A stretch of 64,000 nt of DNA from Candidatus Latescibacterota bacterium (GTDB taxonomy: Bacteria; Latescibacterota; UBA2968). The notes under the pieces are model-generated. The model was not told where the DNA came from and did not search any database. It saw only the letters and a list, made by a program, of their open reading frames with translations. How positions within the stretch are numbered: the first letter of the stretch is position 1; the number at the start of each line of letters is the position of its first letter. The stretch lies in contig OZ242195.1 in NCBI GenBank assembly GCA_965205975.1, positions 3,040,001-3,104,000 of the forward strand. The letters run 5' to 3'. A program made the translations under genes and the position numbers. Positions 1 to 64,000 of the stretch are shown piece by piece.

Positions 1-303
1 GTACTGCGGCTCTTCACTTCCCGTAGCCTCCGCATAAGCCAAATACTGCGCGTTGGTCACCTCGTATTTATCGATATAAAATGCGTCGAGCATCACCTCG
101 TGTGGCGGGCGCTCATTGGAGGGACCATCGCTCGACCCCATCGTAAAAGTGCTGGCCGGAACAAAAACCTGCACATGCTCCGTACCCGCAGGCGTGGTCA
201 CAACAGATTCTTCAACCACATACTCTGGATCGGTGGGCTTGCCACAGGCCATGGCCAATGCAATACCCAAAACGCCGAACCGATAAATCGTTTTTGGTAT
301 CAT
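1..303 (-). CDS. SUMF1/FGE-sulfatase domain lipoprotein, 5' part (runs off window; absent from ORF track)
   Basis: Manual translation from ATG 303 (AGGAG upstream): MIPKTIYRFGVLGIALAMACGKPTDP...FVPASTFTMGSSDGPSNERPPHEVMLDAFYIDKYEVTNAQY; lipobox plus the F.MG...E.P.H.V....F.I...EVTN.QY FGE signature. Confidence 0.88.
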   Translation of the reverse strand, partial: MIPKTIYRFGVLGIALAMACGKPTDPEYVVEESVVTTPAGTEHVQVFVPASTFTMGSSDGPSNERPPHEVMLDAFYIDKYEVTNAQYLAYAEATGSEEPQY

Positions 304-325
304 TGCATTCTCCTGCGACAGGCGC

Positions 326-420
326 GAATCAACGAATCTGCGAAAGCATTTGGGTGGCGGGGTGGGGTTCGTCTATTCTCTATTCGTCTATTCGTCTATT
401 CGTCTATTCGTCTATTCGTC
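326..420 (-). repeat. Composite intergenic repeat: (GAATAGAC)n - C-rich core - (GATTCGTT/GATTCGCA)n
   Basis: About 6 tandem CTATTCGT units at 368-420 and CGAATCAACGAATCTGCGAA at 326-345; related copies at 16883-16982 and 23963-24057. Confidence 0.85.
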
Positions 421-423
421 CTC

Positions 424-1434
424 TCACATCCAAACAATATAATTGCCCGAATCCACCATAATGCGATGCACATACGTCTCGATCATCGCGTGGTCCCGCT
501 CGTGTTCTGTAGTCTCTAAGCTAAAAGGCCGCAACACCGGAATCTGCATCTCTGGATCTGTCCAATCTTGCACATAAACCGAAGATTTCATACCACTCAA
601 CACCACCTGAATATCGGTTATCAAATCATCCGTAAAATGATTGGGCAAATCCCACAGTGCAATCTCGGCATTAAAAGTCTGCAAATCAGATACAAACCGC
701 GTCTTGTGACTCTGAACAGTCTCATTAAACGCCCGCTGCAACGCGATGCGCCCATCCAAATGCGTACACGTACGCACCAGAGGCCCCAAATCTTTGGGAC
801 ACACCACCGCGTGAACCGTCGTCACCTTCTCATTCTCCCCCGGCACGGCCACAGCCAGCATCTTTTCTGCAACGCGAGGAGCAAAATCCGTCAAATTTGG
901 ATCGATAAACTGCCGGTGTTCCAATCCCGGCCAATAAAAATGCCTCCCCACATCCAGGTGTTCGTGCATCTCCAGCAAACCGTGAAACACGCACTCCAGC
1001 ACAGTATTGCCCGCCGAAACGCCATTTGCCGAATCATTCAAATGCGGCACATCCGAAGCCTTCATATCGGTCGGCACAAGTTCGACATCAGAAGTCAACT
1101 CATAAATCGGAGTCTCTCGCCCGCTCGCCAGCGCGTCAAAAAACGAAATGCGCTCGACCGCCTCTGCCATCGCCCCCGCCAGCACCTGCTGTTTGGAAAG
1201 CCCTTTGCCCATCGTGCGAAGCGCGATACCCTCCATCAGCGGCCCTTCGTATTTGCGAAACAGCGCCGACTGCACGTAATCCGTATAACAATCGGCAATC
1301 CACACCGTATCGTAAAACCGCCGCGCGCGCGTTTGAAACCGACACTTCTTGGACAGCGCCTCCCCGAACCGCTCAATAGTCTCTTCAAACGGAACCGTGC
1401 GATCGGCAATAACGATATGATGCGACTCACTCAT
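424..1434 (-). CDS. YcaO-like protein (compact, 336 aa)
   Basis: GKG...AGAMAEAVER and SANGVSAGNT..E...HGLLEMHE match the YcaO ATP/Mg-binding motifs. Confidence 0.8.
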   Translation of the reverse strand: MSESHHIVIADRTVPFEETIERFGEALSKKCRFQTRARRFYDTVWIADCYTDYVQSALFRKYEGPLMEGIALRTMGKGLSKQQVLAGAMAEAVERISFFDALASGRETPIYELTSDVELVPTDMKASDVPHLNDSANGVSAGNTVLECVFHGLLEMHEHLDVGRHFYWPGLEHRQFIDPNLTDFAPRVAEKMLAVAVPGENEKVTTVHAVVCPKDLGPLVRTCTHLDGRIALQRAFNETVQSHKTRFVSDLQTFNAEIALWDLPNHFTDDLITDIQVVLSGMKSSVYVQDWTDPEMQIPVLRPFSLETTEHERDHAMIETYVHRIMVDSGNYIVWM

Positions 1435-2564
1435 TGCGCCCGTGCCCGATTCATATCTTCAACCGCCTCGGCAAACCGTCCCATTTGCCGAAACGTCTCC
1501 GCGCGGAGTTCTCGTGCCCATCCATTTTCGGGATCGATATCCAACGCCCGCGTAAAATCTGAAACCGCTGCCTCATACTGCCCCAGCATCCGTCGGGACT
1601 CCCCGCGATTTGCCCAAACCCACGCATCACCATCATCCATCATCACCGCCCGATCAAAATCGATCAGCGACGCCTCGGGATCATTTTCCATCCGCAACGC
1701 GACGCCGCGCCCCATAAGCGCCCACAGATGATCGGGAAAATTCTCCAGCACCCGTGTAAAATCGCGTATTGCTTCGGCACTTCGCCCCAATTGCCGCAAC
1801 ATATCACCCCGCGCGGCCCACAAATCCGGATCACCAGGCGCGACGACGAGTGCGCGGTCAAAATCCAAAAGCGCATCCTCCAATTGACCGATCTCCCGCA
1901 GCACCTCGCCCCGCCCGATCAACGCGCCCAGATGATCGGGCATAGCCTTCAAAGCCTCCCCAAACATCTCCATCGCAGCCCCAGCTTCATCAGCCTGTCG
2001 ATAGACCTCCGCCCGTCCGGCAAACGCATCCGGATGCCCATTGCCCACCGCAATCGCCCGATCAAAATCGCCCGCCGCCGCATCGAAATGCCCCAACTGC
2101 ATCAGCACATGCCCGCGGCTGATCAGCGCGCCAAAATAATCTGCATCCAACGCCAAAACCCGATTGAGATCCCCCAGTGCCTCCTCAAACCGCCCCATCT
2201 CGCGCAGGGTCTCCCCCCGGCTGGCAAGTGCCTGCGTATTGTCCGGATCGAGCGCAACAGCCTTTCCAAAGCTATCTATCGCCGCATCAAAATGCCCCAT
2301 CAACCCGCAGGCAATCGCGCGATTACTCCACACCCATGGATCGTCTGGCGCCAGAGCGATTGCGCGGTCAAAATCCGCAATCGCCGCATCAAATTGTCCC
2401 AATTGTCCATAAGTAATCCCGCGATGCACAAACACAACGGCATCGCTATCACACGCCGCAATCGCCGCATCAAAACCCGCAACAGCCGCTTTCAGATCGC
2501 CACCATCGCGGTGCGCGATGGCGCGCTGAACCACAGCTTCAAAGTCATTTATAGATAGAGGCAT
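1431..2564 (-). CDS. Tetratricopeptide repeat protein
   Basis: About 11 tandem 34-aa RG...G....A..DF.RA..L.P repeats; likely start ATG 2564; ATGA overlap with the YcaO gene. Confidence 0.9.
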   Translation of the reverse strand: MPLSINDFEAVVQRAIAHRDGGDLKAAVAGFDAAIAACDSDAVVFVHRGITYGQLGQFDAAIADFDRAIALAPDDPWVWSNRAIACGLMGHFDAAIDSFGKAVALDPDNTQALASRGETLREMGRFEEALGDLNRVLALDADYFGALISRGHVLMQLGHFDAAAGDFDRAIAVGNGHPDAFAGRAEVYRQADEAGAAMEMFGEALKAMPDHLGALIGRGEVLREIGQLEDALLDFDRALVVAPGDPDLWAARGDMLRQLGRSAEAIRDFTRVLENFPDHLWALMGRGVALRMENDPEASLIDFDRAVMMDDGDAWVWANRGESRRMLGQYEAAVSDFTRALDIDPENGWARELRAETFRQMGRFAEAVEDMNRARAQ

Positions 2565-2728
2565 AAAAGAAAAAGTGGGAACCGTCAGACACCCAAAACG
2601 TAAACACAATGTAGATAAACCAAACCCCAAAATCAAGCGCAAACCCCGTGACATTTTGCACGCGATTTAGTATATTACAGCGGTCAGAGGTGAGACGACC
2701 CCACCTTATCCTTCTTGTATCTCAAAAC

Positions 2729-2752
2729 GGGCGAGGCATGCCTCGCCCCTAC
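2729..2752. repeat. REP-like palindrome (GTAG/CTAC type)
   Basis: GGGCGAGGCATGCCTCGCCC perfect palindrome followed by CTAC. Confidence 0.7.
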
Positions 2753-2768
2753 ATTATGGAGGAACACC

Positions 2769-4070
2769 ATGAAACATCTGTGTATTTTTTCTATCGCCCT
2801 ATTTCTGTGCTTATGCACAACAGCTTTTGCCCAGCCCAATGTGGGTGAAAAAGTAGGTGAATTTCAGCTCCAGGCCCTCGACGGCAGATCTTACGGCGTC
2901 AGTCATTCGGCCAATACCGTCTCCGTCCTGTTTTTTGTAGGCTACAACTGAGGAACTTGCATAGGGGCGGGTCCCGCCTTTGAAAGAGATGTTCACCAAC
3001 GGAACAAAGACACAGCCGGCGTACAAGTTCTCACACTCGACAGATACAATGGCAACCGCGCACAGGCGCAATCCTATCTGACACAAGCCAGAGTAACGAC
3101 GCCCATGCTCACCAATGCCTCTGGCGTCTCCGCAACTCTCGGCACTCGCAACGAAGATATCCTGGTCGTTGACCAGGGAGGTATCCTACGCCTCAGAACC
3201 ACGGCAATCGCCACCGGCTCTCATCACCTGATCAACGCGCAAATCGATGCACTACTCAACAAAACGCCTGTTATTTCTCTATTCCCAAACGAGCTTTACT
3301 TTGGCAGAACCCTTGTCGTGGGGCAATCCAAAACCGTAGAGTTTAAGATCGAAAACACCGGTGCAGGTCCCCTCGAAATCACCGGATACTCGGCTCCCGA
3401 AGGCATCACAATGGAGCCATCCACCCTGACCATAGCGCCCGGCGAAAGCAAAACCGTACAAATCACCCTGACGCCAACACAGGCCGGCACATTATCGGGT
3501 AAAATCACCCTCCAGCACGGCGAACAAAGTGTTGGCACACTGGAAGTCCCTTTTCTCGACCTCACCATCGAAGCGCCCCAACTCCCGGTCATTTCACTGA
3601 TTCAGGAAAACTTGAGCCTGGGTGAAATCGAAGTGGGCAAAGACGTCACCACAACATTCACCATCACAAATACTGGCTCGGGTCCACTCACCATCACAGA
3701 CATCCAATCCAACATCGCGGGCATTGCATTTTCAGAAACCCAATTAACAGTGCCACCCGGTCAATCTCAAGACATCACCGTGACTTTCAGTCCGCCAGCC
3801 GAAGGGCCTATCACCGGCACCATCGACGTATTTTCAGACGACCCTGAAAAAGCCTCAATCAGTCTGACCATCACCGGATCGGCCATCTTCATCCCCGCTG
3901 ATCCACGCACCGACTTCGACGGTTCGCGCACCATTAACTTCGCGGACTTCCTCTTGTTCGTAAGTGCCTTTGGCACGACCGATGCAACCTTCGATCTCAA
4001 CGGGTCCGGCACTGTTGACTTTCCCGACTTTCTCATATTCGTCCAGAACTTTGGGAAAACAATCAACTAA
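2769..4070 (+). CDS. Probable selenoprotein: signal peptide + AhpC/TSA-like redoxin (UxxC) + two Ig-like domains + C-terminal EF-hand/dockerin-like domain (433 aa, Sec61)
   Basis: ORFs 2715-2951 and 3105-4070 are in the same frame, separated only by TGA 2949-2951; read-through gives VLFFVGYN-U-GTC; NTG.GPL.IT Ig repeats; DFDGSRTINFADFL..DLNGSGTVDFPDFL. Confidence 0.85.
2963..2981 (+). promoter_or_regulatory. Candidate bacterial SECIS hairpin
   Basis: AGGGGCGG-GTC-CCGCCTTT stem-loop; apical loop begins GU, 19 nt after the UGA. Confidence 0.55.
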
Positions 4071-4074
4071 AAAA

Positions 4075-4104
4075 GTAGGGACAACCACTCGGGGTTGTCC
4101 CTAC
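4075..4104. repeat. REP-like palindrome
   Basis: GTAGGGACAACC-ACTCGG-GGTTGTCCCTAC directly after the stop codon. Confidence 0.8.
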
Positions 4105-4132
4105 CCTCTGTAGTTATCCCGCACTATTTTCC

Positions 4133-4834
4133 ATGTCCCACCGCCAAACGCTCATCAACGCATTCAAACGCATCCTCGAAATATCGGATCACGACCATCT
4201 CTATTTGCCCTTTCAACGCGACAGCAAATTGCGGGCAAAACACTTTCCCGGCGCAGGGTCTAAAATCGGGCGAAAAAAACTCATCGACGCATATCTCCTT
4301 GAATTTGGCGACACAAACCCCGACGAAAAATTGCTCCAACACGCCACCTATCCCTGGATTCACGGGTACGACGCCAGCCTCACGCATATTCTCGATGACC
4401 TCCGAAAACACGAAAAAAAAGCACCCGCCGAACTTTCTACGGACCGAAGACGCGCACTCGAAAAGAAATTTACCCGCACGGGTGCCGAAGAAATCTCTGC
4501 CTTCTGGAGCGTATATGCCGCCGCCGACAACAGCTATCGCAAAAGCGTCATAGAAATGCTAGCCCGCGTCAAACCACCCGAAACGGCCCCCCCGACCGTT
4601 CAGCCTACACAAAAGCCCACAACTCGCGCCCCCTCTCAAATAGAACCCACCACACAGTCGGGATATGCTTTGATGGGCGCGCTTATCTTCTTTGTCCCCA
4701 CCTTTATATTTACTATAATACAATATTGGCGACTCCCAAATGAAAGCCACTATATCGCCTTATCAATCGCCGGATTTTTTGGGATAGTCACACTCATCTT
4801 CCTCATCGACTACTTGCGTAAACGCAACACATGA
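4133..4834 (+). CDS. Hypothetical membrane protein (two C-terminal TM helices)
   Basis: 233-aa ORF, Pro/Thr linker then two hydrophobic segments; ATGA overlap with next ORF. Confidence 0.7.
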   Translation: MSHRQTLINAFKRILEISDHDHLYLPFQRDSKLRAKHFPGAGSKIGRKKLIDAYLLEFGDTNPDEKLLQHATYPWIHGYDASLTHILDDLRKHEKKAPAELSTDRRRALEKKFTRTGAEEISAFWSVYAAADNSYRKSVIEMLARVKPPETAPPTVQPTQKPTTRAPSQIEPTTQSGYALMGALIFFVPTFIFTIIQYWRLPNESHYIALSIAGFFGIVTLIFLIDYLRKRNT

Positions 4835-4947
4835 CCACAATGAACAAAGGCACCTACCCCCGGCCCCTTCCTGAGAGGAAGGGGAGAAAACCTACCATCC
4901 CTCGCTTCTTGCCCTTCATCTGCGTCCATCTGCGTCATCTGCGGATA

Positions 4948-6726
4948 ATGATCTCCACCGTCCTCTTTCTCACCCTCCCGCTTCGCTCCTGGGCAGTTCC
5001 CCTTCAGATCGGCGACAGCCTCAATGATTTTGCCCTTGCCGACCTCAACGGCTCGTCCGTTACCCTCAGTGATTTATCTCAGAACCGCGCACTCGTCATC
5101 ATCTTCAGTTCCGTCGTCTGCCCCGCCTCGCTAAAATACGACATACACCGCACACAAATACACGAACAATATGCCCCCAGAGGTGTACACCTGATATCTG
5201 TAAATGCCAATTTTAACGAAACCGACAAAGACATCAAAGAACACTACGCCCAAAACCCCGTACCCTTCGCTGTCCTGCGCGACCCGCACAACAAACTCGC
5301 CGATCATCTCGGCGCAACACATACCCCCCATGCCTTTCTCTTTGACGCCCAACGCCGCCTGCGCTACAAGGGCGAAATCGACAACGGCTGGGGCGTACCC
5401 GAAGACACGACCTCGCGCGGTTTATGGGACGCCCTCGATGCACTGCTCGCCAACCGCGAAATTATCAACACCAACCTGCCCAGTTTTGGCTGTGAAATCA
5501 GACGCACACCCCGGCCAACAACTGTGGCGAACACCTCTACCCCAACATTTTATCGCGACATCTTGCCCCTGCTCCAAAACCGCTGCCAGAACTGCCATCG
5601 CCCTGGCGGTATCGGTCGCGTACCCTTTTTCGACTACACAGAAGTACTCGCCTGGGCCTATCAGATGCGCGACTCCATCGAAGCCCGCATCATGCCGCCC
5701 TGGAAAGCGCGCCCAGAATACGGCGACTTCAAAAATTCCCGCAGACTCACAGACGCCGAAATACACACCTTCGCGCAATGGGTCAACAGCGGCCTGCCAG
5801 AGGGCGATCCCTCCGACCAGCCCGAACCTCTCACATTTGCCAAAAGCTGGACCCTGGGCACGCCCGATCTGATCCTCGAACCCGAAGCACCCTATTCACT
5901 CGAAGCCGTGGGGCGCGATGAATACCGCTGCTTTGTCTTGCCCACAAAACAGGACACAGGCAACTACGTATCGGCTATTGAAGTCCTGCCCGGAGAACGC
6001 GAAGTCGTCCACCACGTCAGCGTGTACATAGACATCTCTGGCAAAGCGCGCCTGCAACAGAAAAACGCATCATCGCCGGGCTACCCTTGCTTTGGCGGAA
6101 TTGGCGTGCCCATCTACGAATCCCTGGGCGGTTGGGCACCCGGCAACACCCCCTTTGTCCTTCCAGATGGCACAGGCCGCGATTTACCGCCCAACAGCGA
6201 CATCATACTTCAGATCCACTATCACAAAATTGGTCGCGCCGTAAAAGATCACTCCCGACTGGGAATCTACTTTGCCAAAAAACCCGTCCAGAAACAGCTC
6301 AGAGAAGAAGCCATCAACAGCCGTTTGCTCTTCATTCCGCCCAACATCAAACGACACAGAGTAACCGGAGCAATCACCATCACCCGCGACCAGCACCTGC
6401 TCGGCATCTTGCCGCACATGCACCTGCTCGGCACAGAAATGAAAATAACCGCAACCTATCCCGACGGCACACAACACCCCTTAATATGGGTTAAACCCTA
6501 TGACTTCAACTGGCAAGAAACCTATGTGTACAAAACACCCGTCGCACTCCCGCGCGGTACCCGCATCGCGCTCGAAGCCTTTTACGACAACTCTGCCGAC
6601 AACCCCCGAAATCCCAACAATCCACCCAGGCTGGTGCGATGGGGCGAAAAATCAACCGATGAAATGTGTACCGCATTTCTCTATGTCACGCACGATGATG
6701 AAAATTTAGAAACAGGTAAGAAATGA
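4948..6726 (+). CDS. Secreted redoxin + c-type heme + PHM/DBM-like copper monooxygenase fusion
   Basis: CPAS redoxin motif, CQNCH heme motif, VVHH, PHMH..G and DEMC copper ligands; the ORF-track N-terminus (4831-4947) is built of repeats, so the start is probably ATG 4948. Confidence 0.82.
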   Translation: MISTVLFLTLPLRSWAVPLQIGDSLNDFALADLNGSSVTLSDLSQNRALVIIFSSVVCPASLKYDIHRTQIHEQYAPRGVHLISVNANFNETDKDIKEHYAQNPVPFAVLRDPHNKLADHLGATHTPHAFLFDAQRRLRYKGEIDNGWGVPEDTTSRGLWDALDALLANREIINTNLPSFGCEIRRTPRPTTVANTSTPTFYRDILPLLQNRCQNCHRPGGIGRVPFFDYTEVLAWAYQMRDSIEARIMPPWKARPEYGDFKNSRRLTDAEIHTFAQWVNSGLPEGDPSDQPEPLTFAKSWTLGTPDLILEPEAPYSLEAVGRDEYRCFVLPTKQDTGNYVSAIEVLPGEREVVHHVSVYIDISGKARLQQKNASSPGYPCFGGIGVPIYESLGGWAPGNTPFVLPDGTGRDLPPNSDIILQIHYHKIGRAVKDHSRLGIYFAKKPVQKQLREEAINSRLLFIPPNIKRHRVTGAITITRDQHLLGILPHMHLLGTEMKITATYPDGTQHPLIWVKPYDFNWQETYVYKTPVALPRGTRIALEAFYDNSADNPRNPNNPPRLVRWGEKSTDEMCTAFLYVTHDDENLETGKK

Positions 6727-6727
6727 C

Positions 6728-8323
6728 ATGAAAAAATTCCTCAAGCTCAGCATCCTGATAACCCTGATCCACGCGCCTATCTACGCCCAATGGAACATCG
6801 CCGTATTGCCACATGAAAACACACTGGGCGATCCGCAGTGGAATTGGCTCTCCGCAGCCATTGTCGAAGGATATATCAACGCCTATTACCATGTACCGAA
6901 AATACATGCCGTTGACGAAGAATATCTGCGCCACAAACTCGGAGACACGCCAGTAAGTTCCTCTGATCTCGCACAAAAATTAGACATCCACCTGATTTTA
7001 AGTGGGCGTTACGACATTGCGGGAGGGCGCATCCAAATCGAAACCGACATGCTTCATACAACCACAGGCGAAGTCATCGAAACCTTTACAGGTCAGGCAT
7101 CCACCTCTACGCCGCTCGACGCCATATTGCCCGTACTCTACGCCATTGCAGATCGGTTAAACGCGACCCTGACACCCCATGAAAAAACCCGCCTGCAAAT
7201 CCCCATGTTTCACGATCCACAAGCGCTTCACATCGCAACCGAAAGCATGGTGGCACTGTATCGGGCACTGCGACAATCTCCCATTGACGACACGCTACTT
7301 ACACAGGCTGAAGGCGGTCTAAAACGCGCCGTGCAACGCGATGCCAAAAGCGCGATGCCCCATTATTATCTCGGGCGCATACACGAAACGCGCAACAAAA
7401 TATCAGAAGCGGAAAACGCCTATCGCAACGCCCTCAAAATCGACTTTGAACACGTTGCAGCGCGCTATCGCCTATCTCTGCTCCTCAAAAAGCGCGGACA
7501 CACAGAAGAAGCCATGAACGAACTCGAACAAGCCCTCCAGCAGTCGCCCATAAACCCCGATATTCAGGCAGCCCTATCCAGCATGTTTTTCAATCAATAC
7601 GCTCAAACCTTTGAAACAATCACCTCACAACTTCGCCAGGCCATCCAGGCCAATCCCGATGACCCCATTGCCTGTTATGAATTGGCCAATGCCTATAACG
7701 AACTCGACCGCATCGACGAAGCCACAAACTATTACCATCAAGCCCTACAACGCGATTCCACATTCGCCGATGCACACTTCAAACTCGGCCTGATTGCACA
7801 CCGCAAAGGGGAACACGAAAAAGCCGTTGACCAACTTCAAAAAGCCGCAGCGCACAACACCCAATTCACCCGCGTCCATTTTCGCCTCGGCACCATCCTC
7901 TACCTCATCGAGCGCTATGACGCAGCGATCAAAGCCTTTTCAAAAGCCATCGAAGTCGAACCCAATTACGTCATCCCGCGCTATCACCTCGGCCTGAGCT
8001 ATCTCGCAAACGCGCAGACAGACAGTGCTTATGAAGCCTTTCAGAAATACGCAGAACTCACCTCAGACGATCACCGCCCGTATTTCCAAATGGCCGAGAT
8101 TGCACGGCAAAAAGGAGAAACCGAACGCGCAATTAACGGATATATGCGCGCAATCGCCATCAGCCCTGTCCACGTACCGTCACACCTCCGTCTGGGCTAT
8201 CTCCATGCCGAGCACCAGCGCTTTGACCTCGCTGTCCAGCAACTGCAAACCGCGCTGCGCCTGCAACCCGATCATCCGGATGCCAAAAAAATCCTCGCCG
8301 ACATCCAGAAATGGACACCGTGA
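6728..8323 (+). CDS. Secreted TPR protein with N-terminal TolB-N/FlgO-like domain
   Basis: Signal peptide, IAVLP..N...D..W.WLS.., multiple TPRs. Confidence 0.82.
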   Translation: MKKFLKLSILITLIHAPIYAQWNIAVLPHENTLGDPQWNWLSAAIVEGYINAYYHVPKIHAVDEEYLRHKLGDTPVSSSDLAQKLDIHLILSGRYDIAGGRIQIETDMLHTTTGEVIETFTGQASTSTPLDAILPVLYAIADRLNATLTPHEKTRLQIPMFHDPQALHIATESMVALYRALRQSPIDDTLLTQAEGGLKRAVQRDAKSAMPHYYLGRIHETRNKISEAENAYRNALKIDFEHVAARYRLSLLLKKRGHTEEAMNELEQALQQSPINPDIQAALSSMFFNQYAQTFETITSQLRQAIQANPDDPIACYELANAYNELDRIDEATNYYHQALQRDSTFADAHFKLGLIAHRKGEHEKAVDQLQKAAAHNTQFTRVHFRLGTILYLIERYDAAIKAFSKAIEVEPNYVIPRYHLGLSYLANAQTDSAYEAFQKYAELTSDDHRPYFQMAEIARQKGETERAINGYMRAIAISPVHVPSHLRLGYLHAEHQRFDLAVQQLQTALRLQPDHPDAKKILADIQKWTP

Positions 8324-9033
8324 ACCTCCTTAAAAAATGCAGTGCCGAATTTATCGGCGCATTTGCCATCGTCTTTGGCGGATGCGGGGCCATTGCCATC
8401 AACCAGCTATCCGAAGGCGCCATCACCCACGTGGGTATTGCAACATCCTTTGGCCTCATCGTCATGACAATGGTCTATGCCACCGGGCACATCTCGGGCG
8501 CGCACTTCAACCCCGCTGTCACCACCGCCTTTGCCTTCACCCGCCACTTTCCCAAACGCGAAATTCTGCCCTACATCGCAGCGCAATGTCTCGGAGCCAT
8601 CGCCGCCAGCGGCATTCACCTCTGGTCTCTCACACCCATCTTAAAAGCAAAACACCCGCAGCAAATCCTCAACCTGGGTGTCACACAACCGATGGATAAC
8701 CTTTTTGCCACAGCTTTCATCTGGGAATTCTTGCTCACCTTCTTCTTAATGCTCGTCATCATGGCCGTTGCCACAGACTACCGCGCCACGGGTCAAGCCG
8801 CCGGCCTGGCCATTGGCGGCACCATCTGGTTTGAAGCCATGTTTGCCGGTCCGCTCTCTGGTGCCTCCATGAACCCAGCGCGCAGCCTTGGTCCCGCTCT
8901 GGCTGCTGGCGATTGGACCCATTTCTCCGCTTACGTACTCGGCCCCATTCTCGGCGCAACTGCAGGCGCGTTTTTTTACGAATTCATCCGCTGCCATTCC
9001 GACCCCGGCACAGACGCCAAAGGTTGTTGTTAA
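8311..9033 (+). CDS. MIP family channel (aquaporin/aquaglyceroporin), probably arsenite efflux
   Basis: HISGAHFNPA and SGASMNPARS; C-terminal CC; adjacent to arsC; alternative start GTG 8320. Confidence 0.92.
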   Translation: MDTVNLLKKCSAEFIGAFAIVFGGCGAIAINQLSEGAITHVGIATSFGLIVMTMVYATGHISGAHFNPAVTTAFAFTRHFPKREILPYIAAQCLGAIAASGIHLWSLTPILKAKHPQQILNLGVTQPMDNLFATAFIWEFLLTFFLMLVIMAVATDYRATGQAAGLAIGGTIWFEAMFAGPLSGASMNPARSLGPALAAGDWTHFSAYVLGPILGATAGAFFYEFIRCHSDPGTDAKGCC

Positions 9034-9051
9034 TCCATAGAAAACCATCCC

Positions 9052-9474
9052 ATGAACCGCGTACTCATCCTCTGCACGGGCAACTCCTGCCGCAGCCAAA
9101 TGGCACAAGGGCTATTTAGCCATCTGAGCAATGGCACTTACGACGCCTATAGCGCAGGCGTCAGCCCCACAACAGTCAACCCACTGGCCATTCGCGCCAT
9201 GCGTGAAATCGGCATCGACATATCCCACCACACATCCGACAGCATCGACCTCTATCTCAATCGAGACTTTGATCTCGTCATCACCGTTTGCGACAATGCC
9301 AAAGAAAATTGTCCGATCTTTCCGGGCGCCAAAAACACGCGACATTGGCCCTTTGAAGACCCCGCTGATGCCCAGGGCACAGAAGAAGAGCGCATGCGCG
9401 TATTTCGCAAAGTGCGCGACCAAATACGCGATAAAATCGCAAACTTCCTCCACATAAAAAAAGCCTCGAAATAA
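9052..9474 (+). CDS. arsC: Arsenate reductase (LMWPTP fold, thioredoxin-type)
   Basis: CTGNSCRSQMA, ITVCDNAKENCP, HWPFEDP. Confidence 0.92.
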   Translation: MNRVLILCTGNSCRSQMAQGLFSHLSNGTYDAYSAGVSPTTVNPLAIRAMREIGIDISHHTSDSIDLYLNRDFDLVITVCDNAKENCPIFPGAKNTRHWPFEDPADAQGTEEERMRVFRKVRDQIRDKIANFLHIKKASK

Positions 9475-9516
9475 CTCGAGGCTTAAAAAATTTCTGTGTC
9501 GGGGTATTATTTACCA

Positions 9517-9804
9517 TCATTTAAAATAGATACCGATTATACCGCCGATAATCACAGACAAGAGTCCCAATTGCCAATATAATAATTTATCTATACGGTT
9601 TGTCGTATTATCTATACGAGTTGATATGGCACGCATATCTTGTCTATACTCGGCCTGGTCTTTAACCATTTGATCCATGATACGATTTGATACGGCACGC
9701 ATGTCTTGCCTATACTCGGCCTGATCTTTAACCATTTGCTCTACGATGCCTTCAAGCCGCCCAATGTGCCTATCAGTTTCTTGTGATCGATCTGTGACAG
9801 CCAT
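9517..9804 (-). CDS. Small coiled-coil protein with internal 22-aa duplication and C-terminal TM anchor
   Basis: QMVKDQAEYRQDMRA twice (66-bp period); WQLGLLSVIIGGIIGIYFK tail; GAGG upstream. Confidence 0.75.
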   Translation of the reverse strand: MAVTDRSQETDRHIGRLEGIVEQMVKDQAEYRQDMRAVSNRIMDQMVKDQAEYRQDMRAISTRIDNTTNRIDKLLYWQLGLLSVIIGGIIGIYFK

Positions 9805-9884
9805 AGCCTGTTCCTCTCGCGTTAGTCTATCCGAAAATATAGCCTAAATGCCTCTCGACCAAAAGACAATTTTTTGCTATTCCG

Positions 9885-10973
9885 CTACGCCCATACCACA
9901 CGCGGCCCATCCACATAATCCAAAAAGCGATTCGCAATATCGGCCTGCGCCGTATCCCCCGTATGCACAATCACGCGCCAGCGAAACGTCATCGACCCGC
10001 CCTCGGGCATAAGGTGATCGGGCTTAAACATCCAGCAATTGGGCGCGAACAAACCATAACCGCGCACATGCCATGTGGTTGGATATCGGAAATTCTGCGG
10101 ATGATCAAAAATGGCAAATCCGGCCACCTCATCGCCCACAGGCCCGTAGTAATCCATCCAGTGTGACGGCAGAGACCAGCACCCCGTCTCATCCGTCGCG
10201 CCATAGGCATTGCGCATCTCCCCATCGGCATTGGCATTCATCGACGGATTCACGCGAATACACAAAAACCCACCCTCCTTCGTATCCCCAACCGTCACAG
10301 CACCATGAGAAGCCTTGAGCGTAAGCGCAATATCCAGAACCGCGGCATCACGCCCCGAATCGTACAGCCGATACGAACGACTATCACTCATCAGCGCGCG
10401 GTCGCCTTCATACCACGTATTTTCCGAAGCGATCACCAGGGACAATGCATTGTGCGAAATAGAAATATCATCCTGTGCCGTGCGCCCATATCCCGATTGA
10501 TTGGGCCGCTCATTCCAGCAATCCACCCCATTTATAGCCCCCTGCATCAGGGTCAAACCCCGCTGCCAGGGATGTTCCCCCTCCCCCCATGCCGCCATCG
10601 GCTCCCGCAGCATATTGGTTCCATTCGGCGTTAAAATCGGATTGATAACCGGCTTGGGATAATCCGTCGCATGGTGAAATGTCATAAATGGCGAACCCGA
10701 AAGAGAAACACTGAGCGCACCATCGGCATCGCGCGACGAAATCCCCGCAGCCGCATCTGCACTATCCAGTGCCAACACCTCAAAACTCGCTTCCTCACCC
10801 CCGGCCAGCGCGGGCAGATTCACATAATAAACGGGCGCAGACGGATCGCGCTCGGCAATCAGTACCTCACCCCTACCCTTCAACTGCAACAACGGTGCAC
10901 CACATCCCTCTGGGGCGGAAAAACTCGCCAGATGCGCCGGACGAGAACGCGGAATTGAAAGCGTCAATTTCAT
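9885..10973 (-). CDS. PF14100-type ('PmoA-like'/DUF6807) protein, not a true methane monooxygenase
   Basis: HPWQRGL, GDTKEGG, FDHPQNFRYPTTWHVRGYGLFAPN. Confidence 0.7.
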   Translation of the reverse strand: MKLTLSIPRSRPAHLASFSAPEGCGAPLLQLKGRGEVLIAERDPSAPVYYVNLPALAGGEEASFEVLALDSADAAAGISSRDADGALSVSLSGSPFMTFHHATDYPKPVINPILTPNGTNMLREPMAAWGEGEHPWQRGLTLMQGAINGVDCWNERPNQSGYGRTAQDDISISHNALSLVIASENTWYEGDRALMSDSRSYRLYDSGRDAAVLDIALTLKASHGAVTVGDTKEGGFLCIRVNPSMNANADGEMRNAYGATDETGCWSLPSHWMDYYGPVGDEVAGFAIFDHPQNFRYPTTWHVRGYGLFAPNCWMFKPDHLMPEGGSMTFRWRVIVHTGDTAQADIANRFLDYVDGPRVVWA

Positions 10974-11089
10974 ATCTCAAAACTCCTCCACAGTGTGTGA
11001 GTGAAAAATTGTCCTGCTGATTGAAAAAAACGACCAATAAACGACCAAAATCTGGTACTATCGCTCAGTTGAGCAAACACCGTGCCAGA

Positions 11090-13426
11090 CTACGGACTCA
11101 GCTCCAATCTGCTCTGTAAATTCTCCACAATATCTTCCCAATCCATCAGCAGGGGATGGTACTCATCGGCGGCCCACAACTCGGACTGTGTGCGATAATT
11201 CGGACTGATCGGATGCCCCGACTGTCCACCCGCCGCCGTCGCCATACTCTGAGCCGGATTGCTCATATCCACCACCATCCGATAGGTCGAAAGCGACCCA
11301 ACCTCAAATAGCCTGCCAAAATTATACCCCGTCGCGCGCACAGTTCCCGTACTCCCCGACGACTCAAAAGGCCCCACATCAAACATCTTTGACAACGCCC
11401 CGCCATCACTCAGTGGATGCCGAAAAGTCACAGTGTGCAACCTGCCCCATCGCCACTGCGACTTGCGCGAACCCACGCGGCGGCGCAACCAATCCAGCGC
11501 ATCGCCCAATGCCGCATGCACCTCCCGATCCAAAACCCAATCATCAGGCGTCCAATCCAACGCCTGCCCCGTCAACACCTGCCGCGCCACACTGCCACCT
11601 CGCCCCACCACCAATTGAGCCACATGCTCGGGAAACCGAACCCGCACCACCCGCCGCACCCAGTGCTCCCAAAAAGTCGTAAACACCGTAGCGGCAATCG
11701 AATCCACCGAATATGCGCCATCCCAGCCGCGCAATAACTCACCCAGATCGCGCAAGCGTTTATTTCCCGCTCTCAGTGCAATCTCTGCGACAATCGGCGC
11801 CAGATCTTCTCCTCGCCCGTGAACAACATCGGCATGAATAGCACCCGTACTCTCCTGCGTATGCGTCTCCAATTCCTCAATACGCGCCCTAATCCTCCGA
11901 AACCGATATCCCTCCGACCATGCCCCCAGCGACAGATAAGGACCTCGACCACCCCACGGTGGATTATTTGCCGTCGCCACCCAATTGCGCTCGGGATCCA
12001 CCAGATGCGGCAACTCGTCAAAAGCATACGGCGCGCCCCATTCGCAATCCGGATCACGAAAACCAAAATCCCCCGCCTTGCGCGTTGGCACATGCCCAAC
12101 CACGTGATATCCAAGCCTTCCATCGGAATCGGCAAACACAAAATTCAAAATGGGCATCGGCCATTTGGCGAGCGCATCCAAAACCTGCGCGACGTTTTTT
12201 GATTGCATCAGCCCCAGCATCGCCTCAAATCCCGTTGTCGCCTCAGACCCTATCCAGCGCATGGACAGCACGGGTTGCTCCCCATCACCTACAGCAGGCA
12301 CAAACTCATTGATAACCGGACCGCGACGAGATCGGCGAATCACCAGCACATCCGCTGCGGCATCGCGCACCAAAATCGCCTGTTCCTCCACCTCAAACGA
12401 ATGCCATGCATCCCCATCCCGGTACAAATTCTCATCCTCCGCTGACACCTCTTCAACGTACAAATCGCGCACCGAAGCCGAGTGATTGGTCACACCCCAC
12501 GCCGTATCGCGCGTATGCCCCAGATAAATACCCGGCGTCCCCAAAAAAAACGCACCCACAGCATCCATACCAGGCGCGCGCACCTGAGCCTGATACCACT
12601 GCCTGCACAAATTCACATCATTGTGCGGATCCGTTGCCAGCACGGGTTTGCCATTCGCCGTCCGCTCGCCCCCAATCACCCAGTTATTGCTGCCAATCCC
12701 CGTATCGTATCCCCCCACACCGGCCGGTTCATCAGACGGAACAATGGTCTCTTCTGAAGCCTCTGTCGTCAAAAACAAATCGAACAAATCGGGAGACAAG
12801 TAGCGCTTGGCCGCCTCATTTACCGCAACCCCATTCAGCCGTCCCGTCAACATCCACCACCGCCATTTCCATATCGCAATCGAATCCACCACCGTCCACG
12901 GCGCGGGATCGTAATCCAGCAAATCGAACTCAACACAACGCCGATCACCCATCGCTTCCATCCACGCATTGACACCGCCGCCCAGCGACTGCAACACCAT
13001 CTTCACCTCATCCGACATCGCCGAAGCCGCCCCCTGTGCCGCACGCGTCAAACCAATCGTTCGGTGCAAGCGATCCTGCGCCAGATAATCCGCTCCCAAA
13101 ATCTCCGACAACTGCCCGTGTGCCAACCGCCGCATATAATCCATCTGCCACAGCCGATCCTGCGCCATAGCATATCCCAGCGCAGTAAAACAATCCGCCA
13201 TCGAAGCCGCCTCGATATGCGCCACACCCCACCGGTCGCGCAACACCGTCACCGGCTGATCCACTGGTGCTTTTACCGTCTCCTGCGTCCCGGGCAATTT
13301 CTGGCGCAAAAACCGCCGTTGAAAATCCCGAAACGACCGGTGCGAAATACCCAATTGATCGGCTGCCTCATCAACAGCTATATCGCCGCGCATCGCCTGC
13401 ATCAAAATATTTTTTCGATCTGCCAT
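11090..13426 (-). CDS. Penicillin acylase family Ntn-hydrolase with N-terminal HTH-like segment
   Basis: RDRWGVAHI, GYAMAQDRLWQMD, GSNNW nucleophile, TANN, GGQSGHP. Confidence 0.9.
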   Translation of the reverse strand: MADRKNILMQAMRGDIAVDEAADQLGISHRSFRDFQRRFLRQKLPGTQETVKAPVDQPVTVLRDRWGVAHIEAASMADCFTALGYAMAQDRLWQMDYMRRLAHGQLSEILGADYLAQDRLHRTIGLTRAAQGAASAMSDEVKMVLQSLGGGVNAWMEAMGDRRCVEFDLLDYDPAPWTVVDSIAIWKWRWWMLTGRLNGVAVNEAAKRYLSPDLFDLFLTTEASEETIVPSDEPAGVGGYDTGIGSNNWVIGGERTANGKPVLATDPHNDVNLCRQWYQAQVRAPGMDAVGAFFLGTPGIYLGHTRDTAWGVTNHSASVRDLYVEEVSAEDENLYRDGDAWHSFEVEEQAILVRDAAADVLVIRRSRRGPVINEFVPAVGDGEQPVLSMRWIGSEATTGFEAMLGLMQSKNVAQVLDALAKWPMPILNFVFADSDGRLGYHVVGHVPTRKAGDFGFRDPDCEWGAPYAFDELPHLVDPERNWVATANNPPWGGRGPYLSLGAWSEGYRFRRIRARIEELETHTQESTGAIHADVVHGRGEDLAPIVAEIALRAGNKRLRDLGELLRGWDGAYSVDSIAATVFTTFWEHWVRRVVRVRFPEHVAQLVVGRGGSVARQVLTGQALDWTPDDWVLDREVHAALGDALDWLRRRVGSRKSQWRWGRLHTVTFRHPLSDGGALSKMFDVGPFESSGSTGTVRATGYNFGRLFEVGSLSTYRMVVDMSNPAQSMATAAGGQSGHPISPNYRTQSELWAADEYHPLLMDWEDIVENLQSRLELSP

Positions 13427-13447
13427 AGTCCCTCCAATACCTCAATC

Positions 13448-14905
13448 TCACCGTTCGCGATAAGGATTGGAACCTGGATCGTACCACGCGAACAATCGCT
13501 CCTGTAAATCTGCACAAATACCAGCAAAATCTCGATTGTCAGTCAAATTGATACACTCGCCCGGATCACTTTCCAAATCGTATAATTCATGCCGCGACCC
13601 CCCATCATTATAAACGTACTTAAACCGTTCGCCCCGCACCATATACTGGGCTATGGGAGAGCGCAACCCATGCTCGGAAAACGCGGCATCGGGACCCTGG
13701 ATGTCGGGATCGCGCACAACACTGGCAAAACTCTCCGCATCCATTGTATCGCGAGCACCATCAAAATCCATTAGTGTCGTTCGATCTGGAGCCGACAACC
13801 CGCACAACTCTGAAAGCGTGGGATACAGACCAAAATATTCGGTCAACGCAGAAGCCACCTGATCCTCTGGAAAACGAGACGGACAACTCACAATCAAAGG
13901 CACCTTCACCGCAGGCTCAAACATACAAAACTTCTGATACAACCCGTGCTCACCGCCCATCTCACCGTGATCCGAAGTATAGACCACAATCGTATCTTCC
14001 ACCAGCCCCAACTCCTCCAGCCCATCCAGCACGCGCCCGATGCAATAATCGACAAAAGATAGATTGCCCATATACCCCGCCTTATGCGCCCGAAGCCGCT
14101 TTTCACCCATACCCTGCGTCCTATCAATACGCTGTTGTATATGCCCCGGATATTGCGAACTATCCCCCACCTCCACCAGATCTACCGATTCCGGCGAAAA
14201 CTGCTCTGCCCATTCGCGAGGCGGATAAAAAGGCGGATGGGGCTTCATAAAACTCGCCACCAGAAAAAATGGCTGATCGCGATATTCGCGCATAAACTTC
14301 ACAGACTCGCGCGCCACAAACATATCCAGATGATCTTCTGCATCGAGCGGCGAAGCCGTACTCGAAAAATCCCACCGCGCCACATTGCCAGCCCAGGGAC
14401 TTGCGTCATCCCACAGCAACGACACATCGGGAAACCCACTACCCGTATCAAAAACCGAATTGAAAAACCCCTCGCCTATCGCGTGATTGGCAATCTCATT
14501 CGCATAATGCCCCACCTTTGGACCCAAATACATCAACCAATCGTTAATCGACAAATACGACGCAAACCCGTGATTATGTGCATCGTTAAAATGCATCTTG
14601 CCGATCAAACTCGTCAAATATCCGTGATCGGCAAAATGGTGTGCCACCGTGCGATAGCGCCAATCCAACCGATCGCTATTATTAATTGCCCCCGTATTAT
14701 GAGCGTACAAACCCGTCAACAACGACATACGCGAAGCCGTACACACTGGATAGGGACAATAAGCATTCTCAAACCGCACCCCCCGCGCAGCCACGCGATC
14801 TATCATCGGCGTAGGCACCGTATTATTCCCGGCACACGTCATCCAATCTGCGCGGTGTTGGTCGGACATCAAAATGAGAACATTGGGACGATTATTATAA
14901 TCCAA
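13448..14905 (-). CDS. Sulfatase (Cys-type, choline-sulfatase-like)
   Basis: RPNVLILMSDQHR, CTASR (CxxxR variant), GKMH, SDHG; true start TTG 14905 behind GGAGG; the ORF-track extension overlaps the rhodanese 3' end. Confidence 0.88.
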   Translation of the reverse strand: MDYNNRPNVLILMSDQHRADWMTCAGNNTVPTPMIDRVAARGVRFENAYCPYPVCTASRMSLLTGLYAHNTGAINNSDRLDWRYRTVAHHFADHGYLTSLIGKMHFNDAHNHGFASYLSINDWLMYLGPKVGHYANEIANHAIGEGFFNSVFDTGSGFPDVSLLWDDASPWAGNVARWDFSSTASPLDAEDHLDMFVARESVKFMREYRDQPFFLVASFMKPHPPFYPPREWAEQFSPESVDLVEVGDSSQYPGHIQQRIDRTQGMGEKRLRAHKAGYMGNLSFVDYCIGRVLDGLEELGLVEDTIVVYTSDHGEMGGEHGLYQKFCMFEPAVKVPLIVSCPSRFPEDQVASALTEYFGLYPTLSELCGLSAPDRTTLMDFDGARDTMDAESFASVVRDPDIQGPDAAFSEHGLRSPIAQYMVRGERFKYVYNDGGSRHELYDLESDPGECINLTDNRDFAGICADLQERLFAWYDPGSNPYRER

Positions 14906-14924
14906 GATATGACCTCCTCCTACA

Positions 14925-15752
14925 TTACTTCTCCTCAGGCATCTCAACCGGCAAATCCAGCCGGTCACCCCACTCTTTCCACGACCCGATATAATTTCGG
15001 ACCTTTTCATAACCCAGCAACCGCAATGCCAGGTACGTTTGGGAAGAGCGGTACCCGCCCTGTCAGTAAGGCACAATTTCCTTATCGGGGGAAACACCCA
15101 CAGCCTCGTACATCGCCCGCAATTCATCCGCCGGCTTAAACGCCCCCGTCTCATCCAGATTATTCACATACTCAACATGCACAGCACCTGGAATAGCACC
15201 CCCTCGCGCAGCCCGCACATTGCGCCCGAAATACTCATCGTCACCGCGCGTATCCAGAGGCACAACATCCTCGCGCCCCAAAAGACCATTTAAAACATCG
15301 GCCCCCATGTGACGCCCCGGCACCGCCTCTGCGACAAACTCCGCAGGTTCTGCCTCCTCGCTATCCCTCGTCAATTCATAGCCCATGGCCGTCCAGGCAT
15401 TGCATCCCCCATCCAGCACGCGCACATCGGGATGGCCCAGATATTCACAAATCCAAAAACCGCGCGCCGCGCGCACCCCGGAATCATCCTCATACCAGAC
15501 CACCGTCTTATCCGTACCAATACCCCGGTTACTGAACAAATAACCGAGCATCCACATAAACGCCTCAAAAGCCTGTTCGCGGGTATCATTCAAACTGATT
15601 GAATAAAGATCCAGATGAAGCGCACCTGGAATATGCCCGGCGTGATATGCATGCGTCGGCCGCGTATCCACAATGCAGACATCGGCAGCCCTCTCATACA
15701 AATCCCGCGGCGAAATCAACAACTCGGGATTCGCATACCCTTTATCGCTCAT
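14925..15752 (-). CDS. Probable selenocysteine-containing tandem-domain rhodanese/sulfurtransferase (275 aa, Sec230)
   Basis: GHIPGA and LDGG; in-frame TGA 15063-15065 at the catalytic position: IVPY-U-QGGYRS, continuing to YIGSWKEW...PEEK* (TAA 14925-14927). Confidence 0.9.
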
Positions 15753-15968
15753 TTTCACCTCCTTGCAAAATGCGAATAGACGGAGCGGTGTACAACTGGC
15801 CGTATCTCAGGCCAGTTCATAGACGAACCCCGCCCAACTACCCAAAACCTCTGGATTGCGGCTAAAAACATGCCGCAATGACAGCTCTCATGTACATCAC
15901 CTGATTCGTCTGTGTATTTTATCCTACTCCAAAACCCGAACCAAAAACCAACTCATGTGTTCTACCCC

Positions 15969-15998
15969 TTGACAATATCCCCTACCAGCATCCATATT
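15969..15998 (+). promoter_or_regulatory. Candidate sigma70 promoter for rmlA
   Basis: TTGACA-N18-CATATT upstream of AGGAG RBS. Confidence 0.45.
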
Positions 15999-16024
15999 TA
16001 ACGCCCAAACATCAGGAGACATAT

Positions 16025-16891
16025 ATGAAAGGCATCTTACTCGCAGGTGGAGCTGGCACCCGCCTCTATCCCATCACGCGCGTGGTCAGCAAACAACTCC
16101 AGCCCGTTTACGACAAACCCATGATCTACTATCCCCTCTCCGTCCTCATGCTCGCCGGCATCCGCGATATATTGATCATCTCCACCCCCCACGACCTGCC
16201 CCTCTACCAACGTTTATTCGACGACGGCTCCTATATCGGCCTCAACATCACTTATGCCGAACAACCGCGCCCCGAAGGCGTCGCCCAGTCATTTGTGATC
16301 GGAAGCGATTTCATAGACCGCGACCCCGTCTGTCTAATATTTGGCGACAACATCTTCTACGGCCATGGACTCGGCGCAATATTAGATCGAGCCGGACAAC
16401 TCACCGAAGGTGGACTCATCTTTGGATATGCAGTAACCGACCCCGAGCGATATGGCGTCATCGAATTTGACAGCAAAGGCCGTATCATTGGCATAGAAGA
16501 AAAACCCGAACACCCCAAATCGCGCTACGCCGTTCCCGGCCTCTATTTTTACGACAATCAGGTCGTTGACATCGCCCGCAACCTCACGCCTTCAGCGCGT
16601 GGAGAATACGAAATCACCGATGTAAACGAAGAATATCTCAAACGCCAACAACTCGAAGTCGAACTCCTCGGCCGCGGGTATTGCTGGCTCGACACCGGCA
16701 CATTTGAATCGCTCCACCAGGCAGCGGGATTTGTGCAGGCAATACAGGAACGCCAGGGCCTCAAAATTGCGTGCATCGAAGAAATCGCCTATCGCCGGGG
16801 ATACATCGACGCCGCACAACTCGAACAACTCGCGCAAACCATGGCGCAAAACAGCTATGGACAATTCCTCTTATCTGTCCTGAACGAATAG
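16025..16891 (+). CDS. rfbA: Glucose-1-phosphate thymidylyltransferase
   Basis: [45 protein letters not shown]. Confidence 0.96.
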
Positions 16892-16982
16892 ACGAATAGA
16901 CGAATAGACGAATAGACGAACCCCGCCCTACCCCCAAAGTCGTTACAAACTCCGTCGCCGATTCGTTGATTCGTTGATGAAC
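16883..16982 (+). repeat. Composite 8-mer repeat element between convergent genes
   Basis: (GAATAGAC)x4 - GAACCCCGCCCTACCCCCAAA - (GATTCGTT)x2. Confidence 0.85.
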
Positions 16983-17030
16983 TGGCCTGGGAATCGGCCA
17001 GTTGTACCCCGTTCCGTTGATTCGCGGTTC

Positions 17031-19835
17031 TCACACTATCGGATGCATCGCGTGCCAATCCGTAGCCTGTTCATAAGCGCGTGCAACAGCGAGAATCGTC
17101 GCCTCATCGTACAAATTGCCCAAAAAAGTCAACCCTCTCGGCGTACCCTCGGCAAACCCACACGGCAAAATAACCGCGGGATGTCCCGTCAAATTAGTCA
17201 CAGCCAAACTCGTCCTGCCACCGCGCGGCACCAGCACCGCATCCCAGTCTTGCATCACCTGCGCCACATCGCGCATCAACAGGGCACGCAAACGCTGCGC
17301 CCGCAAATACTCCACAGCCGTCACCGCGCGCGCCGCTCGAAAAGTATTGGGCCACGAACTCTTATCCGACTCCGTCATCACATCCAACTCGCCGCGCAGG
17401 GTTGCATCGTCAAACATCGCGGAAGCCTCAACCCGCAGCACCATCACAATCGCATCCGTTGGATAATCCGGCAACGAAACGGGTTGTAAATCAGCACCCA
17501 AACCGCGCATCACATCCAGTGCAGCGGCATAAACGCCAGTGGGATCTTCCCCATCTGCCTCCTTCCGAAACTCAGACGCCAAATATCCAATCCGCAACCC
17601 GGACAAATCCACATCGGGACGCCAGTTAAACGGCGCATCTACCACCGAGCGATCCTTTTCATCCGGTCCACAAATCGCGTGAAACACAGCAGCACAATCC
17701 TCTACACTGCGACACATAGGACCTAATTTATCCATTGTCCAGCTCAGAGCCATAGCCCCATAACGACTCACCCGCCCATAAGTCGGGCGCAACCCAACCA
17801 CACCGCATGTGTGACTGGGCGACACAATAGAACCGTGCGTTTCAGACCCGATACTAAACCCCACCAATCCCGCCGCAGTTGCCGCGCCAGACCCGGCTGA
17901 CGACCCGCTCGATCCCGCCTCGGTATCCCACGGATTGCGCGTCATACCCTCAAACCACGTCGGCCCCGACGCCAGCGCGCCCAGCGACAACTTGGCAACC
18001 AGCACAGCACCCGCCTGTCTCAATTTTTTCACCACACTCGCATCCTCATCCGGCACTTGATCCTTAAACGGCGTAGCCCCCCACGTCGTGCGAACACCCT
18101 TTGTACTCAACAGATCTTTCGCACCCCAGGGAATACCGTGCAACGGACCTCTATAATCGCCTCTGACAATCTCCGCCTCAGCGGCCTTTGCCTGTTCCAT
18201 CGCCAGATCTTCTGTCAGCGTAACCACACACTTCAATTTCTCGCCATAACGCGCAAGGCGATCCAGATACAACCGCGTCAACTCAACCGGTGAAATCTCC
18301 CTCTGCTCGATCAAACGCGCAAGAGAACTCACCGGCAAAAAAGCCAGCTCATCATCGGCATCTGGCCGCGCAATATTTGCGTCACTCAGCACAAACGGCT
18401 GCTGTTCGCCCTCGGGCACATCCCCCGGCACAAACACCAGAGGTGGCTCGACATCATACCCCACCGACACATCGCGCAAAGCAACATATTGCCGCCCCTG
18501 CCTTTCAATTTGCCCCCGTACCTTTTGCCATTGCGCCCTGGAAAATGGCAGACGGGCAACATCTGCCAACCCCGACACCGCGCGATCCACCAGTGCATTC
18601 TCGCGCTCGGCAACCTCGTCCAAAAACACATGCCGAATTTCCGTATCGATATCCGGGCTGCATCCCTCACCTATTTCACCGTGCGTGTACAAAAGCTGGG
18701 GAACCCCGATCTTGTTCTCGGGCGTGGCGCAACGCTCCAAACTCGGCAACCAATCCGACACCGTCTCATCCTCCGGCGAAACCCGGTATGCCCGCCAGGT
18801 CTCCCCCACATCCCGCGATACAAACAACACAATCGCATTTGTCGGATCGGCCCAATGCCCACCGCGCTTACACACCACACCCGCCGCGTACAGCACACCA
18901 TCCTTTGACACACTCAACACACACCGATCTGACATCGCACACCGCCCAAAAACTTTCTCAGCCAAAGGCAAAAAAGACTCGCGCTCCCATTTCCCCCTTT
19001 GCCAGCGATACAAAAACGTCTCCTCAAACTCGCCCTCTCGCCGGTTCAACGTAAAAAGCACCACATCGCCCGCACAGGTCACCACATTGCCAATGCGAAT
19101 ATCGAACCCATCGCTGTATTCAATCACACACGGAGAATCCGGCGTCACGGGCAAGCCGAGCCTCTCCCCCGCCACAGTCTCCCAGGTCTCACCCCAATCG
19201 CGCGACCGCATAATACCAAAACCGCGGCCCTTTGTATCCCCCGGATTATCCTCATTACTCCGCGCCAGATGAAAAGACAAATACAGCACATCCCCTTCAA
19301 TATGGATACAATTCTCAAGGTGTACATAAGCCGGCGGACCCTGCGGATCGACCAACTTCACCGGCACTGTCCAATCCCCATCCACGGACCGCTGCTGATA
19401 AAACAAGCCCCAGGGCCGCTCCCGCTGATATGCCCCCCGATAACACGCATGCAACACATCGCGCGCATCACAAACCAGACTGGGATACGTCGCATTCACA
19501 CCACCAAAAGGAGAAAGGATTCTCCACGCCGACGTATCATTGGGACGCACACTCACCGCGTGTTGCATCGGATTGTGATGCGGACCAAACGCGAGATAGA
19601 GAAACCCCTTCGCATCCATAGTCATCGCCGCACCCGCGTGATTATCAACCCCATCCGCCACAAAAACTGGATCGCCCCACACTTTCGCCTCGTGACAATA
19701 GGTTGCCACATACGTCTTGTGAATCTGATCCAGCCACACCACATGCGTCTTGCCCTCATGCGTAATAATTTTATTGCTCATCCCATAAGCCGTACCGCGC
19801 GTCGAGCCAGTCTTTGACAAAACAGTGTATTCCAT
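17031..19835 (-). CDS. BNR/Asp-box propeller domain fused to amidase-signature domain
   Basis: N-terminal DNH, YP, SRDWGETW and SRDVGETW Asp boxes; C-terminal GPLHGIPWGAKD, SSGSSAGS, GSETHGSI; start ATG 19835. Confidence 0.85.
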   Translation of the reverse strand: MEYTVLSKTGSTRGTAYGMSNKIITHEGKTHVVWLDQIHKTYVATYCHEAKVWGDPVFVADGVDNHAGAAMTMDAKGFLYLAFGPHHNPMQHAVSVRPNDTSAWRILSPFGGVNATYPSLVCDARDVLHACYRGAYQRERPWGLFYQQRSVDGDWTVPVKLVDPQGPPAYVHLENCIHIEGDVLYLSFHLARSNEDNPGDTKGRGFGIMRSRDWGETWETVAGERLGLPVTPDSPCVIEYSDGFDIRIGNVVTCAGDVVLFTLNRREGEFEETFLYRWQRGKWERESFLPLAEKVFGRCAMSDRCVLSVSKDGVLYAAGVVCKRGGHWADPTNAIVLFVSRDVGETWRAYRVSPEDETVSDWLPSLERCATPENKIGVPQLLYTHGEIGEGCSPDIDTEIRHVFLDEVAERENALVDRAVSGLADVARLPFSRAQWQKVRGQIERQGRQYVALRDVSVGYDVEPPLVFVPGDVPEGEQQPFVLSDANIARPDADDELAFLPVSSLARLIEQREISPVELTRLYLDRLARYGEKLKCVVTLTEDLAMEQAKAAEAEIVRGDYRGPLHGIPWGAKDLLSTKGVRTTWGATPFKDQVPDEDASVVKKLRQAGAVLVAKLSLGALASGPTWFEGMTRNPWDTEAGSSGSSAGSGAATAAGLVGFSIGSETHGSIVSPSHTCGVVGLRPTYGRVSRYGAMALSWTMDKLGPMCRSVEDCAAVFHAICGPDEKDRSVVDAPFNWRPDVDLSGLRIGYLASEFRKEADGEDPTGVYAAALDVMRGLGADLQPVSLPDYPTDAIVMVLRVEASAMFDDATLRGELDVMTESDKSSWPNTFRAARAVTAVEYLRAQRLRALLMRDVAQVMQDWDAVLVPRGGRTSLAVTNLTGHPAVILPCGFAEGTPRGLTFLGNLYDEATILAVARAYEQATDWHAMHPIV

Positions 19836-19890
19836 GAAAACTCCCTTTGGATGGACACGCAGGGGACACACGGTCCCTACTTCTGATTCT

Positions 19891-19921
19891 CATCTGCGTC
19901 CATCTGCGTCCATCTGCGGAT
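19891..19921 (+). repeat. CATCTGCGT(C/T) tandem repeat
   Basis: Three units ending CATCTGCGGAT; other copies at 4915-4946, 26785-26823 and 53670-53700. Confidence 0.8.
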
Positions 19922-19995
19922 ACTCTCGGTCTTGTTGCGTTCCTCTCCGCGACTCACTATAATAGACATCATCAACTTCATCTGAAAGGAAAGAA

Positions 19996-20823
19996 ATGCC
20001 CAATCTCAAAAACAAAGTCGCCCTGATAACCGGTGCGGGAGGTGAACACGGCATTGGGCGTGCAATAGCGCGGCGTTTTGCGCGAGAAGGCGCCGATATT
20101 GTTATCTGTGATATAGATGCAAATGCCCGCGGCAACTGGGCTGGATTGCCCGCGGTTGCCGAAGAAATCGAAGCAATGGGACGCCGGGTTCTCGCAACAG
20201 AAGTCGATGTAACCAGCGCAGAGCAAGTCGAACAAATGGTACAGGCCGCACGCGCGCGCTTTGGCAAAATCGACATCCTCGTCAACAATGCGGGTGCCCC
20301 CGCTGGACCGGACCGCGTACCCGTTGCCGAATTAGAAGAAGACACCTTCGACCATGTTCAACGCGTAAATGTCAAAGGCACCTTCTTGTGCTCCCGCGCC
20401 GTTGTCCGCCACCTCACCAAGCGGAACAACGGGGGCAAAATTATCAACATCTCATCAACTGCGGGCCTGCGCGGAAGTGCCAGATTCGCGGCCTATTGCG
20501 CCTCAAAATTTGCCGTCATTGGATTCACGCAATGCCTCGCCCAGGAAATGGGACCCTACGGCATTCAGGTCAACGCAATTTGCCCCGGCCTGATTGAAAC
20601 CGAACGCCTGCACGGCATAGCCAGCGGACTAAAGCCCAGCGGAACATCAATCGAAGACTTTAGAGCGCAAATGGTCGAACGCTCCTCTCAGAACAATCCA
20701 CTCGGACGCATTGGACAGCCAGAAGATGTTGCAAACGTCGCTGCATTTTTGGCCTCTCCCGATGGCGATTACATGACCGGACAGGCAATCAGCATATCGG
20801 GCGGAGCGGCCATGGTGCGTTAA
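19996..20823 (+). CDS. SDR family oxidoreductase
   Basis: TGAGG..GIG, NNAG, YCASK. Confidence 0.93.
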   Translation: MPNLKNKVALITGAGGEHGIGRAIARRFAREGADIVICDIDANARGNWAGLPAVAEEIEAMGRRVLATEVDVTSAEQVEQMVQAARARFGKIDILVNNAGAPAGPDRVPVAELEEDTFDHVQRVNVKGTFLCSRAVVRHLTKRNNGGKIINISSTAGLRGSARFAAYCASKFAVIGFTQCLAQEMGPYGIQVNAICPGLIETERLHGIASGLKPSGTSIEDFRAQMVERSSQNNPLGRIGQPEDVANVAAFLASPDGDYMTGQAISISGGAAMVR

Positions 20824-21656
20824 TACAAAATGCGTTGATCGCTCAAATCCTTGCCACCAACTGTACGCGTAAGCGACCCACCCAAATATTCCACAACCTC
20901 CAGATCGGCCAGCGCATTGACAATATTATACATCGTGGGCAAATCTTCCCAACGCGCGCGGTTCCACGCAATACACCCATCACCGACCAGATGCTCTTCA
21001 ACCTTTCGATGTCCTCCCTTTGCTGGCGTAATAACCGGATAGGCAATATCCTCCTTACCCCATACGCCCGTTCGCGGCATATATTTGTAGTGAAGTGTCC
21101 CATCGACTTTCGCGCCACCGCCCTTCGCAGGCGTCGGATCTTCGGATTTTGGCCTCAGATTCGTCACCGAAATATCCAGAAAATTGAACCCCAACCAACC
21201 CGCAACAGCCTGCGCCTCACTGCTCGTAATACGCGGCTCGGGCATCTCGCAATAGATCTTTGAAAACCCGAGTTCCTCACGCCCGGTAATAATCGGGTCA
21301 CACAAATTCTCCCACAACACAGAAAGAAAAGGCCCGCGAACATGGTCTCTCGCCCCCTTAAACACCGCCGGAAAAGAAACACCCAGAATATTGTAACCGC
21401 GCCCCGCCAACCATTCAATTTCCTTCATATAATTGGCATACACCGACACAACAGGCTCTCCGCCGAGTTCAAAACACTCGGGCAAAAGCGCCTTAAGCTG
21501 CTCCGCATTTGAAAGGAACGACACCGAAATCGACGTATTCTTCGGATTATCCACACATTCAAATTTACGACCATCTGGCCCCTGGCGAGGACCCATAAGC
21601 GGGCCGAAATGCGTGGGCATGCGATACATCTTGCCGGGTTGAAATTTATAAGCCAT
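20820..21656 (-). CDS. Acetoacetate decarboxylase family protein
   Basis: MPTHFGP, WLAGRGYN, PIITGREELGFSK. Confidence 0.82.
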   Translation of the reverse strand: MAYKFQPGKMYRMPTHFGPLMGPRQGPDGRKFECVDNPKNTSISVSFLSNAEQLKALLPECFELGGEPVVSVYANYMKEIEWLAGRGYNILGVSFPAVFKGARDHVRGPFLSVLWENLCDPIITGREELGFSKIYCEMPEPRITSSEAQAVAGWLGFNFLDISVTNLRPKSEDPTPAKGGGAKVDGTLHYKYMPRTGVWGKEDIAYPVITPAKGGHRKVEEHLVGDGCIAWNRARWEDLPTMYNIVNALADLEVVEYLGGSLTRTVGGKDLSDQRILY

Positions 21657-21681
21657 AAAAACTCCTTTTTTGTGTTTTTAC

Positions 21682-22494
21682 CTACTCCTCCTGCAAATTA
21701 TCAACCATAGACAGCGGCGACCCTGCGAAAAGCCCGGCATCCACGGGCAGGACCACCCCCGAAATCCAGCGCGACTCATCGCTGCCCAAAAACACGGCAG
21801 CCCAGGCAATATCCCATGCATTTCCCTCTGTGCCCAGCGGCGCAATCTTGCGGCGGCGCTCTCGCGACTCCTGGGGAATATTGCCGACAAAAGTCGTGTG
21901 AAGATGCCCGGGCGCAATACTATTCACGCGCACATTCTCTCGCCCGTGGTGAACCGCAGCCAGCCGCGTCAGCGCGATAATCCCCCCCTTGGTAATCCCG
22001 TAAGGAACATTGCGCGAATTGCCAGCTCGCATACCGTCAATAGACGAAATATTAATCACAGAACCCCCGCCGGAAGCCGCCATCTCGGGAATCGCGTACT
22101 TACATAAAAAAACCATACTCTTAAGCCCCACATCCATCACGCGATGCCAGTTCTCCTCTTCGACTTCTGTCACCCTGCCAGGCCCGTGAATACCCACATT
22201 ATTAAACAGAATATCCAATTTCCCATAGTGTTCAATCGCCGCATCCACAATCGCCCGACACTCATCCGTCTTTGAAACATCGGCCAAAACAATCTCTGCC
22301 TCTCCACCCTCTGCCTGAATCTCCGCCCGGGTCCTCTCCGCATTCTCCCCGTCAATATCCGCCAGAATTACCCTCGCACCTTCCCGGGCAAAAAGCACCG
22401 CAGTCGCACTCCCCACCCCCCTCAACTTCTCATCCTCAACCTCGCGCGTCCCCGCACCCGTAACAATAGCGACCTTATCTTTCAAACGATCCAT
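21682..22494 (-). CDS. SDR family oxidoreductase
   Basis: TGAG...GVG, NNVG, YGITK. Confidence 0.92.
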   Translation of the reverse strand: MDRLKDKVAIVTGAGTREVEDEKLRGVGSATAVLFAREGARVILADIDGENAERTRAEIQAEGGEAEIVLADVSKTDECRAIVDAAIEHYGKLDILFNNVGIHGPGRVTEVEEENWHRVMDVGLKSMVFLCKYAIPEMAASGGGSVINISSIDGMRAGNSRNVPYGITKGGIIALTRLAAVHHGRENVRVNSIAPGHLHTTFVGNIPQESRERRRKIAPLGTEGNAWDIAWAAVFLGSDESRWISGVVLPVDAGLFAGSPLSMVDNLQEE

Positions 22495-22504
22495 AAACAG
22501 TCCC

Positions 22505-23950
22505 TCATCTCCTCAAATTTACCCACTGCTGATATTTGTCGTGATCAAAGCGGTCGCGCAGTGGACCAATATGCGTCTCAATCAGACCCTGGCGAACTGA
22601 CTCAAGCTCCGCATCTTCCACCAGATTATTCAACTCATCCGGATCAGCCTCAACATCATACAATTCAACAGGCCTCTCCGAAACCGATTCCACCCCGAGT
22701 TTATATCGCCCGTCAAACACCATCGTATGGCCCAAAACCTCGCTAATCACAGCATCCTTCCCCCTCTGCGCGCCCTCTGCATCGGCACCCGCTTGAACCT
22801 GTGAAACAAGAGACTGCCCATCGGTCTGCAAAGGTACGGCATCCGCAATATCAACAACAGAAGCAGCCACATCAATCACATCGGTCAACGCCCCGGTTTG
22901 CCATCCTTGCGTACCTCCCGGCGGGCGCACAATCAGAGGAACGCGAACAGACGCATCGTAAAAAACGATCTTATTATACAACATATGATCGCCCAGCATC
23001 TCGCCGTGATCCGAGTTGTAAATCACCCATGTATTATCCGCGAGACCGGTCTCCTCAAGCGCGTCGAGCATCTCGCCAATATAGTGATCGATAAGCGTAA
23101 TCTTCGCGAAATAATTCACCATCATGATTTGCTTTTGCTCAACCGTCATACCCGACAAATTCTTACTCCTCTGCATACGTCGAACATTCAGCGGAACGGG
23201 ATCACCCGGCGCATCCATAATACCCGTGGGCATATCCCCGGGATCGTACATATCCCGGTACTCCTGCGGAGAATCAAACGGATCGTGGGGACCTGGACAA
23301 AGAACCTGCAAATAAAAAGGCTTATCGCCCTTGTAATCGCGAATCCAATTCGCCGCGGTACGCCCCGTATAACTATCCAAATGTGCCTCAGTAGGCAGTG
23401 GACAGGGAGGTTCCTCCCAGGGCTTAAGCGTCCCACTCTGCCAGGGAATGCGAAAATCATTGATAAATTTTCGATGCGTCCCCAACAGACCCATCTCTTC
23501 GAGATAATCGGTATAAGGCGAACTGTGTCTTCCCGAAGCAATCGGACCGTGAAGCTCGTGCGGATCGTCAAACCCCCACGCATTGAGCACATTGACGCGA
23601 TCTCTGCTATGCGAAGCCGGAACCCCGCCGTGGAGATAGAGATGTGACTTCCCGATCAAAGCCGTGTGATAACCCGCATCGCGCACCTGACGCACATGGC
23701 TGGGACCTTCACAATCGGCATCCTGGTCATTTGCCCACAGCCCGTGCTCGCGGGGATACAGACCGCTCATCATAGACGCGCGAGACGGCATACACAGCGG
23801 ACAATTGGTATAGCACTGCGTATAAGTAACACTCTCAAACGCGAGGCGATCCAGATTCGGCGTCTTAACTACCGGATGCCCAACGCACCCCATCGCATCG
23901 CCGCGATGCTGGTCGGAAAAGATATAGAGAATATTGGGTTGATCAGCCAT
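22505..23950 (-). CDS. Sulfatase
   Basis: PNILYIFSDQHR, CMPSR, GKSH, SDHG; start ATG 23950 (upstream ORF extension is repeat-derived). Confidence 0.92.
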   Translation of the reverse strand: MADQPNILYIFSDQHRGDAMGCVGHPVVKTPNLDRLAFESVTYTQCYTNCPLCMPSRASMMSGLYPREHGLWANDQDADCEGPSHVRQVRDAGYHTALIGKSHLYLHGGVPASHSRDRVNVLNAWGFDDPHELHGPIASGRHSSPYTDYLEEMGLLGTHRKFINDFRIPWQSGTLKPWEEPPCPLPTEAHLDSYTGRTAANWIRDYKGDKPFYLQVLCPGPHDPFDSPQEYRDMYDPGDMPTGIMDAPGDPVPLNVRRMQRSKNLSGMTVEQKQIMMVNYFAKITLIDHYIGEMLDALEETGLADNTWVIYNSDHGEMLGDHMLYNKIVFYDASVRVPLIVRPPGGTQGWQTGALTDVIDVAASVVDIADAVPLQTDGQSLVSQVQAGADAEGAQRGKDAVISEVLGHTMVFDGRYKLGVESVSERPVELYDVEADPDELNNLVEDAELESVRQGLIETHIGPLRDRFDHDKYQQWVNLRR

Positions 23951-23962
23951 GAAAACTCCCTT

Positions 23963-24057
23963 GCGAATCAACGAATCAACGAATCTGCGAATCTGCGAAC
24001 CCCGCCCATCCTCCAAAACCAGTATGTATCTCCATTCGTCTATTCGTCTATTCGTCA
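23963..24057 (+). repeat. Composite 8-mer repeat element
   Basis: (GAATCAAC)x2(GAATCTGC)x2 - GAACCCCGCCCATCCTCCAAAA - (ATTCGTCT)x2-3. Confidence 0.85.
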
Positions 24058-25092
24058 TCTCGGAATCACGACCCTGCGTCCTCTCGACATCAGTGCCGCC
24101 TCATAAACCTTCATAACAGACAGCGCGAACGCCAGGGACCCGACCTCTGCCGTCCTATCCTCCAGAACACAATCGCAGAAATAGCGCATCTCATTGTAAA
24201 AACCCTGCGTAAAGAGTGCCTTATTCTCAAGGGTCCCCAGCGTATCCTGAGGCTCCCATGAGATCGTACCAGAATCCAAACCCGTGGGAATATAACTTCT
24301 CGTACTTGAATAATTAAAAGGAATACCGCGTTCCAGAGTCACGCGAAGATCTTTATCAATCGCCACATGCTGATTCCCCCAAAATGCATACCGCTCGCAT
24401 CCACGACGCGCAGAAACCAGATTAAAAGACCCCACGACACCACTCGCAAATTCGAGAATACACACACCGCCACCGTGATCGCTTCTATGCATAGTAACAG
24501 CCGAAACATCTCCTCCAACAGCCAGAAGCAGCGAAAGCGGATGACAGCCATTCTTCAGCCAGTTGGGCGCTTCGCGCGCTCTGAGCACCTGCTCCCCATC
24601 CTCGGGAATCGTCATCGGATACTCTGCGGAAAGTCCCCTGAGCGGACCGCAATCCTCTGTCCCCATCAACTCAATCACCTTCCGGGTCGCCGGCATAAAT
24701 GCCTTCTTAAAACCCACAACAACCACGCGATCCCCGCGATGGCGCATCATCGTTTCCACCTCGGAAGCCAGCGTAGCGGGCGGCTTCTCCATCCACACAT
24801 GCAGCCCGGCATCCAACGCCTCGCACGCCAGCTCTGGATGTGCTTCCGGAGACACACAGATAAAAACGCAATCCAAATCCTCACCCGCGTACATATCCGC
24901 AGTGCTGGCATAGCAAGCATCCACGCCGTATTCCTCCGCCGTCGCCTTCGCGAGATCCAGCCTCAAATCGCAAAAAGCCTTAAGCCTCACCGGAAGATAA
25001 TGCATCGCAGGCAGGATATTCCTGTAGCAATGTGACCCGATGCCAACAACGCCGACATTCAGCCGACTTTCAAACTCTCTCTGATAACTCAT
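24055..25092 (-). CDS. Gfo/Idh/MocA oxidoreductase
   Basis: VGVVGIG, HVWMEKP, GCH. Confidence 0.9.
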
Positions 25093-25097
25093 AGCTA

Positions 25098-25502
25098 CTA
25101 TCTGGCAAAACTGGAGCGCAATTTAATACCCCATCTGCCATCCTCATACGTAAGAACATAAAGTGAATCGTGAGCGGCAATCACCGAACCGTCTTCGCGG
25201 TAGCGAGTAAATTGCGTATCAACGTGAATCTTCTCATCCGAACAATGGACGATCTCGCGCCGGGTCCAAACACTGTAGTGCCAGCCGATATTGCCCAACC
25301 CCGTCCTCACGCGCGCGATAAACTCATCGTCCATATCCGCGTCTTCCCATCGGTGCATGATTCCCGAAGCCAGACGAAAATGTGGAAAATGCATCGTCGC
25401 CTTCCACGCCTGCAGATCCAGCGCATTAAAACCGGCCATCCACGCATCCAGCACGGGAATCGCCCGTTCTCTCGCCTGTGCAACCGCTTCTTCTGATGGC
25501 AT
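25098..25502 (-). CDS. NTF2/SnoaL-like small protein
   Basis: [24 protein letters not shown]...DGRWGI. Confidence 0.7.
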
Positions 25503-25516
25503 AAACCCTCCAATTC

Positions 25517-28006
25517 CTAACCATGTGGCAAATAATATTCGTGAAGTTGCTCTTTCGCTATGCCCTTTGCGATCAGACCATCAACATAATCGCTATCATA
25601 ACCCAACTCCCCGAGAATCTCCCTCGTATGCGCTCCCTGTTTGGGACAAGCGTAAAGCAATTGAACAGGCGCATTCTTCAAACGCACATAAGCGGGCGGC
25701 GCGAGATCGACAGCACTGCCAGCCGGATGATCTGTAAAACGAACAATAGAAATGGATCGCCCATCGTCCCATGTGTCCAACAGATCGTCACACACCTCGT
25801 GCAAAAACATCTCGCGAATATCTTCCAGCGAATCAATGCGGTGCCCGGCCAGACCCACCTCGTTAAAAACTTTAACCCAATGGGCCACATCGCGTTTTTT
25901 GATCTCACCCTCTAAAAATTCGCCAGCATCTTCATCGGGTGTATTCTCCAACCCCGCAACACACCTCAACTTACCCATCTCATGTTCCAACCCACCCAGG
26001 AAAACCCAGCCATCGCGCGCGCGATACATGCGGTGAAGCGCGTGTTCACCAACAGCATCCTGTCCCGCTGGCTCATCGCCCGAGCACCCGGCTTCGCAAG
26101 CATACATAAAAGGCGCCTGCACGAGTTGCCCCCCCTGCGCGAGCGACGTCGTCACAAAATCGCCGCCATCGGGCACGCCGCTGCGCCTGCGCTTGAGCAA
26201 CGCCAGCACCGCGCCATAAGTAGCCGAATATCCCGTAATATAATCGATACACGACGCCCAACCGTGCAACACCGGTCTCTTGCCCTCACCACCATAGCGC
26301 ATCTGTATCCCCGTCGATCCCTGAAGCAGAGGATCAAAACCCGGTCGATTCATCCACGGTCCCGGGCGCGGACCATTAAACGCCGTCAAATTGAGATACA
26401 CAATATCGGGTTTACACCGCTTAACAGCATCGTAGTCAATACCCAAACTTTGCGCAACCCCGGGCCGGAAATTGTGAACAATAACATCGGCTGTCTCAAC
26501 CAACTTCATAAAAGCCGCCCTGCCAGCCTCGTCTTTCAAATTCAAAATCACACTGCGCTTCCCGGGACTAACTTCCAGAGGAAACCAACTGGAAATGCGC
26601 GGACCAAAATAAGGCTCCGGCGGATCAATCTTAATAACCTCCGCACCGTATTCCGCCAGCGTACGCGCACTGGCTGGTCCCGCGAGCACATTGGACAAAT
26701 CCAAAACGCGAATACCTTCCAAAATGGGTTTTGCTGGCGAAGTAGCCTCTGTGGATTTTGATTCACCGCCACCTGCAAAAGATCCATCTGCGTTCATCTG
26801 CGTCATCTGCGTCATCTGCGGATACGCTTCTAACGGCCTCGACGGCCTGGGAATCGCGCATTCATCCGGCGTCTTGGCAAGCCACGTCTGCACGCCGAGT
26901 TGCCGCATCGGACCATACTCGGGATCATCAACCACAACAGTCAAAGCCGCTTCTTCGGTCTCGGATTTGTGCAACCACTCCTGTGCCGTACGCTGAATCG
27001 TACACGGCACGCCAGCAGCCGTCAAAACATCGACCCAGTGTTGTGCAGGTTCACTCGCCAGCACACTTTCAATTTTTTCCCGCGCTTTGAGATTCCATTC
27101 ACGAGACAAATGGGATGAATCGGGAATATTATTCGTCAGATGCAGATTCTCATACACGGGCACATCGACCATACCCTCTGCGATCAAATCATCGTACACC
27201 TCCAGCGCCTTGACCAGTGACCGACTATTTCGAGAATGTCCAGCCGCAATAATATAAAGCCATTGCCCATCGCCTGCCCGAAACGTGCCACTAAAAGGCG
27301 ACCCCGCACGACTGCGTTGTTTCTGACGACCAACATTAGACGGGCCGCCATATCGCGCGGGCTTGTCCGCCACATCCAGCATAATAACCGCCATAGCAGA
27401 CATCGCCGCACCAACCAGAGAAACCTCGATCACATCGCCGCGCCCGCTCTCTTCACGCGCATACAGCGCAAGCGTAACAGCGATAGCACCGTGAATCGCC
27501 CCATAAGTCGAACCCAACGGCATCGGCGTATAAACAGGTGGCAAATCCGGTCTTCTACTTTGAAGATCTGTATATTGACCTATAGCCGCGCTGATAATAC
27601 CTTCAAATGCGCGAATCGACGCTCTGTCATCCGTCGAAGCAAAACCCGGCAAAGAGAGATAAATCAACCCCGGATTCAGCGTAGTCATCTCTTCGGCTCC
27701 CAAACCCAATCGCTGCATAACGCCCGGGCGGAAATTTTCAATAACCACATCCGCCGAACGGATTAACTTCACCGCAGTCGCGAGATCATCTGCATTTTTC
27801 AGATCGAGCGCGATGCGCTGTTTGCCCCGATTAAAAACGCCATTTGCCGGCGTATCCCAATCCGGCTTACCCGGCCGATCCACCTTAATCACCTCGGCAC
27901 CCTGATCTGCGAGCAACATCCCCGTCAAAGGCCCGGCAATATAATGACCGAAATCGACAACGCGGATCCCGGTCAACGGCACTTGTTTATCGCGTTCTGG
28001 ATTCAT
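25517..28006 (-). CDS. Two-domain class III CoA-transferase (CaiB/BaiF)
   Basis: Two L.GIRV.D....AGP...LA..GA.VIK.D and DV...NFRPG units. Confidence 0.92.
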   Translation of the reverse strand: MNPERDKQVPLTGIRVVDFGHYIAGPLTGMLLADQGAEVIKVDRPGKPDWDTPANGVFNRGKQRIALDLKNADDLATAVKLIRSADVVIENFRPGVMQRLGLGAEEMTTLNPGLIYLSLPGFASTDDRASIRAFEGIISAAIGQYTDLQSRRPDLPPVYTPMPLGSTYGAIHGAIAVTLALYAREESGRGDVIEVSLVGAAMSAMAVIMLDVADKPARYGGPSNVGRQKQRSRAGSPFSGTFRAGDGQWLYIIAAGHSRNSRSLVKALEVYDDLIAEGMVDVPVYENLHLTNNIPDSSHLSREWNLKAREKIESVLASEPAQHWVDVLTAAGVPCTIQRTAQEWLHKSETEEAALTVVVDDPEYGPMRQLGVQTWLAKTPDECAIPRPSRPLEAYPQMTQMTQMNADGSFAGGGESKSTEATSPAKPILEGIRVLDLSNVLAGPASARTLAEYGAEVIKIDPPEPYFGPRISSWFPLEVSPGKRSVILNLKDEAGRAAFMKLVETADVIVHNFRPGVAQSLGIDYDAVKRCKPDIVYLNLTAFNGPRPGPWMNRPGFDPLLQGSTGIQMRYGGEGKRPVLHGWASCIDYITGYSATYGAVLALLKRRRSGVPDGGDFVTTSLAQGGQLVQAPFMYACEAGCSGDEPAGQDAVGEHALHRMYRARDGWVFLGGLEHEMGKLRCVAGLENTPDEDAGEFLEGEIKKRDVAHWVKVFNEVGLAGHRIDSLEDIREMFLHEVCDDLLDTWDDGRSISIVRFTDHPAGSAVDLAPPAYVRLKNAPVQLLYACPKQGAHTREILGELGYDSDYVDGLIAKGIAKEQLHEYYLPHG

Positions 28007-28168
28007 CAACTATCTCCTCAAACAAGGTCCTCTGATAACTCATTAACTGACATTACGCATATATCGCCTGTCATCCCCATTTCATAGGCATGACAAGATA
28101 TAGCGTTGCTGCGTAAGGTCAAATATATATTTTCGGAATCACCGTCGAAAACATGAGAAGTATAAACC

Positions 28169-28199
28169 AAAAAACCACGCCCAAAGGACGTGGTTTTTT
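28169..28199. terminator. Bidirectional intrinsic terminator at the island's left edge
   Basis: AAAAAACCACG-CCCAAAGGA-CGTGGTTTTTT. Confidence 0.75.
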
Positions 28200-28246
28200 A
28201 TTTATGAACTTGACCTGTTTTAGTTGATAACAGAATTAAACCCACT

Positions 28247-29575
28247 GGTCGAGTCCAAAAAGTTCTGTAAAATAGTAGCTCCGTGAAATAGGGGTCAGTG
28301 ATTTTGTTTTAGGTACGTCATGTCCAGATAGCGTCTGCCTGTGATCCACTCATCAGACCATTCCATACACAACGCGCCGATGAGACGTTCACAAGCCTTC
28401 TGGTTGGGGAAGATCTGCACCACATCGGCACGTCTTTTGATCTCCCGGTTGAGTCTCTCCAACAGGTTGGTGGTACGAATGCGTCTTTGGTGCTGTTGTG
28501 GAAAGTGGAAGCAGGCCAGAGCATGGATAATATCCTGGTCTATCTTGTCCACGAGCTTGGGCAGTATCTCTTCATAGGTGTCCATCATAGCAGATAGGCG
28601 CGCTTGTGCAGTGGCCTGATCGGGGGCATTGAAAACGTCTTTGAGTGCTTGGGCAACTTCGCGTTGATACTTAGGCGGTGTAATGCCTTTGACATTTCTG
28701 TGAAAATGGGTTTGACAATGCTGCCAAGAAGCCCCTTGAAAGTGTCGTTTGATGGCGTTTTGTAAGCCTTCGTGGTGGTCAGAGATAACCAGTTGCACAC
28801 CCTTTAACCCACGCTTTTTAAGGTCTTTAAACAAATCCCCATACGTGGCTTCTGTCTCGGTGTGCGCCACGTCAATGGCCAAAATGTCGCGGTGCCCACT
28901 CTCTGCGATCCCAGAAACGATTAAGACGGCCTCAGAAGCGACCTGTCCTCGACTACGGATGTGGAGATAGGTCGCATCAATGATCAGATAAGGGTATCCT
29001 TGCTCAAGGGAACGCCCCCGCCAGGCTTTAATATCTGCATCCAGGTCTTGACAAAGCTGTGAGACTTGGGACTTTGAAAAAGAGGTGCCACACAAGGCTT
29101 CTGTGATCTTTGTCACTTTGCGTGTGGAGACCCCTTGCAAATACGCCTCTTGAAGGGCAAGAATCAGTGCTTTTTCACTGCGTTGAAACCGTGAGAATAA
29201 CGCACTGCTAAATCGTCCTTCCCGATCTTGAGGCACGCGCAGTTCGATACGGCCTACGCGCGTCTTGAGGACACGAGGCTTATATCCGTTACGGTAGCCT
29301 GTCCGCTCGCCAGTTCTTTCATAAGGTTCTGCTTGTAAACACGACGTGATCTCGGCTTCCATAAACTGTTGCAGGAAGCGGGTGATGGCCTGATTGAGAA
29401 AATCAGGGTCATTCAAAAGTGCAAATTGCTCTGGCGCGGCAATTTTTATATCTTTGGGGTAAGTCATCGTAGCCTCCAAGGTTAGGGTTTATATTACTAC
29501 TCACCCCTATTTTAAGATTTTTCTCGGAGCTACGGTGACTTTTTTTCCTTTTTACAGAAATTTAAGGACGCTATC
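28247..29575 (-). mobile_element. IS256-family insertion sequence (about 1329 bp)
   Basis: Imperfect terminal IRs GGTCGAGTCCAAAAAGTTCTGTAAAA / GATAGCGTCCTTAAATTTCTGTAAAA; sub-terminal GTAGCTCCG/CGGAGCTAC; no target duplication seen. Confidence 0.9.
28295..29479 (-). CDS. IS256 family transposase
   Basis: YRNGY...TRVG.I.L.VPQDR.G.F, GVSTR, IIDA, ISD, QHCQTHF, IRTTNLLERLNREIKRR. Confidence 0.96.
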   Translation of the reverse strand: MEATMTYPKDIKIAAPEQFALLNDPDFLNQAITRFLQQFMEAEITSCLQAEPYERTGERTGYRNGYKPRVLKTRVGRIELRVPQDREGRFSSALFSRFQRSEKALILALQEAYLQGVSTRKVTKITEALCGTSFSKSQVSQLCQDLDADIKAWRGRSLEQGYPYLIIDATYLHIRSRGQVASEAVLIVSGIAESGHRDILAIDVAHTETEATYGDLFKDLKKRGLKGVQLVISDHHEGLQNAIKRHFQGASWQHCQTHFHRNVKGITPPKYQREVAQALKDVFNAPDQATAQARLSAMMDTYEEILPKLVDKIDQDIIHALACFHFPQQHQRRIRTTNLLERLNREIKRRADVVQIFPNQKACERLIGALCMEWSDEWITGRRYLDMTYLKQNH

Positions 29576-29997
29576 TCCACTTCGTTGATCATGCGATAAA
29601 CCACATCTCCAGATTTGTTGCGATCATAAAAACTCAATGGCAACTGGATCAAGTGGTCGAAAAGATGGCTCCTTATATCCAGCATCATGCGATTGTTTAT
29701 CCAAGCAAATAGATAGTTTGAGCAAAAACCAATGATGATATTGCCGACTGTAACGCCCAGGAGCAGAAGCAAAATAAATATCAACAGCTCATAATCTTCA
29801 TTTGGAAAAACATCATCAATGATAATTTTCATGATATAGGGAAAAGCCAACGAGCTAACAGTCCCCAGGATCATGAGAACAAAAACAATGCTTTGGTGTA
29901 TCCAATAAGGTTTCAGAAATTTCAAGAAATGATAAAAGACATGTCCCTGCTTAGAGAGATTGAAAATGGCTGATATGACTGGTTGTTTGTTCTTCAT
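29576..29997 (-). pseudogene. 5' fragment of an ABC exporter (TM domain) truncated by IS256
   Basis: PYIMKIIIDDV...IRSHLFDHLIQLPLSFYDRNKSGDVVYRM; frame runs into the IS end; no NBD on either side of the IS. Confidence 0.85.
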
Positions 29998-30078
29998 ATT
30001 CACCCGTGATGTAAACAACTCAAAGTGTGCGTATGCATAAGACGCTCTTTGCTCGATAAGCTCAAGTAAACCATTCTC

Positions 30079-30192
30079 TCAAGCTCATATTCCCAAATGC
30101 TTGAGCTTTGAACTGTTGCCTGCCCGCGCCGTCGCACGGCAGGCAGGTCTGCCGCCAATATTCGACTTGCCAGGGTCTGTCGGCGGCTTTTT
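30079..30192 (+). ncRNA. Structured intergenic element, copy 1 (candidate sRNA or attenuator)
   Basis: AAGCTCA..TGAGCTT hairpin, TGCCTGCC..GGCAGGCA hairpin, GCCGCC..GGCGGC+T5; near-identical copy at 34501-34613. Confidence 0.4.
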
Positions 30193-30227
30193 ATATTTAG
30201 AAATCCGGACAAATAGATAACCGCGTA

Positions 30228-32729
30228 TCAATCCTCCCGCAGGGCATCTATTGGGCTTGCAGAGGCGACCTTCAGCGCGTGTACGAAGCCACCTAACAAG
30301 GGAAGTAGAATGCCTGCGAAAATCGCCGCTAAAATCGTCCCAACCCCAAATTGAAAACGGTAAGCAAATATCGAAAGCCACTCATCCATAAAGAAATAAG
30401 ACAGCGGTAGCGCGATAACGGCGGCTACAAACCCGGGCACTGCGTAGTTTAGCACGATCCCACTGGCTATTTTGGATGGCACAGCACCCATGACCCGTCG
30501 AATGGCAATTTCCTTTCGCCTGCGCGCCACTGCCAGAGAGATCATGCCCAGGGCACCCATTGACGCGATGAGAACAGCGCACAAAGCCGCCCCTGAGACG
30601 ATTTTGCTCCAACTGATTTCTCTGGCATAAAATTTTTGTCTTTCATCTTCTATATAAGAAAATCTCAAGGGGTGCTCTGTTTTAAGGTCTTCCCATACGC
30701 TTGTGAGATACGTACCAAAGGCTTCGGCACTGCCCTCTCGAATCCGAATCAATATCTCTGCCGAGAAGGCACGTTGCAAAGTTGCATCCGTGCCTACGGT
30801 GATGATCGTCGGTGAAACCTTATGGCTCAAGTCTCTAACGTGAAAATCCTTAACGACACCCACGATGCGACCACTGACATCACTGCCAAACACGCGCGAT
30901 CTTAACTTTTCTTCTGCTGGACTGATCACCTCTCCGATAGGGTCTGACAACCGCAGATGCTTTTGAAAGACTTCATTTACGATCACATCGCCAGGCATCG
31001 GATTGGGATACAATGATCTCCCCTGCAAGAGTTGCAACCCAACCGTCTCGAGAAAAGGCCCCTTCACTTGATAATAGGTGACCTCATCTATGAGATTACC
31101 ATGGCTATCTTTTATCAGGACTGAGTTTGACCAACCGAACGGCAAGTTCGTCCGTGCAGAGGATGCCACGAGCGGAGACGCAGATAAAGACGCTTGCAGG
31201 CGCCCCATCTCATTTTCGGTCAACCTACCCGTTTCGAGCCTGACCAGGTTCGCAGGTTCAAAGCCCGGCTCTGCCGTAAGAACAAAAAAAGTCTGTTCAA
31301 AGATGATGATCGTGCAAAAGACAAACACCAATGTCACACCCGATTGAACAGCCATCAATACCTTCAAAAAGGGACCAGACCTGACTACCTTTGCTGTTTT
31401 GCTCAAAACGATGAGGGCAGATACAGACGACATAAAGGTCGCCGGATAAATGGCTGTGCCCAGACCAATCAGACAGGCAAGCGAAAGAATAATGGTCGCG
31501 GTCTGAACGGGATCTACTAAAGACGTAAAGGGGGTCCGCAAAACACCTTCAAGAGGACTTGAAGCCAACTCTGCAACCATCAATCCAATAACACAAGCCA
31601 ACAGGCTGTATCCAAAGCATTCGACCAATAGCTGGTATCTGAGTTGCCGCTGGTTCGCACCAAAAATTTGCCTGATGCCCAATTCTTTGGTGCGTGAATT
31701 GAACCGTGCCACGTAGAGCAACACGTAATTCAGACACGCGACAGACAGAATTAGGACACTGATACCGCTGAGAATATATCCATACAAAGGGTTGGTGCCA
31801 GGACGCACACCTTGGCTGCCCCCCCCCGACCCACTATGACTATGATGGTGCAACTCTGTGATGGGTTGAAGTTTGGCCCTTAAGGTCTCCAAATCCCAGA
31901 ACGGGTTAGCGGGGTAATTTTGGATGATCCGTGTGAGCTTTCTCTCCACTTCCTTTATGTTGGCTTCGTCTGCCAGACGTATATAATGTGTGGATGTAAA
32001 ATCCCAGCCCCGTCCACCTTCTTGCTTGTCGAGAAAGGTTGACGACATACTCAAGGGCAACAGAATCTCAAAATCCAGACTTGAATTTAGGGGAGGCGTT
32101 TCCACAATGCCCTCTATTTTTACAGGGACCACTGCTTTTTTTGTCGGGTTAAAAGATAAAGACAATTTCGGAGGTGGTTGTATCCATAACACTTGACCTA
32201 CTAAATTGCCAATATTGTTGGAAAGCGTCTGAGCGAATGCGCGTGTTATTGCGACTTGCCCTGGACGTGAGAGGAATGTACCATGAATAAGCGGGAATGA
32301 AAAAATCTCCACGAAACTCCTATCTACCAACACGACCTTATCTATATCTCTCAGAAAATCTTTGTGAGTACCTACGTGCCAAATTCTCATATCAGGATGG
32401 GAAAAGGCACCAAGTATACGGGTTGTGGCCTCGATCTCAGGAATCTCGGCAGACATCGCCGATGCCAATGAAACTGGAAAACTGGTAGGCTCAGCTCCTG
32501 TGCCCGCCAGAGGACCCATACCTATTTGTCTGAACTTTGCCTTCCCAGTAATGCGGTATATGCGATGATGGTCTTTGTGGAACTTATCAAAGCTCCAATC
32601 ATACAGGACGTAAAGCACGCAAAGATAGGTGCAGGCAATCCCTATCCCCAAACCCAGCAGGTTAATGGCGGCATACGTTTTATATTTGAGAGCATTGCGA
32701 AACCAGGTTCGGAAATAATTGAAAAGCAT
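30228..32729 (-). CDS. MacB/FtsX-type duplicated-domain ABC permease (cassette A)
   Basis: INLLGLGIG, SFDKFH..IYR, RTKELGIR..GA, VGVVKDFH, RRKEIAIRRVMGA, P.DALR.E. Confidence 0.92.
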   Translation of the reverse strand: MLFNYFRTWFRNALKYKTYAAINLLGLGIGIACTYLCVLYVLYDWSFDKFHKDHHRIYRITGKAKFRQIGMGPLAGTGAEPTSFPVSLASAMSAEIPEIEATTRILGAFSHPDMRIWHVGTHKDFLRDIDKVVLVDRSFVEIFSFPLIHGTFLSRPGQVAITRAFAQTLSNNIGNLVGQVLWIQPPPKLSLSFNPTKKAVVPVKIEGIVETPPLNSSLDFEILLPLSMSSTFLDKQEGGRGWDFTSTHYIRLADEANIKEVERKLTRIIQNYPANPFWDLETLRAKLQPITELHHHSHSGSGGGSQGVRPGTNPLYGYILSGISVLILSVACLNYVLLYVARFNSRTKELGIRQIFGANQRQLRYQLLVECFGYSLLACVIGLMVAELASSPLEGVLRTPFTSLVDPVQTATIILSLACLIGLGTAIYPATFMSSVSALIVLSKTAKVVRSGPFLKVLMAVQSGVTLVFVFCTIIIFEQTFFVLTAEPGFEPANLVRLETGRLTENEMGRLQASLSASPLVASSARTNLPFGWSNSVLIKDSHGNLIDEVTYYQVKGPFLETVGLQLLQGRSLYPNPMPGDVIVNEVFQKHLRLSDPIGEVISPAEEKLRSRVFGSDVSGRIVGVVKDFHVRDLSHKVSPTIITVGTDATLQRAFSAEILIRIREGSAEAFGTYLTSVWEDLKTEHPLRFSYIEDERQKFYAREISWSKIVSGAALCAVLIASMGALGMISLAVARRRKEIAIRRVMGAVPSKIASGIVLNYAVPGFVAAVIALPLSYFFMDEWLSIFAYRFQFGVGTILAAIFAGILLPLLGGFVHALKVASASPIDALRED

Positions 32730-32779
32730 TGGTTACCCTTGGCAATCAAGAGACGCTTGATCTCAGCTAACTTTCGCCA

Positions 32780-33874
32780 TTAGCTGGTAGGGGTTTCAGG
32801 AGGGCCAATAAGACGATATACCCTGATCCTACCATTCGTATTCTCGTTATCTGTCGGAGATAAATACCTATATACAAACATCCCATAACAATTAAAAACA
32901 TCGTTTACACCCAGTTCGTTTTTTATTTTTTCTGCATAAGGCTCTCCACTCGGATCTGATAGAAGTATCAGAGCTGTGCTATTTGATGAATCATTGAATA
33001 GATATCTGAGCAACATATCTCCCGAAGATAAGAGATGCATGCCGTTCAAGCGGCTGAAATTGTGTATATCACTTGCCAATTCTTTCTGAGTTTTGCTATC
33101 GTCCATTTTAAAGCGAATAAACTTAGGCTGACTCATGGTAATGGGCTTAAGAAAACGTTGTGTTATCAAATCAATTCGCATAACCTTCTCTTCCCAGGGC
33201 AGGACAAAGTGTATGATTTTTCGCGCTTCGTCATAAGCAAGCCCTTGAAAACGCTGCAACATAAAAAATAGGTCCATGTATTGTGCATCACAGACTTTGA
33301 ACTTTACGATATCTTTACCTGTTTCAAGTGAGGTGACGCAAAGCATACCGTTTTTGTCTTTGTCAACGTAAGTATGAATAAAGTTTTGATCTTCAGAAAC
33401 CATCATGCGATTAATGAAACGTCTCTCCGGCAGTTTCAATTGTCCTAAAAATTCACCTTTGATCGAGAATCGAAGAATCTGCCCGGCTCCCGCATCGTAG
33501 ATCAGCATTTGGTCGGTATTCGGTATCATTGTTGGCTCTCGCGGTATCTTGTACTGGCCTTCCATACCCCCTCGGTTGCCGATAGACCACTTGTAGTTAC
33601 CCTCTCTGTCAAAAACTTCGACACTCCTTCTCAAGCCATCTAAAACAATGATATAGTCCTTCACAACTGTGATAGAACTTACTACCCCAAGTCCTGGCCT
33701 CATCTCCGGGAATTCGAGTGTAATCTCGTCAACCAATGAAAGTTGCGTTCCTTGCGCTTGCTTAAGGACGACCTCTTCTTGCTGGTTTTCAACAGCACTT
33801 TTTTCGCAACTTCCAAAGATAAGAAAGAAGAGTGCCATCAATCTCACAGGGGCTAATAACTTTTTTCGATTCAT
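32780..33874 (-). CDS. 6-bladed beta-propeller lipoprotein (cassette A)
   Basis: Lipobox FGS-C; VFDREGNYKWSIG.RG..EGQY..P repeat typical of NHL/6-blade propellers. Confidence 0.8.
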   Translation of the reverse strand: MNRKKLLAPVRLMALFFLIFGSCEKSAVENQQEEVVLKQAQGTQLSLVDEITLEFPEMRPGLGVVSSITVVKDYIIVLDGLRRSVEVFDREGNYKWSIGNRGGMEGQYKIPREPTMIPNTDQMLIYDAGAGQILRFSIKGEFLGQLKLPERRFINRMMVSEDQNFIHTYVDKDKNGMLCVTSLETGKDIVKFKVCDAQYMDLFFMLQRFQGLAYDEARKIIHFVLPWEEKVMRIDLITQRFLKPITMSQPKFIRFKMDDSKTQKELASDIHNFSRLNGMHLLSSGDMLLRYLFNDSSNSTALILLSDPSGEPYAEKIKNELGVNDVFNCYGMFVYRYLSPTDNENTNGRIRVYRLIGPPETPTS

Positions 33875-33940
33875 GAGGATAATCCTTTCTTATCGTTGGC
33901 TCGGTGCCCCCAGTCTGTTTACCGAGAACACCAAGCCAAT

Positions 33941-33971
33941 CTTGAGCCTATCAAGCTCGGTTGCACACTTT
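33941..33971 (+). repeat. Downstream arm of bipartite inverted repeat around peptide A
   Basis: CTTGAGCCTATCAAG-N7-GCACACTTT. Confidence 0.85.
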
Positions 33972-34211
33972 TTTCTATGATTAAGATCAGCAATTAAGAG
34001 TACACCTAAAGCTCACTCAGAAGAAAGAAGCCAGTCTAAAGTTCATAGAAAAGAAAAATGATCGAATTCACTTGAGATAGAACTTTTGCCCAGAGATGTG
34101 TGGGTATCTGTCAATCCAGGCGACTTCGATTCTTTTTATGAATTAGCAATACCTTAGACTGAATGATGGGTAGCTAAAGATGCTCTCAAGCATCAGAGAT
34201 TCCAGCGCTAA

Positions 34212-34421
34212 CTAGCCGCACGTAATAGTCTCCTCGTCATTATAGAAAATGTGAAGGCAGCTAGTATCGCACGTCACACTTCCCTCACATTGAATACAAT
34301 CAAAGTAATGTGCTCCGTAAGAGTCTGTAAACCAATAATCAAGGCGGCTTCCACTGCCCTCATATCCATAGATACGCGGAGAAGACAGCCGAGACTGCAC
34401 AGGCTTTGTCAAAGTTTTCAT
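34212..34421 (-). CDS. Putative RiPP precursor peptide A (69 aa, 5 Cys)
   Basis: AAGGAGGTGAT RBS; leader MKTLTKPV..IYGYE shared with 38481-38678; core has Cx2Cx5Cx3Cx12C. Confidence 0.88.
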   Translation of the reverse strand: MKTLTKPVQSRLSSPRIYGYEGSGSRLDYWFTDSYGAHYFDCIQCEGSVTCDTSCLHIFYNDEETITCG

Positions 34422-34453
34422 AGTATCACCTCCTTTCCTTATTGAGTCAAGTT

Positions 34454-34486
34454 AAAGTGTGCTTGCCCTTACTTGATAGGCTCAAG
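34454..34486 (-). repeat. Upstream arm of bipartite inverted repeat around peptide A
   Basis: + strand AAAGTGTGC-N9-CTTGATAGGCTCAAG. Confidence 0.85.
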
Positions 34487-34500
34487 TAAAACCATTCTCT

Positions 34501-34613
34501 CAGGCTCACATTCCCAAATGCTTGAGCTTTGAACTGTTGCCTGCCCGCGCTGTCGCACGGCAGGCAGGTCTGCCGCCAATATTCGACTTGCCAGGGTCTG
34601 TCGGCGGCTTTTT
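34501..34613 (+). ncRNA. Structured intergenic element, copy 2
   Basis: Near-identical to 30079-30192. Confidence 0.4.
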
Positions 34614-34648
34614 ATATTTAAAAATTCGGACAAATAGATAACCGCGTA

Positions 34649-37129
34649 TCAATCCTCCCGCAGGGCATCTATTGGGCTTGCAGAGGCGACCTTCAGCGCG
34701 TGTACGAAGCCACCTAACAAGGGAAGTAGAATGCCTGCGAAAATCGCCGCTAAAATCGTCCCAACCCCGAATTGAAAGCGGTAGGCAAACATCGAGAGCC
34801 AATCATCCATAAAGAAGTAGGAGAGAGGGAGTGCGATGATGGCAGCTATAAATCCGGGTAGTGCGTAGTTCAGCACAATGCCACTGGCTATTTTGGATGG
34901 CACAGCACCCATGACCCTTCGGATGGCGATTTCCTTTCGCCTGCGCGCCACTGCCAGAGAGATCATGCCCAGAGCACCCATTGACGCGATGAGAACCGTG
35001 CACAGGGCTGCGCCAGAGACGATTTTGCTCCAACTAATTTCTCTGGCATAAAATTTTTGTCTGTCATCTTCTACGAAGGAGAACCGCAACAACCCATTGA
35101 TTTTCTGGTCTTTCCAAAGCTGTTCGAGATACGGGACAAATTCATCTGCACGGCCTTCTTCGATACGAACCAATATCTCTCCTAAGCTGGCTCGTTGCAA
35201 AGTCGCATCCGTACCAACGGTGATGATGGTCGGCGCAACCGTGTGGCTCAAGTCTCTAACGTGAAAATCTTTTACCACACCCACAATGCGTCCACTGACA
35301 TCACTCCCAAACACTCGTGATCTTAACTTTTTTTCTGCTGGGCTGATCACCTCTCCAAGAGGCTCTGAAGACGTTAAGTGCTTTAGGAAGGCTTCATTCA
35401 CGATTACATCGCCAGGGATAGGGTTTGGGTATAGCGACTTTCCGTGTAAGAGTTGCAACCCAACGGTATCGAGAAAAGGCCCATCCACTTGATAATAGGT
35501 GACCTCATCAATGAGTTTGCCACTGCTGTCTTTCATCAAAACTGTGTTTGACCATCCGAAGGGCAGATTCGTCCGCACATAGAAGGTCACGAGTGGAGAG
35601 GCTGATAAAGATGCCTGCAGGCGGTTGATCTCATTTTTTTTCAAGCCATCAGTATTGAGTTTGACGAGGTTCGTCGGGTCAAAACCTGGATACGTGGTGA
35701 GGATAAAAAAAGTCTGTTCAAAGATAATAATGGTGCAAAACACGAACACCAACGTCACGCCCGATTGGACTGCCATCAATACCTTTAAGAAAGGACCAGA
35801 CCTGACAGCTTTTGAGGTCTTGCTCAAAACGCTGATGGCAGATATAGATGACATAAAGGTCACCGGATAAAGGGCTGTTCCTATCCCTATCAGACAAGCT
35901 AATATCAAGAGAATAATTGCGGTCTGAAGGGGTGCCACCGAGGACGTGAGTGGGGTCTGTAAAATACCTTCAAGGGGGGGTGATGCTAACTCTGCAACTG
36001 CCAGGCCTATGATGCAAGCCAAAATGCTGTATCCAAAGCCTTCGACCAATAGCTGGTGCGTGAGGTCCTGGCGGTTCGCGCCGAAGACTTGCCTAATGCC
36101 CAATTCTTTGGTGCGTGAATTGAACCGCGCCACGTAGAGCAACACGTAATTCAGACAAGCGACGGACAAAATTAGGATACTCATACCACCGAGAATATAT
36201 CCATATAAGGGACTGGTGATTCGACTCACACCATACACCCGCTGTCGTATCGATCCAGGATTATGGTGCATATCTGTGATGGGTTGAAGCCTGCTTTTAA
36301 AGGTATCTAAATTCCATAATGAGTTAAGAGAAGCCTGCTTTTGGATCAGTCTCGTAAGTTTTCCATCTAATGCCCCGATATCTGATCCATCTGTCAAACG
36401 GATGTAATGTGAGGATTGAAAGCGCCAGTCCCAATCTCCTTCTTCCCTGTCGAGAAAGGTTGCAGACATACTCAATGGCAAAAGTATCTCAAAATCCAGG
36501 CTCGAATTGCGGGGAGGCGTTTCCACAATACCCCCTATTTCAATAGGGGCTACTATAGGTTCCAGGTCTTTAAAGAGACTATGAGAAAATCGCAGCCATA
36601 AGACTTTGCCAATCAAACTGTCAGTATCATTGGCCAGTGTTCGAGCGAATCTGCGCGTGATCACGACTTGCTCTGGTCGAGCCAAGAAAGTTCCGCGGAT
36701 AAGCGGAAAAGAGAACATCTCCTCAAAACTTCTATCGACGAACAGTACCTTTTTGATAGGGCGCAGAAAATTTCTGTGGGTACCCACATCCCAATTCGCA
36801 AGGTCACTCGTTACGCGGGTCGTAAGTTCAATCTCTGGAAACTCGGCAGACATCATGGGTGATAGTGCAACAGGAAAAGACATTGTCTCAGTCCCTGTCC
36901 CTGCTTTAGGAGAGCTTCCTATTGTTTCGCTGTACTTTACCTTTCCTGCAACGCGATAGATGCGCTGATGGTTTTCGTGAAATCTATCAAAGCTCCAATC
37001 GTACAGGATGTATAACACACAGAGATAGCAACACGCGATCCCGATTCCCAAACCCAGCAGATTAATCGTTGCATAAGCTCTATACTTGAGGATATTGCGA
37101 AACCATGTTCGGAAATAATTGAAAAGCAT
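34649..37129 (-). CDS. MacB/FtsX-type duplicated-domain ABC permease (cassette B)
   Basis: Full-length paralog of 30228-32729 with an identical C-terminus. Confidence 0.92.
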   Translation of the reverse strand: MLFNYFRTWFRNILKYRAYATINLLGLGIGIACCYLCVLYILYDWSFDRFHENHQRIYRVAGKVKYSETIGSSPKAGTGTETMSFPVALSPMMSAEFPEIELTTRVTSDLANWDVGTHRNFLRPIKKVLFVDRSFEEMFSFPLIRGTFLARPEQVVITRRFARTLANDTDSLIGKVLWLRFSHSLFKDLEPIVAPIEIGGIVETPPRNSSLDFEILLPLSMSATFLDREEGDWDWRFQSSHYIRLTDGSDIGALDGKLTRLIQKQASLNSLWNLDTFKSRLQPITDMHHNPGSIRQRVYGVSRITSPLYGYILGGMSILILSVACLNYVLLYVARFNSRTKELGIRQVFGANRQDLTHQLLVEGFGYSILACIIGLAVAELASPPLEGILQTPLTSSVAPLQTAIILLILACLIGIGTALYPVTFMSSISAISVLSKTSKAVRSGPFLKVLMAVQSGVTLVFVFCTIIIFEQTFFILTTYPGFDPTNLVKLNTDGLKKNEINRLQASLSASPLVTFYVRTNLPFGWSNTVLMKDSSGKLIDEVTYYQVDGPFLDTVGLQLLHGKSLYPNPIPGDVIVNEAFLKHLTSSEPLGEVISPAEKKLRSRVFGSDVSGRIVGVVKDFHVRDLSHTVAPTIITVGTDATLQRASLGEILVRIEEGRADEFVPYLEQLWKDQKINGLLRFSFVEDDRQKFYAREISWSKIVSGAALCTVLIASMGALGMISLAVARRRKEIAIRRVMGAVPSKIASGIVLNYALPGFIAAIIALPLSYFFMDDWLSMFAYRFQFGVGTILAAIFAGILLPLLGGFVHALKVASASPIDALRED

Positions 37130-37179
37130 TGGTTCTCCTCAGCAATTAGAGGATGCTTGAGCACACCTCACTTTTACCA

Positions 37180-38307
37180 CTATTCGGCAGGGTTTGCAGG
37201 AGCATCAATAAGACGATAAACACGGATATTACCATTCGTATCCTCGTTATCAGAAGGAGGCGAGTACTTATAAACAAGCCTGCCTTGACAAGTAAAAATA
37301 TTTCGTTCCAATTCATTGTTTACTTCTTGTGCAGAAGGTTGCACGCTCAGGTCTGATAGAAGTATAAGCGCGGTACTATTTGAGGGATCCCTAAAATCGT
37401 ACCTGAACAAAATATCTCCCGAAGGGAGGAGATGCATTCCGCTTAATCTACTAAACTTACCAAAGTTAGGTGGAGGGGAGAATAATCCTGTTTTATCATC
37501 ATCTAATTTGAGACTGACGAATTTGGGATGATTTGTGGTTATAGGGGGGAGAAAATCTCGTGTCGCCAGATCAATTCTCATCACTTTATCTTCCCAAGAT
37601 AGGGCAAAATATATGATTTCTCGCGCCTCATCATAAGCAAAGCCGTGAGAACGCTGGAACATAAAAAAAGCCCTCTCGTATTGAGCCTCGCAGACTTTGA
37701 ACTTTGCAAGGTCTTCACCCGTATCAAGGGAGGTAACGTAAAGCATACCGTTTCCTTTTCGGTCACCATAAGGATAAATGAGCTTGCGATCTTCAGAAAC
37801 CACCAGGGGATTAATAAGGCGTCGTTGGGGCAGTTTTAATCGTCCTAAAAATTCACCTTGAACGGAGAAGCGAAGCGTCTGCCCAGTCCCGCCATCGTAG
37901 ATCAGCATTTGTTCGGTATTCGGTATCATCGTTGGCTTGCTCGGTGATTTGTACTGGCCTTCTCCCTCTCCTCGACTGCCAATAGGCCACTTATAGTTGC
38001 CTGCTCTGTCAAAAACTTCGACACAACTTCTTAGAACATCAAAAATAATGATGTAGTCATCCATCACCGCAATTGAGCTTACCATCCCAAGTGCGGGACC
38101 TGTCTCTGGACGTTCGAGTGTAATGCCATCAATTAAAGATAGATGAGCCCCTTGTGTTTGCACTTTGAGGACGATGACATCTTGTCGCGATTGAAAACTC
38201 GCCATCCCATCTTGCTGGTTTTCAACCGCACTTTTTCCGCAACTCCCGCAGATCAGACACAGAAGTGTCAGCCCCCCTACTTGAACCCATAGCTTGTTGC
38301 GAGTCAT
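37180..38307 (-). CDS. 6-bladed beta-propeller lipoprotein (cassette B)
   Basis: Lipobox CGS-C; paralog of 32780-33874 (KSAVENQQ, PTMIPNT.QMLIYD, NG.IRVYRLI). Confidence 0.8.
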   Translation of the reverse strand: MTRNKLWVQVGGLTLLCLICGSCGKSAVENQQDGMASFQSRQDVIVLKVQTQGAHLSLIDGITLERPETGPALGMVSSIAVMDDYIIIFDVLRSCVEVFDRAGNYKWPIGSRGEGEGQYKSPSKPTMIPNTEQMLIYDGGTGQTLRFSVQGEFLGRLKLPQRRLINPLVVSEDRKLIYPYGDRKGNGMLYVTSLDTGEDLAKFKVCEAQYERAFFMFQRSHGFAYDEAREIIYFALSWEDKVMRIDLATRDFLPPITTNHPKFVSLKLDDDKTGLFSPPPNFGKFSRLSGMHLLPSGDILFRYDFRDPSNSTALILLSDLSVQPSAQEVNNELERNIFTCQGRLVYKYSPPSDNEDTNGNIRVYRLIDAPANPAE

Positions 38308-38374
38308 GACTTATCACCCTTTCCCTATTGTAAAATCAGTGCTCCTGTAATATTTTGAGAGCACTGAGTCAATT

Positions 38375-38404
38375 TTGAGCCTATCAAGCTTGATTGCACA
38401 CTTT
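38375..38404 (+). repeat. Downstream arm of bipartite inverted repeat around peptide B
   Basis: TTGAGCCTATCAAG-N7-GCACACTTT. Confidence 0.85.
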
Positions 38405-38480
38405 TATTTTTTACTGAACATACTTCATTATGGCAATAAAAAAGATAAAATAGAAGACAGATCTCTTTAAAAGCCAGCCC

Positions 38481-38678
38481 TTATCCCCAAGACCGAGCAC
38501 CAGGAGGAAAGCACTGCAAAACGGAACGCCAAACGAACTGGCACTCATACAAATCAACAGGGTTTCCATCTACAACGCCATCTCCAACGTCTACCCAGGC
38601 AAGTCCAACTCCAAACTCGTATCCATATATAGGCGACGCCATATTCTGAATCTTCACTGGTTTGGTCAATGTTTTCAT
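38481..38678 (-). CDS. Putative RiPP precursor peptide B (65 aa, 2 Cys)
   Basis: AAGGAGGTGAT RBS; leader MKTLTKPV..IYGYE; core unrelated to peptide A. Confidence 0.88.
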   Translation of the reverse strand: MKTLTKPVKIQNMASPIYGYEFGVGLAWVDVGDGVVDGNPVDLYECQFVWRSVLQCFPPGARSWG

Positions 38679-38710
38679 AATATCACCTCCTTTCCTTATT
38701 GCGTCAAATC

Positions 38711-38743
38711 AAAGTGTGCTTGTCCTTACTTGATAGGCTCAAG
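38711..38743 (-). repeat. Upstream arm of bipartite inverted repeat around peptide B
   Basis: + strand AAAGTGTGC-N9-CTTGATAGGCTCAAG. Confidence 0.85.
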
Positions 38744-38766
38744 TAAAACCGTTCTGTTCTTAAATA

Positions 38767-39489
38767 TCAATAAATAAATGTAGATAAAGGATCTATATCA
38801 AAATCTTTGGCAATAATTTGAGAATAGGGCACTCCTTTAAGATGATCGTTCAGAAGTGGTTTTTGCAATCGCAAATGTCTTTGAATCACACCAAAAAAGA
38901 GGACTGTATTTTGAGGGCGATCTTTTGAGGATAGATGACAATGCGTTATGATATTCTTTTCATTGACAACAAAGATAGCCGGGGTGCGATGAGTAAGCAT
39001 TTCATTTTGGAATAGCATGTTCTCCGTATCCGGAAGCAACTCGTAATGGAGGTTAAAACTCCTTTTGTATCTTTTTAACACGCCCGCAGGAGCATTGGCA
39101 AAAGCATAAATTGGAAAGCGTTTTGAGGGATCCTGATTTTGGTACACATGCTCCAGTAACTTTATCTGGGTGATTAGACATGGCTGACAGTCTTGTGGGC
39201 TGAAGACCAGAACCAGTCCTTTTCCTGTTTCGGAAAAGTCTGTTGAAATCCAGTCGCCATTTATGTTCTTCAATTCCAACTTCGGAAATTCCTGTCCTTG
39301 ATAATTGGATGCGTAGGTAGAGGCATTTATATGCTCTTTGTAATCGGCATTCTCTATTCGGAGTTCTCTGATTGTTTTCCAATGACCAGAGTTCGTATTT
39401 CTCAATTTCCATATCCCGAATAACGCAACCAGAAGAAGAACAGATAACAGGATATTCAAAATCAGCGACATTTTCCGAATTTCTTGCAT
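38767..39489 (-). CDS. Membrane-anchored redoxin (TlpA/AhpC-TSA-like)
   Basis: N-terminal TM helix, FP.LEL..ING, LVLVFSPQDCQPC, cis-Pro motif RTP. Confidence 0.8.
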   Translation of the reverse strand: MQEIRKMSLILNILLSVLLLVALFGIWKLRNTNSGHWKTIRELRIENADYKEHINASTYASNYQGQEFPKLELKNINGDWISTDFSETGKGLVLVFSPQDCQPCLITQIKLLEHVYQNQDPSKRFPIYAFANAPAGVLKRYKRSFNLHYELLPDTENMLFQNEMLTHRTPAIFVVNEKNIITHCHLSSKDRPQNTVLFFGVIQRHLRLQKPLLNDHLKGVPYSQIIAKDFDIDPLSTFIY

Positions 39490-39632
39490 TTACTTTCTCC
39501 CCATCACCAAAAGCAACCACAGATAAACCGATGAACACGGATGGTTGCAGGTTTAGGACCTGCACTGGAGGCCATAATTCAGTGCTACGCTTGTCTCAAA
39601 TGCGGGCAACCACGAGGGTTGCCCCTACGATT

Positions 39633-41531
39633 TCAAAAAAAATCAACAACAACATCGGCCATCTTTTTACGTCCTTCGGCACTAATTATCTCAGTCGCCG
39701 GAATGCGATGTGTTGATTCCAAGTTCAATATCGTTTGACAGATTTCCTCTCTACAAAGCGGTTGACTCACGACTGTGTTGACCGTGTGATTTACAATTTT
39801 TTTCTTATCGCTAAAAACGAGCAGAATAACTTTTCCTTTTCCCAGGCTCTCTAAAACTCGGATATTTTCCTGTATAAATTCAGGCTCGTCGATAGAATTA
39901 ACGAGCAAGACATAAGCATCGGGAACGGTTCCAAAAAGCAAGATCAATGAGGGCAAAGTGTAACTCTGAGATTTTTCGTAAAAGTTATGAGGTATGATAC
40001 CGGACTGGCCACCAACGACGATGATATCCGGGTCTGATTGTTCGATACCGACCATAGCGGAATTTAGAAGTGGAATGTGCAAATCCATGGGAATCTGGAT
40101 GCTCTGATGCCCGTCATATCCATTTGGAAATGTAAAATCGAAATCAAATAATGCAGATTGGTGTTCTGTACCCAATTGACCAACTTTATAGCCAATTTTC
40201 TGTAATTGTTTTCTGAGTGCCAATTGAGCAGTGAACTTTCCTTGCTGCGGTCCTGTTCCAAACACGCCCAAGACAGGTTTCTGGCTTCTGCTTCTCCAAT
40301 CATAAGTTTTGGTCAAAGCCTCATAAGTTGCAAAATCTATGGTCGGTGCTGCATAATGCAGATGTTTTTCTTCAAATGCTTTGCTTATGCTTTCGTATTG
40401 CTTATTTGCAATGGGGCTCAGACTATACACATTCTTGTTATGCTTCAATGCCAATTCCAAAGATTCTTGTAACACATCGCGTTTCTTAATCCGGCTAATT
40501 TCATCCAAATAGCCCAGAACGAGCGTATCGCCGTATTGCAGACAATCTTCCAAATTTTGTTGTATGATCAAATTAGATTCGGACCCCCCAATAACCTCCC
40601 CACAATCTTTGCCTATGGTTCTTTTTCCAATAACATCAACTACCCTTGTAATTCTAAACGGCAATAACTCCCGAAACCGCACCAACCCATGCATTTCTTT
40701 GTTATAGGGGAAAATAACAGCCTCGTCTATCCAGCTTGGCGCGTTTGCCTTATTGAGATCGCGGATAGAAACATCTGAGCGAGATCTGGGCATCCCGCTC
40801 ATCGCATAAGTGCTACTATCTACCAGGTCGGGACATTGACTTAAGGAATGTCTCTGCAAAATTTCTGTCAGATCGTTGAACGAGATACAACCATATTTCT
40901 CTATGATCAGAGCAATCAAGCCGGAAATATGCGGAGCCGCAAAGCTCGATCCCCCAATAAATATCTGTTTGCCTTCCAGCCAATTTAGGCGTTGACGATC
41001 ACCCCGTGCGACAAACTGTATTTTTTCGTGCGGGTCATAAAAGTAATCAAACTTGCCATTAACTTTTCCTCCTGCTACGCCAAAGACATTGGGAAAAGAC
41101 GCGGGAATACTCGGTTGTCCATCATTTGATGTCGCAGCAACAATGAACGTCTGGTGTTTGTGTGCAAAATCACAGGCCTCCTTCAAAACATCGCTATCTC
41201 TCTCATCCAGAGTACCTAAACTCAAATTGACAATGTGACAGTGATGTTCAACACACCAGTAAATCGCCTTGCACAAAATGTCCATTTTCGTTATCAGTTC
41301 TGACTTAAAAATTTTGACAGGCAAAAATTCAGTATTTGGAGCTTTGGAGTGGATGACGCCAATACAGGCTGTGCCGTGGCCTATCATATCTTGGTAATTT
41401 GAATCTTGATCGCCATTACAGAAACTGGTACCATTCAACACATGCACATTTTTTTTACCCGTATTAAAACCGCTATCAATCACGCCTACCCGGGTACCTG
41501 TACCTGTCAACCCAGAAAAAAAATGCTCCAT
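39633..41531 (-). CDS. S8 subtilisin-like protease fused to DUF1611-like P-loop domain
   Basis: VIDSG / GHGT / GSSFAAP catalytic triad; C-terminal GVFGTGPQQGKFT and IIVVGGQSG. Confidence 0.88.
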   Translation of the reverse strand: MEHFFSGLTGTGTRVGVIDSGFNTGKKNVHVLNGTSFCNGDQDSNYQDMIGHGTACIGVIHSKAPNTEFLPVKIFKSELITKMDILCKAIYWCVEHHCHIVNLSLGTLDERDSDVLKEACDFAHKHQTFIVAATSNDGQPSIPASFPNVFGVAGGKVNGKFDYFYDPHEKIQFVARGDRQRLNWLEGKQIFIGGSSFAAPHISGLIALIIEKYGCISFNDLTEILQRHSLSQCPDLVDSSTYAMSGMPRSRSDVSIRDLNKANAPSWIDEAVIFPYNKEMHGLVRFRELLPFRITRVVDVIGKRTIGKDCGEVIGGSESNLIIQQNLEDCLQYGDTLVLGYLDEISRIKKRDVLQESLELALKHNKNVYSLSPIANKQYESISKAFEEKHLHYAAPTIDFATYEALTKTYDWRSRSQKPVLGVFGTGPQQGKFTAQLALRKQLQKIGYKVGQLGTEHQSALFDFDFTFPNGYDGHQSIQIPMDLHIPLLNSAMVGIEQSDPDIIVVGGQSGIIPHNFYEKSQSYTLPSLILLFGTVPDAYVLLVNSIDEPEFIQENIRVLESLGKGKVILLVFSDKKKIVNHTVNTVVSQPLCREEICQTILNLESTHRIPATEIISAEGRKKMADVVVDFF

Positions 41532-41568
41532 CAAAAACCTCTCGCAGTGTTTAGTTCATAACGTTGAT

Positions 41569-41862
41569 CTATTCGGGAATAAGTGAATGTGTATCAGTGG
41601 CTAATTTCTCATATATATACTTCGCGACCGAATGTGTCGAAGTTAGCATTTCTTCTGTGAGTTCTTCGTCCTCTACGATCACATCAAATGCATCCTCTAA
41701 GCCTGTCACCAGGGCCAGGGTAGAAATAGAGTCGAGTATAGAATTCAAAGGAAGATTGTCCCAATCTATATCATCGGATGTGACTTCACGGTCTAATGCC
41801 TTCAGAACCAAATCTTGAATCTGATTCTCAATCTCAGATATTGTTATTGTATTTTTTGTCAT
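41569..41862 (-). CDS. Acyl carrier protein
   Basis: Acidic 97 aa; LDSI phosphopantetheine Ser; LEDAFDVIVEDEEL. Confidence 0.85.
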   Translation of the reverse strand: MTKNTITISEIENQIQDLVLKALDREVTSDDIDWDNLPLNSILDSISTLALVTGLEDAFDVIVEDEELTEEMLTSTHSVAKYIYEKLATDTHSLIPE

Positions 41863-41889
41863 AAAATTTTATATCCGATTGCACGATGG

Positions 41890-41918
41890 TTGACAATCTA
41901 CCCCTCAAAAGATACCTT
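41890..41918 (+). promoter_or_regulatory. Candidate sigma70 promoter antisense to the operon
   Basis: TTGACA-N17-TACCTT immediately 5' of structured element copy 3. Confidence 0.5.
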
Positions 41919-41924
41919 ACTATC

Positions 41925-42008
41925 AAGCTCACATTCCCAAATGCTTGAGCTTTGAACTGCAGTCTGCCGCCGACACTCGACTTGCCAGGGTCTGTCGGCG
42001 GCTTTTTT
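41925..42008 (+). ncRNA. Structured element copy 3: candidate ~85-nt sRNA ending in an intrinsic terminator
   Basis: AAGCTCA..TGAGCTT hairpin, then GCCGCCGACA..TGTCGGCGGC+T6; lacks the middle hairpin of copies 1 and 2. Confidence 0.45.
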
Positions 42009-42009
42009 A

Positions 42010-43377
42010 TCAATATGATGTGTTCTTTAACGCTTCTTCAGCCTTTGCCAAGTTTATATTCCGAACACATCCTGAACGGCATTCCCAGCCCACACCTTCA
42101 TAGTCAGCAATAGCAGCGATTTGCTCTCGCAAAGGATCGTTGCATAAATCAAGAACGCGCTTGCCCTTCAAGATGGGTAAAATCGGTATATGAAACGAGG
42201 AAATGGGATGTGCGATCAACAGTAGGGAACATTCACATAGCGACTTGAGGGATTTTGTCAATTGTCCCTGCCACATCTTTCGGGCATCACTTTGAATATA
42301 AGTCGGCTCCACGTCCAAGAGGCCCAACTCCACTGACGGGTCATATGCGATCACATGATACCCTTCTGAGATGAGCATGTTTCCGAGTTTTACGAATGGA
42401 CTATCCCTCAAGTCGCCTGTATTGGGCTTAAAACTCAAACCCAACATACCCAGTGTTCCTCGAACGGCAAGCGACCTTACCCTCCTTACCGTGGACCTGA
42501 TATGAAGATCATTACTGGCGATGATATTGGTCAGCAGAGGTAATTCGGGTTCTTGTCGTCCGTTAGATAGCCGCAGGAGTGCTGTAAGATCCTTCGGGAG
42601 ACAGGATCCTCCGAATGCGAATCCCGGCCTCATGTAGGCTTTTGACATATTGAGCTTGTTGTCTGAGCACACGACCTCCATTACTCTATTGCTGTCTATC
42701 CCGAGATATCTGCAAATATTCGATATCTCATTCGTGAAAGTAACCTTCATAGCATGAAAAGCATTGCATACATACTTCACCATTTCAGCGATCTCGTATT
42801 CGGTAATGTACACCGGCCCAGCTTCACCGTAAATATCTAACACGCGCTGGTAATAACCAGTCTTTGGAGCACCAATGATCCGAATCGGAGGATCATTCAG
42901 GTCCTCCATTGCGCTTCCCTCTCTCAAGAACTCCGGATAATACCAGACATTGCCAAAATTCCCGAAGGCTCCAGAGGCGATATTACGCGTCGTACCGGGC
43001 GGAACAGTGCTGCGCAAAACTATGTCAAACATGCCTCTTTTCTTTTTCACTATCTCTACCAGTGACGTTACGGCCTGATAAAGAAAACACAGATTTGGTA
43101 CTCCGTCTTTCTCACCTCGCGGCGTACCTACACAGATAATCGCTACACTCGCATCCTCGACAGCTTTGAAGTAGTCAGTCGAAAGCTGGAGCCTCCCACT
43201 TCTAAGTGCTGAACTTAGCAGGTCGCTTACGCGGGGTTCTGGTTCAGGTTCACCGGCAAAAAGATGGTGGATTCTCTCCTGGGAGACATCCAGACCTGTG
43301 ACGATATGACCTCGTTCAAGCAAGTAGGCAATATTCACAATGCCGACATGGCCCAAACCAACTACACAAATTTTCAT
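42010..43377 (-). CDS. UDP-glucose/GDP-mannose dehydrogenase family (AlgD-like)
   Basis: GLGHVG, ICVGTP, PEFLREG, MRPGFAFGGSCLPKD, GLSFKPNT.DLR.SP. Confidence 0.93.
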   Translation of the reverse strand: MKICVVGLGHVGIVNIAYLLERGHIVTGLDVSQERIHHLFAGEPEPEPRVSDLLSSALRSGRLQLSTDYFKAVEDASVAIICVGTPRGEKDGVPNLCFLYQAVTSLVEIVKKKRGMFDIVLRSTVPPGTTRNIASGAFGNFGNVWYYPEFLREGSAMEDLNDPPIRIIGAPKTGYYQRVLDIYGEAGPVYITEYEIAEMVKYVCNAFHAMKVTFTNEISNICRYLGIDSNRVMEVVCSDNKLNMSKAYMRPGFAFGGSCLPKDLTALLRLSNGRQEPELPLLTNIIASNDLHIRSTVRRVRSLAVRGTLGMLGLSFKPNTGDLRDSPFVKLGNMLISEGYHVIAYDPSVELGLLDVEPTYIQSDARKMWQGQLTKSLKSLCECSLLLIAHPISSFHIPILPILKGKRVLDLCNDPLREQIAAIADYEGVGWECRSGCVRNINLAKAEEALKNTSY

Positions 43378-43516
43378 CCTGCACCCTTACCTTCCATATG
43401 TCTCACTGACCCTAATCCTGATTGATTTCCAATATTTTTAATAGCATCAAATCTATATTTACCAGATTGAATTACCATTTACCGGGCAACCCAATATCAT
43501 CTGATATCGAACAGAA

Positions 43517-44518
43517 CTACTTGGTGAATTTCTGTTGTTCAATACAAGAGACTATGACCTCCGTTGTGTCTTCCCACTTTTTATTTTCAGGTTTGACTCG
43601 CGGAACTCTATTGCTAAGATTTGCCAATATTTCTTTAGTCACCTTACCAAGATCAGGGATTATTAATTGTCCACTCTCGACTAATTCTCGGTTTATGCAC
43701 ATTTCCCTTCTTCCAAGATAGATAGTAGGTACTCCTAAGAGAGCCCCTTCCCTTGCAACAGTATCTCCAGTAGTTACCACCAGGGCTGAATAGTAAATCA
43801 GGGAATGGATACTGGGACAAGGTTCAACAACCTTTCGGAAATTGGGGTGTTCAAACTCGAGATTTATTCCCCGTTCAAGGGAGGCTATGATGCTCATTCC
43901 AGTATTTAAAATCGCATTCGTCGCTTGCATAACTTCTTCCTGACCCAGGCGTCGATAGTTCATGCTAATAGGTGCAACATACCTGACGAAAACATACTCT
44001 CCTGGCTGAACGCCATAATCACCTAAAATCTTCGGTTGCGGGACGAATCGGTTCAAGTAAGCCAACTCTTTGAACCCGTTGTATTGAATGATGTTTCTGC
44101 CTGCCACTCCGAGTGCTTCAGGTAAGACAAGTTGATGAGCGAATAAAAGACATGGCCAAAAATTTAGCTTGTATTCGAAGTCGTCATAAAAAATCACAGA
44201 CCGTACGCGACAAAACCGCGAAACTATGCCCGAATAGAATCCACAACTCGCCAAAACATCTGTCTCCATTTCGCATACTATCTTCTTGAGATCAACGACC
44301 CTTTCCCATACCCCAAACATCTTTCTAACACCAGTTCTATGAGCACCCATTACACGAAAGGAACAAGGGAGGTCTGACTCCGCTATGGCAACAAGGTTAC
44401 CTCTTTGCCTGACAACAGCCGACACATCGTGTCTCGCCTTCAACGATTTGATGGCTGAATTAAAAAAATTGAGATGTGCGACGTGAAGAATGTCAAAGAG
44501 AATCTTCAAAGGTAGCAT
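43517..44518 (-). CDS. DUF354-type GT-B fold glycosyltransferase-like protein
   Basis: ILFDILHVAHLNFF, YNGFKELAYL.RF.P, GDTVAREGALLGVPTI. Confidence 0.75.
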   Translation of the reverse strand: MLPLKILFDILHVAHLNFFNSAIKSLKARHDVSAVVRQRGNLVAIAESDLPCSFRVMGAHRTGVRKMFGVWERVVDLKKIVCEMETDVLASCGFYSGIVSRFCRVRSVIFYDDFEYKLNFWPCLLFAHQLVLPEALGVAGRNIIQYNGFKELAYLNRFVPQPKILGDYGVQPGEYVFVRYVAPISMNYRRLGQEEVMQATNAILNTGMSIIASLERGINLEFEHPNFRKVVEPCPSIHSLIYYSALVVTTGDTVAREGALLGVPTIYLGRREMCINRELVESGQLIIPDLGKVTKEILANLSNRVPRVKPENKKWEDTTEVIVSCIEQQKFTK

Positions 44519-44558
44519 CCTAAATTAGCCAAGTGATCTCTGTCCAAGTTCTATTGAT

Positions 44559-44792
44559 TTAATAGCCGTCATGTGCAAATACATACACATACCAAGAGGC
44601 CTGTTCTGGTCCTACCCCATTAGGGGGAGCTTCACAACCCCAAATTTTAGCGAGTCGAGTCACTTCTTGCTGGGCTTCCCTCTTAGAATTATAATGCGCC
44701 ACAGTCTTCCAGTTTCTGAAGGAGCGGAACCTGGAACGCCAATATCGCTTTCGCTCGTCGGGATCCATCGTAATTCCAACTCGACAGGCCAT
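44559..44792 (-). CDS. Small hypothetical protein, possibly a minimal GIY-YIG-like fold
   Basis: 77 aa filling the gap between operon genes; RVGIT.DP..R...W and SK.EA...E pattern. Confidence 0.65.
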   Translation of the reverse strand: MACRVGITMDPDERKRYWRSRFRSFRNWKTVAHYNSKREAQQEVTRLAKIWGCEAPPNGVGPEQASWYVYVFAHDGY

Positions 44793-44809
44793 CTTTATCT
44801 CTTTATGGT

Positions 44810-46240
44810 TTACGAGGTTATTTCCAGATTATATCGTCGCTGCAACAAAGACGCATCCTCTTCTGCAATCTCCATACACATCTCCATCGCCAGTTCATAG
44901 CGATAACGTGTCTGTTCACAAGCAACAGGGTTGGGGTACATCGGGTCCCCCGTCGTCGTCCGAGCATCCCAAAGACATCCACCACCACACAGATTGCGCG
45001 CCCAGCATGTCTTGCACTCTGGGCGATTATTCACATTGAACTGCGCGTCAAAATGCTGCTGCTTTTCGCGATCAATACCCACAAACACATCACCCATCTT
45101 AAACTCGGGTGCATCGGCCAGACTCGAGCAAAAATAAATTGATCCATCTGCTGCAATAGCCAGATACTGCTTACCACCCAGGCATCCATGACAGGATTTT
45201 GCGCGCGTCAGCAATTTCTGAATCCGCGGATCAAACTCTTCACTCTCTTCACCATTCAGAATAGCTTTGAGCGCACGGCGGCTCCGCCTGTAAATTTGTT
45301 GTTTCAAAACAGGTATGTGTTCTTCCCGAATGGCATAAGGCGCATCGGGGGAGACAACCGCCGGACCGATGAGCGCGTTATCAGTACCCAATGAGCGCAA
45401 ATCATCGGCAATCTCATCCTCATCCATATCATACGCTGTCATAATAGCTTGCAGGTACACGCGCTCAGGTGCCTCAGCAGTCAATTTCTGTACATTCTTT
45501 GCCACGACATCATAAGTACCAGAACCATTGTGAAACTTGCGAATACGGTCCTGTGTCTTACGTCCGCCATCCAGGCTGACTTTAATTTGAAACTTTTCAT
45601 CGATCAAGAACTGCTTCATCTCGTCGGTCAACAGCGTGCCATTGGTCACAATGCCAAAACCAACCTGCACTCCCAGGCACGCGCCCAGAGATTTGGCAAA
45701 TGGGACAAGCTCTCTCATCAATGGAAAATTCAGAAGCGGCTCCCCGCCAAAAAAATCAATCTGGCACCGCCCCAAAGCCTGAGCTTCGGTGATGATCCAG
45801 CGTATCGATTGCTCGGCAACATCGGGTTGCATCAGCATCGCCTTACCGCCATAATCCCCGCCATGTGCAAAGCAATAAGCACACTGAATATTGCATGTAT
45901 GCGAAACGTGCAGCGACACCTGCAAACGATCTGTCTGTGATACCCCACAAGCTGCCACCCCTTCTGTCGTCGGCACCTGGGACACCAGAAGCAATGCACC
46001 ATCCGCAATCAACCCCACCTGTGCCAATTCCTCAATAGCCTCGGCAATTTCCTCTGCCTCGTATTGATCGGCCAACGTCTGGACAACCTGTGAAGCAGAT
46101 AAGCCCTCGCAACATTCTAAAATTGATTTGAAAAGGGGATCCAGTTCAAAAAACAGACCTGTCTCAATCTGATAGACAATCGGCTGATTTTGCTCTTCAG
46201 TTTGAAAAAGATGTATGTCGCATTTCTGAATGCATAGCAT
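44810..46240 (-). CDS. Radical SAM/SPASM peptide maturase with N-terminal RRE (QhpD/CteB-like)
   Basis: CNIQCAYC, FFGGEPLLN, TNG, SLDG; SPASM C..G....C and CKTCWARNLCGGGC..C; N-terminal 3-strand/3-helix pattern; ATG 46240 behind GAGGAG. Confidence 0.93.
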   Translation of the reverse strand: MLCIQKCDIHLFQTEEQNQPIVYQIETGLFFELDPLFKSILECCEGLSASQVVQTLADQYEAEEIAEAIEELAQVGLIADGALLLVSQVPTTEGVAACGVSQTDRLQVSLHVSHTCNIQCAYCFAHGGDYGGKAMLMQPDVAEQSIRWIITEAQALGRCQIDFFGGEPLLNFPLMRELVPFAKSLGACLGVQVGFGIVTNGTLLTDEMKQFLIDEKFQIKVSLDGGRKTQDRIRKFHNGSGTYDVVAKNVQKLTAEAPERVYLQAIMTAYDMDEDEIADDLRSLGTDNALIGPAVVSPDAPYAIREEHIPVLKQQIYRRSRRALKAILNGEESEEFDPRIQKLLTRAKSCHGCLGGKQYLAIAADGSIYFCSSLADAPEFKMGDVFVGIDREKQQHFDAQFNVNNRPECKTCWARNLCGGGCLWDARTTTGDPMYPNPVACEQTRYRYELAMEMCMEIAEEDASLLQRRYNLEITS

Positions 46241-46268
46241 GCCAGGCACTCCTCAGAACAGATACAAT

Positions 46269-46445
46269 TTACTCAGGCTGATCAAAATTGTCCCAATCGT
46301 CATCATCAGGGAACGGCATGGGGGGAACAGTAATAGGATAAGGGGTACAGCCAACTTCAAAACTATCCGTCGTCTGATATGTGCTAATACCACCCTCTTT
46401 ATCCATTGTTCCATTGATCAAGATCAACTTGCGTCGAGTCGTCAT
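46269..46445 (-). CDS. Putative RiPP precursor peptide C (58 aa; missing from ORF track)
   Basis: MTTRRKLILINGTMDKEGGISTYQTTDSFEVGCTPYPITVPPMPFPDDDDWDNFDQPE*; AAGGAGG RBS; first gene after the sigma54 promoter, 28 bp before the rSAM. Confidence 0.85.
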   Translation of the reverse strand: MTTRRKLILINGTMDKEGGISTYQTTDSFEVGCTPYPITVPPMPFPDDDDWDNFDQPE

Positions 46446-46504
46446 ATTATCCTCCTTAAATACAAAAATCTAAATGTCGTCATTGTCTTCGCTCCGTTTA
46501 TATC

Positions 46505-46519
46505 GCAAGATCCGTGCCT
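46505..46519 (-). promoter_or_regulatory. Sigma54 (-24/-12) promoter
   Basis: AGGCACGGATCTTGC = GG-N10-GC, matching TGGCACG-N4-TTGC. Confidence 0.82.
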
Positions 46520-46624
46520 AATAATGCATTAGCATAAAAAAAAGCACTTAAAAACTCTCAAGTGCTTGAAAAAACAAGGAAATAAAATTTAAAAATTATT
46601 TGTACTGTAAATGCGGCATCCAGA

Positions 46625-46653
46625 TATATGTGTACCTAATAGATACACATATA
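46625..46653. promoter_or_regulatory. Candidate upstream activating sequence for the bEBP
   Basis: TATATGTGTA-N9-TACACATATA perfect inverted repeat about 105-135 bp upstream of the sigma54 site; related TGCATC-N5-GATACA at 46712-46728. Confidence 0.62.
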
Positions 46654-46758
46654 ACCGTTCATTTAGATAAAATATGCATAACCGATTGATTAATATAAAA
46701 ATAAATTAAAGTGCATCTAAATGATACATTATTGTAAAATGATACACCCATTCAACAT

Positions 46759-49700
46759 CTATCTCAACCCCAGACGATTCATCTTTCTATACAAGCTGGC
46801 GCGCACCAACCCCAGTTCTTCGGCCGTACGCTTAATATTACCCTCGTATTTTTCGAGCGCATCCATAATCAACCGTTTCTCATACTCCTGCATACTATCT
46901 TTTAAATGTCCCTGGTATTCGACAGAGACACCCGACATCGCGTGGCCGACAGCTTCCGAAAACAAATCGGGCGTAATTGCACCATCTTCTTCTACCAATG
47001 CAACCGCACGCCGAATCTCATTCTCCAACTCGCGCACATTACCCGGCCAGTTGTAATTTGTAAGTGCCCTGATTGCACCTACTGTCAGCCCGCCAACCGA
47101 CTTGTTTGCCTCTTCCTTTGCCCGAATGAGCAAATGTTCGGCCAATAACGGCACATCTTCCATGCGTTCTCGTAAAGGCGGCATATCGATCTGAATCACG
47201 TGCAACCGATAATACAAATCTTCGCGGAAAGAGCCTTTTTCTACTTCTTTTTTTAAGTCTCGATTGGTCGCTGCAATAATGCGTACATCTACTGCGCGAT
47301 CCTCTGTTTCTCCCACACGCCTAATCTCTCCTTCTTGCAACACCCGCAACAAACTCCTTTGCAATGGTGGCGGGGCATCGCCGATTTCATCTAAAAAGAC
47401 CGTACCCCCATTAGCCGTCTCAAAAACCCCCTTATGATCTTCAGTCGCGCCAGTAAACGCCCCTTTTTTATGACCAAACAACTCACTCTGCAACAGCTCT
47501 GGTGAAAGGGCAGCACAATTTTGCGACAAAAAACGCTGGTCTTTACGTGTACTATTGTAGTGTATGGAACGCGCAGCTAATTCTTTGCCAGTACCTGTTT
47601 TGCCTTGCACAAGCACGGGAATATCGCTTTTTGCCGCACGTTCTATAAGCCGGTAGATCGCCTGCATCGCATCACTTTGCCCAAACAGATCGCCAAGCTG
47701 GTGCTGTCTTTCGACCTCTTGCTGCAAATATCGCGCTTTCTCTTCCAATTGTTCGTACATCCTCGCATTGACCAGTGCTACACCCACCAGATTCGCAAAT
47801 GCTTGTAAAAACGTCTGGTCTGCTTCAGAAAATGCGTTGCCTATGCCGCGATGATCCACATATAGGGCACCCATTACACCTTCGCTAACATGAAATAGAG
47901 GCACACACAATACAGACCGAATGTTGTAGTCTATCACACTCTGATATTGATTTAGCCTATCGTCTGTTTGTGCATCAAGGCTCAAAACGGGTTCATTTGT
48001 TTCAATAACCCGACGAATAATACCCCCACTCAATTCTTCTGCATCATTCGATTCTAAATTGTGGTGGCGCACCACATCAACTACAAAGTCTTTTGGAGTC
48101 TCATTTTTAATCGCAACAATCACCCGCTCTGCTGAATAGACAGCCAACAAATTGCCCAAAGTTCCATCCAATAGCACCTTGACATCGTGCTCTGTTGTTA
48201 ATTCCTGGCTCATATCATAGAGCAAATTCCAACGATCAACAGACAACGCACCAACTGGAACCTCAGAACTGGATACGGTATCCTCACCGCGATGGAGCGT
48301 TGGAGCGGCATCCCTGCCGCGACCATCTTCGTCGCGAGATAATTGATTTAATAACACCTGTGTTTTCTCCAAAAAATAGGACATTTCCATTTCCTCAAAC
48401 GCCTGTTTTGCCGCTTCGAGATGTGCTTGCGCTTTTGGCATATCATCGCGCTGGAGATAAAACTCCCCAGCCATCAGCAATGCCCGCGCCCAGTGGTCGC
48501 CTTTGGATTCTCTGCGACATTCAATTGCCTGCTCAAAAGCCTCTTCAGCCTCAGCAATTCGCCCTGCCTGAGCAAAAGCCGCACCAATACCGCAATATAC
48601 CAGGGGCAATATGCCTGTGTACATACCCGATATTTGTTGCGTACCTTCTTTGGCTTTTTCAGCCCATTCAAGTGCTGTTTCACCATTTCCCATTCTCGCA
48701 GCAGCCGTTGCCGCAATTGCATAAGCGCGATAGATATAATCTTTTCGCGGTGTTTCCAAAAATCGCTCTGATGAAATCTCGGCATATTCCAATGCCTCGG
48801 CAAAATCATCGCGTTCCAGAGCCAATTCCCCAAGCCATAGGAAATTTGCTGCTTCCCAATACACACCCCCTCGCTTCTGCCACTCACCAATGACCTCATA
48901 ACAAACGGCTTCAGCACCATTGAAATCCCCCAAATAAAAATAAATTCTTTGAAGTGCATTGAGTGCCCAAACGCGATGGTGCTCTAAACCAAGTTGTCTA
49001 AAGATCTTTACAACAGTTTCTAAATAGCCCTTAGCTGTCTCAAATCGAAATTCCACTAATGCGGCCTGGCCTTCTCGTCCTTGTATAAAAGCCTGGTTTT
49101 GTGGATCTCCCGACTCACGGAGTTTCTCTATTTCCCGACGCATATACGCAATTGATTCTTCGTGCCGACCAGACACATCACACAAATAAGACAAGCTGCT
49201 TAACGCCTGAATTTCGCCATCGAAATCACCGAGTTCACGATAAAGCTGCAATGCCTCCAGCATATATCCTTCTGCAATTTCACCATGTTGAAGTACGCTG
49301 TGAATCTCACCCTGGTCGTTTAAAATACGCGCTTTCAAATCTTTCCGATCAGCGGGCAATAATGCATTTGCTTCGTCTAAAAGTTTTAGTGCGCAATTGT
49401 ATTCACTACAATTGCGAAACACATCTGCATAATCGCACAAAAAATCGATAGCATCTGCAGGTAATTCAAAAACGTCATCCGCTGTCCAGTCCCTCACTGC
49501 CTCGAACCGTCTCAATGCCTGGCGATACGCTTGTACCTCCAATGCTTTTTTACCCGCCAGACACATATATTTCACAGCCTTATCTCGTTCTTCTGCCGCC
49601 GCAAAATGATCCGCCAATTCTTCCGTCAATTCTTCTGCATCACCCGTCTCTTCCAGAGCATTGCCAATTTCTCGATGCAACAGACGCCGCCGCACATCTT

Positions 49701-50841
49701 GCATGCGGTCATAAATTGCACGCCGACACAAATCCTGTGAAAATCGATAGCGGTCTTCATCCTCTCCACAAGCAGCCAAAAGCCCTTCCGCAATCAAGTC
49801 ATCCAGCATATCCAGCAATTCTAACTCATCACCGCGCCAAACTGCAGCCAATAATTCGAAAGAAAAATCACTTAAAAAAACACAGGCGTATTCCAGCACC
49901 CGCTGTTGCATAGCAGGCAGGGTTGCTATGCGCCTGTACAAAACCTCTGAAAAGTCATTGGATAATAATGTTTCGGGAAACTCTCCCCACTGCCAATCGC
50001 CAGACACATCTTGCCGAACCACATCGGCATGCACCAGTGTCCTTATCGCCTCCACGACAAACAGGGGTTGTCCGCCTGTTTCTCTGAACAGGGTTTGCAA
50101 TGCATCCGACGGTATGGATCGCTCCCCTAACATCGACGCCGCTAAATATCCCACCTCTTCTTGTTGTAGATACTCCAACTGCATCTGGGTCGCTTCAGCA
50201 AATTCATTACTATGTATAAAATTCTCAATTTCCTCTGAAAGCGGTTCCAGATTAGACCATCGGCAAGTCAGACATAACAAAAACGGGCACGGTTCTGGAT
50301 CGCGCAACACATACTGCAAAAATTCCAGAGTCAATTCATCAAGCCATTGAATATCTTCCAAACACAACACAATGGGCTGTTTCTGTCGCAGACTTTTTAG
50401 TAACTGCAACCAGCGCTCCATAACAGAAAACTTGTCGGTCTCTAATGAATCGGGCAACTCTGCCATCAAATCCGTCGTCCCTTGAAAAGCCCTGATCAAC
50501 GCACCGTATATTTGTCCGCCCTCTTCCTGCCCTGCGCCCTTCAAACATAGAAAATCGTGGATCAGAGCGTCGCCCAACAGTTCTTCGGCCAGTCTCGATT
50601 TACCTACTCCCGCCTCACCCGAGATCAAAACCACGCGCTGCTTGCCAGCCTGTACATCCTGTAACATCGCACTCAGTATCTTCATTTCAGATTCCCGCCC
50701 GACAAATTGTGGGCGCACAACTTTTCTATGCACATCGCGCTGCTCGTCCTCCAGCAGCACAAGCTCCGATGGTAAGGCACGTACCAGTTCCTCTGCCGAC
50801 TGATAACGATCAACACGCTCCTTTGCCAGCAACTTCAGCAC
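46759..50841 (-). CDS. AAA ATPase-TPR-GAF-sigma54 activator-Fis HTH (3' part of a frameshifted kinase-bEBP fusion)
   Basis: FVGRE, GEAGVGKS, LEDIQW; TPRs; GAF SVLCVPL; GKTGTGKE, GAFTGA, FLDEI, WPGNVRELEN; C-terminal HTH. Confidence 0.92.
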   Translation of the reverse strand: MLKLLAKERVDRYQSAEELVRALPSELVLLEDEQRDVHRKVVRPQFVGRESEMKILSAMLQDVQAGKQRVVLISGEAGVGKSRLAEELLGDALIHDFLCLKGAGQEEGGQIYGALIRAFQGTTDLMAELPDSLETDKFSVMERWLQLLKSLRQKQPIVLCLEDIQWLDELTLEFLQYVLRDPEPCPFLLCLTCRWSNLEPLSEEIENFIHSNEFAEATQMQLEYLQQEEVGYLAASMLGERSIPSDALQTLFRETGGQPLFVVEAIRTLVHADVVRQDVSGDWQWGEFPETLLSNDFSEVLYRRIATLPAMQQRVLEYACVFLSDFSFELLAAVWRGDELELLDMLDDLIAEGLLAACGEDEDRYRFSQDLCRRAIYDRMQDVRRRLLHREIGNALEETGDAEELTEELADHFAAAEERDKAVKYMCLAGKKALEVQAYRQALRRFEAVRDWTADDVFELPADAIDFLCDYADVFRNCSEYNCALKLLDEANALLPADRKDLKARILNDQGEIHSVLQHGEIAEGYMLEALQLYRELGDFDGEIQALSSLSYLCDVSGRHEESIAYMRREIEKLRESGDPQNQAFIQGREGQAALVEFRFETAKGYLETVVKIFRQLGLEHHRVWALNALQRIYFYLGDFNGAEAVCYEVIGEWQKRGGVYWEAANFLWLGELALERDDFAEALEYAEISSERFLETPRKDYIYRAYAIAATAAARMGNGETALEWAEKAKEGTQQISGMYTGILPLVYCGIGAAFAQAGRIAEAEEAFEQAIECRRESKGDHWARALLMAGEFYLQRDDMPKAQAHLEAAKQAFEEMEMSYFLEKTQVLLNQLSRDEDGRGRDAAPTLHRGEDTVSSSEVPVGALSVDRWNLLYDMSQELTTEHDVKVLLDGTLGNLLAVYSAERVIVAIKNETPKDFVVDVVRHHNLESNDAEELSGGIIRRVIETNEPVLSLDAQTDDRLNQYQSVIDYNIRSVLCVPLFHVSEGVMGALYVDHRGIGNAFSEADQTFLQAFANLVGVALVNARMYEQLEEKARYLQQEVERQHQLGDLFGQSDAMQAIYRLIERAAKSDIPVLVQGKTGTGKELAARSIHYNSTRKDQRFLSQNCAALSPELLQSELFGHKKGAFTGATEDHKGVFETANGGTVFLDEIGDAPPPLQRSLLRVLQEGEIRRVGETEDRAVDVRIIAATNRDLKKEVEKGSFREDLYYRLHVIQIDMPPLRERMEDVPLLAEHLLIRAKEEANKSVGGLTVGAIRALTNYNWPGNVRELENEIRRAVALVEEDGAITPDLFSEAVGHAMSGVSVEYQGHLKDSMQEYEKRLIMDALEKYEGNIKRTAEELGLVRASLYRKMNRLGLR

Positions 50842-51598
50842 AATTTGTTGCGTCTCTTCGGGAACAGCGATATTGAACTTCGCCTATTGGTGGAGGTGAC
50901 TCTCGAATATGCTTCATAATAACAGATATGGGATTTTGTCCAGAAAAGGGCGATGCGTCCGTGAGGACTTCGTATAAAATCACACCCAATGAGTACAAAT
51001 CTGACCGATGATCCACCCACAACCCCTTACCCTGCTCTGGCGACATATATTCTGCCGTACCAATCGTTGCACCCGTCTGAGTAATGGAAGCACTGTGCAA
51101 ATGTCTGAATTTCGCCAATCCCAGGTCCAGAATCGTGGTTTCAATCCCCTCTTTTGTCTCCAAAACCATAATATTGGATGGCTTGAGATCGCGATGCACT
51201 GCACCCTGAGCGTGGACATAAGCCAATCCATCGGCAATTTGTTGTATCAAGTCAAAAAAGTGAGACGTCCGGAATTGCTCTAACAGTACACGATCGGCAA
51301 TAATTTTTTCCAATGTCTTTCCGGGCAAATATTCCATTGTAAAATAGGGACGGTCTTTGGCAAAGCCCCAGGTGTATGTGCGAACCAGACGCGGGTGCTG
51401 GAATCGGTTCAACACCTGAAACTCTCTGTGAAAACGACGGCGCACAGCCTGCTCATCCATCATTTCATTCAAAATTTTGAGCGCGCAATCCCGATCTTGC
51501 TCCAGGTCCAAAACCCGATACACTTCACCCATGCCCCCGGCTCCCAGGTGCGCCTGGATCTGGTATCTTTTGTCGAGAATTGTGCCAATTTCGAACAT
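50810..51598 (-). pseudogene. Hanks-type Ser/Thr kinase domain (5' part of the same gene; +1 frameshift near 50875)
   Basis: LGAGGMGEVY, ALK, HRDLKPSN, DLG, GTAEYMSPE; subdomain XI (KLLAKERVDRYQSA) lies in the next frame. Confidence 0.85.
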
Positions 51599-51725
51599 AC
51601 GCGTTATTCTTTGCAAGTTTTGATTGATATGTGAGATTAATAATGCGTAAGATTCAGAATTTTTTCAACCTTTTTGGCGACACGGGGCGCAGTTTGTTCT
51701 GTTGTATTTTTCAGACCCATCAATT

Positions 51726-53639
51726 CTAATTGAGATGGATAGCCCTGGCCTGTCTTTGCACCAACACCAGAACGAGAAAAATCGCCATCCCAATGACATG
51801 ACATACCAGCAAAGGCCAGAGCATCAGAACCGCTGCCACCAGGAATAAGACGCGGTATAATACACTCAGCGACACCATATGAAAACCCTCAGAAGCCGCC
51901 GCAAAAGACAGCAATCCCAGAAGCGTAGCTATCGCAGTCTCAATAACGCGCCAGGTCTCTCCTTCAAAAAGGATGGGCGTGTAGCAAAAAAGCAGGGGAA
52001 TAAAATAAATGCCCTTGGCAATGCGCCACGACTCAAAACCCGTACGCAGCGGATTTGCCCCCGCAATACCCGCAGCAGAATACGCAGCCAGACAAACCGG
52101 AGGCGTGACATTGGCATCCTGAGAATACCAGAAAATCAGCAAATGCGCCGCAATCAGACTCACCCCCAGATTGGTCAGCGCAGGCGCAGCCAGCACCGCG
52201 AGCACGATATAAGAAGCCGTCACCGGCAGACCCATGCCCAGAATCAGAGACGCAATGGCAATAAGCACAACAGTAATGAGCACACTGCTTCCGGCAATCG
52301 CCGAAATGAGCAAAGAAAATTTGATCCCAACGCCAACCATCAGCACCACACCCACAATAATACCCGCACACAGCAGAATAATACCCGTGGTAATCATATT
52401 GTGAGCACCCAGCGCAAGAGCATCGACAATATCGCGGATATTCATGCGCGTATTCTTATTCAACCAGCTCGCAACAACAATACTCGCGGTTCCCGTTGCC
52501 GCCGCAAACGTGGGTGTAAAACCGTAGATCAGTGTACCCACCAGCACCCCAATGGGAATCGCAAAATGCCAGCCTTCGCGGATCGTATCGCGGATATCCG
52601 GAAGTTCCGAAGCAGGCAAGGGCGCAATCCCCCGTTTTCGCGCGCGAAAATGAATAAAAAAAGTAACACTCAAAAAATAGATAAGCGCCGGGATAAAAGA
52701 CACACCTACAATGGTCAAATACGGAATCTGCGTCCACTGACTCATAATAAACGCACCCGCACCCATAATCGGCGGCATGAGTTGACCGCCCGTAGATGCC
52801 GCCGCCTCGACCGCGCCTGAAAAAGTAGGCGAAAAACCCGTGCGCTTCATCATCGGAATCGTAAGCGAACCCGACCCCACCGTATTCGCCACAGCACTCC
52901 CCGAAATTGAACCGAGCATACCACTGGCAAAAACCGCCATCTTTGCCGGTCCACCCACCGTGCGCCCCAGCAGCGCGAGCGCCAGACGAATCATAAAATC
53001 GCCCGCACCCGAACGCAGGAGAAACGCGCCAAAAAGCACAAAAAGCGCGACAAAAGTAGATGAAATAGTCGCAATCGTCCCAAAAATACCATCGGGCGCG
53101 AAGTACATGCGGTAGAGCAAACGCGGAAATGACACCCCTGGAAACGCCCATATACCCGAAATATATTGCCCCCAAAAAAGCGCGTAAGTGAGAAATACAA
53201 GCGCGAGCAGTGGAATAAAAAAACCCGTTGTCCGCCGGGTAATCTCGAGCAAAAGGAGAATCGCGATACCCGCAAAAATGAGATCAGCCGTATTCGGCAC
53301 CTCATTGCGGGCGTGCAGTGCATCCTCAAAAAACACGAGATAAAGGGCGACGGCAACAGATAGGATGGCGAAAAAATAATCGAGAATCAGCGTGCGCGGG
53401 GCATAGCGCGTAGAAACGGGATAAAGCAGATATCCCAAAAAAAGAATAAAGGCATAATGAGCGGCATTGCGCTGTAATTCGGGCAAAACACCCAGCGTAT
53501 TGCTCCACAGGTGAAACAGAGACAGGCAAACCCCCACAACAACGACGAGCACCTGATGCCTGCCTGTAAGCACGCGATGCGGCGTACTCACTTCGCCGCC
53601 GTGATCCTGTTCAACTATGGTCCTATGAGATTCTGGCAT
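51726..53639 (-). CDS. TRAP transporter fused 4TM/12TM permease (TAXI-type)
   Basis: GGPAK, SISGSAVAN, EAAASTGGQLMPPIMGAGAF, LGMGLPVTASY, VTPPVCLA. Confidence 0.93.
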   Translation of the reverse strand: MPESHRTIVEQDHGGEVSTPHRVLTGRHQVLVVVVGVCLSLFHLWSNTLGVLPELQRNAAHYAFILFLGYLLYPVSTRYAPRTLILDYFFAILSVAVALYLVFFEDALHARNEVPNTADLIFAGIAILLLLEITRRTTGFFIPLLALVFLTYALFWGQYISGIWAFPGVSFPRLLYRMYFAPDGIFGTIATISSTFVALFVLFGAFLLRSGAGDFMIRLALALLGRTVGGPAKMAVFASGMLGSISGSAVANTVGSGSLTIPMMKRTGFSPTFSGAVEAAASTGGQLMPPIMGAGAFIMSQWTQIPYLTIVGVSFIPALIYFLSVTFFIHFRARKRGIAPLPASELPDIRDTIREGWHFAIPIGVLVGTLIYGFTPTFAAATGTASIVVASWLNKNTRMNIRDIVDALALGAHNMITTGIILLCAGIIVGVVLMVGVGIKFSLLISAIAGSSVLITVVLIAIASLILGMGLPVTASYIVLAVLAAPALTNLGVSLIAAHLLIFWYSQDANVTPPVCLAAYSAAGIAGANPLRTGFESWRIAKGIYFIPLLFCYTPILFEGETWRVIETAIATLLGLLSFAAASEGFHMVSLSVLYRVLFLVAAVLMLWPLLVCHVIGMAIFLVLVLVQRQARAIHLN

Positions 53640-53739
53640 ATCAGTGGTCAGTAGTCAGTCCCTCTTTTTCATCTGCGTTCATCTGCGTTCATCTGCGGAT
53701 ACTCGCCTTTCACACTTCAAACTTCTCACTTCAAACTTC

Positions 53740-54801
53740 TCACTCCCCTATCAAAGACGGCGAAATATCGATACCCTTCTCGCTATAATAGCGCACAGCA
53801 CCCGCATGCAGGGGAACAGCCAGCCCCATCGTGGCTTTATCGAGAGACATTGCGAGCGTGGCCTTGTGGATATTTTGAATCTCCTCTAAATTCTCATAAA
53901 TAGTTTTTGTAATCTCATAGACCACATCCTCAGGCAAATCTGCTCTACACGCCAAAAAATTGGGTTGTGCAATCGTCTCAATCGCTTCGGACTGCCCGGG
54001 ATACGTATTGGCCGGAATAATATACCGCGTCCACATGGGAAACGCATTTTGGATTGCCGCGAGGTGATCATCGCTAAAAGCAAGCACAGAAACCCCGTCT
54101 GCACCGAGCTGGGCAAAAGCCTGCGTCACAGCAGCCACGGGCGGACCAGCCGAAAGCGTCGCCCCAGCAATGCGACCGTCAATCATAGCCTGAGCAGACG
54201 GACTATAACCCAAATACTCAGACGTAAAATCCTCATCCGGAGAAATATTAAGCGCTGCGAGAATCGTTCGCGTCGCGCCTTCTGTACCACTGCCGCGTTT
54301 GCCAATAACGTATTTGCGGCCGAGTTTTCTCAAGTCCTCAACAGTACCTGTTTTGGCATCGGACGCCCGAAGTATAAAATGCTCGACATTCTCCCATAGC
54401 AGGGTAATAGACCGGAGATCTCTAACCGCTTGCCCCTGATAAGTCCCCTCTCCGCGATAAGCCATCGTACCGTACAAACCCAGCAAAATCGCCAGATGTG
54501 CCTCTCGATTGACCAGCATCTGAATATTCTCGGCCGACCCTGCAGAATTGATAGCTGCTACCACAATCTTGGGCTGTAGCTTCTGTGTAATCGTCGTACT
54601 CAGCGCAACACCCACCGGATAATACGTACCGCCGGGCGTGGCTGTTGCAATAATCAAATTCTGCGTCTGCATACCTTCCTGCGGTGCTCCACAGGAGATA
54701 CAGAATATAAAGGCGAAAAGCAACCACCGATGAACACGGATAAACACAGATGAAAGGAAAGGATGCAAAAAGGAAGATATACGCGACATAAAAAACCTCA
54801 T
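53740..54801 (-). CDS. TAXI family TRAP solute-binding protein
   Basis: ATATPGGTYYPVG, SAGSAENI, GSGT, PLHAGA.RYY; start uncertain (N-terminus contains a repeat). Confidence 0.92.
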   Translation of the reverse strand: MRFFMSRISSFLHPFLSSVFIRVHRWLLFAFIFCISCGAPQEGMQTQNLIIATATPGGTYYPVGVALSTTITQKLQPKIVVAAINSAGSAENIQMLVNREAHLAILLGLYGTMAYRGEGTYQGQAVRDLRSITLLWENVEHFILRASDAKTGTVEDLRKLGRKYVIGKRGSGTEGATRTILAALNISPDEDFTSEYLGYSPSAQAMIDGRIAGATLSAGPPVAAVTQAFAQLGADGVSVLAFSDDHLAAIQNAFPMWTRYIIPANTYPGQSEAIETIAQPNFLACRADLPEDVVYEITKTIYENLEEIQNIHKATLAMSLDKATMGLAVPLHAGAVRYYSEKGIDISPSLIGE

Positions 54802-54833
54802 ATCAAAAAAGTGAACAGATATTTATCAGCCTA

Positions 54834-54909
54834 ATTATACCCGCCCGCCTATATGCGTCAAGAGAAAACACCTTTGCGCCTTGACAACCTCTGTTGCGAT
54901 TTCTATACT
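54834..54909. promoter_or_regulatory. Divergent sigma70 promoter pair
   Basis: Minus: TTGACG-N16-TATAAT (54861-54834); plus: TTGACA-N17-TATACT (54881-54909). Confidence 0.7.
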
Positions 54910-54928
54910 TCCTCTGAGGAGTAGATCT

Positions 54929-55912
54929 ATGGATAACACGCGCACAATTCTCTTTTGCACACTCGCATCCGTCTTGCTCTTGTCTGGCTGTGCCGAGTAT
55001 CGGGCGTATCGCCATTTAGATCGCGCAGTTGCTCTCGAAGCCAATCGGGATCGCGAAACCGCGCTCGCGATATTTCAGGCTGCGGTGGATATATGCCCTG
55101 AAGACGCGGTTTTGCGGCGGTGGTTGGGCAGGGCATATTTGAGGCGCAACCAATACGACGCAGCGCGAGCCGAGTTCGAAATTGCGCTTGGATTGGCACC
55201 CGATTATATGCGCTTGTACCGCGACCTCGCAATCGTCAATGAAGCACTCGAGAGACCAGAAGTTGCTATCGCGTGGCTGGAAAAAGCCGTATCACAGGTA
55301 CCCGAGCATCGGGAATCTTATCGCGATCTCGTCAGTCTCTATCTGTCCCACGACCGGTTGAGCGAAGCGCAATCCCTTTTGGAAACAGTTGTCGAACAGT
55401 GGCCAAAAACGATATGGGCACATTTTCAACTGGGCGGTCTCTATATGGTATTAAAATGGCCCGAGCGCGCCGAAGAAGCTTATGTACAGGTACTGGACAT
55501 CGAGCCAAAAAACGACAATGAATCGGAAATACGAGCACGCACGCACGGCGAATTGGGCAATGTTTATTACGAGCGCAAAAACTATGAGCGCGCCGAGGAA
55601 TTTTACAAAAGAGCACTGGAGCTCAATCCTCTTGACGACAGCAGCCTGAACAATCTCGCCTGGATATATGCCATTCAGGGCATTCACCTGCGCGAAGGGA
55701 TTCGCCTCTCGCAGCGGTCTTTGCGCCTGCGTCCACACACCCCATCCTACCTGGACACACTGGCCGAACTGCATTACCGGATGGGCAATACCGAACGCGC
55801 CATTTTCATCATCCGCCAGGCCATTGCATTGGATCCGGATAACCCGGAGATGCGCGCCCATCTACATCGGCAACTCGCCAAATTTATTTCCGGCGGCCGG
55901 GGAAAGGTATAG
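54929..55912 (+). CDS. TPR lipoprotein
   Basis: Lipobox LSG-C; TPRs; LNNLAW..YLDTLA motif; ATG 54929 behind GAGGAG. Confidence 0.85.
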   Translation: MDNTRTILFCTLASVLLLSGCAEYRAYRHLDRAVALEANRDRETALAIFQAAVDICPEDAVLRRWLGRAYLRRNQYDAARAEFEIALGLAPDYMRLYRDLAIVNEALERPEVAIAWLEKAVSQVPEHRESYRDLVSLYLSHDRLSEAQSLLETVVEQWPKTIWAHFQLGGLYMVLKWPERAEEAYVQVLDIEPKNDNESEIRARTHGELGNVYYERKNYERAEEFYKRALELNPLDDSSLNNLAWIYAIQGIHLREGIRLSQRSLRLRPHTPSYLDTLAELHYRMGNTERAIFIIRQAIALDPDNPEMRAHLHRQLAKFISGGRGKV

Positions 55913-55922
55913 GCACTGACTT

Positions 55923-57763
<1,841 letters not shown>

Positions 57764-57774
57764 AGGCACAAAAA

Positions 57775-58503
57775 GTGAGTGACTCTTTACTACAAATCGC
57801 ATCGCCAATCTTACCCGAAGAGACCCGCGCGCGCTTAAACGCAGTGTACGCACAGGTTCCCGCTGTATCGTGTACAGGTTGCGATGCACCGGGAAGCTGT
57901 TGCGAACTGACAGATGCCGAATACGACGACGATTTTGCAACCATGTATCCGCTCTACGCCGTCGAATACCTCAACATCACAGATTATGTGCGCTCGCACT
58001 TTGACCCCCAAAAACAGCGTGAATTGCTAAACACAGTCGAAGAACGCCCGCGCCGTTGTCCGTTCTTGACACCCGAAGGCGGCTGCTCAATCCACCCAGC
58101 GCGCCCCCTGACCTGTCGCACCTACGGTATTTTGAACCAGGTCTCTCAGGTCAACGCCACAGCTGAATCCGCACGCGACAAAGTACCCTGGCAATGGATA
58201 TCTTCTTTCTTATCCACAGAGCGATACACCGTATGTCCAAAAACCAGATTAAAAGAAGCCGACAAAGTCGATGCACACATGCAGGCGATGGTATCCCTGG
58301 AATACGAGCGCGAATTGATCTATCTATCGGACACACTCAACTGGTTGGATGCAGACCGTCGAGAACTATTCCAACAAATAACAAAAAAAATCCACCCCAC
58401 GCGGTGGACGTGGGGTGGATTTAACGCCCTCACCCAAAAACCATTGAAATGGGTAAAAAGCCACTTTGCAAATCTCTGGAAATCATCTTTTTTGGGGGAG
58501 TAA
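57775..58503 (+). CDS. YkgJ-like cysteine-cluster protein
   Basis: CTGC...SCC, CPFL....CSIH.ARPL.CR.YG. Confidence 0.8.
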   Translation: MSDSLLQIASPILPEETRARLNAVYAQVPAVSCTGCDAPGSCCELTDAEYDDDFATMYPLYAVEYLNITDYVRSHFDPQKQRELLNTVEERPRRCPFLTPEGGCSIHPARPLTCRTYGILNQVSQVNATAESARDKVPWQWISSFLSTERYTVCPKTRLKEADKVDAHMQAMVSLEYERELIYLSDTLNWLDADRRELFQQITKKIHPTRWTWGGFNALTQKPLKWVKSHFANLWKSSFLGE

Positions 58504-58513
58504 AAGGAAACAC

Positions 58514-59455
58514 CTAATACCCCTTCTCCTTATCCACCACATTCTGCAGCGCCTCACCCCTCACATACCTGTGCAAATTATCTACAAACCGCACCATAGC
58601 GCGCCTCCGAATATGTTGTGAAGACCCCGCACTATGCGATGTCAAAATCACATTGGGTTCGGTCCACAGCGGACTATCTTCCGGGCAGGGTTCCGTATAA
58701 GTCACATCCAGCCCAATACCCGCCAGTTTGCCCGACCGCAGCGCCGCAATCATAGCCTCCTCATCCACCACCTTTCCCCGACTCACATTGACGATCAAAC
58801 TACCCTCCATCAACCGATCAAACATCTCACCCGACAGCATCTTATGCGTTTCAGCCGTACTGGGACAACATACCATCACCACATTGGACTGCGACATAAG
58901 TTCGGGTAAATAATCCATCTTTTCCAACAAATCCACAGAATCGGGACAATCCATATCTTCGGGATCAACGGCAATAACCCGAAATTCAAACGCTTTTGCG
59001 CGGTCTGCAATCGCCCGTCCAATGCCGCCCAATCCAATAATACCCATCGTCATACCCGCCAGTTCCAAACACGGCACCCGCTCCCAATGCTTGCGCTTCA
59101 TAAATTCCAACTGCGTGTGAATTTGCCGCGTCAACGCCAGCAAAAGAGCAAACGCATGTTCTGCAATTTGCGGACCGAACAATCCCCCCGCATTAGTCAA
59201 AACCATATTGCTATTCTTAAATTTTTCATACAAATGCCCTTCGGCACCCGCATGGGGCTGCTGAACCCATTTCAACGCATCTGCGTGATCAAAATCGGAC
59301 TCGGCAAGCCGACCAAAAAGCACTTCTACACCCGATAGATAATCAGCCTGCTTTTCCCCCTCTGGCAAAAATATCACCTCAACTTCAGAAGGCACACCTT
59401 TTAACAACGCCTCAACATCCTCTGAATACCGACTGCCAATCAACGTGCGAACCAT
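58514..59455 (-). CDS. D-2-hydroxyacid dehydrogenase
   Basis: GLGGIG, NVSRG.VVDE, LDV...EP, TSH. Confidence 0.92.
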   Translation of the reverse strand: MVRTLIGSRYSEDVEALLKGVPSEVEVIFLPEGEKQADYLSGVEVLFGRLAESDFDHADALKWVQQPHAGAEGHLYEKFKNSNMVLTNAGGLFGPQIAEHAFALLLALTRQIHTQLEFMKRKHWERVPCLELAGMTMGIIGLGGIGRAIADRAKAFEFRVIAVDPEDMDCPDSVDLLEKMDYLPELMSQSNVVMVCCPSTAETHKMLSGEMFDRLMEGSLIVNVSRGKVVDEEAMIAALRSGKLAGIGLDVTYTEPCPEDSPLWTEPNVILTSHSAGSSQHIRRRAMVRFVDNLHRYVRGEALQNVVDKEKGY

Positions 59456-59570
59456 GCTCTATCTCCTTTTGATCTTACCGATGGCCAAATCAACCTCTGG
59501 AACTTTCATGGTACAAAAAGAAAACGCCACCGCAAAGCATTTCCGATGGCGTTCTGGATAATATCCATAC

Positions 59571-61259
59571 TCAAAGATATCGTTTGATGAGATCGGCAAT
59601 ATCCCCATATCCTTTTTTCTCTGCCCAGGCGAGTGGCGTTGCCCAATCAGCACCCGCCAGCGTGGGATCGGCGCCGCGCTCGAGATAGAGACGCGCGAGA
59701 TCGTATTTACCCCAGCGCACAGCCCAGCCAAGCGGTGAAGATTGCAAAAGCTCATCAATCACATTGAGATCTGCACCATAGTCGAGCAGAATTGTCGCAA
59801 AGGTGACACGCTCAGGCTCAGTCATAATCACCTCTCCCCACACAACACCGCAGGCCGCCAGATGATGGGCAAGGCGATACCCGAAACGCCCGACCAGATT
59901 GGGACTGACGCCGTGATCGAGAATCATGCGAAAAATCTCGGGATAGACCGTGCGATCAAAATCCCGGAACTTGCGATGAGGGTGCGTGCGCCACAGGCGA
60001 ATGGGTTGCTCGAGCAAGCCAAACCAGCGACCGTCATCGGGAGCCCACTTGAGTTGACGCAAACACATCCCCACAATATTGGGATCGCCCCCACAGCCCG
60101 CAGCCCACAAAAGCCTTTCCGCAAGCGAAGAATCATTGTGAAGCGCAACCGCAGCGGCAGACGTCTCACCCTCAAGCCCAGCAGTGATGTGATCCAAAAC
60201 CCCGCCGTATCTAAACAGCAACCCCTTCATCTTATCGTCACGATTATTATACGCAGCCGCTATGGGATTGCCACTCGCATAAATACTCGCATTGGGATCG
60301 GCACCGCGCTCGAGCAGAAGCTCAGCAATCTCATACTGCGAGTGCCCAGCCGCATGAGCCAGCGGTTGGCCCCATGAATAGGGCTTAGACTCATAGTGAT
60401 GAAGTTGATATCTATCGTCGGGATCGAGCCCCAAATCCAGCAGCATACGCACCATATCGAGATTGTCACTTTGCACAGCGATCTGCAAAAGACCGTCTCG
60501 CTCGCTATCATTGGACTGAAAGCGTTCGGGATGTTGTCTCTCATACTCGCGAACAAAACCAAGATCCCCAAGCGCGACAGCAGATTCAAGCGACTGCTCG
60601 CAACCGGCCTGAAGGAGAATACCCGCACAAATCAAACACCCCTCGTTGAGCGGCCTGTTGCGACCGCGAATATTGTGAACAGCACCATCCAGAGGCGATT
60701 GACCCTCGGGCGTGAGATGCGTGATATCCGCACCGCGCTTGAGCAGATATTGAACAAGCTCGTAATTTCCAAGAGATGCACCAGTGTGAATCACACTACC
60801 GCCATTGCGATGGCAGGCGTTGATCAAATCGGGATTCTTATAGAGAATTTCCACGGTCTCCATCATCCGCCCCTCACGAATAGCCTCAAAAAGCGCGTCA
60901 TTCTCCTCCGTAATGGTAATATTCTCACAAGCCGCGAGTTTGCGTTTCTCATCCTCCTCTCGCAAAATCTCAACAATATCATCCATGCCGCGTTCATCCG
61001 CCATGGTAAGCGCGTCCGTAGCATCGCGGTGGGGATAAATACCCGACGTGTGATCTGCACCCGCTTCCATCAGAACGCGCACTGCATCTGCGTGCTGATT
61101 CATAACCGCGTAATGAATGGCGAGGTGTTCGTTGTTTTCGGCCATATGCACGTTGACCAGATCGGGTTGCACATCGAGAATCTGACGAATTTTGGCGACA
61201 TCGCCCTCACTCGCCGCCTCACATAAGTCGGCGACTTGATAAGTTCCATTTGTATCCAT
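59571..61259 (-). CDS. Ankyrin repeat protein
   Basis: Multiple PL..A...G......LL..GAD repeats. Confidence 0.9.
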   Translation of the reverse strand: MDTNGTYQVADLCEAASEGDVAKIRQILDVQPDLVNVHMAENNEHLAIHYAVMNQHADAVRVLMEAGADHTSGIYPHRDATDALTMADERGMDDIVEILREEDEKRKLAACENITITEENDALFEAIREGRMMETVEILYKNPDLINACHRNGGSVIHTGASLGNYELVQYLLKRGADITHLTPEGQSPLDGAVHNIRGRNRPLNEGCLICAGILLQAGCEQSLESAVALGDLGFVREYERQHPERFQSNDSERDGLLQIAVQSDNLDMVRMLLDLGLDPDDRYQLHHYESKPYSWGQPLAHAAGHSQYEIAELLLERGADPNASIYASGNPIAAAYNNRDDKMKGLLFRYGGVLDHITAGLEGETSAAAVALHNDSSLAERLLWAAGCGGDPNIVGMCLRQLKWAPDDGRWFGLLEQPIRLWRTHPHRKFRDFDRTVYPEIFRMILDHGVSPNLVGRFGYRLAHHLAACGVVWGEVIMTEPERVTFATILLDYGADLNVIDELLQSSPLGWAVRWGKYDLARLYLERGADPTLAGADWATPLAWAEKKGYGDIADLIKRYL

Positions 61260-61315
61260 ATTGGTTCCTTTCCCAAATGTCAGTACACAACATCTCCACG
61301 TTTTCTATGATGAAA

Positions 61316-61344
61316 ATTATAGTGAACATTTGTATATCTGTCAA
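61316..61344 (-). promoter_or_regulatory. Consensus sigma70 promoter for the ankyrin gene
   Basis: TTGACA-N17-TATAAT. Confidence 0.75.
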
Positions 61345-61409
61345 GGGGAGTTCTGCATCACTATTCACATTACTCAATCGACAAATCAAAGCGTTGACCA
61401 CGCGACATC

Positions 61410-62975
61410 TCACAGATCCGAAAAACTGACCAATTTGTCCTTGAGACGCCGGGAATATGTGACAAAATTGGAGAGCGTACCGGCATCGCGCCTGTCCGGT
61501 TGCGCCAATAGCGGCAGCAACTCGCGGTTGATCTCGTCCAAAAAATCCTGAAGCTCTTCGGCTCTTTTTTCAACATTGACCTTGGACTTCTCCTCCAGCG
61601 ACTTGCGGATATCCTCGAACAAAGCCAATGTGTGCCCGGAAAGTGTTCTGACCATCAATAAAATATCGCTCTCCAACTCCACATAGTACATGTTCAACGC
61701 TTTCTTGGTATTGAAAATATCGTCTATTGAATCGTATATCTGGAAGAGATAATCAAACTGGGTATGCAACTTGAGCAAATCTCGGGATTCGCGTTCATGG
61801 GTAATGGATATGACAGCTTGAGAAAAGTAGCTCACGTATTCCTTCTCCAAAAAGTTGACGTATTCCATGCGCTTGGCAGACGCATCAAAGATACCGCGGT
61901 AATTAGACTCGATACTCAGCGTAACGAGATTGTAGCTTTCCTGCAAAAAGGAAAGGAGATCAACGAGATTTTGGCGCAGTTCGGATTTTACTTTCTTAAA
62001 AGCGACTTGCTCATCAAACGCGGGAATGGCCAATCGCTCGAAATCCATCTCGTCCTCCCCCAAAAGCATATCGATCAGCCGCGTGAAAGGCGTAATCAAA
62101 AGAATAAAAATCAGACTGGTCACCACATTAAATACGAGGTGTATATTGGCCAATGCGATCGCGGGATTGGTGGAAAATTCATTCAGTCTATCGCCAAAAA
62201 GCAAAAGGACAGGTAAAAAAAGCAGCACACCGCCCACATTAAAGAAAAAATGGGAAAGCGCGGTCTTCCTGGCGGCAAAATCCATGTGTACCATCGCGAG
62301 CAATGCCGTCGCTGTGGTGCCGATATTGGCCCCAATAATGATGGGCACCGCATTTTCAAGGCTCAACAACCCCTGTTGTGTAAATACAATTGCCAGACCC
62401 GTCGTCACCGAACTCGATTGCACCGCAGCCGTAAACAGACAACCCACCAGAATCGCGAGCAGCGGGTTTTGAGGATTTATGAGATATTGAGTAAACGTGG
62501 GATCATTCTGGAGAGGACCGAGTGAAGAAGAGATCAGATTGAGGGTAAAAAAGACAAAACCAAAATAAAAAATAGACTTGCCGAAAATGGCAACTCTCGA
62601 CCGAACAAAAGAAAGAGCAAATCCCAGAATAATAAATACGGGTGCAAACGCAGTGAGCTTAAAGGCGACCAGTTGAGCCGTAATCGTGGTACCGATATTC
62701 GCCCCGAAGATAATACCAACGCTGCTCTTGAACGAGAGCACGCCCGCATTGACCAGACCCACGGCAATCACCGAGGTCGCAGAACTCGACTGAATCACAG
62801 CGGTTACGAGCGCGCCGATGAGCACACCTATAATTGGAATTCTGGTCGCCCTGGCGAGAAATCTTCGGAATTTCTCGCCAGAAACCTGTTCGATCTCCGC
62901 GGAAAAATTCTCCAATCCAAAAATGAAGAGAATAATCGCCGTCAGCCCGGCCATAATAACAGGGAGATATTCCAT
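61410..62975 (-). CDS. Na/Pi cotransporter family protein (NptA/YjbB-like)
   Basis: Two QSSS...GANIGTT repeats; helical PhoU-like C-terminus. Confidence 0.92.
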   Translation of the reverse strand: MEYLPVIMAGLTAIILFIFGLENFSAEIEQVSGEKFRRFLARATRIPIIGVLIGALVTAVIQSSSATSVIAVGLVNAGVLSFKSSVGIIFGANIGTTITAQLVAFKLTAFAPVFIILGFALSFVRSRVAIFGKSIFYFGFVFFTLNLISSSLGPLQNDPTFTQYLINPQNPLLAILVGCLFTAAVQSSSVTTGLAIVFTQQGLLSLENAVPIIIGANIGTTATALLAMVHMDFAARKTALSHFFFNVGGVLLFLPVLLLFGDRLNEFSTNPAIALANIHLVFNVVTSLIFILLITPFTRLIDMLLGEDEMDFERLAIPAFDEQVAFKKVKSELRQNLVDLLSFLQESYNLVTLSIESNYRGIFDASAKRMEYVNFLEKEYVSYFSQAVISITHERESRDLLKLHTQFDYLFQIYDSIDDIFNTKKALNMYYVELESDILLMVRTLSGHTLALFEDIRKSLEEKSKVNVEKRAEELQDFLDEINRELLPLLAQPDRRDAGTLSNFVTYSRRLKDKLVSFSDL

Positions 62976-63054
62976 TGCTCTCCACCTTTCTCATTGACCC
63001 AAAATTTGAATCCGTTAGCAGGCTAAATTACGCTAAGGATCTGAAATTAAACGC

Positions 63055-64000
63055 CTATACGTGTTCTACTATCATCTCGTCCGGCTCGTGCAAGCGCGGT
63101 TCTGGTGCAACCTCGTCGGGTCTGTGTGTCTGGTGTACATACATGCGCCAGTACACACCTTTTTGTGCAACCAACGCATCGTGTGAGCCTTGTTCTACAG
63201 CCTGCCCTTCGCTCATGACGAGAATCTGGTGTGCATTTTCCGCTGTGCGCACCCGGTTCGTAACAATAATTATTGTTTGCTTTTCAAATGCCTTCTCAAT
63301 ATTTTCAAAAAGCAATTCTTCAGCTTCTTCAGAAAGTGCGGAAACCGAGTCATCAAAAACAAAAATAGCCGGGTCGCCCAAAAGTGTGCGTGCTATGGAA
63401 ATGCGTTGCACAACATCTTGAGACAGCGACTCACCACCTTTTCCAATCGGTGTATCATATCCCTTTGGCAGTTCGAGGATCGCATCGTGAATGCCTGCAA
63501 CCTGTGCGACGTGTTCAATAGCAGACCGTTCGATATCTGGATCTCCAAAAGCGATATTTTGCGCCACAGTTCCCGAAAATATGCGTGCTTCTTGACTCGC
63601 CATGCCAATCTGTTCGCGCAGGTCTTGAAGATTGAGCGTGCGTATATCCAGTCCATCGATCAACACCCGGCCTTCGGTGGGATCGTAAAAGCGCGATAAC
63701 ACATTCACCACAGCCGTCTTGCCACATCCACTTGGCCCCAATACAGCAAGTGTCCGGCCTGCGGGCAAATGAAAATTTACATCTCGCAATGCAACAGGTC
63801 CACCCTCGATGTAGCGCAGCGATACATTCTCAAAAGTAATATCTCCCCGTAAAGTATCTACAACCATACCCTCCCCATCGTCTGACAGATCATTTTCCAT
63901 GTCGAGCACGTCATAGATGCGCTCCAAAATGATGCGGGTTGTCTGAAGCTGAACATTGGTATTTGTCAACGCAGTAATGGGTCCAAACAGCAGGGCGGTC
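63055..64000 (-). CDS. ABC exporter, 3' part (degenerate NBD); start lies outside the window
   Basis: GPSGCGKT Walker A; LSQDVVQR signature, FVFDD Walker B and TNR H-loop are non-canonical. Confidence 0.85.
   Translation of the reverse strand, partial: TALLFGPITALTNTNVQLQTTRIILERIYDVLDMENDLSDDGEGMVVDTLRGDITFENVSLRYIEGGPVALRDVNFHLPAGRTLAVLGPSGCGKTAVVNVLSRFYDPTEGRVLIDGLDIRTLNLQDLREQIGMASQEARIFSGTVAQNIAFGDPDIERSAIEHVAQVAGIHDAILELPKGYDTPIGKGGESLSQDVVQRISIARTLLGDPAIFVFDDSVSALSEEAEELLFENIEKAFEKQTIIIVTNRVRTAENAHQILVMSEGQAVEQGSHDALVAQKGVYWRMYVHQTHRPDEVAPEPRLHEPDEMIVEHV

Follow-up and report, generated by a model that had tools for sequence, protein, structure and literature searches.

Two adjacent, probably separable peptide-natural-product modules in a variable island of a Latescibacterota genome

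Organization of the locus

The gene cluster of ~22 kb described here probably consists of two adjacent, separable peptide-natural-product modules, which occupy a low-GC variable island of a Latescibacterota genome. The cluster lies at 29576..51598 of the window, that is, of the whole 64,000-nucleotide stretch of contig OZ242195.1 that was analysed (assembly GCA_965205975.1, a sponge-type genome). ORF calls and profile scans with Pfam and NCBIfam placed the whole gene set on the minus strand, to which all the coordinates below refer. The gene list of the initial annotation was thus confirmed for all genes and their orientation, and its proposal of RiPP-like peptide maturation with three real precursor-like ORFs is supported.

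Module 1 spans about 46269-51616, perhaps to 44559, and comprises an activator, a terminator, a sigma-54 promoter, peptide C, and an RRE-bearing radical SAM/SPASM enzyme. Module 2 (29530-41862) comprises an ACP, an S8-DUF1611 fusion, a redoxin, two precursor/DUF5128/FtsX cassettes, and an ABC exporter fragment. Two accessory genes, for an NDP-sugar dehydrogenase (42010..43377; TIGR03026 303.1 bits, cut-off 189.8) and a glycosyltransferase-like DUF354 protein (43517..44518; PF04007 41.4 bits), are likely to be optional tailoring genes attached to module 2; by tblastn, the DUF354 gene was found in 2 of 77 loci (L010 and L016). Both modules look partly damaged in the present genome copy.

Separate occurrence and adjacency of the modules

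It had been proposed that one maturation machinery processes several divergent cores. This was not borne out: the modules are separable by copies, by loci, and by genomes, and the leader of peptide C differs from that of peptides A and B. The comparative data rather favour two separate modified-peptide gene sets standing side by side, a reading that we consider reasonably likely from the sequences compared. One line of evidence is the copy number. The trio of activator, peptide C, and radical SAM genes occurs three times in the genome, with enzymes 91-92% identical, and neither of the other two copies has an ACP or S8-DUF1611 match next to it, both lying far from any S8-DUF1611 gene; of the three S8-DUF1611 and ACP clusters in the genome, the two others have no radical SAM gene among the 29 ORFs scanned. 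Another is the neighbourhood in related loci: no radical SAM gene occurs within about 10 kb in 69 of the 77 S8-DUF1611 loci, while 8 have one. Among 8 close orthologous loci (S8-DUF1611 88-93% identical), the radical SAM module was found in L016 only, the upstream sequence of L012 and L013 being too short to judge; four of the eight (L011, L014, L015, and L017) begin with AraC-ACP and show the order AraC-ACP-S8-DUF1611-redoxin-precursor-propeller-permease with the radical SAM module absent. The last is the distribution among genomes: within the genus, G086 has two radical SAM copies and no S8-DUF1611 match, while G082, G085, G087, and G090 have S8-DUF1611 and lack this radical SAM type, and across the phylum the radical SAM type is present in 26 and S8-DUF1611 in 83 of 168 genomes.

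The precursors can also be assigned to the two enzymes. The pairing of peptide C with the radical SAM enzyme is favoured by the homologous peptide 5′ of the enzyme, the conserved sigma-54 element, and the PqqD-like RRE, and that of peptides A and B with S8-DUF1611 by the occurrence of their leader type in orthologous loci and in L025, L027, and L048.

At the same time, the modules adjoin each other more frequently than would be expected by chance. In 6 genomes, from 2 genera, they stand right next to each other, and a regulatory or functional link between them is therefore possible. Within the genus they lie within 15 kb of each other in G000, G080, G081, and G089, i.e., for 4 of the 23 radical SAM copies counted in single-contig (or 5-contig) genomes; the two are set apart in G080 and G081 by ~7-9 kb with unrelated genes, among them a tyrosinase, a patatin, and a response-regulator/AraC gene. 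In the second genus (G052 and G053) they are about 6 kb apart, with a rearranged gene order and no AraC gene between. Within the genus, the orthologous S8-DUF1611 type occurs in 7 genomes, each of which carries the radical SAM enzyme somewhere as well; action in trans is possible. In the window, no terminator-like site was found between the radical SAM and ACP genes and the gaps are 17-147 nt, so that the genes from one to the other may be co-transcribed.

Module 1

The regulator gene appears as two ORFs. A 268-aa ORF (50810..51616) encodes a Ser/Thr kinase (Pkinase 156.4 bits), whose last subdomain runs on into the next ORF in a different frame. This 1360-aa ORF (46759..50841) carries AAA_16 (88.8 bits), TPR_12 (60.4), GAF (47.7), Sigma54_activat (250.4), and HTH_8 (45.8) in Pfam, with GAFTGA in its translation and a Fis-type HTH. 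The kinase and the bEBP listed initially are thus both present, but they are one gene, split at 50875..50879 by a single extra base that neither paralogue has, both being intact (1605 and 1666 aa). The activator is frameshifted in the assembly. The extra base could stem from misassembly. In runs X1 and X2, short-read contigs lack one base at position 50875, 50876, or 50879; these contigs may derive from the paralogues. The regulator resembles the TOMM system kinase/cyclase fusion regulators (TIGR03903), which combine Ser/Thr kinase, AAA_16/STAND, and TPR parts adjoining a RiPP cluster. However, the matches of the kinase ORF (130 bits) and the STAND part (165 bits) are far under the cut-off of 705.75, and the output part here is a GAF, sigma-54 AAA+, and HTH activator instead of a cyclase.

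An intrinsic-terminator-like hairpin (46542..46567; an 11-pair stem followed by T8) stands 3′ of the regulator gene. It is followed by the sigma-54 -24/-12 element AGGCACGGATCTTGC (46505..46519), which lies ~60 nt 5′ of peptide C and has one mismatch to TGGCAC-N5-TTGC. The sigma-54 promoter of the initial annotation holds: the element is kept in all three paralogous module 1 copies and, at equal distance from the radical SAM gene, in 23 of the 30 related loci scanned, and rpoN was found in the genome. Comparison of the paralogous activators showed the greatest divergence in the TPR part (72-80% identity) and the HTH (67-100%), with matching differences in the upstream DNA.

Peptide C (46269..46445) is a 58-aa precursor-like ORF with one Cys, an acidic DDDDW tail, and a strong Shine-Dalgarno sequence, AAGGAGG. 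No Pfam or NCBIfam family was matched at E up to 10. Its homologues sit immediately 5′ of the radical SAM gene in related loci and have in common the leader RRKLxLINGxxD, a single conserved Cys, five hypervariable residues, and the conserved VPPLPFP-DDDDW tail. Peptides A and B have another leader in common, MKTLTKPV...IYGYE, and peptide C is related to neither of them.

The radical SAM/SPASM enzyme (44810..46249) has an N-terminal PqqD-like RRE (Pfam: Radical_SAM 57.8, SPASM 23.5, PqqD 27.5 bits). It reaches no NCBIfam cut-off: the scores are 266.5 for the SCIFF maturase (cut-off 425), 254.7 for QhpD (453), 224.5 for PapB (340), and 165.8 for CcpM/TIGR04068 (500). Its closest named relatives are SCIFF maturases with 30-33% identity. 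A 77-aa protein with no Pfam or NCBIfam match (44559..44792) follows, and its paralogue, 88% identical, follows the radical SAM gene of copy 3. By its sequence, module 1 resembles the SCIFF/QhpD-type thioether maturases, under all curated family cut-offs.

Module 2

The fusion enzyme (39633..41534) is cytoplasmic and joins an S8 protease (Peptidase_S8 77.6 bits) to a complete DUF1611 module (38.7 bits). In NCBIfam, the S8 half matches the whole QhpE model (140.7 bits, cut-off 165) and the DUF1611 half matches TIGR04066 (122.9 bits, cut-off 200, 1.5e-35). The S8 triad residues (Asp, His, and Ser) are invariant in 15 sequences, as is the GKF-T loop (P-loop), and the model of the C-terminal DUF1611 module (pLDDT 90) matches 2G0T, 7XRJ (DgcN), and 2OBN. 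The ACP (41569..41862; weak PP-binding and ACP matches) has the conserved Ser of LDS, which is invariant in all 66 cluster ACPs aligned. The redoxin (38767..39489; AhpC-TSA 31.8, Redoxin 28.9 bits) is a membrane-anchored thioredoxin-fold protein with CxxC (CQPC) and a hydrophobic helix at the N-terminus of its translation. Across the 77 S8-DUF1611 loci, an ACP was found in 63, an ABC exporter in 63, BtrH_N-like proteins in 25, and a radical SAM gene in 8.

The precursor-lipoprotein-permease cassette has undergone a true tandem duplication; the repeated unit measures about 4.4 kb, and its copies are 72-97% identical. Peptide B (38481..38678) is a 65-aa precursor ORF with the leader MKTLTKPVK...IYGYE and 2 Cys, and peptide A (34212..34421) is a 69-aa precursor ORF of the same leader type with 5 Cys; like peptide C, neither matches a curated family in Pfam or NCBIfam. 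The leader family is kept in 11 of the 81 loci scanned, with hypervariable cores. Besides the orthologous loci, it was seen in the Melioribacteraceae and Bacteroidetes loci L025, L027, and L048, in which a radical SAM enzyme 23% identical to that of the window stands directly after the precursor.

Each precursor gene is bracketed by an inverted repeat. The arms around peptide B (upstream, 38697..38753; downstream, 38364..38420) form a computed duplex of -42.0 kcal/mol (z -8.6), and those around peptide A (upstream, 34440..34496; downstream, 33931..33987) one of -46.5 kcal/mol (z -7.9); both downstream arms belong to repeat D11. A third copy of the palindrome motif (30016..30070; repeats D12 and D16), unpaired, is located 5′ of the ABC gene, a position likewise occupied in L014.

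The lipoproteins are DUF5128 propellers (PF17170). Lipoprotein B (37180..38307; 49.1 bits) is six-bladed and has a signal peptide with a conserved Cys; lipoprotein A (32780..33874; 43.2 bits) is 60% identical to it. The duplicated permeases are of the FtsX/MacB type: permease B (34649..37129) scores 82.9 bits for FtsX and 57.8 for MacB_PCD, and 191.8 for ADOP in NCBIfam (cut-off 622.3), and permease A (30228..32729; Pfam and NCBIfam) is 73% identical to it. No ATPase gene was found alongside either cassette. Among the orthologues, lipoprotein and permease are 60-76% identical, as against 88-93% for S8-DUF1611. A predicted complex of lipoprotein B with peptide B scored 0.56, the best of 3 controls 0.04, with at least 47% contact agreement among the runs and a partner pLDDT of at least 36. 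Of 157 solved complexes, 116 reached the mark set for such predictions, as did 2 of 215 mismatched pairs; at scores up to 0.60 it was reached by just 18 of the 157 and by both passing mismatches. The model thus hints weakly that lipoprotein B may bind peptide B.

At the end of the cluster, the ABC exporter gene (29530..30018) is truncated by an IS256-family transposase gene (28295..29479; Transposase_mut 421 bits; NF033543 374.6, cut-off 150), a second copy of which, 99% identical, occurs elsewhere in the genome. Only the first ~150 residues of the exporter are left (ABC_membrane profile positions 3-109 of 274), as against 592 aa in the L016 orthologue. A genome search found neither the rest of the gene nor the rhodanese and MauE of the orthologous loci, and it seems fairly probable that module 2 lost all three here through an IS256-linked deletion. 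Since module 2 has no regulator of its own, it would be expressed here only through read-through from module 1.

Comparison with known systems

A literature search found no description of the system, in agreement with the initial claim of novelty, but a nearest printed analogue does exist: the CLI_3235/CcpM-type Cys-rich peptide system of Firmicutes (TIGR04065-TIGR04069), represented by the SacP23 cluster of Paenibacillus polymyxa #23. The Firmicute cluster, like the window, combines a Cys-rich precursor and a subtilase with TIGR04066/DUF1611-like and ACP-like proteins and an ABC exporter, and it includes a radical SAM enzyme (PMC10731318). The window differs in that the protease and the DUF1611 module are fused, the ACP is not matched by TIGR04069 nor the peptides by TIGR04065, most S8-DUF1611 loci have no radical SAM enzyme, and the host phyla differ; the redoxin, rhodanese, MauE, DUF5128 lipoproteins, and FtsX permeases are additions. 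Module 2 may thus be said to resemble the CLI_3235/SacP23 cluster in sequence, the curated cut-offs not being reached. A likeness to CLI_3235 and to QhpD/QhpE had been noted initially; homology to TIGR04066, TIGR04068, QhpD, and QhpE was indeed found, but every score is below the family cut-off.

The likeness to QhpC/QhpD/QhpE of quinohemoprotein amine dehydrogenase lies in an RRE-bearing radical SAM/SPASM enzyme and a small cytoplasmic subtilisin-like leader peptidase. QhpD makes Cys thioethers and QhpC has several Cys, whereas peptide C has one, the S8 and radical SAM genes are in different modules here, and no dehydrogenase subunit gene was found among the 17 window proteins scanned with Pfam and NCBIfam. 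The SCIFF/PapB-type ranthipeptide maturases gave the best, though sub-threshold, NCBIfam matches of the radical SAM enzyme. The SCIFF unit is a minimal precursor and maturase pair without protease or exporter, as is that of module 1, which differs in the single Cys, the hypervariable 5-residue loop, and the conserved acidic tail of its precursor, in its dedicated kinase-STAND sigma-54 activator, and in its 2-3 copies per genome. Among DUF1611 proteins, only the N-acetyltransferase DgcN (7XRJ) has both a solved structure and a named activity; the predicted fold of the C-terminal 380 residues of the fusion enzyme matches it (Foldseek E 5.5e-13, TM 0.58-0.66, identity 16%), but here the module shares a polypeptide with a protease and has an ACP as its partner instead of a free CoA thioester. 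Known arrangements of a lipoprotein and a membrane permease encoded beside a secreted peptide are the lantibiotic LanI with LanFEG and the MacAB-type export of Cys-rich peptides; the permease here has FtsX/MacB_PCD domains and also weakly matches the darobactin exporter permease DarB (82.9 bits, NCBIfam). The present cassettes, however, have no ATPase or adaptor gene, and the DUF5128 propeller is unrelated to LanI. Ranthipeptide clusters called by antiSMASH are reported for sponge Latescibacterota MAGs (PMC12993501).

Alternative explanations

The cluster could instead be a single RiPP pathway under one operon-wide sigma-54 programme, in which all three peptides are crosslinked by the radical SAM enzyme and lose their leaders to the S8 domain, and each cassette gives immunity. 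Co-orientation, the short gaps without a terminator-like site from the radical SAM to the ACP gene, and the absence of an AraC regulator from the window and L016 agree with this, as does the recurrence of the joint architecture with shuffled gene order in the second genus: L062 and L064 have activator, peptide, radical SAM enzyme, DUF5128, and a precursor with an IYAYE leader, followed by redoxin, ABC, rhodanese, S8-DUF1611, and ACP. L025, L027, L048, and the SacP23 cluster also combine a Cys-rich precursor, radical SAM, a subtilase/TIGR04066-like protein, and an ACP. However, the leaders of peptide C and of A/B have no motif in common, the radical SAM enzymes after A/B-type precursors elsewhere are only distantly similar to that of the window, the radical SAM gene is missing near most S8-DUF1611 genes, two of the three radical SAM modules of the genome are remote from these genes, and some genomes hold just one of the two modules. 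We regard a single pathway as unlikely.

Slightly less likely still is that module 1 is a peptide-signal circuit, in which the activator would detect its own crosslinked peptide C through the TPR/STAND part, with autoinduction through sigma-54, and which, 5′ of module 2, replaces the AraC regulator and puts peptide production under the signal. The conserved unit does consist of a receptor-like activator, promoter, peptide, and maturase with no protease, exporter, or immunity gene; genomes have 2-3 paralogous circuits whose peptides differ chiefly at the five positions following the Cys; the parts of the activators that diverge most are the TPR and HTH, with the upstream DNA in step; and immediately 5′ of S8-DUF1611 clusters stands either this module or a regulator of the AraC type. 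In clostridia, SCIFF-type ranthipeptides have been connected with quorum sensing, and RRNPP receptors use their TPRs to bind peptides. Yet genes for export or import are missing from module 1, the TPR parts diverge only modestly, and most module 1 copies do not adjoin module 2. It is very improbable that the small ORFs arose by chance and that the genes (those for the glycosyltransferase-like protein, sugar dehydrogenase, ACP, lipoproteins, and permeases) have envelope- or polysaccharide-related roles instead: the lack of curated family matches for the three peptides and the glycosyltransferases of several related clusters would fit, but the small ORFs recur at orthologous loci, where their leaders are conserved, their cores vary, and their ribosome-binding sites are strong, the RRE-bearing radical SAM enzyme and the QhpE-like leader-peptidase domain are typical of peptide maturation, and ABC exporters stand at 63 of the 77 loci.

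Proposed mechanism

Gene content, domain homology, conservation, copy numbers, and neighbourhoods are established by the sequences; for two separate modules, all the chemistry and the roles of lipoprotein and permease can be proposed as follows. In module 1, the cytoplasmic Ser/Thr-kinase/STAND/TPR/GAF sigma-54 activator would turn on the sigma-54 promoter, which would drive peptide C and the radical SAM/SPASM enzyme. The enzyme would bind the conserved leader of peptide C and make one crosslink from its only conserved Cys, most probably a thioether bond with a carbon of a side chain close by, so that a small ring would close over the five hypervariable residues ahead of the VPPLPFP-DDDDW tail.

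In module 2, the precursors carry the leader MKxLTKPxK...IYGYE and hypervariable Cys-containing cores, and the cytoplasmic S8 half of the fusion enzyme would remove the leader. It is conceivable, though rather doubtful, that the DgcN-like DUF1611 half, acting together with holo-ACP, acylates the peptide with a group bound to the ACP. The product would be exported by the ABC exporter and receive disulfides from the membrane redoxin, with rhodanese and MauE assisting in intact relatives. The fast-evolving DUF5128 lipoprotein and FtsX permease of each cassette may then recognise their own peptide, for self-protection or for onward export.

Gene organization and state of the cluster

Pfam and NCBIfam scans of 17 ORFs bore out the gene list of the initial annotation. 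All the cluster genes are located on the minus strand, within 28295–51616. In the order of transcription, a Ser/Thr kinase ORF (50810–51616) and a 1360-aa ORF with AAA_16/STAND, TPR, GAF, sigma-54 AAA+ and HTH_8 domains (46759–50841) are followed by the ORF of the 58-aa peptide C (46269–46445) and the gene of a PqqD/radical SAM/SPASM enzyme (44810–46249). These genes and their promoter are referred to as module 1. Next come genes for a 77-aa protein without a family, a DUF354 protein, an NDP-sugar dehydrogenase and an ACP, and then those for an S8 protease–DUF1611 fusion (39633–41534) and a membrane-anchored CxxC redoxin. Two cassettes follow, each encoding a precursor (peptide B, 38481–38678; peptide A, 34212–34421), a DUF5128 lipoprotein and an FtsX/MacB_PCD permease, and the series ends with an ABC_membrane fragment. 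The genes from the ACP onward constitute module 2. Its cassettes, annotated as repeated, proved to be a real tandem duplication of about 4.4 kb with a DNA identity of 72–97%.

The kinase and the sigma-54 activator, annotated as a pair, are both present, but as parts of a single gene: the last part of the kinase domain is encoded in a different frame at the start of the 1360-aa ORF. Compared with its two paralogues in this genome, which are intact ORFs of 1605 and 1666 aa, the window's regulator gene has one surplus base. In two sequencing runs, which contain 95% of the sampled words of 37100–47000, short-read contigs have one base fewer at 50875, 50876 or 50879, positions to which paralogue contigs could also map. 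The frameshift may be an assembly error. A regulator of this kind is also disrupted in the related genome G081, where two transposase-like ORFs break up the kinase-activator gene of the neighboring module (L116:13678–17891), a further hint that such regulators are often hit.

At the other end of the cluster, the ABC gene stops after about 150 residues, beside an IS256 transposase gene, and the orthologous loci go on with a 592-aa ABC exporter, a rhodanese and a MauE protein. Relocation of the lost part by the IS was considered and rejected: the ABC remainder, the rhodanese and MauE are absent elsewhere in the genome, their best matches being paralogues of 31–47% identity at 2.17 Mb. This copy of the cluster looks degraded. 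The G+C content is 41–49% across the cluster (28000–51000) and 52–56% in the flanks, which, together with the IS256 copy at its end, fits a variable island. A second IS256 copy, 99% identical, is found at 4,078,359–4,079,540 of the genome and adjoins a large tandem array of FtsX/ADOP-type permeases (4.08–4.15 Mb). As for RNA families, the sole Rfam match over 28000–52000 (Leu_leader, E 0.76) is at chance level and does not fall within the genes of interest.

Two modules that mostly occur apart

The central proposal of the initial annotation, that one machinery matures all three precursors, is not supported, since the two modules mostly occur apart. The finding itself is real; as judged from gene distribution, the 22-kb cluster is probably two modules rather than one machine. 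The genome (5.56 Mb, one contig) was searched by tblastn with all the cluster proteins. The trio of activator, peptide C and radical SAM enzyme was found in three copies (3.09, 2.90 and 2.82 Mb), whose enzymes are 91–92% identical, and no ACP or S8-DUF1611 gene lies beside the other two. Of the three S8-DUF1611 genes in the genome (3.08, 2.16 and 4.64 Mb), the latter two are 37–38% identical to that of the window. An ACP gene and an ABC exporter gene lie next to each of these two, and the other partners are variable: they include glycosyltransferases, a BtrH_N-like protein, GNAT, a CAAX protease, HlyD and AraC-type regulators, to which the 2.16 Mb cluster adds five DUF5128 lipoproteins, a rhodanese and MauE. 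None of the 29 ORFs scanned in these two clusters encodes a radical SAM enzyme.

A wider scan with an S8-DUF1611 alignment, using one genome per species, provided 221 confirmed stretches, from which 77 loci were kept. They belong mostly to Latescibacterota, and the rest to KSB1, Gemmatimonadota, Cytophagia, Marinilabiliaceae, Bacteroidetes records and Melioribacteraceae, among which is the cultured Rosettibacter primus. By tblastn, the partners at these loci were the ACP (63), the ABC exporter (63), HlyD (38), the BtrH_N-like protein (25), redoxin (24), rhodanese (20), the DUF5128 lipoprotein (18) and the FtsX permease (7). A radical SAM gene, counted with a CxxxCxxC prefilter on ORFs of at least 200 aa and then Pfam, occurs at 8 of the 77. 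These counts are lower bounds, because several loci are cut by contig ends. Even among the eight loci whose S8-DUF1611 is 88–93% identical to that of the window, the activator, peptide C and radical SAM genes are directly upstream only in L016. An AraC gene lies directly ahead of the ACP gene in L011, L014, L015 and L017; in L010, AraC, a second dehydrogenase, DUF354 and the dehydrogenase precede the ACP; in L012 and L013, the upstream sequence is too short to judge.

The genomic distributions are also separate. Within the genus (21 genomes), this radical SAM type gave 34 near-full-length and 3 partial matches in 16 genomes, and S8-DUF1611 gave 43 matches in 18. S8-DUF1611 is unmatched in G086, a genome with two radical SAM copies, whereas four genomes (G082, G085, G087 and G090) have S8-DUF1611 without this radical SAM type. 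In the phylum, the radical SAM type occurs in 26 and S8-DUF1611 in 83 of 168 genomes (both at E 1e-60). All seven genus genomes with the orthologous S8-DUF1611 type encode the radical SAM enzyme somewhere; this weighs little, because 15 of the 20 other genus genomes have the enzyme anyway.

What speaks for a connection is proximity. The radical SAM and S8-DUF1611 genes are less than 15 kb apart in four genomes of the genus: the window's own (3.3 kb), G089 (4.2 kb), G081 (10.9 kb) and G080 (13.1 kb). These account for 4 of the 23 radical SAM copies in the 10 genus genomes with one to five contigs. In G052 and G053 of a second genus, the two genes are about 6 kb apart. For a few loci over 5–6 Mb, this is far above chance; however, the genomes are related and amount to only two or three independent events. 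The gap in G080 and G081 is filled with unrelated genes: a gene for a protein of about 300 aa, genes for tyrosinase or metallo-beta-lactamase-fold proteins and a patatin, and a response-regulator/AraC gene before module 2; the G080 stretch (L115:8623–12510) encodes a 635-aa tyrosinase-domain protein and a patatin-like phospholipase. In L062 and L064 of the second genus, the order is activator, peptide, radical SAM, DUF5128, a precursor with the leader MNLLRKP...IYAYE, redoxin, ABC, rhodanese, S8-DUF1611 and ACP, and no AraC gene lies between the modules.

Sigma-54 promoter and activator of module 1

The annotated sigma-54 promoter is well supported. The element, AGGCACGGATCTTGC, is located at 46505–46519 (minus strand), after a strong terminator-like hairpin that follows the activator gene and about 60 nt ahead of the ATG of peptide C, whose ribosome-binding site is AAGGAGG. 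Across the window, a loose sigma-54 pattern gave 61 matches versus 68 expected from shuffles; since such matches are no commoner than in shuffles, the argument rests on position and conservation. The element is retained in all three paralogous copies and stands at a near-constant distance from the radical SAM gene in 23 of the 30 related loci scanned, the remaining seven being the most distant loci or fragments. The regulator has the features of a sigma-54 enhancer-binding protein (Sigma54_activat AAA+ domain, 250.4 bits; GAFTGA and HTH present), and the genome encodes rpoN (DNA-binding domain, 201.7 bits). Within the cluster, no other intergenic sigma-54 site was found upstream of the ACP, peptide A or peptide B genes. 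Read-through from the sigma-54 promoter is possible, because the window has no terminator-like site between the radical SAM and ACP genes, and the gaps there are short (17–147 nt). In an RNA library (run X23), contigs 90–99% alike cover 44374–46374 at a depth of 44–150, with little elsewhere. The depth of contigs is no basis for ranking genes; the DNA runs likewise show a pile-up of paralogues at this stretch, and DNA may be present in the RNA library.

Among four paralogous or orthologous activators, the TPR (72–80% identity) and HTH (67–100%) regions diverge most. When the promoter-upstream DNA was compared (L008:7570–8130, L009:10760–11330 and window 46560–46790), the repeated motifs were found to differ among paralogous modules in step with the HTH divergence (67% versus 100%). 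This sequence co-divergence suggests insulated circuits.

Radical SAM enzyme and peptide C

The enzyme exceeds the Pfam cut-offs for the radical SAM core (PF04055, 57.8 bits), SPASM (PF13186, 23.5 bits) and a PqqD-like RRE (PF05402, 27.5 bits). Its best curated models are the SCIFF maturase, QhpD, the nif11-type maturase and PapB, all far under their cut-offs. A collection of 5.8 billion proteins contains about 70 unnamed relatives at 37% identity or more; beyond these, identity falls to 30–34%, where named SCIFF maturases turn up. Directly 5′ of nearly every copy of the radical SAM gene is a peptide C homologue with a ribosome-binding site, and the module 1 neighbors outside the trio are variable.

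The peptides C of the genus have in common M(A/T)TRRKLxLINGxxD, one Cys and the tail VPPLPFP(D/N)DDDDWDDFD, and the five residues following the Cys are freely variable. Those of the second genus have two or three Cys and the core C-x-W-P-x-F-P-x-LPPP. Peptide C is unrelated to peptides A and B, and none of the three matched a Pfam or NCBIfam family at E up to 10, except for one chance-level Pfam match of A. From the family relations of the enzyme, we infer that the product of peptide C would have one Cys-derived thioether ring. A formylglycine-type oxidation is a possible alternative, as the anaerobic sulfatase maturase model matches at 113 bits.

S8-DUF1611 fusion, precursors and cassettes of module 2

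The S8 half (PF00082, 77.6 bits) has no signal peptide. D20, H53 and S197 are invariant in 15 S8-DUF1611 sequences and were assigned as the triad from the DSG, GHGT and GTSFAAP motifs. The DUF1611 half (PF07755, 38.7 bits; cut-off 25) keeps a GxxxxGKF-T loop, and a model of the last 380 residues (pLDDT 90) has a two-domain fold matching three solved DUF1611 structures: 2G0T, 2OBN and 7XRJ, the last deposited as the N-acetyltransferase DgcN. In a PDB sequence search with the full-length profile, only subtilisins were among the best 60 matches listed. The phosphopantetheine-attachment Ser is invariant in all 66 cluster ACPs aligned, the window ACP scoring 17.2 with Pfam PP-binding, under the cut-off of 20.8.

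Peptides A and B have a common leader, MKTLTKPV...IYGYE, and differing cores with five and two Cys, respectively. With the strict pattern MKxLxKPxK...(I/V)Y(G/L/A)YE, this leader type was found in the orthologous loci and in L025, L027 and L048, 11 of 81 loci in all; looser relatives occur in L005, L007 and L062. In L025, L027 and L048, the gene next after the precursor encodes a separate radical SAM enzyme, which shares only 23% identity with that of the window. C-terminal amidation was rejected as a general feature: A and B end in Gly, but none of nine orthologous precursors elsewhere does, and a terminal Gly was otherwise seen only in the weaker precursor candidates of L005 and L007. In the R. 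primus locus (L027:16315–16663), two small ORFs stand just behind the MauE and thioredoxin genes of the S8-DUF1611 cluster; their Gly-Gly-type leaders and Gly/Ala-rich cores resemble those of class II bacteriocin precursors.

Both lipoproteins match DUF5128 (PF17170) at 49.1 and 43.2 bits, over the cut-off of 22.9. Both permeases have the FtsX and MacB_PCD Pfam domains, and their ADOP permease scores (TIGR03434, 191.8 and 203.1 bits) are below the cut-off of 622.3. Between orthologues, the lipoproteins and permeases are 60–76% identical and the enzymes 88–93%; this faster evolution fits a putative recognition of hypervariable peptides. The predicted complex of lipoprotein B and peptide B scored 0.56, as compared with 0.04 for the best of three controls; of 157 solved complexes, 116 reach the mark, as do 2 of 215 mismatched pairs, and at scores of 0.60 or less it is reached by only 18 of the 157 and by both passing mismatches. 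The runs agreed in at least 47% of the contacts, with a partner pLDDT of at least 36. These predictions weakly support the binding of peptide B by lipoprotein B. The lipoprotein B model itself, from an 8-row alignment (pLDDT 42), is too poor to check the propeller fold.

Repeats around the precursor genes

Inverted repeats of about 40 nt, composed of a 17-nt palindrome, ACTTGAGCCTATCAAGT, and then GCACACTTT, flank every A/B-type precursor gene on both sides. The arms are at 38697–38753 and 38364–38420 for peptide B and at 34440–34496 and 33931–33987 for peptide A, and an unpaired copy is at 30016–30070. Such repeats were found in both window cassettes and in seven of eight cassettes of orthologous loci. 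The predicted arm-to-arm duplexes have energies of −30 to −51 kcal/mol (z of −3.1 to −8.6 versus shuffles), and both arms change together between loci. They may serve as an RNA-processing or stabilizing stem of the precursor mRNA, as an operator pair, or as the ends of an invertible segment. No strand-changing joint near them was listed in the short-read contigs, which drop rare variants. The palindrome was rejected as a genome-wide element: with at most one mismatch, it occurs at only four sites, all in the cluster, and with two mismatches, one further cluster site (30052) and five genomic sites outside the cluster are added. In addition, both permease genes and the dehydrogenase gene are followed by an intergenic repeat (about 160 bp, including a GC-rich hairpin) at 30069–30227, 34490–34648 and 41914–42007, and these are its only three copies in the genome.

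Comparison with known systems

The window radical SAM enzyme resembles the SCIFF maturase in its CxxxCxxC core, SPASM and N-terminal RRE, and scores 266.5 bits with TIGR03974 (cut-off 425). The SCIFF precursor, encoded next to the maturase, has six Cys in about 45 residues, whereas peptide C has one Cys and no NCBIfam model. The enzyme also matches QhpD (TIGR03906) at 254.7 bits (cut-off 453), and the S8 half matches QhpE (NF049966) at 140.7 bits (cut-off 165). Qhp clusters have dehydrogenase subunit genes and a multi-Cys QhpC; in contrast, neither was found among the 17 window proteins scanned, and the window peptides have no family match.

The resemblance to CLI_3235-type systems proposed in the initial annotation holds in part: TIGR04066 and TIGR04068 match below their cut-offs, and TIGR04069 does not match the ACP. 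Residues 272–520 of the fusion score 122.9 bits with TIGR04066 (cut-off 200; 82.4 bits for the L027 homologue), and the radical SAM enzyme scores 165.8 bits with the CcpM model TIGR04068 (cut-off 500). TIGR04069 and TIGR04065 were unmatched by the window ACP and peptides at E up to 10, a search in which HMMER filters may drop very weak matches. According to PMC10731318, the SacP23/CLI_3235 cluster of Paenibacillus polymyxa encodes a subtilase and an ABC transporter together with a radical SAM enzyme (TIGR04068), a TIGR04066 protein and an ACP-related protein (TIGR04069); for the ACP-like and TIGR04066 proteins, that paper offers only guesses at a role. It shares with the window a Cys-rich precursor, a subtilase, a DUF1611-like protein, a carrier protein and an ABC exporter (PMC10731318, table 3), and is the nearest printed analogue of module 2.

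Because no curated cut-off is reached by either module, neither is filed under SCIFF, QhpD/E or CLI_3235; by analogy, both would work like these families. In line with the earlier statement that no such system was known, no paper found in the literature searches describes the S8-DUF1611 fusion, the DUF5128 cassettes, or such a regulator with a radical SAM peptide. Searches on DUF1611, DUF5128/NVEALA/BF3164 and Latescibacter ranthipeptides gave nothing on these systems beyond antiSMASH class labels, such as the "ranthipeptide" and "RRE" labels reported for sponge Latescibacterota MAGs in PMC12993501.

Possible functions and implications

In module 2, the S8 half would take off the leader, and the DgcN-like half may move an acyl group from the ACP. 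The peptide would then be exported, and its disulfides would form via redoxin, MauE and rhodanese. Module 1 might be a self-contained pheromone circuit of a new kind, in which a single-Cys peptide, crosslinked by the radical SAM enzyme, is read by the TPR/STAND sensor of the kinase-fused sigma-54 activator. Its paralogues would be insulated circuits, several per genome, with a separate peptide variant for each. Where it lies directly upstream of an S8-DUF1611/ACP cluster, here and in the second genus, it would replace AraC, placing the output of ACP-acylated, disulfide-bonded peptides under peptide signaling. We consider this pheromone scheme for module 1 improbable.

Automated cluster callers would fuse two systems here, and the assignment of precursors to enzymes matters for expression experiments. 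Both modules are large, conserved and biochemically untouched, and are worth experiments. The radical SAM module is a minimal, readily tested enzyme-substrate pair: its peptide has one Cys, and its kinase-STAND sigma-54 regulator is unusual. Should the DgcN-like half link the removal of the leader to an acyl transfer that depends on the carrier protein, module 2 would represent a new way of making ribosomal peptides that are lipidated or otherwise acylated.

Follow-up and report, generated by a model that had tools for sequence, protein, structure and literature searches.

A bipartite inverted repeat around precursor-peptide genes may form a long-range RNA stem in a sponge-associated Latescibacterota bacterium

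Two short precursor-peptide genes of a Latescibacterota bacterium are each enclosed by inverted copies of the same bipartite sequence, which raises the question of what a pair of distant, complementary arms does for the gene between them. The window analyzed here is the whole stretch of 64,000 nucleotides; the locus is a low-GC, sigma-54-controlled radical-SAM/SPASM natural-product peptide island in the MAG of an uncultured sponge Latescibacterota. An earlier note had described the repeat around each peptide gene, the enclosed spans of 546 and 369 bp and the CTTGA-N5-TCAAG palindrome within its 15-mer, and we found all of these as described. The note placed the start of one arm at 38375, where there is indeed a copy, although the arm begins at 38374 with a mismatched base that had been skipped. 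The features on which the argument draws are as follows.

46759-50841: sigma-54 activator gene, carrying an HTH_8 domain
46504..46519, minus strand: sigma-54 promoter AGGCACGGATCTTGCG at the head of the island, preceding a 58-aa ORF and the rSAM/SPASM gene
46269-46445: 58-aa ORF, downstream of the sigma-54 promoter
44810-46249: rSAM/SPASM gene, downstream of the sigma-54 promoter
38711..38743, minus strand: A2, 5' arm of cassette 2, beginning 24 nt past the redoxin stop codon
38481..38678, minus strand: precursor-peptide gene 2, 65 aa, leader as in gene 1, core unrelated
38374..38404, minus strand: B2, 3' arm of cassette 2, outermost base mismatched (C·A) with A2
38334..38370, minus strand: local hairpin 3' of B2, before the lipoprotein RBS
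37180..38307, minus strand: DUF5128 six-bladed beta-propeller lipoprotein gene downstream of cassette 2; paralog at 32780-33874
34649..37129, minus strand: FtsX/MacB-type permease gene; paralog at 30228-32729
34487..34625, minus strand: locus-specific module of ~140 nt upstream of A1; more copies at 30068-30204 and, shorter, at 41914-42007
34454..34486, minus strand: A1, 5' arm of cassette 1, CTTGAGCCTATCAAG-N9-GCACACTTT, ~32 nt upstream of the peptide ATG
34212..34421, minus strand: precursor-peptide gene 1, 69 aa, leader MKTLTKPV..SPRIYGYE, Cys/Asp/Glu-rich core, strong SD GGAGGTGAT
33941..33971, minus strand: B1, 3' arm of cassette 1, mRNA reading AAAGUGUGC-N7-CUUGAUAGGCUCAAG
33896..33939, minus strand: local hairpin 3' of B1, ~12-14 bp, 5' of the lipoprotein RBS, conserved
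30022..30066, minus strand: A0, fifth copy of the motif in the window, an unpaired 5'-type arm, CTTGAGCTTATCGAG-N21-GCACACTTT, upstream of a truncated ABC-transporter gene

The blocks thus follow each other in the order A2, peptide 2, B2, lipoprotein/permease, A1, peptide 1, B1, lipoprotein/permease, A0, ABC. The ~140-nt module contains a GC-rich hairpin followed by a T-run when read on the plus strand. The hairpin 3' of B1 shows differences between cassettes that appear by eye to be compensatory (CGGTGTTC/GAACACCG versus CAGTGCTC/GAGCACTG). Precursor peptide 1 matched no Pfam or NCBIfam family. The DNA enclosed by the two arm pairs had been called unrelated, and this holds for the peptide cores but not for the first ~104 nt (arm, 5'UTR and first codons), which are 89% identical between the two window cassettes, nor for the leader MKTLTKPV...IYGYE, which both peptides have in common.

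Exact copies of the 15-mer CTTGAGCCTATCAAG lie at 33941-33955 (plus strand), 34472-34486 (minus strand) and 38729-38743 (minus strand), and a copy with one mismatch, TTTGAGCCTATCAAG, lies at 38374-38388 (plus strand). Each is followed by the 9-mer GCACACTTT, the second box, after seven nucleotides in the 3' arms and nine in the 5' arms of the window cassettes, and B1 is fully complementary to A1 over 15 + 9 bp. The arm motif is more than chance: at up to three mismatches the 15-mer matched five times in the window, with 1.13 matches expected, while the 9-mer had seven exact matches against 0.41 expected, five of them adjoining a 15-mer, and none of 100 shuffles reached either count. In the 5.56-Mb genome the only 15-mer copies with zero or one mismatch are the four cassette arms; one of the six matches with two mismatches is also in the peptide locus, to which the bipartite motif CTTGAGCCTATCAAG-N-GCACACTTT is confined.

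Arms paired around peptide genes in homologous loci, which the earlier note had proposed to look for, were present in all ten intact homologous cassettes, from nine genomes of one Latescibacterota genus. The precursor-peptide leader is kept in the ten cassettes, and each cassette has the orientation of its flanking genes. The arms are nearly invariant, whereas the spacers, 3'UTRs and peptide cores between them cannot be aligned across the same genomes; the cores are wholly different between cassettes, and the variable part starts within the ORF, after the leader. The two boxes stand 9 or 20-24 nt apart in the 5' arms and 6-9 nt apart in the 3' arms, a variation that an internal loop would tolerate but a rigid protein site would not. 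Homology between cassettes and between species runs on beyond both arms, so that the arms are not the cassette boundaries. Where the peptide gene is absent, upstream of lipoprotein genes in G006 and G002, the orphan 3' arms have decayed to 5 mismatches in 15 positions each, and peptide-less lipoprotein operons have a canonical sigma-54 promoter in place of the arms.

The cassette system is confined to this one genus. A phylum-wide DNA search matched 10 of 168 genomes; in two genomes outside the genus, G122 and G138, the matches were SD-like stretches of 28-31 nt beside unrelated genes and were rejected as cassettes. A metagenome scan by redoxin alignment gave no relative among 377 candidate stretches, and the 17 loci obtained with the bipartite DNA pattern were all unrelated single chance matches lacking a partner arm and a cassette. 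The Rfam search of 27000-52000, with E values up to 1, returned nothing relevant, its sole match being Leu_leader (E 0.79) elsewhere.

Compensatory changes in homologs, also suggested as a check, were found on both arms. Across the ten cassettes, standard pairs filled 93.0% of 230 arm cells, and sliding the partner by 1-3 columns lowered this to 26-44%. The 230 cells comprised 203 Watson-Crick pairs, 11 G·U, 7 A·C and 9 other mismatches. Five of the A·C cells belong to the outermost pair, which is C·A in five of the ten cassettes, and G014 forms a poor second helix in the common register, with one C·A and two other mismatches. Two to three pairs were changed on both sides. Pair 22/604 is C-G in five cassettes and U-A in five, while pair 24/602 is U-A in eight, C-G in one and U·G in one, which amounts to the full U-A / U·G / C-G path. 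In each of the two G008 cassettes the 5' and the 3' arm share an identical 1-nt insertion, giving a perfect 16-bp helix in G008a and 16 bp with one G·U in G008b, and in G008a the second box has been lost from both sides together.

The differences found on one side only are biased towards wobble pairs. Read on the sense strand, one-sided changes inside the helices gave 11 G·U versus 2 A·C, whereas in unpaired, well-aligned flanking columns the G·U-type transitions (C>T, A>G) were the minority: they made up 28 cells (18 columns), and T>C and G>A made up 57 cells (27 columns). One-sided Fisher tests gave p = 0.0006 (cells) and 0.025 (columns) with the outermost pair excluded, and 0.026 and 0.053, respectively, with it included, figures that overstate the evidence because the cassettes are related. 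In this sample of ten related cassettes from one genus, the shuffle control was not extreme: the observed percentage paired was reached by 23 of 500 shuffles, the covariation score by 27 and the count of pairs changed on both sides by 117, and for further pair types the observed value was below the shuffle mean.

Folding predictions agree with pairing between the arms. The long-range stem appears in both the MFE and the centroid folds of both window cassettes, the fold of cassette 1 has z = -3.61 with none of 100 shuffles folding as well, and the cognate 5' and 3' ends co-fold at -39 to -50 kcal/mol in all eight cassettes tested. Duplex energies across species singled out the cognate arms clearly for G008 only, the others having almost one motif. 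In the small hairpin considered within the long (20-24 nt) 5' spacer, RNAalifold gave four weak pairs at -0.9 kcal/mol, and we do not claim it. The stop codon of the peptide gene falls in the 3' arm, or 15 nt short of it, in G005c and G014, where terminating ribosomes would open the stem.

The arms are complementary and conserved, they co-vary, their one-sided differences show a sense-strand wobble bias, and the stem is thermodynamically plausible. Of the three readings that the earlier note had offered, an mRNA stem of RNase III type is best supported by the presence of the arms in ten of ten cassettes, the compensatory changes, the G·U bias, the variable spacers and the folds. We propose, with a probability of roughly 0.55 judged from the sequence, that a long-range stem between 5'UTR and 3'UTR excises or stabilizes the peptide mRNA, probably by way of RNase III. 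Present on one sense-strand RNA with the peptide gene, the two arms would pair, so that a helix of 15 bp and one of ~9 bp, separated by an asymmetric internal loop, would enclose the peptide message of ~300-480 nt as a loop. The duplex would be two-fold symmetric because both strands read CUUGA-N5-UCAAG, a symmetry fitting for RNase III or another homodimeric nuclease specific for double strands, and the genome encodes an RNase III domain protein. As in RNase III-type stems, the tracts flanking the RNA to be released can form a duplex of at least ~20 bp, and their pairing is upheld by compensatory and wobble changes, albeit in a small sample of related cassettes. Changes on both sides are also expected from gene conversion between the arms or from co-evolution with a single binding protein.

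The most likely role of such a clamp would be to release a short peptide mRNA from a long transcript running from redoxin through peptide, lipoprotein and permease to the ABC transporter; alternatively or in addition, the clamp could shield both ends of the peptide mRNA. In either case, the precursor peptide would be made in large excess over the export machinery, and the lipoprotein-permease message would have its newly made 5' end capped by the conserved hairpin that directly follows the clamp. Both arms probably lie on one primary transcript, since only 24 nt separate the redoxin stop codon from the 5' arm of cassette 2 and any promoter would have to lie upstream of that arm; on this transcript the stem would form in vivo and be cut by RNase III or another nuclease.

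Several promoter readings of the arms were considered. A sigma-54 promoter inside the arms was rejected as they do not have the GG-N10-GC spacing, and a scan for the sigma-54 pattern gave 29 matches in the window against 36.8 expected, of which only 46504-46519 was convincing. A sigma-70 or Bacteroidetes-type promoter composed of palindrome and box is ruled out by the variable spacing. Between second box and ATG there is a sigma-70-like match, TTGACT-17-GATACT. Transcription from it, were it a real promoter, would leave out the 5' arm. Its second hexamer stops at the ATG, however, and we therefore take the match for SD/ATG context.

The earlier note had also listed paired operators, to which one protein would bind at both ends of the peptide gene and loop or block the DNA, with the 3' site doubling as a control site of the lipoprotein-permease genes. 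This is unlikely, although the CTTGA-N5-TCAAG palindrome is of the kind that dimeric regulators recognize, the motif is locus-specific, several 5' arms have a related palindrome, TTGA-C-TCAA, after the second box, and A0, the partnerless copy before the ABC gene, is kept in three species. Changes on both sides would also be expected if two sites tracked one protein. The architecture of the sites is, however, not fixed, the distance from palindrome to box being 6-9, 9 or 20-24 nt, and conservation is higher in the palindrome's centre (GAGCCYA) than in its half-sites, in which changes are not mirrored within the arm: CCAAG in G006, CTTGG in G005c, TCGAG in L079 and A0, and TTGGA in G012. DNA binding does not predict the G·U strand bias of the one-sided differences, and the decay of the orphan 3' arms before lipoprotein genes, together with the canonical sigma-54 promoter of the peptide-less operons, speaks against operators. 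The only regulator found in the island is the sigma-54 activator, whose presumed promoter region does not contain the motif. The operator option is weakened by these observations.

A variant of the RNA stem, quite unlikely as judged from the arrangement, is that the arms are modular punctuation of a long sigma-54-driven operon in which any 5'-type arm can pair with any 3'-type arm. The two types would alternate at every block boundary, a 3' arm would close around either the upstream peptide gene or the downstream transporter block, and the choice would set which segment is excised or stabilized and hence how much precursor peptide is made relative to the export machinery. This reading would account for A0, which is conserved without a partner and whose two changes, C8>T and A13>G, would still allow pairing with a 3' arm as G·U. 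In three species A0 keeps the box (9 of 9) and the palindrome while the spacer has diverged, and no inverted partner was found downstream at up to three mismatches in the window, G002 or G006. This counts against the clamp as proposed above, since such an arm may also work by itself or have its partner in a 3' arm 4-5 kb upstream.

It is improbable that the arms act separately in the RNA, each as its own small hairpin (5-bp stem, 5-nt loop) that slows exonucleases or marks a cut at the 5' or the 3' end. Each arm is self-complementary, A0 occurs partnerless, and the local stem is kept by wobble in three variants (G5·U11 in G005c, U3·G13 in L079 and A0). Yet a local stem of 5 bp stands against 15 + 9 bp at long range, and MFE and centroid folds choose the latter. 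The local stem is broken by A·C or G·A in both G006 arms, in the G002 3' arm and in G012, while the pairing between arms is kept, and separate hairpins would leave the central five bases and the second box without a role although these are best conserved and co-vary between the arms.

Recombination, the remaining option of the earlier note, found no support and is very improbable; the repeats would be targets for inversion, as in an on/off switch of the peptide, or homology anchors for cassette exchange. Promoter or gene switches flanked by short inverted repeats are known as invertons, and the cassettes resemble them in having repeats of similar length (~30 bp) around a gene-bearing segment of a few hundred bp. 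The arms are alike within each genome, as gene conversion would maintain, and the peptide cores differ completely. Moreover, public contigs of related strains covering 29400-39600 show deletions and duplications of whole cassettes joined near the 5' arms (34440/34449 to 38755/38757). These differences in cassette number nevertheless fall between direct repeats, as in ordinary unequal crossing-over: the joints listed are skips and go-backs between duplicated units only, and none of the 15 listed of 19, from four contig runs, changes strand, which is a weak argument as contigs drop rare forms. In contrast to invertons, all ten cassettes are oriented like their neighbors, and a Pfam scan of 24 island ORFs (28-58 kb) found no tyrosine or serine recombinase, the only mobile gene being the IS256-family (Mutator-type) transposase that cuts the ABC-transporter gene downstream of A0. 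The variable part begins inside the ORF rather than at the 5' arm, and the arm differences follow RNA wobble rules in a strand-biased manner not expected for DNA sites. A MITE with terminal inverted repeats was rejected as well, the motif being present in only one locus of the 5.56-Mb genome, with homology continuing past both arms.

Finally, it is hardly credible that the arms are a functionless relic, an old inverted duplication of the region upstream of the peptide gene kept alike by chance or occasional gene conversion, as could be supposed from their extension into partly similar flanks (GCACACTTTG.TTT on both sides) and the restriction of the system to one genus, given that they are nearly invariant around DNA that cannot be aligned, that arms without a peptide gene do decay and show what neutral drift looks like here, and that the wobble bias points to selection on pairing.

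The proposed clamp has relatives among known systems. In rRNA processing stems, complementary tracts hundreds to thousands of nucleotides apart form a helix of about two turns with internal irregularities. Such RNase III stems flank 16S and 23S rRNA in bacterial rRNA operons (PMC6582327). The likeness lies in distant complementary tracts that bracket an RNA released from a polycistronic precursor; the bracketed rRNA is stable, however, whereas the cassettes would release a short protein-coding message by an inferred cleavage, from a bipartite helix with a variable internal loop.

For the icaR mRNA of Staphylococcus aureus, base pairing between 5'UTR and 3'UTR with RNase III cleavage has been described (PMC3868564). 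There too, a bacterial mRNA 3'UTR pairs with its own 5'UTR, in a duplex tied to RNase III and message control. The peptide cassettes differ in that their arms lie upstream of the SD, which is outside the helices in the MFE and centroid folds, whereas the icaR 3'UTR reportedly covers the Shine-Dalgarno region and represses translation. Complementarity between 3'UTR and SD is not conserved in the cassettes because the length of the 3'UTR ranges from 0 to ~240 nt.

The RNase III sites of phage T7 early mRNA (R1-R5) and lambda sib are local hairpins that punctuate a polycistronic transcript and whose paired ends, left behind, influence how stable the message is. The cleavage proposed for the cassettes would likewise punctuate a polycistronic transcript, but the T7 and lambda hairpins are local and intergenic whereas the cassette arms are two halves on opposite sides of a gene. 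In lanthipeptide and other peptide clusters, a hairpin or weak terminator after the precursor gene raises the ratio of precursor to enzyme. The presumed purpose would be the same, namely more precursor message than machinery message from one operon, but those devices are simple 3' stem-loops and the clamp would be built from both the 5' and the 3' flank. A full-text literature search on that point found no clamp from both flanks of a peptide precursor gene.

In peptide natural-product clusters, precursor is required in far larger amounts than enzymes or transporters. If the proposed stem forms, the two-flank clamp would be a different and portable solution to this need. It would also be a rare instance among bacteria of an entire coding message enclosed by conserved 5'UTR-3'UTR pairing. 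When such clusters of uncultured sponge symbionts are expressed in a laboratory host, both arms would then have to be kept or replaced deliberately, and the arm motif would provide a sequence signature for finding more precursor genes of the same family.

Exact copies of the 15-nt CTTGA-N5-TCAAG palindrome were found where the earlier note had placed them, at 33941 (plus strand), 34472 and 38729 (both minus strand), and a copy with one mismatch lies at 38374 (plus strand). Every copy is followed by GCACACTTT, the spacer being 7 nt in copies that lie 3' of a peptide gene and 9 nt in those that lie 5' of one. A fifth copy, which has diverged further and has a spacer of 21 nt, is located at 30022–30066, upstream of a truncated ABC-transporter gene. 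The 15-mer gave 5 matches (1.13 expected) and the 9-mer 7 (0.41 expected), numbers that no shuffle attained; in a scan of the whole 5.56-Mb genome the 15-mer with 0–1 mismatch occurred at this locus only. The description of the enclosed DNA as otherwise unrelated has to be narrowed: it does not hold for the 5' arm, 5'UTR and first codons (104 nt, 89% identical between the two cassettes), nor for the peptides, which have in common a leader ending in IYGYE.

The cassettes belong to a low-GC island (28–51 kb of the window; 41–49% GC versus 52–56% outside) of which every gene is carried by the minus strand. Sponge and marine metagenomes are among the runs that contain small parts of the stretch. 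Its features, with the genes in order of transcription, are:

50810–51616, minus strand: Ser/Thr-kinase ORF, first in order
46759–50841, minus strand: sigma-54 activator ORF, 1360 aa (AAA_16, TPR, GAF, Sigma54_activat, HTH_8)
46519–46504, minus strand: sigma-54 promoter AGGCACGGATCTTGCG, judged good, 5' of the 58-aa ORF
within 46269–46519, minus strand: 58-aa ORF, strong RBS, immediately 5' of the radical-SAM/SPASM gene
after the 58-aa ORF, minus strand: radical-SAM/SPASM maturase with a PqqD-like domain
after the maturase, minus strand: DUF354, UDP-glucose-dehydrogenase-like and acyl-carrier-like (ACP) genes
thereafter, minus strand: subtilase fused to a DUF1611/TIGR04066 domain, then membrane redoxin
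after the redoxin, minus strand: two tandem units of peptide gene, DUF5128 beta-propeller lipoprotein and FtsX/MacB permease
28295–30018, minus strand: ABC-transporter gene with IS256-family (Mutator-type) transposase insert, last in order
33896–33939 and 38334–38370, minus strand: local hairpins of 12–14 bp, between each 3' arm and the lipoprotein RBS
30068–30204, 34487–34625 and 41914–42007: module of ~140 nt, preceding the ABC gene, peptide gene 1 and the ACP gene

The kinase and activator ORFs, which overlap by 32 nt at the activator start in different frames, look like a single gene split by a frameshift. The 58-aa ORF, which no arms flank, adds a second type of small peptide to the island, unrelated to the first. 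The ABC-transporter gene, intact in G002, G005, G006, G008 and G014 (genomes of relatives), is broken here after 162 codons, leaving 162 of about 596. The ~140-nt module is absent from the rest of the genome; the A-run that precedes its GC-rich hairpin on the sense strand equals a T-run after it on the plus strand.

Close homologs of the lipoprotein gene were detected in nine other genomes of the same genus, the search having matched 13 of 61 relatives at E ≤ 0.001, three of them weakly and in another family; redoxin homologs occur in 7 of the 31 genomes of the family. The order ACP–subtilase–redoxin–peptide–lipoprotein/permease–ABC is kept in the homologous loci compared. A search with the 5' arm and leader recovered cassettes in eight genomes of the genus, with a second one in G008; two matches outside the genus were spurious. 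One further cassette (L079) came from a scan of genome contigs, and scans of metagenomes added none. All ten intact cassettes, from nine genomes, have arms on both sides, the 3' one inverted, and share the orientation of their neighbours. An eleventh, in G001 (L038, 8700–9230), is decayed: its 5'-arm palindrome, RBS and start codon are deleted and a TAA stop interrupts the lipoprotein gene, yet the 3' arm is intact.

Pairing between the arms was counted on an alignment of the ten cassettes, using a named structure of 24 pairs (230 cells). Standard pairs occupy 93.0% of the cells, and 26–44% once the partner is slid by 1–3 columns. The compensatory changes in homologs that the earlier note had asked for are present: at pair 22/604, five cassettes have C-G and five have U-A. 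At pair 24/602 eight have U-A, with C-G seen in G006 and U·G in G002, and both G008 cassettes have an additional A in the 5' arm with a matching additional U in the 3' arm; one of them (G008a) lacks the second box in both arms. Shuffle control (a) was only moderately exceeded, the observed percentage paired being attained in 23 of 500 shuffles and the observed covariation score in 27 of 500. It was exceeded neither in the number of pairs changed on both sides (attained in 117 of 500) nor in further pair types (attained in 495 of 500). Both-sided changes would also be expected from gene conversion, or from two DNA sites tracking one protein, as paired operators would do.

It is the kind of one-sided change that, in this alignment, discriminates in favor of arm pairing. 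On the sense strand, 203 of the 230 cells read as Watson–Crick pairs and 11 as G·U; the rest are 7 A·C cells, five of them in the outermost pair, and 9 mismatches of other kinds. G·U occurs at about 8 pair positions versus 2–3 for A·C. In well-aligned unpaired columns the transitions that give G·U (C>T, A>G) are the rarer ones (28 cells in 18 columns versus 57 cells in 27 columns). One-sided Fisher tests gave p = 0.0006 by cells and 0.025 by columns with the outermost pair left out, and 0.026 and 0.053 with it included, figures that overstate independence because the cassettes are related. Since a constraint at the DNA level has no reason to favor G·T, paired operators do not predict this excess of G·U over A·C. 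The wobble bias also identifies the strand that pairs: it is the sense RNA and not one transcribed antisense.

The anatomy of the arms, too, is more easily reconciled with an RNA helix than with a protein site. The palindrome-to-box distance varies (9 or 20–24 nt in 5' arms, 6–9 nt in 3' arms), the palindrome is more conserved at its centre than in its half-sites, and half-site changes such as CCAAG (G006), CTTGG (G005c) and TCGAG (L079) are not mirrored within the same arm. Paired operators are therefore unlikely, although they come first among the alternatives. The 15-bp and 9-bp helices appear in both the MFE and the centroid folds of the two window cassettes (–175.0 kcal/mol with z = –3.61 for cassette 1; –110.3 kcal/mol with z = –1.89 for cassette 2), and co-folding of cognate ends gave –39 to –50 kcal/mol in each of the eight cassettes tested. 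Co-folding predicts a different short second helix for G008a, where the box is absent, and a shifted one, AUUUCAG/CUGAAAU, for G014; with so few sequences these alternative helices are no more than suggestive. A nearly invariant TTGAC(T) stands 17 nt 5' of a GATAYT abutting the ATG (34422–34450 and 38679–38707, minus strand); the combination scores as sigma-70-like, but the start codon bounds the second hexamer.

That the arms act separately, each as a small hairpin of its own, is less probable again. The distinct, conserved hairpin after the 3' arm shows compensatory differences among cassettes and species, read by eye, and is not a classical terminator because most copies have no U-tract. 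In G006 and G002, where the gene order is peptide–permease–lipoprotein, an orphan 3'-arm-like sequence lies upstream of a lipoprotein gene that has no peptide gene. These orphans are decayed (5 of 15 palindrome positions mismatched in each), and the 3' arm is therefore not the lipoprotein gene's own control site; of the adjacent hairpins, that of G006 is intact and that of G002 is split by an insertion. In the latter genome (L042, ~11200–12150 and ~14700–15200) a transposase-like ORF was seen in the loop of a hairpin upstream of the lipoprotein gene, as well as about 430 nt of extra DNA within the hairpin after the 3' arm. Lipoprotein–permease operons that never had a peptide gene (G005, G015, G007) carry instead a textbook sigma-54 promoter, TGGCAYAGAAATTGCT, at the following positions:

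L033, ~12940–13300
L034, ~4220–4560
L039, ~9200–9440
L044, ~10400–10700

A tandem TTTTCGGACAC / AAATCGGACAC box pair upstream of this promoter is likely to constitute the activator's binding sites.

Sites for inversion or exchange are improbable: all cassettes have the same orientation, a recombinase gene was looked for among the 24 island ORFs scanned and not found, the 15 contig joints listed include no change-of-strand joint, and the variable region begins within the peptide ORF. A relic without function ranks lowest.

Several observations do not fit arm pairing well. Half of the cassettes have a mismatch at the outermost pair, the second helix of G014 is poor in the common register, and in G005c and G014 translation would open the stem, since the stop codon falls within the 3' arm or shortly before it. 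The fifth arm is found upstream of the ABC gene in three of seven loci (the window, G002 and G006), in none of which it has a downstream partner; its palindrome is kept with 2–4 changes and its box 9/9, while the spacer diverges. Since its changes (two, in the window and G002) are G·U-compatible with any 3' arm, it may pair 4–5 kb upstream as an alternative clamp, or it may have a function of its own.

We put the probability that the arms are a functional RNA pairing at roughly 0.55. Only 24 nt separate the redoxin stop codon from the start of cassette 2 and the interval between arm and SD is too short to accommodate a promoter, so the 5' arm should be transcribed, whether initiated at a promoter in the last part of the redoxin gene or reached by long-operon read-through. 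Pairing of the arms would then close the peptide message into a loop. The 15-bp helix is two-fold symmetric, reading CUUGA-N5-UCAAG on both strands, a symmetry that would suit a homodimeric dsRNA nuclease, and the genome encodes an RNase III gene; specific cleavage of the clamp by this enzyme is a tentative proposal, rated less probable than the pairing itself. Cutting would free a peptide-sized mRNA with paired ends, and the downstream lipoprotein–permease RNA would begin at the conserved 12–14-bp hairpin directly 3' of the 3' arm. Without cutting, the clamp would shield both message ends all the same, and in either case the precursor would exceed the transporter.

The closest analogues are the rRNA-flanking RNase III stems (PMC6582327) and the icaR 5'UTR–3'UTR duplex (PMC3868564). 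Unlike in icaR, the SD of the peptide cassettes is uncovered. Searches of open-access full text turned up no account of a precursor-peptide gene clamped by its two flanks, and nothing on the present cluster in the open-access Latescibacteria, sponge and RiPP literature. The paired-arm feature is real and conserved and, judging from the sequence comparisons, most likely an RNA-level device, which would be a variation on known RNA-processing stems. Across the genomes searched it is limited to one genus of uncultured bacteria, and the proposed clamp is directly testable in a heterologous host.
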